A DNA stretch of 48,419 nt, taken from Verrucomicrobiia bacterium (GTDB lineage: Bacteria > Verrucomicrobiota > Verrucomicrobiia > JABWAM01). Shown here piece after piece: positions 1 through 48,419 of this stretch. The translations under genes and the position numbers were made by a program. Location of the stretch: contig JABWAM010000001.1 in the NCBI GenBank assembly GCA_013360985.1, positions 1 to 48,419 of the forward strand, written 5' to 3'. Each line of letters begins with the position of its first letter. The stretch's first letter is position 1. The notes under the pieces were generated by a model, which saw only the letters and a list, made by a program, of their open reading frames with translations, made no database searches and was not told the DNA's origin.

Positions 1-9
1 GTTTCATCG

Positions 10-732
10 ATGAACCTTCTCTCCTCCCGCACGCGCCCGCACGTGAATAACTCGCGCCCCCTCGCCCTTTCGGAACGCGCGGAAACCTTTTTTCATCGGC
101 CGCGCTCCTGGATCGCGCGCCTCGATTGGGCGACGGTCTTCGGTTCTGCGGCGGCGATTCCCGCGCGCGTCGAGGTGGACCTCGGCGCGGGCGACGGAGG
201 ATTCGTCGCCGAACGCGCGCGCCGACATCCCGCGTGCGCCTTTCTGGCGGTGGAACGCCTCCTCGGCCGCACCCGGAAAATCGCGCGGCGCGCGGCGCGC
301 CTTGACCTCGCCAACGTTCGCGTCCTGCGGATCGAAGCTTCCTACGCCGTCGAACGCCTGCTCCCGCCGCATTCGGTGGACGCGATCACCGTGCTGTTCC
401 CCGACCCGTGGCCCAAACGCCGGCATCACAAGAACCGTCTTCTCCAGACCTCGCTCCTCGACGCCTGCGCGCGCGCGCTCAAGCCCAACGGATGGATCGC
501 GATCAAAACCGACGATTCCGCATACTTCGCGCACATCCGCGCGGCAGCAGCCGCCAGCCCGCTCCTCCAGCTGTGGAATGACGCGACCGCGGAAACCCTT
601 CTTCCCGAAATCACCGATTTCGAACGCGACTTTCTGAAGGAAGGCCGGCCGATCCATTTCCTCGCCCTGCGCCCGCGGGAACGCGCGGCTTGCGCCGCGT
701 CCGTCCCGGGCGCATCTTCCCCTCGATGTTGA
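10..732 (+). CDS. trmB: tRNA (guanine-N7)-methyltransferase
   Basis: 240-aa ORF from ATG 10. SAM-binding stretch VEVDLGAGDGGF and TrmB signature VLFPDPWPKRRHHKNRL. Stop TGA 730-732 overlaps the next start. Confidence 0.85.
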   Translation: MNLLSSRTRPHVNNSRPLALSERAETFFHRPRSWIARLDWATVFGSAAAIPARVEVDLGAGDGGFVAERARRHPACAFLAVERLLGRTRKIARRAARLDLANVRVLRIEASYAVERLLPPHSVDAITVLFPDPWPKRRHHKNRLLQTSLLDACARALKPNGWIAIKTDDSAYFAHIRAAAAASPLLQLWNDATAETLLPEITDFERDFLKEGRPIHFLALRPRERAACAASVPGASSPRC

Positions 733-1631
733 CGCTCGAATCGCTGCGCGACCTCGCGCTCGCCCACGCCGACGCGTTGCGCGCCCCCGTCCGGAACCTG
801 GAACTCGGAGGGCGCACGCTCGACTGGAGCGACGGCCCGCACCTCATGGGCGTCGTCAATCTCTCGCCCGATTCCTGGTATCGGGAAAGCGTCTGCCTCG
901 ATCCGGAAGCCGCGATTGCGCGCGGCCGCCGCCTCGCCGTCGAAGGCGCAACCCTCGTGGACGTCGGCGCGGAATCGAGCGTCCTGACCGCCGCGCGCGC
1001 CGACGATCTCCAGCAACGCCACCGCCTCCTCCCCGTGATCCGCGGTCTTGCCGCCGCGGGCATCCTTGTTTCCGCCGAAACCTACAGCCTGCCCGTCGCC
1101 GAAGCCTGCCTCGACGCCGGCGCGCGGGCGCTCAACCTCACCGGTACGACGCGCGACGCCGATTTCTTCCGCCTCGCCGCGGAACGCGACGCCGCCGTGA
1201 TCCTCTGCTTCGTCGAAGGCGCGCATGTCCGCGCCGTGGGCGACCTGACGCTCGCCGAGGATCCGATTCCCCGGCTGCGCGATCACTTTGCCCGACGGAT
1301 CGAGGACGCCGTCCGACGAGGCGTCACGCGCATCATCCTCGATCCCGGCCTCGGGTTTTACTACCGCAACCTTCAGGACAGCGCCACGCGCGTCCGCCAC
1401 CAGATGCGAACCTTTCTCCACACCTTTCGCCTGCGCGAACTGGGCTGGCCGCTCTGCCACGCGCTCCCCCACGCCTTTGAATACTTCCAGGAGGAAGTCC
1501 GCTGCGCCGAACCCTTTTTTGCGACGCTCGCCCTTCTGGGGAAGACCAACCTCTTGCGCACGCACGAAGTCGCGCGCGTGCGCGCGGTCTGCCGGACGCT
1601 CGGGATTTGGCAGGAAAACCGTTCGCCGTGA
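726..1631 (+). CDS. folP: dihydropteroate synthase-like pterin-binding protein (divergent FolP)
   Basis: In-frame ATG 726 gives a 7-nt overlap with the trmB stop. DHPS-type motifs MGVVNLSPDSW, VDVGAES, LDPGLGF, LLRTHEV. The canonical ESTRPG loop and SRK motif are not recognisable by eye, so the exact function is uncertain. Confidence 0.6.
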   Translation: MLTLESLRDLALAHADALRAPVRNLELGGRTLDWSDGPHLMGVVNLSPDSWYRESVCLDPEAAIARGRRLAVEGATLVDVGAESSVLTAARADDLQQRHRLLPVIRGLAAAGILVSAETYSLPVAEACLDAGARALNLTGTTRDADFFRLAAERDAAVILCFVEGAHVRAVGDLTLAEDPIPRLRDHFARRIEDAVRRGVTRIILDPGLGFYYRNLQDSATRVRHQMRTFLHTFRLRELGWPLCHALPHAFEYFQEEVRCAEPFFATLALLGKTNLLRTHEVARVRAVCRTLGIWQENRSP

Positions 1632-3214
1632 CCGCCGCGCGGGAGCGCCTCGCCCTCGGGTTGATCACCGCCCTCGCGGCGGGATTGCTCCTCTTCCGCC
1701 TCGGCGCGCCGATCCTCTGGGACGACGAAGCGGAGACCGCCCTCCTCGCGCGCAACGTCCTCCGTTTCGGCTGGCCCCGCGCCACAGGCGGCGACCGCGG
1801 CGTAATCTCGCAACAGTGCGGCGCGGACTACGAAGCGACCTCCGGCCGCTGGAACCGTCATCCGTGGGGCGCGATCTCTCTGACGGCCGCCTCCTTCGCG
1901 ATCCTCGGCGAAACGCCGTTCGCCGCCCGCCTCCCGCACGCCCTCCTCGCGCTCGCGACCGTCCCCGCGACCGCGTTCCTCGCCCGCCGCTTCGGGATGA
2001 GCCGCCGCGCGGCCAACCTTCCCGCGCTTCTCCTCACGCTCTCGATCACGTTCGCGCCGTATGGACGCCAATGCCGATATCACGCGATGACCCTGCTCGG
2101 AGGCACGCTTGCCCTCGCGGCGCTCCCCGCCCTGCGCGAAGCACGCTGGAAACGCGAGGCCGGACTTCTCGCCGTCGGACTGCTCCTCCTCCTTGAAGCC
2201 AGCTATCTCGCGTTCGCCGCAGTCTTTGCCGGGCTCGCCTTCGCGGGGCCGATCCTCCTCTCGGACGCCGCCGCGCGCCGCCGCCTCGGCGCGACCTTGG
2301 CTCTCGCCGCGCTCGCCGCCCTCCCGCTGCTCGGCATCCAGGGGTTCTTTTCCGGTCTCGCGACGCAGGCCGAACAGACCGGCCACTTCTTCTCCAAGCT
2401 CGGCAATTATCTGCTCAAGCTCGATCTCTTCTTCCTGCCTCTCCCGCTCCTGCTCCTCGCGGCGCTGGCTGCCCGCGTCTGTCCGAAACCCGCGCCGCCC
2501 GTTTTCCCCCACGCAGGCCGCGTGACATCCTTCCTCATCCTCTTCCTCCTCATCAACCTCGTCGTCGTTTCCGCTTCGACCGTCGCCTTCTCCCGTTACC
2601 TGGCCCACCTCGCGCCGGCGTGCGCAATCCTCAGCGCGTGGGCTCTCCTCACGATCGGCCGAGCCTCGAAACTCGCCGCCGCGCTGCTCGGAATCCTTCT
2701 CGTCGGCAGCGCCTTCCTCAACGGCTGGCTCGCGCGCGCCGTCGGCCCTCCCCAAGCCCGCACCCTCGCTCCGTTCCCCTGGGCCCGCCTCGGCGCGGAA
2801 CTCATCCGCCCTCGCCCGGGCCCCATGACCCAGCTCGCGGACTACCTCAACCATCACGCGACGCCCAACGCCACCGTGTTCATCACCCACGGCGACCTCC
2901 CGCTCCGCGTCCACACCCGCCTACGCATCCTCGGCGGAGAATCCGGCGAAGACCTCCGCGGTGCGCCGCCCCCCGACTGGATCGTCTGGCGCGCATTCTT
3001 CCGGATGCGCCCCCGGACCGCCGCCGTCCGGGAAGATCAAGCACGGATGCGCGCCGATCTCGCCGCGATCCCCTGGGAAACCTATGAACGCGTCGCGTTC
3101 GCTCCCGAGGATCGCGTCTGGGACAATAATCCCGAACCCGAGCTTCGCCTCCTGGCGTCGCCCCGAACATTCGGTCAGATCCACATCTACCGCCGAATCC
3201 CGACCGCGCAGTAG
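1628..3214 (+). CDS. GT-C fold membrane glycosyltransferase (ArnT/PMT, GT39/GT83-like)
   Basis: GTG 1628 overlaps the folP stop (GTGA). 528 aa with many hydrophobic helices. First-loop acidic motif PILWDDEAETALLARN is typical of ArnT/PMT-type enzymes. Soluble C-terminal domain. Confidence 0.6.
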   Translation: MTAARERLALGLITALAAGLLLFRLGAPILWDDEAETALLARNVLRFGWPRATGGDRGVISQQCGADYEATSGRWNRHPWGAISLTAASFAILGETPFAARLPHALLALATVPATAFLARRFGMSRRAANLPALLLTLSITFAPYGRQCRYHAMTLLGGTLALAALPALREARWKREAGLLAVGLLLLLEASYLAFAAVFAGLAFAGPILLSDAAARRRLGATLALAALAALPLLGIQGFFSGLATQAEQTGHFFSKLGNYLLKLDLFFLPLPLLLLAALAARVCPKPAPPVFPHAGRVTSFLILFLLINLVVVSASTVAFSRYLAHLAPACAILSAWALLTIGRASKLAAALLGILLVGSAFLNGWLARAVGPPQARTLAPFPWARLGAELIRPRPGPMTQLADYLNHHATPNATVFITHGDLPLRVHTRLRILGGESGEDLRGAPPPDWIVWRAFFRMRPRTAAVREDQARMRADLAAIPWETYERVAFAPEDRVWDNNPEPELRLLASPRTFGQIHIYRRIPTAQ

Positions 3215-3231
3215 GGCGCGACGCAGCCCGC

Positions 3232-3936
3232 TCAGAGCGGCTGCCCAAGGTCCGACCGACGGAGGCGCCAGACTTCTCCGAGCCCGATCGCTTTGGCCGG
3301 CCCCATGCCGCGCGTCCAATCCCGGGTGATCTCGACGATCGGCGGGCGTTCCCCCGGCCGTTTCCCCGGCCAGCGAAAGCTGGGGACGAGCCGGTAGCGT
3401 TCCCCTTTCTGGGGATATCTCCTTCCTTCCACGCCATCCATCGGACCGAGTTTGTCCTCGTCCTCCTCCACGCGCGGACGACGCATCACCAACATCCGGC
3501 TGAAGGCATCCGAATCATCGCGGCAACGCTCGAACGCTTCGGCAAGCTGCCAGAACCGCAGGCTGCCGCAAGAGGCGTCCGGATCCGGAAGACCGAACAC
3601 CACGACGCTTTGATCCTGTCCGACGTCCTCCAGGCAGGCGGCCTCCTGCGTGCCGCGCAACGGCGGAAAGGCGAAGAGCACGAGATCGAAATCGTCCGGC
3701 CGAATCCGCGCGCTGCCTGCGGCGTCGTAGGGATGCGTCCAAACGGTGACGCTCGACGGCAGCGGCGCATGGAGCTGAGGCGGAGGCCGCCCCACCACCG
3801 TCCAGCGCGCCGCATACCGCGCAAACTCCGCGGCGAGAAACGGGCTCCCTGCAACACCCACGTCGAGCACGCGCTTCCCGCGCAACATCTCGCGGAAAAC
3901 CTCCAGTTGCCTCGGGCTGATGCGTCGCGCAATCAC
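3232..3936 (-). CDS. hypothetical protein, Rossmann/SAM-methyltransferase-like N-terminal half
   Basis: ORF 3232-4155 trimmed to GTG 3936 (ATG 3888 is an alternative) so it does not run into thrS. KRVLDVGVAGSPF...DFDLVLFAF resembles a class I MTase fold. No confident family. Start uncertain. Confidence 0.4.
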   Translation of the reverse strand: MIARRISPRQLEVFREMLRGKRVLDVGVAGSPFLAAEFARYAARWTVVGRPPPQLHAPLPSSVTVWTHPYDAAGSARIRPDDFDLVLFAFPPLRGTQEAACLEDVGQDQSVVVFGLPDPDASCGSLRFWQLAEAFERCRDDSDAFSRMLVMRRPRVEEDEDKLGPMDGVEGRRYPQKGERYRLVPSFRWPGKRPGERPPIVEITRDWTRGMGPAKAIGLGEVWRLRRSDLGQPL

Positions 3937-4094
3937 ACAGAAAAGAAGCCGGGTCGGGCGGCCATTCTGGCCTCCTTCCGCTTCGGATTCAACCCAAGCG
4001 GCTCTCCGCTTGACCGCTTCCGCAGGTCGTGGAAGATGGACGCGCGATGCCTTCCGCTCCTCCTCCCGCCGCTTCCGATTCTTCCGCACCCCGC

Positions 4095-5912
4095 ATGACG
4101 GACCTCGAGCGCCTGCGCCACTCGGCGGCGCACGTGATGGCCACCGCAATCGCAAAACTCTGGCCTGAGGCGCAGTTCGCCGCGGGTCCGCCGGTCGCAG
4201 AAGGTTTCTATTACGACGTGGAGTTGACCCATCGGGTCAGCCCGACTGATTTCGAGAGGATCGAGGCCGAAATGAAGGCGATCGTGAAGGCCAACCAGCC
4301 TTTCGAACGCAAAGTGGTGAGCCGCGCCGAGGCGTTGGCCCTCGCCGAAAAGGGGCGCCTCGCGGCGCTCGCGGAACGCGCCACCCCCAGCCGCTACAAA
4401 CTCGACATCCTCGCGAGCATTCCCGAGGGGGCGACGATCACGCTCTATCAGAACGGCGATTTCCTCGATCTCTGCGCGGGACCGCACGTGATGCGCACCG
4501 GTAACGTGAAGGCCTTCAAGCTCACGGCCGTGGCCAGCGCTTACTACAAGGGCGACGAGAAAAATCCGCAACTCCAGCGCATCTACGGCACGGCTTTTCC
4601 GAACAAGACGGAGATGGAAGCGCACTTCACGATGCTCGAGGAAGCGAAAAAACGCGACCACCGCCGTCTCGGCGCGGAGATGGGCCTCTTTACGATGGAT
4701 CCGGACTACACCGGCCCGGGTCTTCCGCTCTGGCTTCCGAAAGGCGGCGCGATCCTCGAAGAACTCGAAAAGCTCGCCAAAGAAACCGAGTTCGCCGCCG
4801 GCTATGTGCGGGTGAAAACCCCGCACATCGCCCGCGAAAAGATGTTCACGACCTCGGGCCATCTCCCCTACTACGCGGAGAGCATGTTTCCGCCAATGGA
4901 GATCCGGGAAGCCGAGGACGCCGCCGGCGTCTCGGGGCGTTACTACCTCAAGGCGATGAACTGTCCGCATCATCATCGCATCTTCGCGGCGGAACCGCGG
5001 AGCTACCGCGACCTCCCGCTGCGCCTCGCTGAATACGGATGCTGTTATCGTTACGAACAATCGGGCGAACTCTTCGGCCTCATGCGCGTGCGCGCGATGA
5101 ACATGAACGACGCGCACATCTACTGCGCTCCGGAACAGTTCGCCGCAGAGTTCAACGCGGTGAACGCAATGTACCTCAAGTACTTCAAGATCTTCGGCTT
5201 CACCAAATACCGGATGCGCTTCAGCACCAGCGCCCCCGAGGGGATGGGCAAGAAGTACGTGGACGAACCCGAACTCTGGAAACAGACCGAGGACATGGTG
5301 CGCGCGGTCCTTCAGGCGAGCGGGATCGATTACGTCGAAGTCCCCAACGAGGCCGCTTTTTACGGCCCGAAGATCGACGTCCAGGTCTGGAGCGCGATCG
5401 GACGCGAGTTCACCCTCGCCACCAACCAGGTGGATTTCGCCGTGCCGAAACGCTTCGGGCTCGTTTACCGCGACCGCGACAACACCGATAAAATCCCCCT
5501 CTGCATCCACCGCGCGCCGCTCGGCACGCACGAGCGCTTCATCGGCTTCCTCATCGAGCATTTCGCGGGGAACTTCCCGCTCTGGCTCGCCCCCGATCAG
5601 GTTCGCGTCCTGCCCGTGACGGACGCCCAGATCGACTCCGCGAAGGGCATCGTCGCCGAACTGCGCGCCGCGCAGGTGCGGGCAGAGTGGGAGTTCAGCA
5701 ACGACAAGCTCCAAGGACGCATCCAACGCGCCGAGGCCGCGCGCGTCCACACGATTCTCGTCGTCGGCGCGCGCGAGCAAGAAGCCGACGCCGTCGCCCT
5801 CCGCATCCATGGGAAAGGGCCTCAAGGGGTCAAGCCCCGCGCCCAGGCCATCGCCGACCTGCTCCAGGCGATCCGAGAACGCCGATCCGACGAAGGGCAA
5901 TTTTCCGCGTGA
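4095..5912 (+). CDS. thrS: threonine--tRNA ligase (no N-terminal TGS domain)
   Basis: Editing-domain motif RHSAAHVMATAIAKLWP...GFYYDV lies about 10 aa from the start. Class II core includes FTTSGHLPYY, YLKAMNCPHH and MNDAHIY. Anticodon-binding C-terminus present. Alternative starts at GTG 4029 and ATG 4047. Confidence 0.9.
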   Translation: MTDLERLRHSAAHVMATAIAKLWPEAQFAAGPPVAEGFYYDVELTHRVSPTDFERIEAEMKAIVKANQPFERKVVSRAEALALAEKGRLAALAERATPSRYKLDILASIPEGATITLYQNGDFLDLCAGPHVMRTGNVKAFKLTAVASAYYKGDEKNPQLQRIYGTAFPNKTEMEAHFTMLEEAKKRDHRRLGAEMGLFTMDPDYTGPGLPLWLPKGGAILEELEKLAKETEFAAGYVRVKTPHIAREKMFTTSGHLPYYAESMFPPMEIREAEDAAGVSGRYYLKAMNCPHHHRIFAAEPRSYRDLPLRLAEYGCCYRYEQSGELFGLMRVRAMNMNDAHIYCAPEQFAAEFNAVNAMYLKYFKIFGFTKYRMRFSTSAPEGMGKKYVDEPELWKQTEDMVRAVLQASGIDYVEVPNEAAFYGPKIDVQVWSAIGREFTLATNQVDFAVPKRFGLVYRDRDNTDKIPLCIHRAPLGTHERFIGFLIEHFAGNFPLWLAPDQVRVLPVTDAQIDSAKGIVAELRAAQVRAEWEFSNDKLQGRIQRAEAARVHTILVVGAREQEADAVALRIHGKGPQGVKPRAQAIADLLQAIRERRSDEGQFSA

Positions 5913-6225
5913 CACGCGGATCAGGCCTCGCTAGAGTTCCCGCAGATTCAGCATGCCCAACAGCCCCTGTTTCCCCTCCATCCTTCTTTCGAGGACCGTC
6001 CGGTCGGCGGCCGTCGCGGAGGGAGGCATGACGCATCTCGGCAATGCTTCGATCGGCTCGTGAATTCCACAGCCTTCGAAATTTCGCCGCGGCGGTGAAC
6101 GCTTGCTCGTGATCCCGTTCATGCTGATTCCTCTCCCCTCGCCTCGCGCGGAATGAGCCGATTCGAGGGATCTCCGTTTGTCGCGGACGGCGCGTTGCTA
6201 CACGCCGCCTGATCGCCTTGTCTCA

Positions 6226-6885
6226 ATGAAGCATCTTCCATTCCAGTTCCGTGTTAACCATCGCATCCGCGCCTCCGAAGTCCGCGTCATTTCCGAGGAC
6301 GGGAAACAGGCCGGCATCATGCCCATCAGCGCCGCGCTCAAGCTGGCCATGGATCAGGGCAAGGATCTTGTCGAAGTCGCCGCCGACGCCAAGCCCCCCG
6401 TATGTCGGGTCGTGGACTTCGGGAAGTTTCGCTACGAACAGGCGAAGAAGCACAAGGGCGACGGCAAACACGCCGCGGCGTCGAAGGTCAAGGAACTCAA
6501 GTTCCACGTGAACATCGGCGACCACGATTACGCCATCAAAATGCGGCACGCGGCGGAGTTTCTCCAGAAAGGCATGCGCGTGAAGGCGTCCGTTTATTTC
6601 CGGGGACGCGAAATGGCCTACCAAGAGTTCGGCACGCAACTGATCGAACGCGTCCTCCGGGACGTCTCCGCCTTCGCGCACTGCGACGCGCCTCCGCGCC
6701 TCCTCGGCAAGAACCTCCATGTCTTGCTGATCCCCGGGAAGGCCAAGGTCAAGGTGAACGAAACCGCGTCTCCCGCGTCTTCGGGAATGCCGCCCCCTTC
6801 CTCCTCCGCATCTCCGCGACCGACCTCGGCATCCCAACCCTTCGGCGCGCCGATCAAAATCGATCTCAAGATCGGCGGCGCGTAA
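6226..6885 (+). CDS. infC: translation initiation factor IF-3 with Pro/Ser-rich C-terminal tail
   Basis: RVNHRIRASEVRVISEDGKQ, KPPVCRVVDFGKFRYEQ and YFRGREMAYQEFG match IF-3 N and C domains. ATG 6226 chosen (ORF opens at TTG 6178). About 40 extra C-terminal residues. Confidence 0.85.
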   Translation: MKHLPFQFRVNHRIRASEVRVISEDGKQAGIMPISAALKLAMDQGKDLVEVAADAKPPVCRVVDFGKFRYEQAKKHKGDGKHAAASKVKELKFHVNIGDHDYAIKMRHAAEFLQKGMRVKASVYFRGREMAYQEFGTQLIERVLRDVSAFAHCDAPPRLLGKNLHVLLIPGKAKVKVNETASPASSGMPPPSSSASPRPTSASQPFGAPIKIDLKIGGA

Positions 6886-6903
6886 GAGCGGGGCCTTCTC
6901 CTC

Positions 6904-6969
6904 GCAGCCGCAGGCTTCAGCCTGCGTCAGCCGGTTTCGGTCCTCGCGCGATCTGAAGCCCGCGGCTGC
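6904..6969 (+). promoter_or_regulatory. imperfect 17-bp inverted repeat with a competing local hairpin in the infC-rpmI spacer
   Basis: gcagccgcaggcttcag (6904-6920) pairs with ctgaagcccgcggctgc (6953-6969) with 1 mismatch. Bases 6910-6925 (GCAGGC-TTCA-GCCTGC) can form an alternative hairpin. Followed by an A6 run, so it is not a canonical terminator. Confidence 0.4.
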
Positions 6970-7256
6970 AAAAAATCGCGGCCGCGCAACGGAAACGAGG
7001 AGACCATGCCGCCTCGTGAGAAACGCCATCCGTTGCCCAGCGAGTGTTGTCGCGGAGAAATCCCCACGGGGTTCACCACCCGAGTTGCTGACGATCCTGT
7101 CATCCGCCACGAAGAAGATCTCGCCGCCCAAGCCCGATATGTCGCCAACAATCCCGCATGTTCTACACCTTCTCGGTGGCGAACCATCCCCGAACCATCT
7201 TGGGGTTGCATTCCGGCGCGCATGCGGCAGACTATGCGGTTCATCCCCTTCCGATT

Positions 7257-7451
7257 ATGCAGAAAACCAACAAGGCCGTTCGCAAGCGATTCAAGATTTC
7301 CGCCCGCGGAAAAATCCTGCGCCAGCGCGCCGGCCGCCGCCATCTTGCCGGCTCGAAAAAAGCCAAGAAAAGCCGCGCGCACCGACGCGCGGTCGAAGTG
7401 CATTTCACCGACGCCCAACGCGTCACTAAAAATCTGCCGTTCGGGGGCTGA
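7257..7451 (+). CDS. rpmI: 50S ribosomal protein L35
   Basis: 64 aa, MQKTNKAVRKRFKISARGKILRQRAGRRHL. The internal ATG 7257 of ORF 7158-7451 gives the canonical length. Confidence 0.9.
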   Translation: MQKTNKAVRKRFKISARGKILRQRAGRRHLAGSKKAKKSRAHRRAVEVHFTDAQRVTKNLPFGG

Positions 7452-7529
7452 CCCCGCGGCGCCAACCAAAGAGGCCCGTGAAGCTTCCGGCTCCGCGGCC
7501 GGAACGCCTCCAGGAAAGGAAAACCGACC

Positions 7530-7895
7530 ATGCCACGCGCAACCAACGCGCCCGCCAGCCGCGAGCGCCGCAAGCGGATCGTCCGCGCCTCCCGGGGCTA
7601 CCGGGGCAACCGCAGCAAACTCTATCGCTACGCCGCCGACGCCCAGGACAAGGCTCGCGCCTGGGCCTACATCGGCCGCAAGATCAAGAAACGCGATTTT
7701 CGCGCCCTCTGGAACACGCGCATCAACATCGCCGCACGCGCACGCGGCCTCAGCTACAGCCGATTGATCGAGGGATTGCGCAAGGCGAAGATCGGGCTCG
7801 ATCGAAAGGCGCTCGCGCATCTCGCAGTGACCGAGCCGAAAGCCTTCGACAACCTCGTCGAGCAAGCGAAACTCACGCGCGCCGGCAAATCCTGA
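7530..7895 (+). CDS. rplT: 50S ribosomal protein L20
   Basis: MPRATNAPASRERRKRIVRASRGYRGNRSKLYR...RDFRALWNTRINIAAR. AGGAAAGGA lies about 10 nt upstream of the ATG. Confidence 0.95.
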   Translation: MPRATNAPASRERRKRIVRASRGYRGNRSKLYRYAADAQDKARAWAYIGRKIKKRDFRALWNTRINIAARARGLSYSRLIEGLRKAKIGLDRKALAHLAVTEPKAFDNLVEQAKLTRAGKS

Positions 7896-7925
7896 GCCGC
7901 CGCCTGCGGCAACGCCCGCGCGCGC

Positions 7926-8939
7926 TCAGATCCCCCGCCGTTTCGCGCGGGGATGCGCGGCGTCGTAGGCTTTTTTCATCCGATCGGCGGTCACGTGGGT
8001 GTAGACCTGCGTTGTTCCGAGACGACGGTGCCCCAGCATCTGCTGGACACTGCGCAGGTCGGCGCCCCGATCGAGAAGATGCGTGGCGAACGAATGGCGC
8101 AGCTTGTGGGGCGTGAGCGCCATGCTCAGCCCCGCGTGCCGAAGCAACGGCTTGAGGAGCCGCTGTACGCCGCGCACGCCGAGCCGCGCGCCGCCGCGCC
8201 CCGCGAAGAGGAACTCTTCGCCGCGGAGGCCGCCGCGAAGGTCGAGGTAAGACCGGATCGCGTGCGCGGCGAAACGTCCGACCGGCACGATCCTCTCGCG
8301 CGCTCCTTTGCCGAAAACGCGCACGGTGTCTCCGACGAGGTCCACGTCGCGCCGCCGCAGATCCGCCAGCTCCCGCACGCGCAAGCCGCAGCCGTAGAGC
8401 GTTTCCAGGATCGCGCGGTCCCGCCAGCGTTGCCACGGCGCGTAACGCGGGCGTTTCATCGTGAGAGGCGCTTCGAGCAGCCGCTCCACCTCGCCCTCCT
8501 GAAGAAAAACCGGCAGCCTCCTCGGGCGCTTGGGCGAAGCCAGCCCCTGGATTGCCGCGATCTCAAGCCCTTTCCTTCGATCGAGAAATCGGAAGAAGGA
8601 ACGGATCGCCGAGAGATGAAGCAGAACGCTTGCCCGGCTCAGCGGGCGCAACCCGAGTTGCTTCAGCCGAGGCGCGCGCGGGTCGCGCGCATCCGGCTCG
8701 GCGAAGGTCTGCAGATATTCGCGAAGATCGACGGGACGGAGGGCCTTCCAGTCCACGCCGGGCAGCGACGGATCGCGCGGATTGGCCGCATGCCGCCGCA
8801 GCCAGAGGACGAAGCGCCCGAGCGCCTGGCGATAGTTGCGAACGGTCCGCGACGACCCCCCCCGCCCCGACCGCAGATCGTCGAGAAAATCGAGGCCGAG
8901 GCCGTCGTGGAGCGGAAATTTCTCGGGCGGATGACTCAC
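7926..8939 (-). CDS. tyrosine site-specific recombinase, XerC/XerD family
   Basis: 337 aa from GTG 8939. Catalytic signature GLRVRE...GKGARER...HKLRHSFATHLL...LGHRRLGTTQVYTHV (R-K-HxxR-H-Y). Confidence 0.85.
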   Translation of the reverse strand: MSHPPEKFPLHDGLGLDFLDDLRSGRGGSSRTVRNYRQALGRFVLWLRRHAANPRDPSLPGVDWKALRPVDLREYLQTFAEPDARDPRAPRLKQLGLRPLSRASVLLHLSAIRSFFRFLDRRKGLEIAAIQGLASPKRPRRLPVFLQEGEVERLLEAPLTMKRPRYAPWQRWRDRAILETLYGCGLRVRELADLRRRDVDLVGDTVRVFGKGARERIVPVGRFAAHAIRSYLDLRGGLRGEEFLFAGRGGARLGVRGVQRLLKPLLRHAGLSMALTPHKLRHSFATHLLDRGADLRSVQQMLGHRRLGTTQVYTHVTADRMKKAYDAAHPRAKRRGI

Positions 8940-8940
8940 G

Positions 8941-9435
8941 TCACATCGCCTCGAGAACCTCGCCGATGATCGCGCCGAGAAAGTGGATCTCGGCCAGGGC
9001 GACGCGCTGGGTCCCGTCGGCGATTTTCTCGAGGTCCGGTTCGAGGCGGGTATCCATCCAGCCGTGGCGCATGGCGAGCGCGAGGCGATGATCGTTCACG
9101 CCGGCGACAAACACCTCGGCCTCCGCCGAAGACAGGCGTAGCGTCGCCGGATCGCCCGATCCCTCGAGCGCCGCGATCCATCGCTTCAGCAGCGGGATGC
9201 GCTCGCCGCGGAGGGCGACCGCCTGGCGGAGCATCTCCTCGTGATCGGCGGAGCGGCCGCCGCCCGCGCTCTCCACTCCCTTGGGCCAATACCAGGCCGT
9301 CGAAGTCTTCGGATCCAAGTCGGCGAAATCGGCGCCGTAACGGCGCGCCAACGATTCCAAAACTTCCGATAGCCATTCAGCAAGCGATCGCTCGATCCGC
9401 AAAAGCACTCCCTCTTTTTCGCGGAGAACGATCAT
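8941..9435 (-). CDS. hypothetical protein, DUF2017-like (clpS-associated)
   Basis: 164 aa. Its ATG 9435 overlaps the clpS stop (ATGA). ORF 8941-9849 was trimmed accordingly. The motif FVAGVNDHRLALAMRHG recalls the DUF2017 family that sits next to clpS in Actinobacteria. That family call is from memory only. Confidence 0.55.
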   Translation of the reverse strand: MIVLREKEGVLLRIERSLAEWLSEVLESLARRYGADFADLDPKTSTAWYWPKGVESAGGGRSADHEEMLRQAVALRGERIPLLKRWIAALEGSGDPATLRLSSAEAEVFVAGVNDHRLALAMRHGWMDTRLEPDLEKIADGTQRVALAEIHFLGAIIGEVLEAM

Positions 9436-9737
9436 GCCGCCGGCTCCGCGCGCTCCAAGGTCACCCGCAATCCGTACTGCTGAATTTGCTGCCAGTACAA
9501 CTCCGCCTTTTCCCGTGACGCCGTCGCGACGCAGCTCCGTCCTCTCTGATGGACTTCGAGCATGTGGCGGGTCGCCTTTGGGCGGTCGAACCCAAGAACC
9601 CTCTGGAAAACGAACACCACGTAGCTCATCAGATTCACCTCGTCGTTCCAGACGATGACATTCCATCCGTGATCCGCCTCCGTCCGGGGCCGCGCTTCCT
9701 CGCCGACCTCCGCGTCGGGATGCGCCACGCCGCTCAT
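9432..9737 (-). CDS. clpS: ATP-dependent Clp protease adaptor ClpS
   Basis: 101 aa, WNVIVWNDEVNLMSYVVFVFQRVLGFDRPKATRHMLEVHQRGRS. Its ATG overlaps the hemB stop (ATGA at 9734-9737). Confidence 0.9.
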   Translation of the reverse strand: MSGVAHPDAEVGEEARPRTEADHGWNVIVWNDEVNLMSYVVFVFQRVLGFDRPKATRHMLEVHQRGRSCVATASREKAELYWQQIQQYGLRVTLERAEPAA

Positions 9738-10762
9738 CGCGCTTCTTCCCGCAGCGCGCGCGCCGCCTCGCGCGCGAAATAGGTGAGCAGAAAATCCGCT
9801 CCCGCGCGGTGAAGAGCGACGAGGCTCTCCAGCATCGCCGCGCGCCCATCGAGCCAGCCGTTCGCGGAGGCGGCCTTGATCATCGCGTATTCGCCGCTCA
9901 CTTGATAGGCGGCCAAAGGGACCTCGAGACGGTCGCGTAGATCGCGCAAGATATCGAGGCAGGGCATCCCGGGCTTGACCATGACGACATCGGCGCCCTG
10001 ATTCACGTCCGCGAGCGCCTCGGCGAGCGCCTCGCGACGCCGGCGGCCATCCATCTGATACGCGCGGCGGTCACCGAACGCAGGGGCGCTCTCCGCCGCC
10101 TCGCGGAACGGACCGTAAAACGCCGAAGCGTATTTCACCGCGTAACTCAGGATCGCGGTCTCCGCGAACCCCGCGGCGTCGAGCCCCGCGCGAATGCGCG
10201 CGACCATTCCATCCATCATCCCGCTCGGCGCCACGACGTCCGCGCCGGCGCGCGCGTGGTTTACCGCCTGACGGGAGAGGAGTTCGAGAGTGGCGTCGTT
10301 GTCCACGTTCCGCGGGCCATCCTTGTCGGCCGCCGAAAGCGGGCCGCAATGCCCGTGCGCGGTGTACTCGCAAAGGCACAGGTCGGTGATCGCGACCGCG
10401 GGCAAGCCCTTTCCGCGAACGAGGCGGAGCGTTTCGCAGACGACGTTCTCGGGGTCGAGCGCCGCGCTCCCCAGGTCGTTCTTCTGCTCCCGCGGGATCA
10501 CGCCGAAGAAAATGAATGCGCGAATTCCTTCGGCGAGCGCTTCCTCGATCTCCCGCATCGCCTCGTCGGGAGAGAGTTGAAAGACACAGGGCATCGAAGC
10601 GACCGGATGCCGCCGGGCGCGGCCGGGAACGAGAAACAGCGGCAGGACCAACCGGGCGGGATCGAGGCGCACCTCGGCGACGAGATCGCGCAGCGCGGCT
10701 GAACGCCGCAGCCGTCGGAAGCGCGGAAACGCGGGCAAAAGCGATCGGGGGAAATCGGACAT
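9734..10762 (-). CDS. hemB: porphobilinogen synthase (delta-aminolevulinate dehydratase), Zn-type
   Basis: FPRFRRLRRSAALRDLV N-terminus. Cys-rich Zn site DLCLCEYTAHGHCG. Active-site region VMVKPGMPCLDIL and YQVSGEYAMIKAA. ATG 10762 preferred over the TTG at 10780. Confidence 0.92.
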   Translation of the reverse strand: MSDFPRSLLPAFPRFRRLRRSAALRDLVAEVRLDPARLVLPLFLVPGRARRHPVASMPCVFQLSPDEAMREIEEALAEGIRAFIFFGVIPREQKNDLGSAALDPENVVCETLRLVRGKGLPAVAITDLCLCEYTAHGHCGPLSAADKDGPRNVDNDATLELLSRQAVNHARAGADVVAPSGMMDGMVARIRAGLDAAGFAETAILSYAVKYASAFYGPFREAAESAPAFGDRRAYQMDGRRRREALAEALADVNQGADVVMVKPGMPCLDILRDLRDRLEVPLAAYQVSGEYAMIKAASANGWLDGRAAMLESLVALHRAGADFLLTYFAREAARALREEAR

Positions 10763-10889
10763 GGGAGATCGAGGGATCAACGTGGCGCCCTCAGATTATC
10801 ATGCCTCCTTGCCAAAAACAGAGATCAAAACGTCGCGAGAAATGATCCGTTGGATTGACCACGGCCATCCCGACCTCAAAATCTCGGGA

Positions 10890-11849
10890 ATGAAGCCTTT
10901 ACTGATCGCCGCGGGATTCGCTCTCGCAACCGCGGTCCACGCCTACGACCCGCTCGCGACGGATGGCGTCGCCTCCGCCACGACCCGCGATCTTACGGTA
11001 AATGACGCCTCCCGCCATCGTGAAATCCCGGTGCGCGTCTTCTTGCCGTCTGCACCTCATGCCGCGCCGGTCGTGATGTTTAGCCACGGGCTGGGCGGTT
11101 CGCGATCCGGTAGCGCCTATCTCGGCGAGCATTGGGCGGCGCGCGGTTATGTCGTCGTTTATCTGCAACATCCGGGCAGCGATGCCGGTATATGGAAAGA
11201 CAAGCCGATCGCAGAGCGGATGCAGGCCCTGGAAAAGGCCGCCAGCGGCAAGAACCTCCGCTTGCGCGTCCAGGATGTGACGGCGACGCTCGACCAACTC
11301 GCGGCATGGAACGCGACGACCGGACATGCGCTGACCGGCCGTCTCGATTTGCGGCACGTCGGCATGTCCGGACACTCGTTCGGGGCGGTCACCTCGCAAG
11401 TCGTCAGCGGCCAGCGCTTCCCGTTCGGCGATCACGCCGATCCTCGAATCGGAGCTGTCCTTGCGCTCAGTCCAAGCGCGCCGCGGCTTGGCAGCGCGGA
11501 AAAGGCGTTGAGGCGCGTGAAGATTCCGTGTCTGTTGATGACCGGCACGAAAGACGCCTCGTCCATCGGCCATGCGACGCCTGTCTCCCGTCGCGCCGTG
11601 TTCGCGGCTCTTCCTCCCGGAGACAAATATGAACTCGTGCTCGATCTCGCCGAGCACTCGGCGTTCACCGATCACGCCCTACCGGGCGATGTCGAGCGGC
11701 GCAATCCGAACCATCATCGCGCGATCCTGGCCATCAGCACCGCTTTTTGGGACGCGTATCTGACCGGAAACGCGGACGCAAAACGATGGCTCGACGGCGC
11801 CGGCCCACGCTCGGTTCTCGAAGCCAAAGACCAGTGGCAGCGAAAGTAG
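10890..11849 (+). CDS. secreted alpha/beta hydrolase (PAF-acetylhydrolase/dienelactone hydrolase-like)
   Basis: Signal peptide MKPLLIAAGFALATAVHA at the internal ATG 10890. VVMFSHGLGGSRS and nucleophile elbow MSGHSFGA. Confidence 0.7.
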   Translation: MKPLLIAAGFALATAVHAYDPLATDGVASATTRDLTVNDASRHREIPVRVFLPSAPHAAPVVMFSHGLGGSRSGSAYLGEHWAARGYVVVYLQHPGSDAGIWKDKPIAERMQALEKAASGKNLRLRVQDVTATLDQLAAWNATTGHALTGRLDLRHVGMSGHSFGAVTSQVVSGQRFPFGDHADPRIGAVLALSPSAPRLGSAEKALRRVKIPCLLMTGTKDASSIGHATPVSRRAVFAALPPGDKYELVLDLAEHSAFTDHALPGDVERRNPNHHRAILAISTAFWDAYLTGNADAKRWLDGAGPRSVLEAKDQWQRK

Positions 11850-11893
11850 GATCACGAAAGGCCCGCATGCCTCGATCCTCTCAATCCTTGTGA

Positions 11894-12064
11894 TCACAAA
11901 CGCGTCCGTTCCTCCTCCCCGCTGGCCGCGACGTCGTTGACGTCGTTCGGCATTTGAAGTTTTCTGGAAGGAAACGGCGGCGGCTCAGCCCGAATCGTTC
12001 CGCTTCCCATAAGCAGATGGTTCTCCATGCCAATCTGCGCGCGCGCGCTTCGCGGCTCGTTCAT
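11894..12064 (-). CDS. possible 56-aa small protein
   Basis: ATG 12064 overlaps the stop of the upstream membrane-protein gene (ATGA at 12061-12064). Lower-GC stretch. No recognisable family. Confidence 0.25.
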   Translation of the reverse strand: MNEPRSARAQIGMENHLLMGSGTIRAEPPPFPSRKLQMPNDVNDVAASGEEERTRL

Positions 12065-12423
12065 CCCTCTGCCGCGGCGTGGGGAAGGTGGCGCGCCTGC
12101 TTGGCTTCTCGCAAAAATTTCAAGCCGCTCGCGAGACCCCAGCCCCAGGCGGCCAGAGAAAGCGCGAGGCCGAGAAGACCAATCCAGGACCACGGAGGCG
12201 CATTTCCGTTCCAACGCCCCTCGATCGCCCAGAGCAGCGCCGAACGAAGGCTCCACCCCATGAGCGCGACAAAACCCAGCAACGCAAGCGCCATCTGCGC
12301 GAACGCGCCGGGTTTCCCCGCGAGCCGGGTGCCCAGCCCGGGCAACACCAAGAGGTTGGCGACGAGACACGCGCGCGCGGTGGCGCGGTCAGGAAGTGGC
12401 GGCGGAGGCGCCGAAGAGTTCAT
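12061..12423 (-). CDS. small integral membrane protein (3 predicted TM segments)
   Basis: 120 aa from ATG 12423, MNSSAPPPPLPDR...CLVANLLVLPGLGTRLAG...ALALLGFVALMGW...WIGLLGLALSLAAWGWGL. Overlaps the 3' end of the GYF gene by 35 nt in another frame. Start uncertain. Confidence 0.45.
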   Translation of the reverse strand: MNSSAPPPPLPDRATARACLVANLLVLPGLGTRLAGKPGAFAQMALALLGFVALMGWSLRSALLWAIEGRWNGNAPPWSWIGLLGLALSLAAWGWGLASGLKFLREAKQARHLPHAAAEG

Positions 12424-13306
12424 CGTACGCCGCGGCCAACGAAGCCGCGCAGACCGGCAGGGCGACCAGCACGCCGACACCAAGGGCCAGAACTCCCGCA
12501 ATCACGATTAGGCTGCAGGCGATCAGCAGGCCGAGGACCGATCCGAAGCGGCGGAACACCGCTTTGCGGCTCGTCTCCATCGCCCGCCAGAACCCTAGCC
12601 CCCGATCAATGACCAGTGGAAAAGAAAACATCCACATCGCGCTCAGGATGATGAGGCCGACGAGCAAAAGCACCCCGAGAAGCGTAAGCAGCATGAGGGT
12701 CATCCCCGACGGCGTCTTTCCTCCGGAAAGGTCGAACCCAATGGCGATCACCGGAATCACGGCGATCAGAATCACGCCAAAGATGATCACGCCCTGCACG
12801 ACGCCGGCGAGAACAAGGTCTTTGGTGTTCCGCCGAAACCCCGCGAAGGCGTCGCCAAGCTCCGCATTTTCCCCTCGGAGCAAACGGAGGAAATACCAGT
12901 AAAGCCCTCCATAGAGGATCCCTTGCGCCACCAAAGCGAGGATCCCGCCGAGGAGAGGCACGGCCGAAATCAGCAGGTAAACGAGCGTCACCAGAAGGGT
13001 CACGCCGATCGTGGGGAAAAAGCGGTTTCGCACGATTCCCCATCCGCGTCCGAGACAGTTCCTTACGGAAAACCCGCGCGTTTCATCCGGCGTCCACGCG
13101 AGCGGGGTGAACACAACCGGCGGCGAGTCAGAACGCGCGGCTTCTCCCGCGATCTCGGGATACGCGGAGAGCGGTTTCCACTCGCGGCTTCCCACCGGAC
13201 ACACCTGCGTATCGGCGTTGACGCGGCGGTCGGCCAACCAGGCGCGAAGATCCTCCGCGGAGACCGGCCCGTACTGTTTTCCGTCCCAGCCGATGATTTG
13301 GTACAT
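12389..13306 (-). CDS. GYF_2-domain polytopic membrane protein
   Basis: N-terminus MYQIIGWDGKQYGPVSAEDLRAWLADRRVNADTQVCPVGSREWKPLSAYPEI is a bacterial GYF_2-type domain. It is followed by about 6 hydrophobic helices. Confidence 0.7.
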   Translation of the reverse strand: MYQIIGWDGKQYGPVSAEDLRAWLADRRVNADTQVCPVGSREWKPLSAYPEIAGEAARSDSPPVVFTPLAWTPDETRGFSVRNCLGRGWGIVRNRFFPTIGVTLLVTLVYLLISAVPLLGGILALVAQGILYGGLYWYFLRLLRGENAELGDAFAGFRRNTKDLVLAGVVQGVIIFGVILIAVIPVIAIGFDLSGGKTPSGMTLMLLTLLGVLLLVGLIILSAMWMFSFPLVIDRGLGFWRAMETSRKAVFRRFGSVLGLLIACSLIVIAGVLALGVGVLVALPVCAASLAAAYDELFGASAATS

Positions 13307-13383
13307 AAAACCCCTCTTTTCTTCGCGACCGGATTTTCCTTTTAGCAGTCCTCCGTCGTCATGGCGAGACCAAACTCAACGTC

Positions 13384-14472
13384 TCACCGGGGAGAGTTCG
13401 ACAGGATGCTTTTCTGAAAGCTTTGGATGGATTGTTTAATCTCGCGCATCATCACCAATCCCCAGGCCATGCGCGGCGTTCCGCGCGTCGCCTCAAGCAG
13501 ATATGCGGAGAGAAAATCCCCGCGCCAAACCAGCGTCGCCTCGCCGCCCTCCGTGGAGATCGGCCAGAGGTGGTAAAGCGTGAGCATGACGTAATAGGCG
13601 TTGCTGGAGAAATACTGGACATCGAGCACCTGGATCTCGCCGTTCGACAGCGGCTTGACGAAGACCGCGCCGAGATCGAAGGTCGCGACGATCTGCGCGT
13701 TCAGCAACTCCGCGTAGCCGGCGCCTTTCAAACGCGTCTCGGTTTTCGAGGGGAAAAGCCCGACCTCTTCCAGCAATCCCTGAAACCGCGCCTGAACTTC
13801 GGGCTCCTCGCGCATCAAACGCCGCATCTCTTCGCCGGGCGACACGGGATTTTTTTCCATGTCATAGGGCGAGACCGCCGAAATCCCTTTCTCCTGAAAT
13901 TCCCGGAGGCGCCCCAACAAAAGGTCGGTCCAGGCGCGTTGAGCGATCACGGCGGGCGCGCTTCCCGCGCTCTTGCCCTCGCGCACCACCTCCTCCATGC
14001 GCGTCGCCTCGCCGCGGCTCATGCAGAAGTCGGTGGAGGTCGCCGTGACTTTCAGCGTGCGCTCCACGAGGCGCTGCACGTCGGAGTTCCGAAGGTTCAA
14101 CGCCAAGCCCGCGAGATCCGCCTCGCGGACCGGAGACCCGATCTTCGCGTGAAAATAGACGTTCTCGTTGTCGACCGGGGGCGCCGCCGTCTGAATGCGC
14201 TCGGCCACGGCGGCGGGAGAACGCCGCACCACGTAGCAGCTTTGACCGCTGATCCCGCGCCGAAAATCAGTGAGCGGCCCGCGCTCCGTGAGGACTTCAC
14301 CTTGAATCAGCTTCGGGAGATCCACCTCGGAAAACAAGGAAAAGGCCTGAAGCTGCTCCACGGCGTCCTTCGCCGCGAGACGCGCGGAAGGAAAGAAAAC
14401 CGCCATCATGACCCACAGCGCGACGCCGTGCCGCGCCGCGCGCGTCAGCAAACTCCGAAACTCGGGATGCAT
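13384..14472 (-). CDS. hypothetical secreted protein
   Basis: 362-aa ORF from ATG 14472 with an N-terminal hydrophobic signal (GVALWVMMAVFFPSARLAA). Composition is protein-like. G+C is lower (45-62% on hand-counted lines). No family recognised. Confidence 0.6.
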   Translation of the reverse strand: MHPEFRSLLTRAARHGVALWVMMAVFFPSARLAAKDAVEQLQAFSLFSEVDLPKLIQGEVLTERGPLTDFRRGISGQSCYVVRRSPAAVAERIQTAAPPVDNENVYFHAKIGSPVREADLAGLALNLRNSDVQRLVERTLKVTATSTDFCMSRGEATRMEEVVREGKSAGSAPAVIAQRAWTDLLLGRLREFQEKGISAVSPYDMEKNPVSPGEEMRRLMREEPEVQARFQGLLEEVGLFPSKTETRLKGAGYAELLNAQIVATFDLGAVFVKPLSNGEIQVLDVQYFSSNAYYVMLTLYHLWPISTEGGEATLVWRGDFLSAYLLEATRGTPRMAWGLVMMREIKQSIQSFQKSILSNSPR

Positions 14473-14515
14473 GGCCGGGGTGCACTATCATTTCCGCTCC
14501 GCAAATTCAAGAAAA

Positions 14516-17023
14516 TCACGAAACGCCCAAGGCAAGTCGCCCCTTGATCCGCAGCGTCGCCAAGGCTTCCTGCCGAGCGGACAACCAGCGCACCCTCACG
14601 CGGCGGCCATTCACATCGAGGACCGGAGGCCTCGGACTCCAGAAGTGCAGACGCACGAATCCCGGCGAAAGCAACGTCGCCCGCAAGCGCCCTTTGCCGA
14701 CCGTCGCGTCGCGCACCGGGCATGCGCCCGCCGAAAGGAGAACGGGATGCTCCGGCGTCCGGTCCGTCTTGAGGATCCGCACCTCCTGATCGAAGGCCTT
14801 TCCGCGCGGCTGAATCTGACAAATGCCGCGGCGCGCCGCGCCGTTGACGGTCATCGAGGCGATCCAGCGCCCGCGTCCGCGCACACGCACCGACCAGCGG
14901 CGTCCGCCCCAATGGAAATTGCGCAGCGCGACGTCCCGTCCGCTGTCGCCGAGGAGGTATTCGAGCGGGCCGCGGTCGAAACGCAGGCCCGCCACCGCCT
15001 CGATCAACCCCATCCACCACGCGAAGAGGCTCATCCCCTGCCACCAAGACGTCGCGAGATCGAGGTTCTCGGGTTTGTAACGGCCGCCCGGATACGCATG
15101 GAAAAGGTTTTCGTGGATGAGGCGGTCGCTGGCGTAGTGCTTGAGAAAAAGACCCGTTTGCAGGTCGAGCAATTCCCGGTCTCCCGCCAGGCGGGCCAGC
15201 CTCAGGCTTTCGCGCGTCTGGTTTTGCACCCAGTTGTCTTTCCATCGCGCATACACCGGTTCATCGCGGCGATCCCTAGGCGCCACCGCCAAACCGAGTT
15301 CGGGATGACGGAACCGCGTTCGCACGCATTCGGCGAGGCGCTCCGCGACCTCCAGGAGAAGCTGCTCTCCGTAACCTTGGAACGCCAAGAGCGACGTGAG
15401 GCGCAAAAAGGGATTCCGATGGACGGGATCCTCCTTGAACCAGACGGAATCGATGAGGAACTCCTCCTTCGCGTCGTAGAAAAGCGGGAGAAAATTCGCC
15501 TCGAGACGGCGCGCCGTGCGGACGCACGCGCGCAGCGTTTGCTCGTCGCCGAGGATGGCGGCAAGTTCCGCCCCCTGCGTCAACCCGCTGTACCATCCCG
15601 CCATGTCTTCCACGCCGCAGAGGCGGCTCGTCAGCGTGTTGTTTTCCCGGCGATCCTCGAACGCCGGCCGGCCGCATTGTTCCGGATAATCCGCGCCGCC
15701 AAAACAGGACCCGACGAGGCCGAACTTCGAGGCGCGACCGCACATCGCGCGAAGCGATTTCGCGAAACTCGGATAGAGTTCCTCCAACGCGGCGCGGTCT
15801 CCCGAACGGAAGAAATACTGGTGGAGAAGCGCGAGCCCCCACATCTCGTGGTTGATGTGATAGCCGTCGCCCAATTCGCGATCCATGTCCGGCGTGCGAA
15901 AATTGTGGTCGTGGATCGGCCCGAAGTCGTAGTCCACGCACATCGGGATCGCGCCATTCGGCCCGCGCGAGGCATCGAGGAAGCGCAGGTAACGCAGGAC
16001 CGTGTCGCCGCTGCCGCAGGCGTTGAGAACCATCGCGGGCCACTCGCCATCCCAGCCATGAAACATCCCGTATCCGCGCGTGGAAGCGCGGAGGCCGACC
16101 TCGCGCGCGTTCCGGACGCACCGCATGGACTCCTGAAAGAGCGGAGCGACGCGCATCATCTCTTCAAACGCGGACGGCCATCCCGCCACCGCGATCCGCG
16201 GCGTTTTCTCCGCGACCTTTCGATAGCGCGCGATCTGTTCCGCCAGCCACGCCCTCCGCTGTTCGCGCGCGTCGCGCCACAGCCATTCCACCTCGCGAAG
16301 GTCTTCGCCGAACACCATGACGAACCGCGCGGGCGCTTCCGGACCAAACTCCACCCGCAAGCGGCGAATCGCGCCGTCGAACGCGTGAACCGCGGGCGAA
16401 AGCGCGGCGATCATCGAGCAGGCCTCATGACGATGGCGCGTATTGATCTTCGCCGCGGGCCCTACGACGAACCGCCGGCGAAGGTTGTAGCGCAGGGCGC
16501 AAAATTGCTCGTCAAAGACGGGCGCATCCCACGCCGCATCGTCTTCGTTGTGATGCGCGAGAAACCCTTCGCGCACCTCGAAGGCGACCCGCGCCCGCGC
16601 CGAAGCGCTCCATTCGAAAATCACTGCGTTCCCCCGAATCCAAACGGCGCGATCGAAGGTCGCCCCGCGCGCAAGGAACCGTCCGGACACGCCAAACGGC
16701 GTCAGGAGGAGATCTTTGAACTCCGCGCGGAGCGGCGATCCTTCGAACTCCAGCGCGAAGGAAATCACCGGCTCGGGAAAGAAGGCTTCCCGGCGCCAGA
16801 TGCCGTTCGAATAGAAAGCGCCTCGCCGCGGTCCATCCGTCCGCCGCGGCCCCTGGTATTCGACGCAATTGATCCCGCCCGATCGGTCGAGAACCACCGA
16901 GACCGGCCCGTCGCAGATCGCGTACTCCTTGTGCGGCAATCCCTCGGGCAGGGAAATGCCGAGGCGTTCGAGGGTTTTGCGTGAGGTCGTCGAGATCATG
17001 GGGGCCCGCGGCGCGCCAAACAT
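14516..17023 (-). CDS. large hypothetical protein, possible (alpha/alpha)6 six-hairpin glycosidase-like enzyme
   Basis: 835-aa ORF (alternative ATG at 16999). Segments GMFHGWDGEWPAMVLNACG, INHEMWGLALLHQYFF and GVEDMAGWYSGL resemble GH63/GH37/GH15-type barrels. The coding call is solid but the function call is weak. Confidence 0.55.
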   Translation of the reverse strand: MFGAPRAPMISTTSRKTLERLGISLPEGLPHKEYAICDGPVSVVLDRSGGINCVEYQGPRRTDGPRRGAFYSNGIWRREAFFPEPVISFALEFEGSPLRAEFKDLLLTPFGVSGRFLARGATFDRAVWIRGNAVIFEWSASARARVAFEVREGFLAHHNEDDAAWDAPVFDEQFCALRYNLRRRFVVGPAAKINTRHRHEACSMIAALSPAVHAFDGAIRRLRVEFGPEAPARFVMVFGEDLREVEWLWRDAREQRRAWLAEQIARYRKVAEKTPRIAVAGWPSAFEEMMRVAPLFQESMRCVRNAREVGLRASTRGYGMFHGWDGEWPAMVLNACGSGDTVLRYLRFLDASRGPNGAIPMCVDYDFGPIHDHNFRTPDMDRELGDGYHINHEMWGLALLHQYFFRSGDRAALEELYPSFAKSLRAMCGRASKFGLVGSCFGGADYPEQCGRPAFEDRRENNTLTSRLCGVEDMAGWYSGLTQGAELAAILGDEQTLRACVRTARRLEANFLPLFYDAKEEFLIDSVWFKEDPVHRNPFLRLTSLLAFQGYGEQLLLEVAERLAECVRTRFRHPELGLAVAPRDRRDEPVYARWKDNWVQNQTRESLRLARLAGDRELLDLQTGLFLKHYASDRLIHENLFHAYPGGRYKPENLDLATSWWQGMSLFAWWMGLIEAVAGLRFDRGPLEYLLGDSGRDVALRNFHWGGRRWSVRVRGRGRWIASMTVNGAARRGICQIQPRGKAFDQEVRILKTDRTPEHPVLLSAGACPVRDATVGKGRLRATLLSPGFVRLHFWSPRPPVLDVNGRRVRVRWLSARQEALATLRIKGRLALGVS

Positions 17024-17198
17024 TCAACAAGGTCTCCCTGCGCAAAGCGAGAGGATGCTGCGGACGCGAGAAGGCGATTCCTCATCCCTTCTTGGAAACA
17101 CCGGTCCCGCGCGCGCGGCGGCTCGCCCGACCGCAAAGCATCGTTGCGCGGGTTCGTTTCATCTTGCGCGCCGGCGAGAAACCGGAAGACTTGACTGC

Positions 17199-18485
17199 GT
17201 GAAAACTGCGCGCCTCGCCATTCTGGGCGGCAAACCCGCAATCCCACGCGACATCGGTTTCCGTTTCTGGCCTCCGATCTCCAAGCTCGATGAACGCCTG
17301 GCGCTCGCGTCGCTCCGTCAGCCCATGCACGCATGGGGACCGCACTGCATCGCGCTGCAGGAAGAGTTTGCCCGGTGGAACGGCAACCGGTTCTGCATGC
17401 CGACCAACAGCGGCACCGCCGCGCTCCACATGGGCCTCGCGGCGTGCGGCGTCACTGCCGGCGACGAGGTGATCACCACCTCGCTCTCCTGGACCAGCAC
17501 GGCGACCTGCATCATCCATCACAACGCCCTCCCCGTCTTCGTGGACGTCGAGTGGGACGCGATGCACCTCGATCCCGCGAAGATCGAGGCGGCGATCACC
17601 CGCAAAACCCGGGCGATCTTGCCCGTCCACTACTGGGGCGTCGCGTGCGACATGGACCCCATTCTTCGCATCGCCCGACGCCACAAACTCGCCGTGATCG
17701 AGGACGCCTGCCAGGCCCATGGCGCCCTCTACCGCGGGAAAAAGGTCGGCACGCTCGGCGACGTCGCCGCATTCAGTTTCAACCAGAACAAAAGCCTCTG
17801 CGGCGGCGAGGGCGGCGTCTTCGTCACGAACGACAAGAAAAAGTTCAAGCTTGGACGCCGCGTGGTGAGCTTCGGCGAGATGCGCCCCGCGCACTCCGGG
17901 CGCTTCTACGACCCCGCAGGGCTCGGATGGATGTATCGCACCTCCGACCTGCCCGCGGCGTTCGCGCTCGCCCAGTTGCGCAAGCTCGACGAAAACAATC
18001 GTCGCGCACAAGCGAACTGGCGCCGCCTCCACGAAGGCCTCGCGGGAACGCCGCATCTGATCCGTCCGTACACCTCGAAGGATCGCCCGACCAACGGGTA
18101 TGCGTATGTGCTGCGCACCGAAAAACGCGTCGCCGACGCGCGCGGCGCAAGCTGGCGCGCGTTGACCGACGCGATCGTCGAGGCGCTCCGCGCCGAAGGT
18201 TTGCCCTGCAACCCGGCGCGCTGGGTGCTCCCGGGACACACGGTCTTTCAGGTGAAAGACGCCTACGGCCACGGTTCGCCCTGGACCGATCGCCACGCGC
18301 GCCGAGGCCTCCGGTACGACCTCACCCAATATCCGATCGCCCAGGCCTGCGCCGATTCCTCGATCTGGGTCGGGGTGAACACCCATCGCCCGCCCAATGG
18401 CGCGCGACAAGTGGACGCCGTGATCGCGGCGATCCGCAAAGTGTACGAAAATCTCGATCGCCTCCCGATTCGAACGAAACCGTAA
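17199..18485 (+). CDS. DegT/DnrJ/EryC1/StrS-family PLP-dependent sugar aminotransferase
   Basis: GTG 17199 gives MKTARLAILGGKPAIP. NSGTAALHMGLAACGVTAGDEVI, ILPVHYWGVACDMD, IEDACQAHGA and the PLP-lysine region AFSFNQNKSLCGGEGG are present. Confidence 0.85.
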   Translation: MKTARLAILGGKPAIPRDIGFRFWPPISKLDERLALASLRQPMHAWGPHCIALQEEFARWNGNRFCMPTNSGTAALHMGLAACGVTAGDEVITTSLSWTSTATCIIHHNALPVFVDVEWDAMHLDPAKIEAAITRKTRAILPVHYWGVACDMDPILRIARRHKLAVIEDACQAHGALYRGKKVGTLGDVAAFSFNQNKSLCGGEGGVFVTNDKKKFKLGRRVVSFGEMRPAHSGRFYDPAGLGWMYRTSDLPAAFALAQLRKLDENNRRAQANWRRLHEGLAGTPHLIRPYTSKDRPTNGYAYVLRTEKRVADARGASWRALTDAIVEALRAEGLPCNPARWVLPGHTVFQVKDAYGHGSPWTDRHARRGLRYDLTQYPIAQACADSSIWVGVNTHRPPNGARQVDAVIAAIRKVYENLDRLPIRTKP

Positions 18486-18518
18486 CCCGGCAAAGCGCGC
18501 GGACCGCGCACGCGCCAT

Positions 18519-19685
18519 TTACCTCGGACCCGGTTTCCCGGCCAGGGCCCGGGCGATCGCGCGCCCCGCGAGGCGGTGTCCCTCCGGACTGAAATGCTGG
18601 TCGAAAACGAAATAGAGCCGCCGACGGTCAGCCTCCGCTACTTCCGACGCAAACGTCCGCGTCAAATCTACGTGCGCGATCCGATGGCTCGCGAAAAAAT
18701 CGATCAAACGCCGCCGCGGATAGTCCGGATCCCACTCGGTCGTTTCAATCCCCGGATGGCGGGCCAGCGCTTTAAAAAACTCCTCGGGCATCACCGCCTC
18801 GGCGCCTGGAATGAGGAGGACCACGAACCGCGCTTTCGCCGCCTCCACCTCGTCGCGCAGAGTGACGATAGCAGATTCCGTGATCTTCCAAGCTTCCGCC
18901 ACCGTTCCCTCCGGATTCCGCAGATATCCCCGCCAATCCAAGGGCGCGTAGGAACGCTCCCAGAACGGTTTGCCGGCGTCTTCGGGAGAAATCCGTCGTC
19001 CCCGGCCGAAGCGCCAAGCGCGTCGGAGATCCCGCTGTGCGAGTTTGAATTGCTGATAGAGGACCGAAGGCTCGAGAAACGCGCGATAGAACCAGGAACG
19101 ACGACGCGCCTCCTTCCGCGCCGCCATCGTTTCCTCATATCCAGTCGCGTTGTTCGCCACGTCGTTCCCCAGGAAAAACGCGAGCACCACCGCCTCGGGG
19201 CGAAAGAAAGCGACGACATGCCTCCAGACGAGCAATTCGCGGACGGTGCCCATCCCCGGCACGCCGAAGTTCAACACCTCGATCTTTTCCTGCGGCGCGA
19301 CGCGCTGCAGTTCTCTCCCGGCCACCTGAACGAACGACTCGTCAAAATCCACGCCAACCGCCGCCGTAAACGAATCCCCCAGAAAGGCAATTCGCCGCGT
19401 CCCCGGCGCCGCCTCCTCCGCATGATCGCCATCGGGAAATCCGAGGGCGTTGGTGCGTTGACGGAGGGGCGTTCCCCATTCACTGCGGCCCTGAACACGC
19501 TGGTTCGGCTGAAAACGCCAGCCGATGCGCGCGTCGGGCTGAGTATGAAGGCGGCTCGACGGAAGGAGGTCCGGCCGCAAGCGGCGCATCCCCCATTCCG
19601 CCGCCCAAAGCGCGAACGCAAGCGACGCCAACGCCAACGCCACACCGAGGAGCGCGCGGCGTCCCTTGGAGAAAAAGCTTCCCAT
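18519..19685 (-). CDS. membrane-anchored SGNH/GDSL-type hydrolase
   Basis: N-terminal TM segment LLGVALALASLAFALWAA. Block I RIAFLGDSFT. Block III-like AFFLGNDVANN. Confidence 0.65.
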   Translation of the reverse strand: MGSFFSKGRRALLGVALALASLAFALWAAEWGMRRLRPDLLPSSRLHTQPDARIGWRFQPNQRVQGRSEWGTPLRQRTNALGFPDGDHAEEAAPGTRRIAFLGDSFTAAVGVDFDESFVQVAGRELQRVAPQEKIEVLNFGVPGMGTVRELLVWRHVVAFFRPEAVVLAFFLGNDVANNATGYEETMAARKEARRRSWFYRAFLEPSVLYQQFKLAQRDLRRAWRFGRGRRISPEDAGKPFWERSYAPLDWRGYLRNPEGTVAEAWKITESAIVTLRDEVEAAKARFVVLLIPGAEAVMPEEFFKALARHPGIETTEWDPDYPRRRLIDFFASHRIAHVDLTRTFASEVAEADRRRLYFVFDQHFSPEGHRLAGRAIARALAGKPGPR

Positions 19686-19804
19686 GCGGAAAACATGAAG
19701 ACCGGCGGAAGCGAACGCAAGAAGCGCGCCGTGAGATCCTGTCGCCCCTCGACGGCCGGAAATGCGTCTTTGCGCAAGGAATCGCCCTGCGGCATATTGT
19801 CCTC

Positions 19805-20743
19805 ATGCCCGACGCGAAACTTGTCGAAAACATCCTGCGCTCCTACCGCGAACATGGCGGGATCAATCATCTCGACGGCGCGAATCTCCCCTCGCGCGAA
19901 GCCGTCGCCGACATCCTGCGCGACCTGCTCCGCATCGTTTTTCCCGGATTCTACGATCGCGCCGCCCTGGCGTCCAACCAGGCGGCCGCCGTCATTTCCG
20001 AAACGCTCGCCTCCGTCGCCCGACGGCTGAACCAGGAAATTCGAAAAAGCCTGGCCCACCATCGCCCCGCTCCCGCGACCGACAGCCCCGGCCCGAACCC
20101 CTCGACCGAAGCCCGCCGGATCACCGAAGATTTCCTCGCGGCGATTCCCGCCATCCGCGGCCTGCTCGCGAAAGACGTCCAAGCCGCTTACGAAGGCGAT
20201 CCCGCCGCGATGAGCCGCGACGAAATCATCGTCGCCTACCCCGGCCTCGAAGCGATCTCCGTGCAGCGCATGGCGCATCACCTCTACAACGCGCGCGTCG
20301 CGCTGATCCCGCGCATGATGACGGAATGGGCGCATTCCCGCACGGGGATCGACATCCATCCCGGCGCCAAGATCGGCAGCCACTTCTTCATTGACCACGG
20401 CACGGGCGTGGTGATCGGCGAGACCACGACGATCGGCAGCGGCGTCAAAATTTATCAGGGCGTCTCCCTCGGCGCGAAGAGTTTCCAAAAAGACGCCCAA
20501 GGACGGTTGGTCAAAGGCACGAAACGCCATCCCAACGTTGAGGATGGCGTCACGATCTACGCGAACGCCACGATCCTCGGCGGCGACACCACCATCGGCG
20601 CGCGATCCACCATCGCGGCCAACGTATTCCTCACGCGCTCGGTGCCACCCGACTCGCTGGTCTTCTACGAAGAGACCGATCTCCGGATCGCCCCGAAACG
20701 ACGGCCGGGCGGCCGCGAGCCCGCGCCCGACTTCGCGATTTGA
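19805..20743 (+). CDS. cysE: serine O-acetyltransferase (long form)
   Basis: YEGDPAAMSRDEIIVAYPGLEAISVQRMAHHLY, TGIDIHPGAKIGSHFFIDHGTGVVIGETTTIG and the hexapeptide repeats KRHPNVEDGVTIYANATILGG. Confidence 0.85.
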   Translation: MPDAKLVENILRSYREHGGINHLDGANLPSREAVADILRDLLRIVFPGFYDRAALASNQAAAVISETLASVARRLNQEIRKSLAHHRPAPATDSPGPNPSTEARRITEDFLAAIPAIRGLLAKDVQAAYEGDPAAMSRDEIIVAYPGLEAISVQRMAHHLYNARVALIPRMMTEWAHSRTGIDIHPGAKIGSHFFIDHGTGVVIGETTTIGSGVKIYQGVSLGAKSFQKDAQGRLVKGTKRHPNVEDGVTIYANATILGGDTTIGARSTIAANVFLTRSVPPDSLVFYEETDLRIAPKRRPGGREPAPDFAI

Positions 20744-20758
20744 AAAGCGGCTTCCCGA

Positions 20759-21427
20759 TCAGAAGCGATAACCAAAGGTCAACTGCGGCCCCGCGGCATC
20801 GAGCGCGCGATTCTTGCGTCCAGGCTCTGAAAGGCCTCCGTTCGAAAAGTGCGTATAGTTCCCCGCCACGCGCATGAACCACGACGGGCTGATGTCGTAA
20901 CGGAAACCCAATCCAATGCCGAAGTTGAAGCAAAAATCTTGCCCCTGCCCCTGCTGCCCCTTGACGGGATCCACGTACCCACGCGAGTCGGTGAACCCAA
21001 ACCCGACGTTCCCCTCGATGAACGGAACGATGTCCCATCCGGGTTGCACGAAGTTGTAGCGCGGGCCGTACTGCATCCCGACAAAACGCTCTTCAATCCC
21101 TTCCTTCACCGCCATCCCGAAAGCCCGAAAAACGAACTCGGTGTTCCCCCGAAGAATACCTCCCAATTCGTCGTCCAGCGAAACGTCGTCCAGCTTCAGC
21201 GAAAGGGTCATTTCGGCAGGCACCAGGGTGTACCCTTTATTGTTGGTGCGGACATCCGACACCAGAAACCCCGCGCCCGTCTCGAGCGAGAGATCGTAAT
21301 CCTTGGCCGTCTCTGAGGAGCGGAGCGGCGGAACGGAGGCTTTCCTGATGGGACGCGGATCATCCGCTTGCAGAGCCAGCGGCGCGAGCATGAGAGCGAT
21401 AAGGATCCGATAAGAAGGCGTTTTCAT
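20759..21427 (-). CDS. outer-membrane beta-barrel acyloxyacyl hydrolase (lipid A 3-O-deacylase PagL-like)
   Basis: Signal peptide MKTPSYRILIALMLAPLALQA at the internal ATG 21427. Alternating beta-strand pattern. His/Ser motif YTHFSNGG. C-terminal aromatic residue (GYRF). Confidence 0.65.
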   Translation of the reverse strand: MKTPSYRILIALMLAPLALQADDPRPIRKASVPPLRSSETAKDYDLSLETGAGFLVSDVRTNNKGYTLVPAEMTLSLKLDDVSLDDELGGILRGNTEFVFRAFGMAVKEGIEERFVGMQYGPRYNFVQPGWDIVPFIEGNVGFGFTDSRGYVDPVKGQQGQGQDFCFNFGIGLGFRYDISPSWFMRVAGNYTHFSNGGLSEPGRKNRALDAAGPQLTFGYRF

Positions 21428-21447
21428 GTTGAATGGATGAAAAGCTA

Positions 21448-21466
21448 ATCCTCGAAACCAGAGGAT
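21448..21466 (-). terminator. weak hairpin downstream of the cNMP-binding gene
   Basis: ATCCTC-N7-GAGGAT, followed on the minus strand by TAGCTTTTC. The stem is short and AT-containing. Confidence 0.25.
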
Positions 21467-21518
21467 GCAAGATCGAAATGCCGCGATGACCTCCAACCCT
21501 TCCAAGATCCGCGCCCCT

Positions 21519-22052
21519 TCATCTCCGCATCCCCGGCACGAACGCTTCAGCCTGCGCCGGAGCGTTTCCCGGAGGATCCTGGCGAATCACCTTGGCCGCG
21601 CCGGTCAGAGTGTCCACCTCCACTTCCACCGCGCTCGGCCCGTTCGCGGCCGGCAGCGAGAGTTTGACGCGGAATTTGCGGACGAGCGCCTGCGTGCGCG
21701 TCGCCGTCGCGAGCATGACGTTGCCGGTCCGCAAACGGTCGAGGATCGCCTTGAGGAAAGGCATGCTCGCGGCGGGATCCTCTCGCATCAACTCCGCGAG
21801 GCGGGCGCGCGTCACCCGTTGCGCCCGCACCGATTCGAGAGCAATCACGCTCGCGGATCGAGGCGCGTCGTCGAAAAGCGCCATTTCCCCGATCACCTCG
21901 CCCGCCGACGCGATCGCGAGCGTCTGCTCGAATCCATCCACGTCCGACACGACCTTCACGCTGCCCGACTCGAGGATGAAGGCGTGATCCGCCGTCTCCC
22001 CCTGCCGAATCAGGGCGTCTCCGGCCGCGTACTCTTCGACGCCGGCGGTCAT
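21519..22052 (-). CDS. stand-alone cyclic-nucleotide-binding domain protein (no HTH)
   Basis: 177 aa, GDALIRQGETADHAFILESGSVKV...GEVIGEMALFDDAPRSASVIA (CAP/Crp effector-domain signature). The C-terminal ~60 aa are unassigned. Confidence 0.75.
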   Translation of the reverse strand: MTAGVEEYAAGDALIRQGETADHAFILESGSVKVVSDVDGFEQTLAIASAGEVIGEMALFDDAPRSASVIALESVRAQRVTRARLAELMREDPAASMPFLKAILDRLRTGNVMLATATRTQALVRKFRVKLSLPAANGPSAVEVEVDTLTGAAKVIRQDPPGNAPAQAEAFVPGMRR

Positions 22053-22079
22053 CCCGCCCTCCTCAGGCCTCGCGATTTT

Positions 22080-22196
22080 TCGCCGAAGACGCCATGGAAA
22101 ATCATTCGACCGGGAGACTAGCAGCCTGGAGGGCTTTGGCCAACGGCCAAAAGTCCTTCAGGCGGCTCATGTTTGGCTTTTTGTCGCCGAAGACGC
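22080..22196. repeat. two exact 13-nt direct copies of TCGCCGAAGACGC, each preceded by a T-run
   Basis: Copies at 22080-22092 and 22184-22196, spaced 104 nt apart, in the 244-bp divergent region between the cNMP-binding gene and rph. Confidence 0.6.
22135..22151. promoter_or_regulatory. 17-nt palindrome TTTGGCC-AAC-GGCCAAA (candidate operator)
   Basis: Perfect 7-bp arms with a 3-nt spacer, lying between the two 13-nt repeats. Confidence 0.35.
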
Positions 22197-22296
22197 GGGG
22201 GATGCACGAAACCGGGATGAGCGCCAAGCTGGTCCGCGCGCGGCGGCTCCGTTCGCGAGGCTTGATTCGCTTCCCGCGCGGCGGCACGTTTGCGCA

Positions 22297-23037
22297 ATGC
22301 CCTCCGCCGTTCGCCCCGACCGTCGCGCGCCCGACGCGATCCGCCGCATCCGTTTTCGCAAGCACTTCGCGCCCGGCGCCGCAGGATCGGTGCTCGTCGA
22401 GGCCGGCAAGACACGCGTGATCTGCGCGATCTCCGTCGAGGAAGCCGCTCCCCGCTGGATGCGCGAGCAGAAAGTGAGCGGCGGCTGGCTGACCGCAGAA
22501 TACTCGATGCTCCCCTACTCCACCGAGGATCGAAAGCCGCGCGACATCGCGAAGGGCCGCCTCGACGGGCGTTCGCAAGAAATTCAACGCCTCATCGGAC
22601 GCTCCCTCCGCGCGGTGGTGGACCTCGAAAAGCTCGGCGCGCGCACGCTCTGGGTCGACTGCGATGTGCTGCAGGCCGACGGAGGCACGCGTACTGCGGC
22701 AATCACCGGCGCCTGCGTCGCGCTCGATCTCGCCGTCCGCAAGCTCCGGAAAGCGAAACTCCTCGCCGAAAACCCGATCCAGGAACGGATCGCCGCCGTC
22801 AGCGTGGGAATCGTCGGAGGGCATGCGCTCCTCGATCTCTGCTACGCCGAGGACAAAGAGGCTTCCGTGGACATGAACGTGGTGATGACCGCCAGCGGAC
22901 GCTTCATCGAGGTGCAAGGCGCCGGAGAAGAGGCCACGTTCTCCCAGGAGGAACTCATGGCGATGCTCGCCCTCGCCCGCAAAGGTCTCGCCGATCTTTT
23001 CGCCGCGCAGCGCGCGGCACTCGACGGACGCGCTTGA
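22297..23037 (+). CDS. rph: ribonuclease PH
   Basis: GSVLVEAGKTRVICAISVEE, LTAEYSMLPYST, GRLDGRSQEIQRLIGRSLR and CDVLQADGGTRTAAITGACVAL. Confidence 0.92.
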   Translation: MPSAVRPDRRAPDAIRRIRFRKHFAPGAAGSVLVEAGKTRVICAISVEEAAPRWMREQKVSGGWLTAEYSMLPYSTEDRKPRDIAKGRLDGRSQEIQRLIGRSLRAVVDLEKLGARTLWVDCDVLQADGGTRTAAITGACVALDLAVRKLRKAKLLAENPIQERIAAVSVGIVGGHALLDLCYAEDKEASVDMNVVMTASGRFIEVQGAGEEATFSQEELMAMLALARKGLADLFAAQRAALDGRA

Positions 23038-23071
23038 AGCGAGCTTCTCGGAACCGCTCAATTTCGCGCCG

Positions 23072-23425
23072 ATGTCGGACCAAATCTTCATCGAAGGCCT
23101 GCAGGTGATGACCCACATCGGAGTCACCCCCGAAGAGCGCGCTTCCCCGCAGATGATCGAAGTCTCGCTCGTCATGGACTGGGACCTCGCCCCGAGCGCG
23201 CGCACCGAACGCCTCGCAATGACGATCGACTACGCCGAGGTCCGAGAGCGGGTGATCCACTGCGCCCGCGAGCGCCCCCGCGCCCTCATCGAGACCGTGG
23301 CCGAAGACCTCGCCCACGAACTGATCACCGTCTACCGGATGCGGCGCATCCAGGTCGAGGTGCGCAAGTTCGTCCTCGAACACGCCCGCTGCGCCGGCGT
23401 CCGCATCGTGCGCAGCGGACGATGA
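23072..23425 (+). CDS. folB: dihydroneopterin aldolase
   Basis: 117 aa, MSDQIFIEGLQVMTHIGVTPEERASPQMIEVSLVM...TIDYAEV...IETVAEDLA. Confidence 0.85.
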   Translation: MSDQIFIEGLQVMTHIGVTPEERASPQMIEVSLVMDWDLAPSARTERLAMTIDYAEVRERVIHCARERPRALIETVAEDLAHELITVYRMRRIQVEVRKFVLEHARCAGVRIVRSGR

Positions 23426-23486
23426 AATCGCGTTTCGGCTTGCCAACGCGTTGCGCCATCACGACATTCGGTTTCCGTTCCCTCCG

Positions 23487-24254
23487 ATGAATCGCTTCGT
23501 TCGCCTGGCCCTCGCCGTTCTCGCGTTCGCGTTTCCCGCCGCGGCCGCCCGAGGCGGCGCCGTGTTGACGCGGGCCGGTCAGGCGTCGCTCGGGACGCTG
23601 GTCGAAGGAGAGACCAGCGTCTCTCTCCAGGTCTCGAACGGCGCGGTCGAATATCGCAAAGAAATGCTCCTCTGGCATACGACCGACGCGGAGGTGGACT
23701 CGCTCCTCAAGGCCGCGCGCAAAGCCCGCGCCGAGAATCGCGCGGACGCGGCCCTCGCGCTGTACGACCTGAGCCTCACCCAGGAACCCGCCACGATCGA
23801 AGAAGCCCGCGCTGAGGCTCAAGCCCTTCGCGCTTCGATCGCCCATCAGGCCGCCGTCACCGCCGCGACCAACGCGCCCTCGGCGCCTTCGCTCGTCGCG
23901 CCCGAAGACAAGGTCGCCCAAGGCACGCGCATGATCGAAGGCGGAAAGGAAGTCCTCGCCGCCGCCAAGATCGATCCGGGTCTCGCCGCCGCCGCTCATG
24001 CGACCGCCCAGAAAAATATCGCCGAGGGGGAACGCCTCGTCGCCGAAGGCCAAAAGGAGATCGCGGAACGGCACGCGAAGGCCGCCGCCGCCGAAGCCGC
24101 GGCGCGCGAGGAAAACCGAACCGCCGCGAATCCGACGATGGGATCCTCTTGGACGAAAGAGGAAAAACTCGCGAATGGCGCGGTGGCCCTCCTCGCGGGG
24201 ATCCTCATTTTCAGTTCTCTTCATCGGATCGCAATGCGCGAACCGAAAGCCTGA
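23487..24254 (+). CDS. hypothetical Ala-rich protein with signal peptide and C-terminal TM anchor
   Basis: Internal ATG 23487 gives MNRFVRLALAVLAFAFPAAAA. C-terminal segment ANGAVALLAGILIFSSL. No family recognised. Confidence 0.5.
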   Translation: MNRFVRLALAVLAFAFPAAAARGGAVLTRAGQASLGTLVEGETSVSLQVSNGAVEYRKEMLLWHTTDAEVDSLLKAARKARAENRADAALALYDLSLTQEPATIEEARAEAQALRASIAHQAAVTAATNAPSAPSLVAPEDKVAQGTRMIEGGKEVLAAAKIDPGLAAAAHATAQKNIAEGERLVAEGQKEIAERHAKAAAAEAAAREENRTAANPTMGSSWTKEEKLANGAVALLAGILIFSSLHRIAMREPKA

Positions 24255-24271
24255 CTCCTCCCTCTTTCCTC

Positions 24272-24994
24272 ATGCCTCCTCCCCCCTCGCCATCTCCCGC
24301 CGGCGCGCGCCGCCCTGATCTTCTCCCGAACGAACAGGAGGTCTCTTACGACAACCTCATCGAATGGCTCGACCGCCGCAAGAACTGGCTGATCGGCCTT
24401 TTCGGCGTCGCCGTTCTCGCCGTTGTCGGATTCGTGGTTTGGCGCCTTCAGACGAGCAAGATCGAAAACGAAGCCGCCGTCGCCCTCACGAACGCCCGCT
24501 CTCTCGATTCGCTGCAGAATGTGCTCCAGCGTTTCGCGGGCACCCGTGCGGCGATCTTTGCGGCGATGACACTCGCCGATCATCTCTTCGATCAGGGCGA
24601 ATGGGACAGGGCCGCCGCGCTCTACCAGACGGTCCTGCGCGAAGGCGCCTCCTCCCCGCTCGCGCCGGCCGCCGCCTTCGGGATGGGCGCCGTCGAGGAA
24701 GCGCGAGGCAACAAGGAGAACGCCCTGCGCCTCTACCGCTCGGTCGCCGAGGCCCGCGGCGCATTCGCCGCTCCTCAAGCCGCTTACAGCGCCGCGCGCC
24801 TCCTCGAACGCGAGAATCGGCCTATCGAGGCGCGCCAGGCCTACGAAGACCTCGCCGCGCGCTTCCCCGAGTCCGCCTCGCGCATGGAAGCGCTCGGACG
24901 CCTGGAGCGCCTCAAAGCGCTCCTTCACCAACCGGCTTCCGCCGCCGCCGCCTCCCCCGCCCCCTCCGCGCCCTCTCCGCTGCCCGCCCGCTGA
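24272..24994 (+). CDS. single-pass membrane TPR-like protein (YfgM-like architecture)
   Basis: Internal ATG 24272. TM segment NWLIGLFGVAVLAVVGFVVW followed by TPR-like helices (GEWDRAAALYQTVL, GNKENALRLYRSV, NRPIEARQAYEDL). Confidence 0.55.
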   Translation: MPPPPSPSPAGARRPDLLPNEQEVSYDNLIEWLDRRKNWLIGLFGVAVLAVVGFVVWRLQTSKIENEAAVALTNARSLDSLQNVLQRFAGTRAAIFAAMTLADHLFDQGEWDRAAALYQTVLREGASSPLAPAAAFGMGAVEEARGNKENALRLYRSVAEARGAFAAPQAAYSAARLLERENRPIEARQAYEDLAARFPESASRMEALGRLERLKALLHQPASAAAASPAPSAPSPLPAR

Positions 24995-25023
24995 GTCCTC
25001 TTCCGCGCGCCCGCCGCAAGCGG

Positions 25024-25674
25024 TCACTCCGAACGGCGCGAAAAATCTTTCGCCGCAATGGCCACCGGCAAAAAACTTCGCCGATGCGCGGCGCATGGCC
25101 CGTTTTCCCGCAGCGCGCGCAGATGCGCCGCCGTCCCGTAGCCCTTGTGTCGAGCAAATCCGTAGGACGGATGGACGCGGTCCAGTTCCTCCATCCGACG
25201 GTCGCGCGTGACCTTGGCGATCACGCTGGCGGCAGCGATCGAAAGGGAAAGGGCGTCTCCGCGCACCACGGCCGTGCAGGCGTCTCCCAGAGGCGGCACG
25301 GATCGCCCGTCCACCAGCGTCCAGTCCGGCGGCGGCGAGAGCCCCTCGCGCGCGGCGACCATCGCCATCCATGTGGCTCGCAGGATGTTCACGCGATCGA
25401 TCTCCTCTGCCTCCACACGCGCCACGCCCCACGCCACGCCGGGATCGCGCGTCAGACGCTCGAAGGCCTCCTCCCTCTGCGCCGCGGAAAGCTTTTTGGA
25501 ATCGGTGAGAAACGGATGCGCAAACGATGGCGGCAGAACCACGGCCGCCGCGACGACAGGCCCCGCAAGCGGTCCTCGGCCCGCTTCGTCAATCCCGCAA
25601 ACGCGCGCGAACCCGCGCGCCCAAAGATCGCGTTCGAAATCGAGAGAAGCCGATGCTCCGGATCTCAACGCCAT
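25024..25674 (-). CDS. rnhB: ribonuclease HII
   Basis: VCGIDEAGRGPLAGPVVAAAVVL, DSKKLS, SIAAASVIAKVTRD and GYGTAAH. Confidence 0.9.
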   Translation of the reverse strand: MALRSGASASLDFERDLWARGFARVCGIDEAGRGPLAGPVVAAAVVLPPSFAHPFLTDSKKLSAAQREEAFERLTRDPGVAWGVARVEAEEIDRVNILRATWMAMVAAREGLSPPPDWTLVDGRSVPPLGDACTAVVRGDALSLSIAAASVIAKVTRDRRMEELDRVHPSYGFARHKGYGTAAHLRALRENGPCAAHRRSFLPVAIAAKDFSRRSE

Positions 25675-25698
25675 GGCCGACCTCCCCGGTCGGTCGGA

Positions 25699-26052
25699 TC
25701 AGGCTTCGGCGCGATCCTTGACCTGCACGGCGCCCTTGCCGACGCGCCGGCGCAGGTAGTAGAGCTTCGCGCGCCGAACTTTTCCGCGGTGTTCGACGAC
25801 GATCTTCTCGATGCGGGGGGAGTGCACCGGGAATACGCGCTCCACGCCTTCGCCGTAGGAAATGCGACGGACGGCAAACACCTCCTTGATCCCCGCGCCG
25901 CGCCGCGCGATGACGACCCCGGAAAAAATCTGGATGCGCTCCTTGTCTCCTTCGATCACCTTCGCGTGCACCTTGACGGTGTCGCCCACGGAAAAATCGG
26001 GGACGTTCTTCTTGAGTTGTTCTTTGCTGATCTTTTCTACGATCGGATTCAT
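25699..26052 (-). CDS. rplS: 50S ribosomal protein L19
   Basis: [52 protein letters not shown]...SPRIEKI. Confidence 0.95.
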
Positions 26053-26146
26053 TTCGAGCTCGGGTGAGCCGAGGCTTTTACCGTAAGCCGATCATCGGTG
26101 GAAAGCCCTTTTTCACGCGCGTTCGTTCCCGTCGCCCCGCGCGCCT

Positions 26147-27319
26147 TCAATACTGGTGCGTGGATTCTTCGCGTGAGATGGGCTTTTCGAATTGATCGCT
26201 GCTCAACTCGACCTTGAAGCGGAGGTCGCCGGCCTTCACCCCCTTCACCGCCACCTGCCACGTGGCGACGGCTTTCGGCGGCAGCAAGGGGAGCGCCTCC
26301 ATGGTGACGACTCCTCCGACAGCCTGGACGGATGTCGCGCCGGACGCGGAGATGAACTCCTGCCCCTCGGGCAGTTGGCAGACCAATCGAATTTGGGTGC
26401 CGTCGGCCGAGCCTTGGTTGGTTACGCGAATGGTGTAGGTCGTGCTCTCGCCCAGTTGGATCGGATCGGGATCATCCTCGGTTTCCAGCAGGATGGCGGG
26501 GATCCCCACGAACTTTGTCCCGCAAGAACAGTGCGCCGCAATCGCGCCGTCGCCGTTCACCGCCGGCCGCAGGGAAAAATCGCCCGGTTCGCGCGAGGTG
26601 AATACCACGCAGACTCGCGCGTCGGAATTGGGCGCCAGGTTCGGAATTTCCCAGCGCACACGCTCCTCGCCGAGGTCGCCGTTTTCTGTCGCCTCGAAAA
26701 GTTGCAGCCCTTTAGGAATGGGCAACTCGATCTTCAATCGCGATTCGGCGACGTTGCCCGTGTTGCTGACGGTGAAACACGCCTTCACCTTTTGCCCGAT
26801 CAGCGCCTTATCGGGGACATGACAGTTCAGCGTCAAGCCGCGGCGAAGATCGGCGCCGAGATCTTCGAGAAAAAAGTTGCTGCAGGCTTTCGGCGTGATG
26901 CAACGGTAGCGGCGGCCGTTCGAGGTAAAGAAAAACTCAAAGGCCGGATAGGGCTGGGCGCCGGCCCAAACCACATCGCGCAAGCAGATCGCCGCTCCGC
27001 GCTCGCGCGAGGACATAAACGGCATCGTATAGCCGACCGGAACTTGGATCTCGGAAATCTCCTGGGTCTCCGCCGCCGTGAAAAGATCCTCCAAGTTCCC
27101 TGTCCACCCCCACTGCTGCAGGACCGCGGCGAAGTCCGGCCGTAACTGCGGATCTCGAAATCGCGCGCGCAAATCGTCGGCCGTCACGATCGGCGGAGCG
27201 AATCGCGTGGCGGGATTGCCCAACCGGGTGGCGCGGTGCTGCGCCGCCTCGGCGGACACGCCAACCGAAAAGAACCCGCCGGCGATCAAGCCGAAAACTA
27301 GAGCCAAGGTGAGTCTCAT
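26147..27319 (-). CDS. secreted DUF11 (conserved repeat domain) protein
   Basis: Signal peptide MRLTLALVFGLIAGGFF at ATG 27319. Two DUF11-like modules: KVKACFTVSNTGNVAESRLKIELPIPKGLQ and ESTTYTIRVTNQGSADGTQIRLVCQLPEGQEFI. Confidence 0.7.
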   Translation of the reverse strand: MRLTLALVFGLIAGGFFSVGVSAEAAQHRATRLGNPATRFAPPIVTADDLRARFRDPQLRPDFAAVLQQWGWTGNLEDLFTAAETQEISEIQVPVGYTMPFMSSRERGAAICLRDVVWAGAQPYPAFEFFFTSNGRRYRCITPKACSNFFLEDLGADLRRGLTLNCHVPDKALIGQKVKACFTVSNTGNVAESRLKIELPIPKGLQLFEATENGDLGEERVRWEIPNLAPNSDARVCVVFTSREPGDFSLRPAVNGDGAIAAHCSCGTKFVGIPAILLETEDDPDPIQLGESTTYTIRVTNQGSADGTQIRLVCQLPEGQEFISASGATSVQAVGGVVTMEALPLLPPKAVATWQVAVKGVKAGDLRFKVELSSDQFEKPISREESTHQY

Positions 27320-27436
27320 CCCCGAATGATCCCCCAAACGCCCACAAAAAAACAGCGCGATTTCATGAATCGATCTTTCGCAAGGCTTGGATGAGAACGG
27401 GGACGCCCCGCCGCCGCGCTCGTTTTTCGAGAAAAA

Positions 27437-28360
27437 CTACTCGAACGCGCTGATCACCGGACGCCCCCAGAACCCTTCCGGCAACGGGACGTTCAACACC
27501 CAGAGCGCCGTCGCCGCCGTATCGTAGATCACGACAGGAGCTGAAATCGTGAAATTCTTTTTCACGCCTTTTCCCCAGGCGACCCAGGGGATCTGCACAT
27601 CGGCCGTTTCCGCCGAACCGTGCGTGCCGGCCAGAGTGCCATCCTCCTTTCGTTCATCATGCGATCCGTGATCCGCAGTGAGAAGAAAAACGCTTTCCTC
27701 CAGCGCCCCGGCGGCGGCAACGGCCTCCCGGATGATCTTCAGCGCTTCGTCGCAGTCTTTGAGGGCCTGAATTTTTTGAGGCGACGCGACGCCGTAGGAA
27801 TGTCCGGCGCGGTCGGGATCGGCGAAGTGCAGAAAAACGAGGTTGGGTTTGCGAGTTCCGAATTCTTCCGCGAAACATTCGGCGACCGACTTCGCGTCGC
27901 TTCGGTCCTTCGAGCAGACAAACCAATCCACCGTGCCCGGAATTTCGAGGCATCTGAATTTTTCCTTTCCGACAATCATCGCGGTCTTCAGACCGCGCTC
28001 TTTGGCGAGGCTGAAGATCGTGGGCGCCTTCACGAACCCCCTTTTCGGATCATGCCGGTTCCAGGTGACTTGATGTTTCTGAATCCCGACTCCGGTCAGC
28101 ATGGAGACATGGGAAGGCAGGGTGATGCTGGGGACGATGGTGTAGGCTTCCCAGGTGCGGGCGCCTTCCCTCGCCATCCGGTGGTATTCCGGCAACTCCG
28201 TTCTCTGGAGCAGATCGGGATTCCCCTGATCGTAGCTGATGATGAAAACATATCGGGCGGAGGAGGACTCGCCGGCGCCCGCGCCGGCAACGCCGAAAAT
28301 TCCAAGACAGAAAACGAAGATCTGATGGAAACGGATGAAGGAGTGAGTCATGCGTCGCAT
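27437..28360 (-). CDS. alkaline-phosphatase-superfamily nucleotide pyrophosphatase/phosphodiesterase (NPP-like)
   Basis: Signal peptide present. Thr nucleophile region VPSITLPSHVSMLTG. Metal-site motifs FLHFADPDRAGHSYG and LTADHGSHD. G+C is visibly lower (about 50-52% on two hand-counted lines). Confidence 0.8.
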   Translation of the reverse strand: MRRMTHSFIRFHQIFVFCLGIFGVAGAGAGESSSARYVFIISYDQGNPDLLQRTELPEYHRMAREGARTWEAYTIVPSITLPSHVSMLTGVGIQKHQVTWNRHDPKRGFVKAPTIFSLAKERGLKTAMIVGKEKFRCLEIPGTVDWFVCSKDRSDAKSVAECFAEEFGTRKPNLVFLHFADPDRAGHSYGVASPQKIQALKDCDEALKIIREAVAAAGALEESVFLLTADHGSHDERKEDGTLAGTHGSAETADVQIPWVAWGKGVKKNFTISAPVVIYDTAATALWVLNVPLPEGFWGRPVISAFE

Positions 28361-28522
28361 CCGGGCCCCTCGCCCGCCTCGCGGGTTTTTGAAAAGACCA
28401 TGAATGAAACCGTTCGATACGATCCGAACCGGAATCTTTCACGTTCCCCACGCGAAAGGCAGGGAGACTCGGTCCACCTGGATCCCGGACGGTCCATCAA
28501 ATCGGGGGAGCTTCGCCTCGCG

Positions 28523-29704
28523 TCAGGGAGCGGGCGCGATTTCGTCGAGGCTTACGACGCGGCGCTCCATCGCAGACGTGACGGCGGCAAAGCAGATGCG
28601 CGAGCCGCGCAGGGCGGCCGCCGTCGGGCTGATCGGCTCGCGTTCGCCGCGGATTTCGCGGAGGAACTCGCCGAGCATCCGCTTGTGCCCCTTGTCCGGC
28701 TCGGCGGTGAACTGCAGCATGGGGTCTCCACGCGCGGCGGCCTCCTCGCACGCGGCGCGTTTTTTCGCAAGCCAGCCCGACAGTCCGCCTTCGGTCCCGA
28801 TGTTCGGATGCCGGTCGCCGAGCATGGGATAGATCTTCCGCGCCGGCGCGCCCTCGATCCCCGCCGTGCGAACTTCGAGCATGTGATCCACCGCCACGAC
28901 GCCGCCGTTGCCCATGACTTCGAGGAGCTCCTTCGGATAGCCGAACGTGCCGTTGCCTCCCATCAAGATCGAGGCGATCGCCTGATTGCGGAACCGGATG
29001 CTCACGCTGTGATTCAAGATTCCCGAGCCAAAGACTGAAACCGAATCCGCGTCGGCGTCGAGAAACCAACACGCCAAATCGGTGAAGTGCGTCATCTCCC
29101 CCAGCAACAGCCCCACCTTCGCGGCAATCCCCTGGAGATGCACGGCCTTCCAACTCCGCCAGTCGTCGTTGATGCGGATGGAAAGCGCGGGAAGCCCATC
29201 CTCCGCTCCCACAGGAATACGCTCCCATCCCGGCCGCTGGAAGCGCCAGGGGCAAGGGCGCGGCGATTCCATGTGCCGACGGAAGAGATCGCGGGCCTCC
29301 TTCATCGCGGGAGAACATCGGCGGTTATGCCCGACGCAAATCGGCACACCGGCGCCGGCAAACATCGCGTGCGCGCGCAGGCATTCCTCCCACGTCGCGG
29401 CGAGCGGTTTCTCTGTCAACACTGGCTTTTTCAAACGGACCGCCTCTTGAAAAATAGGCAGACGAAAGGTCTCCGAAGTCGCCACGATGGCAAGGTCTAC
29501 GTCGGACGCCGCGAGGGCCTCGCGAAAATCTCGGGTGACGCGCGCCTCCGGCGCGAGGCGGCGGCATTCGGCGAGCGCGGCCTCATCGAGATCGCAGCAA
29601 ACGCGAAGGCGCGCCTCCGGTGTGGCGAGGACATTGGGGAGATGCTGGCTGCGCGCCAACATTCCGCAGCCGATGATTCCAACGCCGAGAGGATGGGATG
29701 CCAT
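28523..29704 (-). CDS. Gfo/Idh/MocA-family NAD(P)-dependent oxidoreductase
   Basis: Internal ATG 29704 gives MASHPLGVGIIGCGMLARSQHLP (Rossmann GxGxxG). The EKP motif is present as VLTEKPLA. Confidence 0.8.
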   Translation of the reverse strand: MASHPLGVGIIGCGMLARSQHLPNVLATPEARLRVCCDLDEAALAECRRLAPEARVTRDFREALAASDVDLAIVATSETFRLPIFQEAVRLKKPVLTEKPLAATWEECLRAHAMFAGAGVPICVGHNRRCSPAMKEARDLFRRHMESPRPCPWRFQRPGWERIPVGAEDGLPALSIRINDDWRSWKAVHLQGIAAKVGLLLGEMTHFTDLACWFLDADADSVSVFGSGILNHSVSIRFRNQAIASILMGGNGTFGYPKELLEVMGNGGVVAVDHMLEVRTAGIEGAPARKIYPMLGDRHPNIGTEGGLSGWLAKKRAACEEAAARGDPMLQFTAEPDKGHKRMLGEFLREIRGEREPISPTAAALRGSRICFAAVTSAMERRVVSLDEIAPAP

Positions 29705-29712
29705 GGATGACT

Positions 29713-29740
29713 CCAAGCCGGGTAAGCGCACGCGGCTTGG
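29713..29740 (-). promoter_or_regulatory. 8-bp-stem hairpin immediately 5' of the oxidoreductase start, downstream of rplK
   Basis: CCAAGCCG-N12-CGGCTTGG. On the mRNA strand it ends 8 nt before ATG 29704. No U-tract follows. Confidence 0.3.
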
Positions 29741-29781
29741 GAACAGCGAGGCCGTGGAGGAGGCGGAAGTTCTTGCGACGG

Positions 29782-30207
29782 TCAATCCACCACGTCGATC
29801 CCCATCGAACGGGCGGTCCCGGCGACGGTGCGATAGGCGGCCTCCTCGCTCGCGCAGTTCATGTCCTTGGCCTTCTTGGCGACGATCTCCATGATCTGCT
29901 TGCGGGTGACCTTGCCCACCTTGTTGCGGTTGGGCTGGCCGCTCGCCGTGGCGATGTTCGCGGCCTTCTTGAGGAGGACCGCCGCCGGAGGCGATTTCGT
30001 GATGAAGGTGAAGGTCTTGTCCTTGTAGACCGTGATGACGACGGGGAGGATCTCGCCAGCCTGCTTCTGCGTGGCGGCGTTGAACTCCTTGCAGAACGCC
30101 ATGATGTTGACGCCCTGCTGCCCGAGCGCGGGACCGACCGGAGGCGCGGGGTTCGCTTGTCCGGCGGCGATCTGGAGGCGGATGATACCGGTGACTTCCT
30201 TGGCCAT
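29782..30207 (-). CDS. rplK: 50S ribosomal protein L11
   Basis: [44 protein letters not shown]. Confidence 0.95.
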
Positions 30208-30307
30208 ATGAAAAATCGAGACTGGTGGGTTGGAAACTGGCGGATTCGAGGAAAGGGTTAGCGAGGGTTGGCTGGGGGCGTTGGGAAAGGTTCGAGCCTC
30301 GATTTCA

Positions 30308-30868
30308 TCAGGCCTTTTCCACCTGCCAGAACTCGAGCTCCACGGGGGTGGATCGGCCGAAGATGGAGACGGAGACCTTGAGCTTGCCCTTTTCCTGATC
30401 CACCTCCTCGACCACGCCGGTCATGCCCTTGAAGGGGCCGTCGTTCACGTTGAGGGTTTCGCCGCGGTCGAAGTTGACCTTCGGCACGACGCGGTCCTCG
30501 CGGTCCTGAATCTGAACGAGAATCTCGTCCACTTCATGTTTGGGGAGCGGGATGGGGCGCTCGCCGCCGACGAAACCGAGGACGCCGGGGGTTTCGCGGA
30601 TAAAATACCAGGAGCGATCCAGGAGTTTCTCCTGTTCGTCCACCAGTTTCATCTGGATGAGGATATAGCCGGGAAAGAACTTCCGCGTGGTCGTGGCGCG
30701 TTTGCCGCGTTTGACCTCCTCGACGCGCTCGGTCGGGATAAGCACTCGCGTGATGAGATCGGCGACCTCTTCGCGCGCCTTGCGCTTCTCGATGCTGTCG
30801 AGAACCTTCTGCTCCTGCCCAGGGACGCAGTGCAGCACATACCATTGCGGAGGGAGGTCGGCGCTCAT
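30308..30868 (-). CDS. nusG: transcription termination/antitermination factor NusG
   Basis: [14 protein letters not shown] (NGN domain) and the KOW region [45 protein letters not shown]. Confidence 0.93.
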
Positions 30869-30878
30869 GGAAAAAACC

Positions 30879-31076
30879 TCATCGGGCGATGATTAGGCTG
30901 AAGCCGCGCCCGATGAGCATGTCGCAAGCGAAGATGAAACCGCCAAGCGCCGCCATCGTGACCACGATCACCACGGTGGACTCCTGGAGCTCCTCCCGCG
31001 TCGGACGGGTGCATTTGAGCACCTCCTCCCGCACTTCGCGGAAAAAGCGGCGAATGTTGTCGAACCACGATTTCAT
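30879..31076 (-). CDS. secE: preprotein translocase subunit SecE
   Basis: 65 aa from the internal ATG 31076, RRFFREVREEVLKCTRPTREELQESTVVIVVTMAALGGFIF. Canonical position between tRNA-Trp and nusG. Confidence 0.8.
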   Translation of the reverse strand: MKSWFDNIRRFFREVREEVLKCTRPTREELQESTVVIVVTMAALGGFIFACDMLIGRGFSLIIAR

Positions 31077-31115
31077 GGGGCATCGGCGGCGTTGCGTTCT
31101 CGAGGAAAAGCAGGC

Positions 31116-31191
31116 TGGCACGGCAGGAGGGACTCGAACCCCCGACCCGCGGTTTTGGAGACCGCTGCTCTACCAACTGAGCTACTGCCGT
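31116..31191 (-). tRNA. tRNA-Trp (anticodon CCA)
   Basis: Hand-folded cloverleaf: acceptor ACGGCAG/CTGCCGT, D arm GCTC-AGTTGGTA-GAGC, anticodon arm GCGGT-CTCCAAA-ACCGC, T loop TTCGAGT. The 3' CCA is encoded. Confidence 0.9.
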
Positions 31192-31204
31192 GAGCGTCCG
31201 CCTT

Positions 31205-31360
31205 TCATTTCTTCTCCCGGTGGGGCAGATGTTTTCCGCACCATCGGCAGAACTTCTTGATCTCCAACCGCTCGCTGCCCTGCACCTTCTTGTTGCGGGT
31301 GGAGATGTAGTTCAGACGCTTGCACTCCGTGCAGGCGAGTTGGATGGCCTCGCGCGGCAT
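31205..31360 (-). CDS. rpmG: 50S ribosomal protein L33 (Zn-ribbon type)
   Basis: Not in the ORF track because it is under 60 aa. Hand translation: MPREAIQLACTECKRLNYISTRNKKVQGSERLEIKKFCRWCGKHLPHREKK. It starts 4 nt after the tuf stop. Confidence 0.88.
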   Translation of the reverse strand: MPREAIQLACTECKRLNYISTRNKKVQGSERLEIKKFCRWCGKHLPHREKK

Positions 31361-31364
31361 GGGG

Positions 31365-32561
31365 TTAGGCGACGATCTCGCTCACGCGCCCCGCGCCGAC
31401 GGTCTTGCCGCCCTCGCGAATGGCGAAGCGCATCGCCTTCTCCATGGCGACCGGCGTGATCAGTTCGACCTCGAGGGAAACGTTGTCGCCCGGCATCACC
31501 ATCTCGACGCCCTGCGGCAGCTTCACCGAGCCGGTCACGTCCGTCGTGCGGAAGAAGAACTGCGGACGGTAGTTGCTGAAGAACGGCGTGTGACGCCCGC
31601 CCTCGTCCTTGCTGAGGACGTAAACCTCGGCCTTGAACTTGGTGTGCGGAGTGGTCGTGCCGGGCTTCGAGAGCACCTGGCCGCGCTCCACCTCCTCCTT
31701 CTTCGTGCCGCGCAGCAGCGCGCCAATGTTGTCGCCCGCCTGGCCTTCGTCGAGCTCCTTGCGGAACATCTCGACGCCGGTGACGACCGTTTTCACGGTG
31801 GGACGGATGCCGACGATCTCAATCTCCTCGCCCACCTTGATCTTGCCGCGCTCGACGCGGCCGGTGACCACGGTGCCGCGCCCTTCGATCGAGAACACAT
31901 CCTCGACCGGCATCAGGAACGGCTGCTCGACGTCGCGCTGCGGCGTCGGGATATAGCTGTCCACGGCCTCCATGAGCTCCAGGATGCACTTGGTGTCGGC
32001 ATGACTCGGGTCGCCGGCGGCCAACGCCTTGGTCGCGCTGCCTTTGACGATCGGAATCTTGTCTCCCGGAAATTCGTACTGGGTGAGGAGCTCGCGCACT
32101 TCCACCTCGACGAGTTCGAGGAGTTCCTTGTCGTCCACCATGTCGCACTTGTTGAGGAAGACCACGAGAGCGGGAACGCCCACCTGGCGGGCGAGCAGAA
32201 TGTGCTCGCGCGTCTGCGGCATCGGTCCGTCGGCGGCGCTGACCACCAGGATCGCGCCATCCATCTGCGCGGCGCCGGTGATCATGTTCTTCACATAGTC
32301 GGCGTGGCCGGGGCAATCCACGTGCGCGTAATGCCGCTTGTCGGTCTGGTACTCGACGTGGCTGGTGTTGATGGTGATCCCGCGCTCCTTTTCCTCGGGT
32401 GCGTTATCGATCTGGTCGTACGCCCGGGCTTCCGCCATCCCCTTCTTGGCGAGCACGGTGGTGATCGCGGCGGTGAGCGTGGTCTTGCCGTGGTCCACGT
32501 GACCAATCGTGCCGATGTTCACGTGCGGCTTGTTGCGGATGAACTTTTCTTTACCTGCCAT
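31365..32561 (-). CDS. tuf: elongation factor Tu
   Basis: [37 protein letters not shown] and NKCD. 398 aa from the internal ATG 32561. The upstream part of ORF 31365-32804 is read-through of the tRNA-Thr gene. Confidence 0.97.
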
Positions 32562-32677
32562 AATAAGTGTGGTGTTTGATGTTTCTCCTTGTTTCGCGAA
32601 TCCTCGCGCGCTTCGGGCGCGCGGCGGCCCGCTTGCTCTCGCCCCGTCCTCCCTGTCAATTTCCCTCTTCGGCGAGG

Positions 32678-32753
32678 TGGAGCCCACGACCAGGATTGAA
32701 CTGGTGACCTCGTCCTTACCAAGGACGTGCTCTACCAACTGAGCTACGTGGGC
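32678..32753 (-). tRNA. tRNA-Thr (anticodon GGU)
   Basis: Hand-folded cloverleaf: acceptor GCCCACG/CGTGGGC, anticodon arm CGTCC-TTGGTAA-GGACG, T arm ACCAG-TTCAATC-CTGGT. The 3' CCA is encoded. Confidence 0.9.
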
Positions 32754-32893
32754 GTTCCAGTCTCCCGATCGACCGGGCTCACCGGTCGCCTTCAGCCCTT
32801 CCATGCGGGCCTGAAAAGGCGAAAAAAACTCCTCCCCGTCTTCCTCGCGGAAACGGCAGGGCGAAAATCCCTTTCGTCTTTCGAAGACTGACC

Positions 32894-32922
32894 TTTCTAC
32901 GGTCCCCCTTCGTCCATGTCAA
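32894..32922 (-). promoter_or_regulatory. sigma70-like promoter for the tRNA-Thr-tuf operon
   Basis: On the minus strand: A/T-rich GAGAAAAAAGTTGAGAAAA, then TTGACA (32922-32917), a 17-nt spacer and TAGAAA (32899-32894). It sits about 140 nt upstream of tRNA-Thr. Confidence 0.45.
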
Positions 32923-32955
32923 CCCCCTTTTCTCAACTTTTTTCTCCTCGCGAAA

Positions 32956-35067
32956 TCAGCGCGCGCTTCCCGCCTCGGTCCGCCCGTCGATGCCCACTTT
33001 CAACGGTTCGCCGCCCAACGGGATCGCGCCGATGTCCGGTCGCGTCGCGCCTTCGGGACGCAACGGATCGGGCCACTCCTGGGGCAACGTCACCCCAGCC
33101 TTGACGGCCGGACTGTCGGGCCGCAGACGGAGGTCCACCCGATCGGCGAGGTTGGTGCTGAAGGCCACGAACTTCGGGTCGCCGATGACCGAGTGCGCAT
33201 CCCAACCCGCGGCGTAGCGGACCTTGTTCGACTCGGAGAGCGGATGCGTGCGGCTCGACTCGTAATAGTTGGCGGGGATCTTTACGTCGGGATCCGAATG
33301 CCAGTGCAGGTTGCCGTCCATGACGAGGTTGGCGGCGTCGCGCTGGAAGCCCCAGGCCTTCGGGTACTGTTTTCCGCCGCCCACGAACACGTGGAGATTG
33401 TTGAATACGCGCCGTTCAGCCTCGGGATCAAAATGGAACGCCATGCCCGCGGTGTAGCTGTTCAACGCGTGTCCCATCTGGGTGAGCGTGGTGTTCTGGT
33501 ACAGGTAAATGTGTTCCATCGAGATGATGTGGTCGGGGTTGTGGACGAGCCATGCGAGATGTCCGGGGAAAATATGACCCTGCGGCTTCTTGTCGGTCGG
33601 ACGGTTGAACTGCAGGTTCCGCCGCATGTCCACCACGTTGCGGTACAGGTAGATCTTGCCGCCCGGACCGCCGCGCGCGTGCGCGCCGAATCCCGCGACG
33701 CATTGACGAATCAGATTTTGGTAAACGGAGAGGCCGTCGGTGACGTATGGCGTCGGGCTCGACACGTACACGGCGTCGTCCTGCATGTTGTCCACGAGAT
33801 TGTGATGGAACCGGATGTCGCGGCCCGACAGATAGACGCCATCGTGGCCGTCGGTGAACTCGCAATACGCGATGTCCCAGGTGTGATTGAGCGGATAGTA
33901 GAACGTCTCGAACTCGAATCCGCCCTCGGTGGCCAGCACGGCGTGCGTGGGCAACCGCGAAATATGGCGGACGACGCGCTTCTCTTGCTTGCCTTTACCG
34001 GGGATCTCCGGCTCCGCTTCCTGGCCAATGAACGGCGGATAGATCTTCGGCGAATACGCGTACGAGACGTTCTCGGTGCGGAACATCCACGGCGCGATCA
34101 TCCCGAACACGCCGCAGTTCGTCATTTTCAGCGGGCCGGCGCCCTTCGCCCAGATGCCGTACGTGCCCGCGTAGATCGTGCAACGATCGAACGCGATATC
34201 CACGCCGAAGTTGAGTTTGACGGTGATGTAACCGCCGCCGCGGATGACGAGGTCCTGGAACCGCACGTGCATCGCTTGCGAAACGCGCAGCGGGATCGAA
34301 TCCACCGGCGCCACCACCAAGGGCAGCTTGCGCGGGTCGGTTTCTCCCTGGTAATGAACGAGCTTGTGGCCGACCGACTCGGGCAGTTCGAGTTTCGTGT
34401 GGGCCAGGCGCGCGTGGATGCGGCCCGTCTGTTTGTCGTACCAGAGGCCGGGGCCGCAGTACATCGGCTCGACGAATTTCTTAGGATTCGGGATCCACAA
34501 CTCGTTCGTGGCCTGCATGTCCATGCGATACCAGTACGTCTGGAGACCGACGTTCGAGTCACCGAAGAGGCCGACGACATCACGGATGTTCCTGTACGTG
34601 ACGGTGGAGCGATATTCGCCCTCGACGCCGTCGTTCACCGGCTCCCAAGCCTTGCCGGGCGCATTCTGAAACTCGGGGAACCCGCCGTCAATGATCGCCA
34701 CTTCGCCCGGAAACGAGCGAAGGATGATCGGCTTCTCGGGCGCGCCCGCCACGGCGCAATACACGTTCTCGAAATAACTCCCGCCTCGCAGGTAAAGCGT
34801 GTCGCCGGCGGCGATCTGACGCAGGGCATGATTGATGGTTTTCCATGGCGCCTTCTCGCTGCCGTCGTTCGCGTCGCTGCCGCGCGCGGCGTCCACGAAA
34901 CGGGCGGGGCCTTCAGCCCTCGGCCGCTGCGACGGCGTCGGCAACGGTCGCTGGGGTTCATGAGACAAGAACGGTCGGGCCGAGTCCGCGGCGCGCGCGA
35001 TGCCCGCGAACGGAAGCATGCCCAGGGCGAACGCAACGGCCGGGAGGAGGGAGGGAATCGGGCTCAT
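32956..35067 (-). CDS. secreted right-handed parallel beta-helix protein (polysaccharide lyase/hydrolase-like)
   Basis: ATG 35067 lies 2 nt after the upstream stop and gives the signal peptide MSPIPSLLPAVAFALGMLPFAGIARA. GSDANDGSEKAPWKTINHALRQIAAGDTLYLRGGSY is typical of pectate-lyase-fold proteins. ORF 32956-35592 was trimmed. Confidence 0.7.
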   Translation of the reverse strand: MSPIPSLLPAVAFALGMLPFAGIARAADSARPFLSHEPQRPLPTPSQRPRAEGPARFVDAARGSDANDGSEKAPWKTINHALRQIAAGDTLYLRGGSYFENVYCAVAGAPEKPIILRSFPGEVAIIDGGFPEFQNAPGKAWEPVNDGVEGEYRSTVTYRNIRDVVGLFGDSNVGLQTYWYRMDMQATNELWIPNPKKFVEPMYCGPGLWYDKQTGRIHARLAHTKLELPESVGHKLVHYQGETDPRKLPLVVAPVDSIPLRVSQAMHVRFQDLVIRGGGYITVKLNFGVDIAFDRCTIYAGTYGIWAKGAGPLKMTNCGVFGMIAPWMFRTENVSYAYSPKIYPPFIGQEAEPEIPGKGKQEKRVVRHISRLPTHAVLATEGGFEFETFYYPLNHTWDIAYCEFTDGHDGVYLSGRDIRFHHNLVDNMQDDAVYVSSPTPYVTDGLSVYQNLIRQCVAGFGAHARGGPGGKIYLYRNVVDMRRNLQFNRPTDKKPQGHIFPGHLAWLVHNPDHIISMEHIYLYQNTTLTQMGHALNSYTAGMAFHFDPEAERRVFNNLHVFVGGGKQYPKAWGFQRDAANLVMDGNLHWHSDPDVKIPANYYESSRTHPLSESNKVRYAAGWDAHSVIGDPKFVAFSTNLADRVDLRLRPDSPAVKAGVTLPQEWPDPLRPEGATRPDIGAIPLGGEPLKVGIDGRTEAGSAR

Positions 35068-35069
35068 TT

Positions 35070-36239
35070 TTAATCGGGAAGGCATTGGCGAAAGACGCGC
35101 AGGAAATTTTCTCCAAGGATCTTGCGGATCTCGGGCGGACGAAAGCCGCGTCGGACCAATTCGGCGGTCAGCACCGGCAGCTTGTCCACGCGATCGATCT
35201 CGCAGATATCGCCGAGATCGTAGTCCGTTCCCACGCCCACGTGATCCACGCCGGCCACGTCCACCATGCGCGCGATCTGATCCACGAGTTTTCCGACACT
35301 GACGCGGACGATCTTCGTGCCATCCTCCACCGCGCCGCCGAGCGCCTTCGGCCAGGCGTTCGGATCGAAGCGGCGCGCGAGAAATTCGTATGGGTCCTTG
35401 TAACGCCGCTCCAACTCCGTAACCTTTTCGCGGAGAAACTTTTGACGGAAGGCGCGGAGATCGGCGCGCGCGCCATCCGATCCCGCGATGAATCGCGAGG
35501 AAAAATGCGCGCCGACCACTCCGCCCGTGTCGGCAATCGCGCGGAGCTGGTCGTCGGCGCAGTTGCGTTCGACGTCCACCAACGCCCGGCAACAGGTGTG
35601 GGAATCAATCACGGGACGCGTCGCGACCCGCAGCGCGTCGCGGAAACAGCGGTCATTCGCGTGCGCGAGGTCCACCACCATGCCGAGCCGTTCCATTTCT
35701 CGGAGGATCTCCCTGCCCAGCGGCCGCAATCCGACGCGCGGATCGCCGCCGCAATATCCGCCCACGCGCGGATCGCGAAGGAACGGATGCGCCGCGCGGA
35801 CGCCGACGCGCTGGTAGGTTCGCAGCATCGCGAGGTCGCCGTGGATCGGCGCGCCGGTCAGGTGCAGGAGGATGCCGAGTTTACCTTCCCGCAACGCGCG
35901 GTCGAGATCGCCTTTCGTGCGAAGGATCCGCGCATGTGGATGCCGCTCGGCCTCCGCGATCAACGCGTCGAAACAGCGCAGCATGTACTCGATTTCCGCC
36001 GCGCCGCTGAAATGGCTCGGACAATTGTTGCCGTGCGAATAGACAACGACGTCCACGCCGCCCTCGCGGAGCAACGGGACGCTCTGCTGCGCCCACGGAC
36101 GGCGCTGGATAAACATCCGTCGCGCCGACGCCGTTCCGGCGCCATAGTCGAGCCATGGGTTGACGTACCCGAGAACCACGGGCGCGGCGCGGTGGAGCGC
36201 GCGAACGCGGGACGAAATCGCGCGGGATTGGGGTTTCAT
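35070..36239 (-). CDS. membrane-dipeptidase (peptidase M19)-family protein, atypical N-terminal metal site
   Basis: GMVVDLAHANDRCFRDAL, RPVIDSHTCCRAL...ERNCADDQLRAIADTGGVVG, GVDHVGVGTDYD and ILGENFLRVF match M19. The N-terminal HxD motif is not visible (LGYVNPW). Confidence 0.7.
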   Translation of the reverse strand: MKPQSRAISSRVRALHRAAPVVLGYVNPWLDYGAGTASARRMFIQRRPWAQQSVPLLREGGVDVVVYSHGNNCPSHFSGAAEIEYMLRCFDALIAEAERHPHARILRTKGDLDRALREGKLGILLHLTGAPIHGDLAMLRTYQRVGVRAAHPFLRDPRVGGYCGGDPRVGLRPLGREILREMERLGMVVDLAHANDRCFRDALRVATRPVIDSHTCCRALVDVERNCADDQLRAIADTGGVVGAHFSSRFIAGSDGARADLRAFRQKFLREKVTELERRYKDPYEFLARRFDPNAWPKALGGAVEDGTKIVRVSVGKLVDQIARMVDVAGVDHVGVGTDYDLGDICEIDRVDKLPVLTAELVRRGFRPPEIRKILGENFLRVFRQCLPD

Positions 36240-36255
36240 CGGAAAGGCTTCGGGA

Positions 36256-37050
36256 TCAAGGCGTGCCGCCGGAACTCGTGAGAAACCAATCTTCCCGTCC
36301 GGGAGATTGGCAGAGATTGAGGGACGGATGCGCGCCCGACAACCACGCCACATGCGCATCGCAGAACAGCAGGTTCATTCCCCCGCGGTGACCGAGAAAT
36401 CCGTCGGCGCGGGCAAAAGGAACCGAGGGCGAAGGGAGCATGAGAAAGTAATAGGTGGCCGTCTGAGCGGTGGTGTTCTCTTCCTGCCAATATTTGAGCC
36501 AGTTGAACTCGGCGAGAAGGATCTTTTTTTCGGGTCGCACCACGTGGGAGGCGAGACGCGCATCGCCGTTGTCGTAGGCGCCGCCGTTCAGGATATAGCT
36601 CAGCAGCCCCGTTCCCCGGGCCGGAGGCGAAACCGGGGAATCGTTCACGGGCGCCGCGCCGCGCCGGTGCGAAGGATTGGACGGACAATCCCAGGCGGCG
36701 GAGTAGGCATTGCCCGAAACCGGTTTTTGAACGCCGAGATAAGGCTCGATCAGATGATGCCAATAGGAGCCGCCAAACGGCGCGAGGACGCCCCGGTTCT
36801 CCGTCGAATAGACGTTGAACGCGACTCCCAACTGACGGAGGTTGTTCATGCATTGGGCGCTCCGGGCCTGGTCGCGCGCGCTTTTGAGCGCCGGAGTGAG
36901 CAGCGCGGCGAGGACCGCAAGGATCGCGATGACCACCAAAAGCTCGACGAGCGTGAAGCTGTTCACGAATCGAACGCCTTCCCGCGCGGCGGGAAAGTGT
37001 TTCCGCCGCGCCGCCCGCTCCTCGCGACGCTCTCGAAAAACTTGGAACAT
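36256..37050 (-). CDS. prepilin-type N-terminal cleavage/methylation protein, DUF1559/H-X9-DG class pseudopilin
   Basis: [24 protein letters not shown] followed by [20 protein letters not shown]-terminal [15 protein letters not shown] is an H-X9-DA variant of H-X9-DG. Confidence 0.8.
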
Positions 37051-37101
37051 AAAATTTTGGACGGGAGGATGGAGTCGCCCGGTTCCGTCGGATTCGCCGC
37101 G

Positions 37102-38958
37102 TCATTTCCATGGGAGGAGCGCCACCTTGGCGCACTGACGCCCCGCAAACGTCTCGAAAGCGGCCTGAACCTCGTCGAAACCGAAGGTGTGCGTGATCAG
37201 CCGATCGATCGTATTCGGGGAACGGCGGATGAAGTCGAGCAGGTCGTGCGCGTCATTCAGGTTGGTATGCCAACAGCCGACGAGGGTGAGCCCTTTGCGG
37301 ATGAAATCCTTGCTGGGACTGATCGGAATCGTCCCATGGTTCTCCCCCACCATCGCGATCTTGCCGCGGACCGCGGCCAACTCGATCAGCAGCCGTTCGC
37401 CGGATTCCGTGCCGGAACATTCGATCCCGTGGACGACGCCCCGCCCGCGCGTGATCTCCAAGAGTTGCTCCCGGACTTCCGGAACTGTCGAATCGAGAAC
37501 CGCGGAAGCGCCGACCGAGCAAGCCAGTTTTCGACGGTATTCCTCGGGATCGAGCCCAATGACCTCGGCGCCCATGAACGCGGCGAGCGCCACCGCGCCG
37601 AGGCCGACGGGCCCCAACCCGCTGACGATCACCGGGGCGAAGGCGCGCGCGCCCACGGCGCGCACGGCCTCGAACGCGGGGCCGAGTCCGCAACCGAGCA
37701 TCGCGCCATGGAGATCGCTCACGTCCTCCGGCAGTTTCGTGCACATCACGTCCGAAACTTTCGTGAACTGGGCGAAGTTGCCCTGGAATCGGGGGCGGTT
37801 CCGACAGAAGATCACGTCGCCCTTCAGACAATCGTCGCAGATTCCGCAGGCCGTGATCGGGGCGAGGGCGACGCGGTCGCCGGGCTTGAGGCGCGTGCTG
37901 TGCGCGACCGCCACCACTTCACCGGCGCCTTCGTGACCTCCGTTGATCTGCTCGCCGTCGGCGAAAAAGGCCTTCATATTGCTTCCGCAGAGCAGCGTCG
38001 TCCGCAGCCGGAGAACGACCTGATTCCCCTCCGGCCGGGGGAGCGGCTGCTCGACGAGCCAGGCCTTCTTGCGGCCAAGCGCGACGACCTTCATCCGCTC
38101 GGGCAGACGCGGCCGCGGTGTGCGCGTCCACACGTCCTGGAATCGCGCGCCCACTCGGCTCAACACGTCCTCCGGCGGTTGCTCTTTGAACTCGTTCACG
38201 AACGGCTCGGGCGTGACCGGCCCGTCGTATCCGATCGTCCGCAGCGCGTCCAGGAAGCCGGGCAGATCGATCACGCCGGTCTCGCCGTGGACGCGGCGAT
38301 GGTGGTCGGTATGTTGCTCGATGGGAATCCCGGCGGGCGCGTCATTGATGTGAACATAGACGACCTGCTCCGCGCTCAACGCGAGGATGTCTTCGAGAGT
38401 GCCGAGCGACGTGTGCCAATGCCAGGCATCGAGGAGCAGGCCGCAGTTCGGGCCAACCGCTTCGCACAGGTCGAGCATCTGCGAAAGGGTATGGACGAAC
38501 GCGTATTTGCGGCCGTCCCGCAGCGTTTTCGGGCCGAGAAATTCGAGGCCGAGCCGACAACCATGCGTTGCCAATACGCTCGCGATCGGGCCGAGCCGCT
38601 TGATGTGAAATGCGAAATTCTCCCTCCACGGCAGCGTGTCCGACCAGGACGGGACGAACGTGTAGAATCGGACGCAGCCGATTTCACTGGCGATACGGGC
38701 GTGCTGCTCCAGTCGCGCCAATCCTTCGTTCGTCGCCGCGGCGTCGTCGCGGAAGTGGAACGGGAGTTTGCTGCCGCCGGGACGCAGGCCGTGCCGGGCG
38801 AGCGCGTCCGCGTATCGCGACGCGGCGCCGGCCGTCTCGATCTCAAGGTCCGATCCCTCGAAACCGGCGGCCTTCGCCAGCGAGAGCGATTCTTCCCACG
38901 AACATTGCAGACGCAACGTGCTGCGATTCAGGCAACGAAACATGGCTCGTGGGCTCAT
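37102..38958 (-). CDS. fusion protein: xylose-isomerase-like TIM-barrel (sugar phosphate isomerase/epimerase) + Zn-dependent MDR alcohol dehydrogenase
   Basis: 618 aa in one frame with no stop. N-terminal half: LLLDAWHWH, VHINDAP and GYDGPVTPEPF. C-terminal half: LCGSN...GHEGAGEVVAV, structural Zn site CGICDDCLKGDVIFC and Rossmann motif VSGLGPVGLGA. Confidence 0.75.
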   Translation of the reverse strand: MSPRAMFRCLNRSTLRLQCSWEESLSLAKAAGFEGSDLEIETAGAASRYADALARHGLRPGGSKLPFHFRDDAAATNEGLARLEQHARIASEIGCVRFYTFVPSWSDTLPWRENFAFHIKRLGPIASVLATHGCRLGLEFLGPKTLRDGRKYAFVHTLSQMLDLCEAVGPNCGLLLDAWHWHTSLGTLEDILALSAEQVVYVHINDAPAGIPIEQHTDHHRRVHGETGVIDLPGFLDALRTIGYDGPVTPEPFVNEFKEQPPEDVLSRVGARFQDVWTRTPRPRLPERMKVVALGRKKAWLVEQPLPRPEGNQVVLRLRTTLLCGSNMKAFFADGEQINGGHEGAGEVVAVAHSTRLKPGDRVALAPITACGICDDCLKGDVIFCRNRPRFQGNFAQFTKVSDVMCTKLPEDVSDLHGAMLGCGLGPAFEAVRAVGARAFAPVIVSGLGPVGLGAVALAAFMGAEVIGLDPEEYRRKLACSVGASAVLDSTVPEVREQLLEITRGRGVVHGIECSGTESGERLLIELAAVRGKIAMVGENHGTIPISPSKDFIRKGLTLVGCWHTNLNDAHDLLDFIRRSPNTIDRLITHTFGFDEVQAAFETFAGRQCAKVALLPWK

Positions 38959-38977
38959 AAATCGACTTCAACAAATC

Positions 38978-39424
38978 TCAATCCTTCACCTCGACGATCA
39001 TCTCGATCTCGACGGCGCTGTTGGCGGGAAGCTGATAGACGCCGATGGCCGAACGGGCATGGCGTCCTTTCTCGCCGAAGATTTCGTGCAGGAGATCGGT
39101 GCACCCGTGAATCACCGACGAGGTGTCAGAGAATCCCTCGGCGCAATTCACGAAACCGATAATTTTGACAATCCGGGTGATTTTGTCGAGGTCGCCGATG
39201 ACCGCCTTGATCGCGCCCAGACAGCTCAACGCGCAATCGCGCGCCCCGTCGAATGCCTGTTCCTTGGTGAACTCCTTGCCGACCTTGCCGAGGTGATTTC
39301 CCGAGGTGTGCCCCGAGGTGTACACGAGGTTGCCGGATCGCACGGCGGGTTCGGCCTTGCCGACGCCGAGTTTGCGTTCGGGAATGTTCAGTCCTTTGGC
39401 GTGGATCTTCGCTTCGATGTTCAT
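38978..39424 (-). CDS. RidA/YjgF/UK114-family (reactive enamine/imine deaminase-like) protein
   Basis: 148 aa from ATG 39424, which overlaps the upstream stop (ATGA). VRSGNLVYTSGHTS...GFVNCAEGF...ARSAIGVYQLPANSAVEIEMIVEV. Confidence 0.85.
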   Translation of the reverse strand: MNIEAKIHAKGLNIPERKLGVGKAEPAVRSGNLVYTSGHTSGNHLGKVGKEFTKEQAFDGARDCALSCLGAIKAVIGDLDKITRIVKIIGFVNCAEGFSDTSSVIHGCTDLLHEIFGEKGRHARSAIGVYQLPANSAVEIEMIVEVKD

Positions 39425-40512
39425 GGTTTCCTTTCGTTCGGTTTGATGGTTTCCGCGCATGCGTTCAACTCCGCGAGCGCGTCCCGGGAACGGTCTGCGG
39501 GCAGGCGCACGATGCCGCCATCCACGGCGGCTTGGGCGCAGGCCATGAGACCCTCGAACGTTTGCGCCGATTCCCGGGCGTGGTTGCGGTGCGTGCCGCC
39601 GTGGTTCAGCGCGTCGCGCAGCTCCGCCAGGAACGCGGGCGTCGCGTCCGTCCAGGAGCGAAGGTCGCCGGCGGTCTTCTTCCACCCGGCGGCTTTGCCG
39701 GGCAACACGCGGGAATCGCCCGCCACGCGCGTCTCGATCATGCCTTCCGTCCCGACGGCGCAGACCCGTTTCTGCAGCCAGTCGCTCGGGGAGTCTCCCG
39801 CCCGGGAGTACAGAAGCCCGCATTCCAGTGACGCGCGAACGCCTCCTTCGAACGCAAAATAGCAGTGCATCCACATCGGGGCCGGATGGATCTCATCCTT
39901 CCACGCGGCTCTCTTCGGATCGCCCAGTAACTCCGCGAAGGTCGCGGCGTCGTCCGACCACGACGCCATCACCCATTCGAGTTTCGGCTCGCCGGCGTAC
40001 CAACGGATCATGTCGAGGACGTGCGTGCCCTGGTTGAGCAGGTTGCCGTAGCATACGCCGCGAAGGAACTGGATTTCGCCGATCTCTCCCCGGCAAATCG
40101 CTTCTTTGCCGGCGACGAACTCCCGACAGAAGCGCATCTGGTGGCTGATGATCAGCGCGATCCCCGCCGTTTCGCACGCCTCGACCATCGAATCCGCCTC
40201 GGCCATGGTCAACGCCATCGGTTTTTCCGCGACGATGGCCTTGACCTTGCCGGCGGCAACCTGGCGAGTGAGGTCGGCGCGCCCGCGGGGCTGGGTGACG
40301 ATGCTGACGAGGTCGGGCTTCGCTTGGTCCAACATCTCCTCGACATCGGCATAGCCGGCGACCTGGAAGCGGTCCATGCCGGCTTTTCGCTTCTCCTCGG
40401 CGCGGTCCACCAACGCCACGAGTTCGATCCCGTCACACGCGGCGTAACCGCGCGCGTGATCGAGTCCGCGCTTACCGCATCCGATGACGGCCGCTTTGAG
40501 CGTGGCTTTCAT
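39421..40512 (-). CDS. Gfo/Idh/MocA-family oxidoreductase
   Basis: ATG 40512 overlaps the GH29 stop (ATGA). MKATLKAAVIGCGKRGLDHA and IVAEKPMALT. Confidence 0.8.
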   Translation of the reverse strand: MKATLKAAVIGCGKRGLDHARGYAACDGIELVALVDRAEEKRKAGMDRFQVAGYADVEEMLDQAKPDLVSIVTQPRGRADLTRQVAAGKVKAIVAEKPMALTMAEADSMVEACETAGIALIISHQMRFCREFVAGKEAICRGEIGEIQFLRGVCYGNLLNQGTHVLDMIRWYAGEPKLEWVMASWSDDAATFAELLGDPKRAAWKDEIHPAPMWMHCYFAFEGGVRASLECGLLYSRAGDSPSDWLQKRVCAVGTEGMIETRVAGDSRVLPGKAAGWKKTAGDLRSWTDATPAFLAELRDALNHGGTHRNHARESAQTFEGLMACAQAAVDGGIVRLPADRSRDALAELNACAETIKPNERKP

Positions 40513-41822
40513 CTTCCCACCCAAACGGTTTTCCCCCGCTGCGCCGCCCATGCGGTCATGCGGCGCGGATCGCCTTTCCACAGACGATCCACCGCCCACG
40601 GTCGCGCTTTCGGCGGCCCGTCGCACTCCAACCGAATCACGGGAAACAGATCGGTTGGCGACTTCTCCGGCAATCCCTCGATGGCGAGGTGGTCCGTCGT
40701 CTGTTTGAATCTGAGTTCGCTCCCGGTCGTGAGCAGCACGGCGCGCGTGACCGTCGTTTCGAGCCCGGCCAGCGTGAGCGCGCCGGTCCCGTCCCAGAAC
40801 CGAACGACCAGATACAGATTGCTGCCCTTGCGAATCTGCCTGCCGTGCGTGATGAACTCGCAGACTTCGCCCCGTTCGGAACCGGAGATGCACTCACCGT
40901 GGAGACGCATCCATTTGCCGATGGCGTCCGTGATCGCCACGAATTCGGACGGAAACTCGCCATCGCCGGTCGGCCCGACGTTGAGCAGGAGATTTCCGCC
41001 CTTGCTGGCGCACTCGACGAGTTTGTCGAGCAGCACGTCCGCCGGACGCCAACGTTCTCCCTTCGCGTAGCCCCACAGACGGGAGGTGCTCACGTCGCAC
41101 GATTCCCAGAGACGATGGGGGTCCTCGACGATACGATGCTCCGGCGTGCTGAAATCGCCGAGCGACCGCGATTGTCCGCCCGTGCCCGCCGGATCGTCTT
41201 CATCCCGGCCGAGCCGGTTGTTGATCAGCAGATGCGGCTGGAGCGAACGCATGGTCTGGACGAGTTCATGACTGCCCCATTGACGGGAGGTTTCCGGCCA
41301 CGCGCCGTCGAACCACATCACGTCGATGCGGCCATAGTGCGTCAACAACTCGCGCACCTGATGGTGGACGTACTCGCGGAACGCCGCCCAGCCCCGCGGA
41401 TCATGCTCCGGCCCCTCAAACGCGGCCGGCACTCGCCAGTCGATCATCGAATAATACAGCCCGACCCGCAACCCGGCGGCGCGAAACGCCTCGACGTACT
41501 CGCGGACAAAATCGCGCCGCGGCGCCTGCGCGGCGGAGGTGTAATCGGTGAACTTCGAGTCCCACAGGCAGAATCCGTCGTGATGCCGGGTGGTGAGCAC
41601 GGCGTATTTCATCCCGGCCTGTTTCGCGACGTCGGCCCATGCCGTTGCGTCGAACTTCTGCGGATTCCACCGGCAGGCCCTGGCCTCATAATCGCGCTGG
41701 TCGAGGCGCTCGCGAAACAAGACCTGTTCGCCGCGCCCGTACGCCGCGTACGGACCCCAATGCACGAAGAGACCGAAGCGCGCCTCGTTGAACCATTTCC
41801 AGTGGTCGGGGATGCCGCTCAT
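40509..41822 (-). CDS. alpha-L-fucosidase (GH29)
   Basis: ATG 41822 overlaps the upstream stop (ATGA). WFNEARFGLFVHWGPYA, KYAVLTTRHHDGFCLWDS and GLYYS. Confidence 0.85.
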   Translation of the reverse strand: MSGIPDHWKWFNEARFGLFVHWGPYAAYGRGEQVLFRERLDQRDYEARACRWNPQKFDATAWADVAKQAGMKYAVLTTRHHDGFCLWDSKFTDYTSAAQAPRRDFVREYVEAFRAAGLRVGLYYSMIDWRVPAAFEGPEHDPRGWAAFREYVHHQVRELLTHYGRIDVMWFDGAWPETSRQWGSHELVQTMRSLQPHLLINNRLGRDEDDPAGTGGQSRSLGDFSTPEHRIVEDPHRLWESCDVSTSRLWGYAKGERWRPADVLLDKLVECASKGGNLLLNVGPTGDGEFPSEFVAITDAIGKWMRLHGECISGSERGEVCEFITHGRQIRKGSNLYLVVRFWDGTGALTLAGLETTVTRAVLLTTGSELRFKQTTDHLAIEGLPEKSPTDLFPVIRLECDGPPKARPWAVDRLWKGDPRRMTAWAAQRGKTVWVGR

Positions 41823-43864
41823 TTCGCTTTCATCAGCTCCTTCTCGGGAACGGGAAACGCCCATTTCGCGAAACGACGGGCCTCGCGGATGACGGACGGG
41901 GTGAAGAGCATCCAGCTCCGTCGGTGGTCCTCGCAGAACCGTTGACGGGCCAGTTCGAGTTCGATCAGGCGATCCTTTTGCGAACGGTCGCCGTTCCGAT
42001 AGAGCCGGCCGCGTTCGAGGATCTCAATGCTGATTTGCGACCACGCCAGCGTCCGGGCGAGAAATTGAATCCGATCTCGCACGGCGGGCGGATCGGTGGC
42101 GGCGCGCGCGGTCGCCCGGTCGAGACCGCGGCGCGCCTCCCGGAAAAAGGTTTCGTCGTAGAACGAGGGGCCGTTGCTGTCGTACCACGGCGCCACGCGA
42201 TTCCAGCCCGCGGCGTGTCGTTCGCTGACGCGGCGAATCTGCATGAAATACTCGTGGACCGCCGGCGCGGCCCGTCCGAAACCGGCCGCGCAGTAATCCT
42301 GAATCAACGCGTCCACATCCAGATTCACGTCCCACAACAGGCGCGCCAGCACATAATGCGACAGCCCCATCCCGCCCCAGACATGATATTGCGAATCGAA
42401 ATCCGTTCCGATCAGCCGCGCGCGCCGCACGGCAAAACTCAGGTCCTCGGCGAACGGACGCGTCATGTCGACCGGCAGGCCCATCAGTTGATCGAGCCAG
42501 TTGGGCCGCCACATCATCCGCGCCCCCGTGCGCGCCCAGCCTTCCCACCGGGCGCGTTCGCCGCGGCGGTTCGCCTCGGACAGGTAAGGGTTCGAGCCGA
42601 CGTAGCTGATGACGACGTTCGGATGCACTTTCGCGCGCACCGGCGGCGGGTCGTAGGCGCAGTAGGCGTGGCCGACGAGCAGCAGGTTCGGATGATGCGC
42701 GCTCACGCGCTCGGCGACGGCGTTGTAGAACCGCACCATCCGGTCGCTCAGCGACACGTACTCAAACCATTCCCGCGTCACCGCGTCCTGCAACCGCATC
42801 GGCGGACCGTCCGGTTCGTCCCACGCCTTGCAGCGCGCGCACATGCAATGCCCGGTAAACCCGCCGTCGTTCGGCGAGAGCGAAAAACTCGCCATCTCCG
42901 GCTCCTTGCGAAACGCCTCCTCGATGTCCGCGACCACCTGGTCAATCACCGACGGCGAGCTGTGGCAGAGCTTCACCGCCGTGGGATCTCGCGGCTTGAG
43001 GTCCCGCTGGCCGCACGGTTGCACGGCGAAATACTCGGGATGCGACTCGCCAAAGCGTTCGTACCATCGCTCGTAGGCGTGGCCGGCCCGCACGTCGATC
43101 CCCGACCGCTTCTGCATCCGGTTGCGTAAAGTCCATTGTGTGGATTCCCGCCCCATCTGACGCCATTCGTTCGTCGTCCAGCCCAGCGGCTCCGCGTACT
43201 GTTTTATGAACGTCGCGTTGTTCGCCACGTCGCGCCAGAAGCGGATTCGCACCGACGGCGTCTGACGAACATCGATCGCGTCCGGTAGCGTCACAGTCGC
43301 GCGGCGCGGGATGACCTCGCCGAGGTCGCCCGGCCAGAGCCAGCGCGCGCCGAGAAACTTTTCGCACAGCAACGTCGCGGCATGATGCGTGCCCGGCAAC
43401 GGAACGCGGTCGTCGCCGATTACGAACACCGCGTTGGTGGCGGTCTGGACGACCGCCTCCTCGTAGGCGAATTGCTTCGCGTCCAGCCCGCGTTGACGGG
43501 CGGCCTCCGTCGGCCCGACGTAAACGAGCGTCGTGTTGGACGGCAGGGCGCAGCGGGCCAGTTGCGCTTCGGGCACGATGGGCACGCTCGCGCCGCTCAT
43601 GACCCGCAGGACGTGGGCGAGTTCCTCGCCGGCGAGCTTGCTGGAATAGGCCGCGTTGGCGTTGGTGCTGACCGCCACGACGATCGCGCAGCGCGGCGCG
43701 CCGTTCTCGACGAGGGTGAGTGCGCTGAGCGCCGGAGAGACGCCTGCCGCCAACGCGAGCAGCGCGACGAACCATGCGGCGGGGCGCACGGATGATGCAG
43801 GCCTCAAAACGCGCGACGCCTGGCGCCGCGACCGATCAAGACGCAACATTTTGTGAGCGCGCAT
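41819..43864 (-). CDS. secreted DUF4838-like glycan-active protein (GH20/GH67-N-like fold suspected)
   Basis: 681 aa (alternative ATG at 43849). Arg-rich signal DRSRRQASRVL...AAWFVALLALAAG. SLSPNDGGFTGHCMCARCKAWD resembles the Cys motif I recall for DUF4838. Confidence 0.55.
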   Translation of the reverse strand: MRAHKMLRLDRSRRQASRVLRPASSVRPAAWFVALLALAAGVSPALSALTLVENGAPRCAIVVAVSTNANAAYSSKLAGEELAHVLRVMSGASVPIVPEAQLARCALPSNTTLVYVGPTEAARQRGLDAKQFAYEEAVVQTATNAVFVIGDDRVPLPGTHHAATLLCEKFLGARWLWPGDLGEVIPRRATVTLPDAIDVRQTPSVRIRFWRDVANNATFIKQYAEPLGWTTNEWRQMGRESTQWTLRNRMQKRSGIDVRAGHAYERWYERFGESHPEYFAVQPCGQRDLKPRDPTAVKLCHSSPSVIDQVVADIEEAFRKEPEMASFSLSPNDGGFTGHCMCARCKAWDEPDGPPMRLQDAVTREWFEYVSLSDRMVRFYNAVAERVSAHHPNLLLVGHAYCAYDPPPVRAKVHPNVVISYVGSNPYLSEANRRGERARWEGWARTGARMMWRPNWLDQLMGLPVDMTRPFAEDLSFAVRRARLIGTDFDSQYHVWGGMGLSHYVLARLLWDVNLDVDALIQDYCAAGFGRAAPAVHEYFMQIRRVSERHAAGWNRVAPWYDSNGPSFYDETFFREARRGLDRATARAATDPPAVRDRIQFLARTLAWSQISIEILERGRLYRNGDRSQKDRLIELELARQRFCEDHRRSWMLFTPSVIREARRFAKWAFPVPEKELMKAK

Positions 43865-46310
43865 TTGAAGCCGTCGCGCGTCTTCGCTTCCGCCGCGTCG
43901 TCATCCCCAGCGCCGCGGCGCCGAGCAGGACCAGCGGAAGCGCGGAGGCCTCGGGGATCGGAATGCCCAGCGGGATGAGGGCGCCGCTCCATCCGTCGAA
44001 ATCGTAGATCAGTCCGCTCAGATAGGCGTTGTCGGCAAGATCGGGGTCGTAATAGAGGTTTACATCCAGATCGAGGACGCTCGCCAACGCGTTGGTGTCC
44101 AGGCCGCCGAGGTCCAGCGCGCCCACGTAAAAGGCGTTCACCACGGCGCCGGTGAGTTGCAGGCGGTTCCCCGCGCCGATCTGCAGTTGACCGAGGGAGA
44201 AGTTCGTCGCGAGTTCCGCCACCGAAGCGAAGTTCGATCCGAGGTCCAGGGCGCTGCCGCCGCTGAGATCGAGCACGTGATTGGTGCCGCCGCCCGTCGC
44301 GTTGGTGAAACGCATCGCCGCCGAGGAAAGATCGTGCAGGACGCGGTTCGTGGAGCTCAACGCGAGATCCTTCTGAAACACGAAGAGGTCGCCGTTGCCC
44401 CCCTGCAGCGCGCCCGACGGATCCACCGTCAGCGTGCCGGCGAAGATGTTGGTCGAGGGATCGCTCATGTAGCGGCCTCCGACTACGGCGTTGCTCTGCC
44501 AGGTGACCGTGCTGTTCACGATCCGGATCACGCCGGCGTTGGAGATCGTGCCGGCCACGGTCGCCGACGAGTTGGAGATCAGCATCGTGCCGTCGGCGCC
44601 GAAGGCCAACCACGCGCTCCTCCAGGCGGTCGCTCCGTGGATCATCTCGAGGCCGGCGTAGTTGCTCGGGTTGCCCGCGGCAAAGGTGTAGTTCTGCGCG
44701 TTCGCCGACCAGTTCGAGGCTTGGTTCAGGCGAAAGATGTTGTCGCCCGAGAAGCGCAGGTTCGCGAGATCGTTGCCGCCGAGGCTGCCGCTCACGTCCG
44801 CGTTGGTGATCCCGCGGAACGAGATTGCGCCGCCGTGGATCGAGATCGCTCCCGCGGTGTTGTTGGTGATGACGGGCGCGGCGGTGGTGAACTGAAAGAC
44901 GCCTCCGATGTTGCTGATGCTGCCCGATCCGTTCAGCCCCGCGGCCATCGTGTTGGCTTCGAGCGTGCCGCCATCGGTGACGCGAATGTGGCTGCCCGAT
45001 CCGCTCGTCACGCCGTTGCTGCCGATGGAAACGATCCCGCCGCTTTGCAACATCGAGCCAGTGCCGGTAATGAGCACCAGGTTGCCGGCGGAACTGGCCG
45101 AGACGCCCACGCGCGTCCTGCCGGCCACCGAAACCAGACCGCCGTTGGTGATGATCAAACGGTTCTCGGCGCCGGCGACGCCGATTTCCAGGTCATTCAT
45201 GGCGTTCCATGTCGAGCCGACGCCGGTGACCCGCACGATGCTCCCAGTGGATGCCGCCTGGTTGCCGATGACGCTGGCCCCAGAGCCGGCGCTCACCACC
45301 TCTCCGCCGTCGGCCACGATCATGGTTCCGTTGCCCTGATGGCCCACGATGAGGAAGGAGGTGTTCGACCAAAGCGATCCCGAGCCGGCCGAGCCGGTCA
45401 CGATGACCAGGTTGTTCGAGGAGGAGGCAGCGTTCCCGATGATTCCCGACGCCTGACTGGCGGCGCGGCGGCTGATCACGAGCGCGCCGTTGGAGATGAC
45501 CAACCGGTTGCCGGCGCCGCTGTCGCCGACGTACAGACGGTCGGTGTTGTTCCAGAGCGCGCCGTCGCCGGCAACCCACACGGAGTTGTTGGTGGCTGCG
45601 GCGCCCGAGCCGATGTATCCGAGGGCGTTGTGCAGTTGGGCGCCGTCCTGGATCAAGAGTTGGTTGTCCTTGCCCAGAGTCCCCACGGTGAAATTGCCGG
45701 AGTTGGTCCAGAGCGAGTTGACGCCGGTCAGGATGATCTGGTTGTTGCGGGCGCCGCCGCCGCTGCCGACGACGCCCGACGCGCTGACCACGGTGCCGCC
45801 GTTGGAGACGATCAGCGTGTTGAATTCCGGCGCCGTGCCCGCCCCGCCCACGGTGAAGGAGAGGACGTTGGACCAAACTGATCCGCTCCCCGAGACGAGG
45901 GCGGAGTTGTAGCTGCCCACGCTGCCGATCAGGGCGTTGGTGCTGAACACGAATCCGCCGTCGGCCACCGTCACCGAGTTGCTCTTGGATTCCGCCGCGG
46001 TCGCGCCGACGGTGAGGTCTCCGAGATTTACCCACCTCGAGCCGGTATTGGTCACAAAGGCCGCGTTGCGAGCGCCGCCGCCCGTGCCGAGCGTCCCCGT
46101 GGTGTTGGTGACCGCGCCGCCGTTGGAAATTACGAGCCGGTTGTTCGTCGCAGAGGCCCCGCTGCCGACGGTGAACGGTCCGCCGAAGTTGGTGCTTATG
46201 GCGTTGAAAAGATAGTTGCTGTTGCTTTCGGCCCGGCAAGGGACGACGGCCAGAGCCAGCATCAGCCCCGCGATCCAGGGATGTTCGATGCGTTTCATGA
46301 TCATCTCCAT
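43836..46310 (-). CDS. PEP-CTERM-anchored surface protein with T5SS/PEP-CTERM-associated repeats
   Basis: Signal peptide IAGLMLALAVVPCRA. About 7-8 units of ~52 aa (N-x-L-x-I-S-N-G-G...V-T/S-G-x-G-S-x-W-x-N...L-x-V-G). C-terminal IPEASALPLVLLGAAALGMTTRRKRRR. Confidence 0.8.
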   Translation of the reverse strand: MEMIMKRIEHPWIAGLMLALAVVPCRAESNSNYLFNAISTNFGGPFTVGSGASATNNRLVISNGGAVTNTTGTLGTGGGARNAAFVTNTGSRWVNLGDLTVGATAAESKSNSVTVADGGFVFSTNALIGSVGSYNSALVSGSGSVWSNVLSFTVGGAGTAPEFNTLIVSNGGTVVSASGVVGSGGGARNNQIILTGVNSLWTNSGNFTVGTLGKDNQLLIQDGAQLHNALGYIGSGAAATNNSVWVAGDGALWNNTDRLYVGDSGAGNRLVISNGALVISRRAASQASGIIGNAASSSNNLVIVTGSAGSGSLWSNTSFLIVGHQGNGTMIVADGGEVVSAGSGASVIGNQAASTGSIVRVTGVGSTWNAMNDLEIGVAGAENRLIITNGGLVSVAGRTRVGVSASSAGNLVLITGTGSMLQSGGIVSIGSNGVTSGSGSHIRVTDGGTLEANTMAAGLNGSGSISNIGGVFQFTTAAPVITNNTAGAISIHGGAISFRGITNADVSGSLGGNDLANLRFSGDNIFRLNQASNWSANAQNYTFAAGNPSNYAGLEMIHGATAWRSAWLAFGADGTMLISNSSATVAGTISNAGVIRIVNSTVTWQSNAVVGGRYMSDPSTNIFAGTLTVDPSGALQGGNGDLFVFQKDLALSSTNRVLHDLSSAAMRFTNATGGGTNHVLDLSGGSALDLGSNFASVAELATNFSLGQLQIGAGNRLQLTGAVVNAFYVGALDLGGLDTNALASVLDLDVNLYYDPDLADNAYLSGLIYDFDGWSGALIPLGIPIPEASALPLVLLGAAALGMTTRRKRRRATASNARSQNVAS
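43878..43967 (-). other. PEP-CTERM-like sorting signal (PEAS variant)
   Basis: GIPIPEASALPLVLLGAAALGMTTRRKRRR: a P-E-x motif, a hydrophobic helix and a basic cluster. 13 more residues follow before the stop. Confidence 0.65.
44900..46150 (-). repeat. degenerate tandem coding repeats (~156 nt / 52 aa) inside the PEP-CTERM gene (approximate bounds)
   Basis: Periodicity is seen at the protein level, e.g. NRLVISNGGAV...GSRWVNLGDLTVG; NTLIVSNGGTV...NSLWTNSGNFTVG; NRLVISNGALV...GSLWSNTSFLIVG; NRLIITNGGLV. Confidence 0.55.
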
Positions 46311-47543
46311 TTAGGAATCGGCTCTGGTCGCAAGGACCTTTTCGTTTCGCCGATCTTTCACTTCGCTCAACGCGTCTCTTCCCCCCTCCTCCTTTTCGAG
46401 GCGGCGCCAGTACCCGCCGTGGCCATGTCGTTCCATCGCGAACGCGTCAACGGGTTTCCACTCGCATTTCAATTCCATCCTGGCGGTCGGCGGAATCGGA
46501 ACGAGCGCGCATCGGGTTTCGATCGAGACCGTTCGCAGGGACGGAGATCGCCCCTCCAACACGTCCACCAACGCGCAAACGGCCCTGCGCCCGATTTCTT
46601 CCGCCTCCAGAAACTGGGACCACTGAACCGCATTCGCCTCGACAAATTCCTGACGGGTAAAGGCGGTCGGCAACGGCACGATCAACAAATCACGCGGAGT
46701 CGAGCTCTTCAACTCGAGAGCCGCCGGCAGAAGCGTCGCCCCCCAATCCTGGCTGATGATCGCCGCGTTCTTCAACCCGACCTGCGCGAGGCGGGCGGCC
46801 GCGCCGGCGATCTGGTCCGCGTGGAGCGAACAGAGATGCAGCGCGTGGCGTCCGTCGCCGTATCGTTGGATGGCGGAGGAATAACCGCGGAACAGTTCCA
46901 GCCCCATATGGTAGCGCTCCGTCCGGCTGAGGTCCACATCCAACCATACCGGAGACCGTCCGTTTTTCAGGAGTTCGCGCGTGATCTCAAAACCGAGACG
47001 CTCGCCGTCGAGACGAAACTGCGGGACGTCCAAGGGAAGCGGACAGGTGCCCGTCACCACGTAGAGAACTCCCTGATCTTCCAGGAAACGGAGGTGATGC
47101 TCGCGGATCGCGCCGTCGAGCAGCACGGCGTCCACAGACCTCCGTCGGAGCATCTCCGGCGTCCGCCCCTGGACCAAATCGGTGCTGGAAAACTCTCCGA
47201 TGAGCAGTTCGAAGCCCGCAAGGTTCGCCGCGCGCTGGATCCCCGAGGTCAGCCTCTGGCTGTAGGCGGTCGCGCTATTGCGCGGATCCACATAAAACAG
47301 GCCGAGACGGTGGCGCAGGCGGCGGGGCGCGCGCTGACGCGGAGCGAGAAAGGTGCCGCGCCCATGGGCGCGATGGATGATCCCGTCGCGGCAGAGCTCG
47401 TCGTTGGCGAGGCGCACCGTGCTGTAGGCCACGCGCAGCGCGACCGCCAACTCCCGCTCGGAAGGCAGCGGATCGCCCGGGCGCAGCTTCCGCGCGCGAA
47501 TCAGCCGTCGGATATCGGCGGCCACCTGATGATGTCGAGCCAT
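46311..47543 (-). CDS. GntR-type wHTH + LacI/PBP-type sugar-binding-domain transcriptional regulator
   Basis: Internal ATG 47543 gives MARHHQVAADIRRLIRARKLRPGDPLPSERELAVALRVAYSTVRLANDELCRDGIIHRAHGRGTF (GntR wHTH). A periplasmic-binding-protein-like domain follows. The stop TAA abuts the next ATG (46310/46311). Confidence 0.75.
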   Translation of the reverse strand: MARHHQVAADIRRLIRARKLRPGDPLPSERELAVALRVAYSTVRLANDELCRDGIIHRAHGRGTFLAPRQRAPRRLRHRLGLFYVDPRNSATAYSQRLTSGIQRAANLAGFELLIGEFSSTDLVQGRTPEMLRRRSVDAVLLDGAIREHHLRFLEDQGVLYVVTGTCPLPLDVPQFRLDGERLGFEITRELLKNGRSPVWLDVDLSRTERYHMGLELFRGYSSAIQRYGDGRHALHLCSLHADQIAGAAARLAQVGLKNAAIISQDWGATLLPAALELKSSTPRDLLIVPLPTAFTRQEFVEANAVQWSQFLEAEEIGRRAVCALVDVLEGRSPSLRTVSIETRCALVPIPPTARMELKCEWKPVDAFAMERHGHGGYWRRLEKEEGGRDALSEVKDRRNEKVLATRADS

Positions 47544-47549
47544 GAATAA

Positions 47550-47564
47550 AGTGCGTGGTGCACT
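47550..47564. promoter_or_regulatory. palindrome AGTGC-N5-GCACT just upstream of the regulator start (candidate GntR-type operator)
   Basis: Lies 7-21 nt 5' of ATG 47543. It contains the GT...AC core typical of GntR-family operators. Confidence 0.3.
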
Positions 47565-47658
47565 GCGCAGTAAAAACGCGACGGGAGGGGAACGCAAGCT
47601 TTTTCGCGTTTTTTCAACGCGCTCTCTTCGCCTCGACGCAAAGACTCGCGACGCGCGA

Positions 47659-48258
47659 TCAGGCCTTGCCTTCGATGAAGGCGTAACAAAGCAGGTGGAG
47701 GACATGCATCTGCGCGTCCTCGGCGCGTCCGTAGTGGGTCGCCTCCACGCGGATCACGCGCTGCGCCAGGCGCGCCATGCGACTCTCCGTCTTGCCCCCC
47801 ACGAGCGCGAGGGTGATCAGGCCCGCGGCGTTCGCCCACTCGAAAGCCTTGACGAGGTTCGGCGAGTTGCCGCTCACGCTGACCCCGAGGAGGAGATCGC
47901 CCGGTCTGGCGTAGTTTTTGAGCTGCTCGGAAAAAACGTCCTCATACCCCACATCGTTCGCCAGCGCCGTCAGCCAGGGAACGTTGTCGTTGAGGGAAAA
48001 CACCCGAAAACGCGGCGGACCGCCGGGCGCGTCCACCGCCTTCGCGGCGCCCGCGCCGAGGCCCGAGGCGCCCTTGCCGAGATCCACCGCGAAATGGGAG
48101 GCGTTCGCGGCGCTGCCGCCGTTGCCGCAAACAAAAATTCCGCGCCCCTCCTTCCGCGCGACGCGCAGAAGCTCGATCCACGCGGCGATCTCTTCCACGG
48201 GCAGGACGGAGGTCGCGCGCGTCTGATCCTTCAGGTACTCGGAAATCCAATTCTTCAT
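47659..48258 (-). CDS. gmhA: SIS-domain phosphoheptose isomerase (D-sedoheptulose-7-phosphate isomerase)
   Basis: Internal ATG 48258. GRGIFVCGNGGSAANASHFAVDL, DVFSEQL, LLLGVSVSGNSPNLV and THYGRAEDAQMHVLH. Confidence 0.8.
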   Translation of the reverse strand: MKNWISEYLKDQTRATSVLPVEEIAAWIELLRVARKEGRGIFVCGNGGSAANASHFAVDLGKGASGLGAGAAKAVDAPGGPPRFRVFSLNDNVPWLTALANDVGYEDVFSEQLKNYARPGDLLLGVSVSGNSPNLVKAFEWANAAGLITLALVGGKTESRMARLAQRVIRVEATHYGRAEDAQMHVLHLLCYAFIEGKA

Positions 48259-48419
48259 GGGCGAGACCGTAGCAGGCGAAATCCCGACGCGCAACGCTTC
48301 GCGCTTGCGCGAGGATTAGAGTCCATCCCAAATCCACGGATCAGCTCCATTTTCAGAGAGCTTCCTTCCTCATCATCCATGGAGGACCGGGTGGGTGCGG
48401 CGTGTCGAGATTCCGGACT

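What the first reader, a model, noticed from the sequence alone, without database searches (positions are those of the whole stretch)
32956..47543. Ten-gene, single-strand, translationally coupled glycan locus joining an exosortase-type surface protein and a pseudopilin to fucosidase and oxidoreductase catabolism
Seen in sequence: every CDS from the GntR/PBP regulator (start 47543) to the beta-helix protein (stop 32956) is on the minus strand. The junctions are tight. TAA abuts ATG at 46310/46311. There is a 14-29 nt overlap at 43836-43864. Three consecutive ATGA overlaps follow (41819-41822, 40509-40512, 39421-39424), then gaps of only 19, 51, 16 and 2 nt. Gene order: regulator, PEP-CTERM repeat protein, DUF4838-like, GH29 alpha-L-fucosidase, Gfo/Idh/MocA, RidA, TIM-barrel::Zn-ADH fusion, DUF1559 pseudopilin, M19-like, beta-helix. 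Established knowledge: GH29 cleaves terminal fucose. PEP-CTERM proteins are exosortase cargo. DUF1559/H-X9-DG proteins are prepilin-processed, hugely expanded in Planctomycetes and Verrucomicrobia, and functionally uncharacterised. Inference: this may be one regulon for capture (repeat protein, pseudopilin), depolymerisation (beta-helix, DUF4838, GH29) and oxidative catabolism (two dehydrogenases, isomerase-ADH fusion, RidA, M19-like) of a fucosylated glycan or glycopeptide. That would be a PVC-style alternative to SusC/D PULs. I do not know this exact combination as a described system.
Basis: partly seen in the sequence, partly recalled or inferred. Interest (0 to 1): 0.72.

Follow-up and report, generated by a model that had tools for sequence, protein, structure and literature searches.

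The report
Verrucomicrobial glycan-breakdown operon, conserved odd core
Ten tightly packed genes in an uncultured Verrucomicrobium look like one regulated operon for digesting a fucose- and amino-sugar-bearing glycan; it is a mosaic, but about half of its genes form an uncharacterised module that recurs in related bacteria.

Summary
All ten minus-strand genes, every junction and every family call were confirmed. The window is a whole contig of an NCBI 'Verrucomicrobiae bacterium' MAG.

The ten-gene order is kept only in a near-identical strain. At 75% and 66% identity of the TIM-barrel::Zn-ADH fusion, the neighbours already differ. GH29, the Gfo/Idh/MocA gene and the PEP-CTERM protein were seen only here.

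A subset does recur in about eight independent PVC loci, in varying combinations and orders:
- the GntR/sugar-binding regulator
- a DUF1559 pseudopilin
- the M19-like protein
- a Rid1-type RidA
- the TIM::ADH fusion
- the beta-helix protein
- DUF4838

Eighty loci holding ordinary M19 genes carry none of these partners.

The 'M19 dipeptidase' belongs to a rare clade that lacks three of the five zinc ligands, so it is probably not a dipeptidase. DUF4838 is the domain of the HexNAc-cleaving families GH163 and GH185. The beta-helix protein belongs to a large, highly conserved family with no characterised member.

Best reading: a sugar-induced operon with four exported proteins and a cytoplasmic fucosidase plus redox/deamination module, acting on a nitrogen-bearing sugar. 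The chemistry is inferred. No transporter is encoded in the locus.

The parts
46311..47543 (-). AraR-type regulator: GntR helix-turn-helix domain plus LacI-type periplasmic-binding-protein sugar-binding domain. First gene of the unit.
   Evidence: Pfam GntR 2.4e-16 and Peripla_BP_1 6.5e-06. Orthologues at 34-37% identity over about 90% of the length sit next to the M19-like/RidA genes in L088 and L089.
47544..47658 (-). 115-nt intergenic region between the SIS gene and the regulator; the likely promoter/operator region.
   Evidence: Sequence. It holds short palindromes at 47550-47564 and 47605-47621, but the first motif is at chance level in the window.
43836..46298 (-). Secreted repeat protein with a Sec signal peptide, T5SS/PEP-CTERM-associated repeats and a PEP-CTERM-like C-terminal anchor.
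   Evidence: TIGR04393 4.2e-38, five stretches. PF07589 scores 18.3 bits, below the 20.7 cutoff, with 'IPEAS' + TM + RRKRRR. It was not found in any related locus.
41819..43849 (-). Exported DUF4838 protein (the GH163/GH185-type domain). Predicted N-acetylhexosaminidase-like glycosidase.
   Evidence: PF16126 8.7e-45; signal peptide visible. Orthologues at 35-37% identity lie next to M19-like genes in L091, L093 and L094. The domain's known activities are described in PMC10570127.
40509..41822 (-). GH29 alpha-L-fucosidase with no signal peptide, so cytoplasmic.
   Evidence: PF01120 3.4e-83. Best PDB matches are 6gn6 at 1.6e-87, then 2wvv at about 5e-61. N-terminus. Absent from all related loci except the near-identical L083.
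39421..40512 (-). Cytoplasmic Gfo/Idh/MocA NAD(P) oxidoreductase.
   Evidence: PF01408 9.8e-22. Only weak matches to IolG, UDP-GlcNAc 3-dehydrogenase, glycoside 3-dehydrogenase models and DgpA. No orthologue in related loci.
38978..39424 (-). Rid1-type RidA family imine/enamine deaminase.
   Evidence: PF14588 and PF01042. Best PDB matches are PA0814 at 6.6e-24 and ACIAD3089, both Rid1 (PMC5619798). The catalytic Arg (R124) is invariant in locus-linked homologues. Homologues at 41-87% identity occur in L086, L088, L089 and L177.
37102..38943 (-). Fusion of a xylose-isomerase-like TIM barrel with a Zn-dependent threonine/polyol-type dehydrogenase.
   Evidence: PF01261 1e-28, PF08240 and PF00107. 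About 63 full-length homologues at 45-95% identity. The E/D/H/E residues of the barrel, the Cys/His/Glu catalytic-Zn residues, four structural-Zn Cys and the GLGPVGLG motif are all invariant. AF2 pLDDT 86.6; PDB matches cover the ADH half only.
36256..37050 (-). DUF1559 / H-X9-DG prepilin-type pseudopilin.
   Evidence: N_methyl 25.9 bits, DUF1559 33.4 bits, TIGR04294 20.4 bits. FTLVELLVV core with Ser at -1, and 'DAH' in place of 'DGH'. Pseudopilin genes are also present in L089, L091 and L177.
35070..36239 (-). Non-canonical M19-like protein ('pseudo-dipeptidase'), cytoplasmic in this organism.
   Evidence: PF01244 4e-65. Relative to human renal dipeptidase it has H20->Y, D22->N and E125->T, and keeps H198, H219, R230 and D288. 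The clade is rare: about 25-30 of the best 150 representatives, against 11,978 M19 relatives.
32956..35085 (-). Secreted right-handed beta-helix protein (Pel9A-like beta-helix family). Last gene of the unit.
   Evidence: Signal peptide. More than 1,440 homologues, many about 70% identical, and none that carries a name has a functional one. AF2 pLDDT 91.4. Nearest folds are GH120, GH141, GH136 and PL9, at TM 0.35-0.6 and 10-14% identity. Orthologues in L086, L088, L091 and L177.
32822..32861 (-). Terminator-like GC hairpin followed by T7, about 95 nt after the beta-helix stop. Possible 3' end of the unit.
   Evidence: Sequence and coordinates. The local hairpin appears in the fold, but the region as a whole is not significant (z = -0.3), and the pattern scan did not call it.

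Best explanation
This is one sugar-responsive catabolic operon of an uncultured Verrucomicrobium, headed by an AraR-type GntR/sugar-binding regulator.

Four products are exported:
- a beta-helix glycanase of an uncharacterised family
- a DUF4838 (GH163/GH185-like) HexNAc-type glycosidase
- a PEP-CTERM-like surface repeat protein
- a DUF1559 pseudopilin, which presumably equips a type-II-secretion or type-IV-pilus-like machine for this substrate

The exported enzymes would cut a complex glycan that carries fucose and N-acetylhexosamine. The fragments enter the cell through a transporter encoded elsewhere.

Inside the cell, GH29 removes fucose. A conserved module then processes a nitrogen-bearing sugar product. 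That module is the non-canonical M19-like protein, a Rid1-type imine deaminase and the TIM-barrel::Zn-dehydrogenase fusion, joined here by a Gfo/Idh/MocA oxidoreductase.

The route I consider most likely is oxidation next to the amino or acetamido carbon, followed by TIM-barrel isomerisation or elimination. The M19-like protein would either hydrolyse the amide or hand the substrate over. RidA would hydrolyse the resulting imine/enamine to release ammonia, and the dehydrogenase domain would perform a reduction.

Shown: the gene content, the junctions, the family memberships, the predicted localisation, the altered M19 metal site, and the recurrent linkage of these genes. Inferred: co-transcription, the substrate, and every chemical step.
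For: Operon build: nine junctions of at most 51 nt, five of them overlapping or abutting. Internal promoter-like and terminator-like sites are at chance level.

Localisation: signal peptides or a prepilin leader on four proteins and none on five.

Recurrent linkage:
- L088 (Phycisphaeraceae MAG): GntR, M19, RidA and beta-helix on one strand, with the fusion and a second M19 nearby.
- L089: GntR, pseudopilin, a GH123_N-like protein, M19 and RidA on one strand, with the fusion nearby.
- L177: AraC, pseudopilin, DHDPS, M19, RidA, two beta-helix genes, a 2-hydroxyacid dehydrogenase and the fusion on one strand.
- L091: DUF4838 followed by M19, then GntR and beta-helix, plus pseudopilins.
- L093 and L094: M19 next to DUF4838.
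- L086: RidA, fusion and beta-helix.
- Identities are listed.

Control: 80 loci (691 kb) around ordinary M19 genes hold none of the other nine proteins or the upstream SIS protein at E <= 1e-5.

Regulator: orthologues (34-37% identity) travel with the M19/RidA/fusion core, not with GH29.

A nitrogen-bearing substrate is suggested by the Rid1 protein with its invariant catalytic Arg and by DUF4838 being the domain of the HexNAc-cleaving GH163 and GH185.

Partner enzymes elsewhere point to complex host- or algal-type glycans: sulfatases, a BNR sialidase-like protein, a GH123_N-like protein and a NanA-type DHDPS.

Gfo oxidoreductases paired with 'sugar phosphate isomerase' proteins are the enzymes of the 3-keto elimination route (bioRxiv 10.1101/2024.03.25.586180).

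All catalytic and metal residues of both halves of the fusion are invariant.
Against: - There is no transcript evidence.
- No transporter, TonB-dependent receptor or carbohydrate-binding module is in the locus.
- The ten-gene order is not conserved beyond a near-identical strain.
- The fusion also occurs without any of these partners: in L081 it sits among MGH1-like glycosidases, and in L001-L007 it stands alone.
- The beta-helix gene also occurs alone.
- With three Zn ligands lost, the M19-like protein may have no catalytic activity at all, like PvdM. That would remove the proposed amide-hydrolysis step.
- The Gfo protein matches no characterised enzyme above cutoff.
- The context sample is small (about eight independent loci) and was not drawn at random.
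Confidence: 0.6

Rival explanations
1. The ten genes are two or three independent units that merely lie head-to-tail in a compact, strand-biased genome. These would be regulator + surface protein; DUF4838-GH29-Gfo-RidA; and fusion-pseudopilin-M19-beta-helix. They would have no shared substrate.
For: The largest gaps (19-34 nt and 51 nt) fall exactly at these block borders. Relatives shuffle or drop the blocks. Most confirmed genes of the contig are on the same strand, and other tight junctions exist outside the locus. A 12-bp GC hairpin at 36984-37011 lies just inside the annotated 5' end of the pseudopilin gene.
Against: The recurrent links cross the proposed block borders: DUF4838 with M19, RidA with M19, and RidA with the fusion. 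No promoter-like or terminator-like excess is seen. Gaps of 51 nt or less are typical within operons.
Confidence: 0.15
2. The core handles peptides or glycopeptides rather than sugars. The M19-like protein would bind or cleave a D-amino-acid or dehydro-amino-acid peptide, for example from peptidoglycan or glycoprotein. A dehydrogenase would make an imine, and RidA would deaminate it.
For: M19 enzymes are dipeptidases. Non-hydrolytic PvdM-type relatives bind peptides and are linked to D-amino-acid-oxidase-like enzymes. Arg230, which I recall as the carboxylate-binding residue of renal dipeptidase, and Asp288 are retained. Rid1 proteins deaminate amino-acid-derived imines in vitro. A subtilisin-type S8 peptidase lies next to the M19-like gene in L094.
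Against: His20 and Glu125 are essential in human renal dipeptidase and are lost across the clade. The neighbours are overwhelmingly glycan-active enzymes and sugar-type regulators and redox enzymes, not peptide transporters or peptidases. The regulator carries a LacI-type sugar-binding domain.
Confidence: 0.15
3. The locus remodels the cell's own surface instead of feeding the cell. It would trim or mature glycans on the PEP-CTERM-like surface protein or on the exopolysaccharide.
For: From general knowledge, PEP-CTERM proteins are usually tied to exopolysaccharide loci. The surface protein's gene abuts the regulator and is overlapped by DUF4838.
Against: The PEP-CTERM-like protein is absent from every related locus. 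No glycosyltransferase, exosortase or polysaccharide export gene is present. The cytoplasmic GH29 and redox enzymes and the AraR-type regulator fit catabolism better.
Confidence: 0.07

Closest known systems
Bacteroidota polysaccharide utilisation loci (SusC/SusD PULs) and TonB-dependent carbohydrate utilisation (CUT) loci of Proteobacteria and Verrucomicrobia (PMC5615132)
   Same: A regulator, exported glycan-cleaving enzymes and downstream catabolic enzymes are co-localised, with the same logic of extracellular cutting followed by intracellular finishing.
   Different: There is no SusC/SusD pair, no TonB-dependent receptor and no inner-membrane transporter. A pseudopilin and a PEP-CTERM-like protein take the places where binding and uptake proteins would be expected.
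Gene clusters of Verruconatronum alginivorum (Opitutales) holding most alginate-up-regulated proteins, one with an embedded PulG-like pseudopilin (PMC13274419)
   Same: It is a Verrucomicrobiota CAZyme cluster that contains one of many paralogous pseudopilin genes, and proteomics in that work showed its genes to respond to substrate.
   Different: The substrate and enzymes differ (alginate lyases and the Kdg/Kdu pathway). That cluster has no M19-like, RidA, TIM::ADH, DUF4838 or beta-helix-family genes.
3-keto-glycoside oxidation/elimination clusters (AL1-5 / BT enzymes; bioRxiv 10.1101/2024.03.25.586180), and from general knowledge the levoglucosan and C-glycoside (DgpA/B/C) pathways
   Same: A Gfo/Idh/MocA oxidoreductase is paired with an enzyme annotated 'sugar phosphate isomerase', the same annotation the source databases give this fusion's TIM-barrel half. 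There it acts as a 3-keto-glycoside lyase. DgpA is among the weak PDB matches of the Gfo protein.
   Different: There is no DUF1080 partner and no second Gfo reductase. The proteins here are cytoplasmic, not periplasmic. The TIM barrel is fused to a Zn-ADH. All matches are far below family cutoffs.
PvdM-type non-hydrolytic M19-like proteins (PMC9305348; PDB 3B40)
   Same: It has the M19 fold with the bridging Glu and other Zn ligands replaced. 3B40 is the second-best PDB match. Like PvdM homologues, it is genetically tied to oxidoreductases and to metabolite-processing pathways.
   Different: The PVC clade keeps His198, His219, Asp288 and Arg230 and loses three ligands rather than four. It is cytoplasmic here, though several homologues carry Tat-like signals. 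It is linked to glycan enzymes and RidA, not to TonB receptors or siderophore genes.
Thermotoga maritima inositol route IolG / IolM / IolN / IolO (recalled from the literature, not checked here)
   Same: It combines a Gfo-type dehydrogenase, a Zn-ADH (the IolM model matches the ADH half at 3.7e-33) and a xylose-isomerase-like TIM-barrel enzyme in one oxidative, non-phosphorylative route.
   Different: All scores are far below the equivalog cutoffs (114.7 bits against 450). There are no kinase or aldolase partners. RidA, M19-like and glycosidase partners have no counterpart in that route.

Membership tests
SusC/SusD-type PUL | An adjacent susC (TonB-dependent transporter) and susD gene pair. 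| tested here: not met
   Pfam and NCBIfam scans of all ten products show neither, and the ten genes leave no room for another.
TonB-dependent CUT locus | A TonB-dependent receptor together with glycosidases, a regulator and an inner-membrane sugar transporter. | tested here: not met
   There is no receptor or transporter in the locus or in its flanking genes, which are the SIS protein, tRNA-Thr and tuf.
Bacterial operon (single transcription unit) | Same strand, short or overlapping junctions, and no internal terminators. | tested here: met
   Actual co-transcription cannot be tested with these tools.
GH29 alpha-L-fucosidase | Significant match to the GH29 catalytic domain and to solved GH29 enzymes. 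| tested here: met
   PF01120 scores 280 bits against a cutoff of 25.2. PDB 6gn6 matches at 1.6e-87. Catalytic residues were not checked one by one.
Peptidase M19 (renal-type dipeptidase) | A binuclear Zn site formed by His20, Asp22, Glu125 (bridging), His198 and His219. | tested here: not met
   The fold match is strong (4e-65), but His20 is Tyr, Asp22 is Asn and Glu125 is Thr. This holds across the clade. His20 and Glu125 are essential in the human enzyme.
PvdM-type non-hydrolytic M19-like proteins | Bridging Glu replaced; periplasmic location; linked to TonB-dependent uptake. | tested here: inconclusive
   The bridging Glu is replaced. However, the window protein has no signal peptide and no TonB receptor lies nearby. 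It retains more ligands than PvdM.
Rid family, deaminase-competent subfamilies (RidA, Rid1-3) | The Arg equivalent to RidA Arg105. | tested here: met
   R124 aligns with that Arg and is invariant in five locus-linked homologues. The best PDB matches are Rid1 proteins.
DUF1559 / H-X9-DG prepilin-type proteins | An N-terminal methylation motif, the DUF1559 domain and a C-terminal H-X9-DG motif. | tested here: met
   N_methyl scores 25.9 against 21.2, DUF1559 33.4 against 23.3, and TIGR04294 20.4 against 19. The variants are Ser at -1 and 'DA' in place of 'DG'.
PEP-CTERM exosortase cargo | A C-terminal PEP motif, a TM helix and a basic tail scoring above the family cutoff, with an exosortase in the genome. 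| tested here: inconclusive
   PF07589 scores 18.3 bits, below the 20.7 cutoff. The motif reads IPEAS, followed by a TM helix and RRKRRR. The TIGR04393 repeats are clear. An exosortase cannot be looked for on a single contig.
GH163 / GH185 (DUF4838 glycosidases) | The DUF4838 catalytic domain, plus family-level similarity to BT1035 or Sp_0475 and their catalytic residues. | tested here: inconclusive
   The domain is present at 153.7 bits. No solved relative is found by sequence.
3-keto-glycoside oxidation/elimination cluster | A Gfo-type 3-dehydrogenase, a TIM-barrel or DUF1080 lyase/hydratase, and a Gfo-type reductase. | tested here: inconclusive
   Gfo and TIM-barrel proteins are present. 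DUF1080 is absent. The BT_2158/BT_2159 models match only at 20-33 bits against cutoffs of 650-750.
AraR-type GntR regulators | A GntR winged-helix domain fused to a LacI/GalR-type sugar-binding domain. | tested here: met
   PF00392 and PF00532 both score above cutoff.

The most novel reading that the evidence does not exclude
The recurrent core encodes an undescribed PVC pathway. The core is the Y-N-T-type M19-like protein, a Rid1 deaminase, the TIM-barrel::Zn-ADH fusion, the beta-helix family and DUF4838, under an AraR-type regulator and with a dedicated pseudopilin.

In this reading, new glycosidase families release acetamido sugars from complex glycans. The cell then catabolises them without phosphorylation, in four steps: oxidation beside the nitrogen, TIM-barrel-catalysed elimination or isomerisation, removal of the acyl group or channelling by the remodelled M19 protein, and RidA-assisted loss of ammonia.

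The substrate-specific pseudopilin would adapt a secretion or pilus machine to each glycan. That would give DUF1559 proteins their first concrete role.
Probability: 0.2. Interest if true: 0.8.

Novelty: new variant of a known kind. Interest (0 to 1): 0.5.

Why it matters
PVC bacteria are major degraders of complex and sulfated glycans, but they lack SusC/D systems, and how their loci are organised is poorly understood. This locus gives three concrete leads.

1. A conserved but shuffled gene set marks an unassigned catabolic route, probably for a nitrogen-bearing sugar.
2. Two enzyme families are ripe for characterisation. One is a very large, highly conserved beta-helix family. The other is a rare M19 clade with a rebuilt metal site.
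3. It provides a defined, regulator-linked context in which a DUF1559 pseudopilin could be deleted and tested. This family is hugely expanded and still has no known function.

Tried and rejected
- Metagenome scan with the M19-like subfamily alignment. The tool chose generic M19 motifs and returned only ordinary dipeptidase loci (40% identity or less). No new subfamily contexts came out. I reused the set as a negative control.
- tblastn of the ten proteins against 80 genome loci anchored on the fusion. Most loci held only the ADH half (Poribacteria and others) and were uninformative. Only L008 shared partners.
- Sequence search of DUF4838 against the PDB gave no hits. The same search for the beta-helix protein gave only marginal N-terminal-cap matches.
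- Foldseek with the fusion model returned only ADH-domain matches and said nothing about the TIM half.
- Operator hunting upstream of the regulator. The palindromes are at chance level, and I make no claim from them.
- The fold of the region downstream of the beta-helix gene is not significant overall. I list the local hairpin + T7 only as terminator-like.
- I considered whether the SIS protein upstream (47659-48294) belongs to the unit. I left it out because of the 115-nt gap and its absence from related loci: its only match, in L033, is 26% identical and not near module genes.
- I considered and rejected a classical fucose pathway. No isomerase/kinase/aldolase set, enolase-type fuconate dehydratase or microcompartment genes are present.

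Full report
**What the window is**

An exact-sequence look-up shows that the window is a complete 48,419-nt contig of an NCBI metagenome-assembled genome named 'Verrucomicrobiae bacterium'. The proteins are NUN92182 to NUN92190, with locus tags HUU04_00xxx. G+C content is about 64%.

**Check of the observation**

- The regulator's stop codon TAA abuts an ATG at 46311/46310.
- The PEP-CTERM gene's end is overlapped by the DUF4838 start by 14 or 29 nt.
- Three ATGA overlaps are present, at 41819-41822, 40509-40512 and 39421-39424.
- The remaining gaps are 19, 51, 16 and 2 nt.

Gene callers elsewhere chose two slightly different starts: 38943 for the fusion and 35085 for the beta-helix gene. With these, the 19-nt gap becomes 34 nt and the 2-nt gap becomes a 16-nt overlap.

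Every family call was confirmed by Pfam and NCBIfam. The one soft spot is the PEP-CTERM motif. It scores 18.3 bits against a cutoff of 20.7, and the motif reads IPEAS rather than PEP. The five T5SS/PEP-CTERM-associated repeat stretches are clear.

Promoter-like and terminator-like sites inside the locus are no more frequent than in shuffled sequence. Rfam finds only two tRNAs.

Same-strand orientation is not remarkable here, since most confirmed genes from about 7.9 kb onward are on the minus strand. The evidence for an operon is the tight junctions.

**Borders of the unit**

Upstream, a 115-nt gap separates the regulator from a SIS-domain gene. Downstream, the beta-helix stop is followed in turn by:
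- a TTGACA-17-TAGAAA promoter-like site
- a GC hairpin with a T7 run (32822-32861)
- tRNA-Thr, tuf, tRNA-Trp, nusG and rplK

**Where the products go**

The PEP-CTERM-like protein, DUF4838 and the beta-helix protein have signal peptides, and the pseudopilin has a prepilin-type leader. GH29, Gfo, RidA, the fusion and the M19-like protein have no signal peptide. That makes four exported proteins, five cytoplasmic ones and a regulator. No transporter is encoded.

**Is the gene order conserved?**

No. A contig whose fusion protein is 95% identical (L083, 97.6% nucleotide identity overall) keeps the order GH29-Gfo-RidA-fusion-pseudopilin-M19-beta-helix.

At 75% identity of the fusion (L086) the neighbours are RidA, a HepT toxin, a WbsX-like protein, a URO-D-like protein and a beta-helix gene on the opposite strand. 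At 66% (L081) they are MGH1-like glycosidases, other TIM barrels and MFS transporters.

I fetched 80 loci from species-representative genomes using the fusion as anchor. Only one, a Phycisphaeraceae MAG, shares other genes of the locus.

**What does recur**

I looked at contexts anchored on the fusion, on the M19-like protein and on the beta-helix protein. These show a gene set that travels together in changing order.
- **L088:** GntR, M19, RidA and beta-helix on one strand; the fusion, a second M19, a sulfatase, a Gfo, three aldo-keto reductases and two HpcH aldolases nearby.
- **L089** (from a 7.7-Mb genome): GntR, pseudopilin, a GH123_N-like 977-residue protein, M19 and RidA on one strand; then AraC, a second pseudopilin and the fusion.
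- **L177:** AraC, pseudopilin, DHDPS, M19, RidA, two beta-helix genes, a 2-hydroxyacid dehydrogenase, the fusion, an RraA-like protein and a third beta-helix gene, all on one strand.
- **L091:** Laminin_G_3, pseudopilin, DUF4838 followed by M19, GntR and beta-helix.
- **L093 and L094:** M19 next to DUF4838, together with a sulfatase, FG-GAP proteins, a BNR sialidase-like protein, a Gfo and an MFS transporter.

Identities to the window proteins in these loci:

| Protein | Identity to the window protein |
|---|---|
| M19-like | 37-58% |
| RidA | 41-87% |
| Beta-helix | 45-70% |
| DUF4838 | 35-37% |
| Regulator | 29-37% |

As a control, 80 metagenome loci (691 kb) around ordinary M19 genes contain none of the other nine proteins or the upstream SIS protein at E <= 1e-5.

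GH29, the Gfo gene and the PEP-CTERM-like protein were not found in any of these loci. The fusion and the beta-helix gene also occur without the module.

**The M19-like protein is not an ordinary dipeptidase**

I aligned it with Sco3058 (PDB 3id7) and with human renal dipeptidase (1itq). The HxD motif has become Y-V-N, and the bridging Glu has become Thr. His198, His219, Arg230 and Asp288 are kept.

All members of the subfamily share this pattern, including the 37%-identical L177 copy. Ordinary M19 proteins in the same alignment keep H, D and E.

In a profile search of 1.84 billion representatives there are 11,978 M19 relatives at E <= 1e-10. Among the best 150, only about 25-30 show the Y-x-T type pattern, and 98 show H-D-E.

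His20 and Glu125 are essential in the human enzyme. PvdM, whose structure 3B40 is the second-best PDB match, is a documented non-hydrolytic M19 relative with lost ligands.

This clade is therefore either a mononuclear enzyme with a different chemistry or a binding and hand-over protein. Several homologues carry Tat-like signals.

**The other core proteins**

- **RidA.** It is closest to the Rid1 proteins PA0814 and ACIAD3089. Both are active imine deaminases. The catalytic Arg is invariant.
- **Fusion.** It belongs to a family of about 63 full-length members. The TIM-barrel metal residues, the catalytic and structural zinc residues and the NAD motif are all invariant. Its ADH half resembles threonine and polyol dehydrogenases. 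No solved structure covers both halves.
- **DUF4838.** This is the catalytic domain of GH163, an endo-beta-N-acetylglucosaminidase that acts on complex N-glycans, and of GH185, a 6-sulfo-GlcNAcase.
- **Beta-helix protein.** It has more than 1,440 homologues, many about 70% identical, and none that carries a name has a functional one. A confident model (pLDDT 91.4) is only loosely similar to GH120, GH141 (an alpha-L-fucosidase, from general knowledge), GH136 lacto-N-biosidases and PL9, at TM 0.35-0.6 and 10-14% identity. This is a glycan-active fold with no characterised family.
- **GH29.** It matches solved GH29 alpha-L-fucosidases, best 6gn6.

**How it most likely works**

The regulator senses a sugar. 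The exported beta-helix and DUF4838 enzymes cut a complex glycan outside the cytoplasm. The pseudopilin probably serves their secretion or the handling of the substrate. This is plausible because a Verrucomicrobiota isolate carries a PulG-like pseudopilin, one of 67 homologues, inside one of two gene clusters that held most alginate-up-regulated proteins.

Fragments then enter the cell by a transporter encoded elsewhere. GH29 removes fucose.

The conserved cytoplasmic proteins then deal with a nitrogen-bearing sugar. The presence of a competent imine deaminase and a HexNAc-type glycosidase points that way. So do the sialidase-like, GH123_N-like, sulfatase and NanA-type partners seen elsewhere.

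One coherent chemical scheme borrows from the 3-keto elimination route, in which Gfo oxidoreductases work with TIM-barrel 'sugar phosphate isomerases' that are really lyases. In this scheme:
1. The sugar is oxidised next to the acetamido carbon.
2. Elimination gives an enamide.
3. The M19-like protein removes the acyl group or channels the substrate.
4. RidA hydrolyses the imine.
5. The ADH half carries out a reduction.

Every step of this scheme is inference.

**Comparison with known systems and novelty**

The locus works like a polysaccharide utilisation locus, but it fails the defining tests for both SusC/D PULs and TonB-dependent CUT loci. It resembles the pseudopilin-containing CAZyme clusters now being noticed in Verrucomicrobiota.

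I file it as a new variant of a known kind. The ten-gene arrangement itself is a local mosaic. The interesting part is the recurrent, uncharacterised core.

The NCBI record already annotates each gene with its family name where a family is known, so the gene calls themselves are not new.

Noticed in passing
window 35070-36239 (-); also L088, L089, L091-L094, L177: The annotated 'membrane dipeptidase' belongs to a rare M19 clade. In it the Zn ligands His20, Asp22 and Glu125 are replaced by Tyr, Asn and Thr, while His198, His219, Arg230 and Asp288 are kept. Some members carry Tat-like signal peptides.
   Followed up: yes
window 32750-35000 and 38250-39000, compared with L083: A contig from another sample is nearly identical across GH29, Gfo, RidA, the pseudopilin and M19. 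Its 219 differences are concentrated in the beta-helix gene and in the N-terminal half of the fusion's TIM-barrel domain. The pattern looks like recombination patches or strain-level diversification of exactly these two genes.
   Followed up: partly
window 32956-35085 (-): The beta-helix protein belongs to a very large family (more than 1,440 hits) that is unusually conserved for a secreted enzyme: many members in Planctomycetota and Verrucomicrobiota MAGs are about 70% identical. None that carries a name has a functional one. In L175 and L177 it sits in tandem with paralogues.
   Followed up: partly
window 36984-37011: A 12-bp GC-rich inverted repeat with a 4-nt loop lies inside the long (31-residue) annotated leader of the pseudopilin gene. 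Either the true start is further downstream, or there is an RNA hairpin at the 5' end of this gene.
   Followed up: no
window 31365-32804 (-): The longest tuf ORF runs over tRNA-Thr (32678-32753), so the real EF-Tu start must lie downstream of the tRNA. The EF-Tu domain begins at residue 92 of that ORF.
   Followed up: no
window 26147-29785 (-): Directly after rplK there is no rplA. Instead come a second Gfo/Idh/MocA oxidoreductase (28523-29785), a phosphodiesterase/sulfatase-like protein (27437-28360) and a DUF11/CARDB-repeat protein (26147-27337).
   Followed up: no
window 13384-18518 (-): Three consecutive large ORFs (362, 835 and 478 residues) have coding-like GC3 but no Pfam match. They are preceded on the same strand by an SGNH/GDSL hydrolase gene at 18519-19685.
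   Followed up: no
L081, L086, L087: A URO-D-like gene (the uroporphyrinogen decarboxylase / methyltransferase family) lies next to or near the TIM::ADH fusion in two lineages that lack the M19-like gene. This may be an alternative partner.
   Followed up: no
window 7926-8939 (-): A XerC/D-type tyrosine recombinase gene lies between infC and hemB.
   Followed up: no
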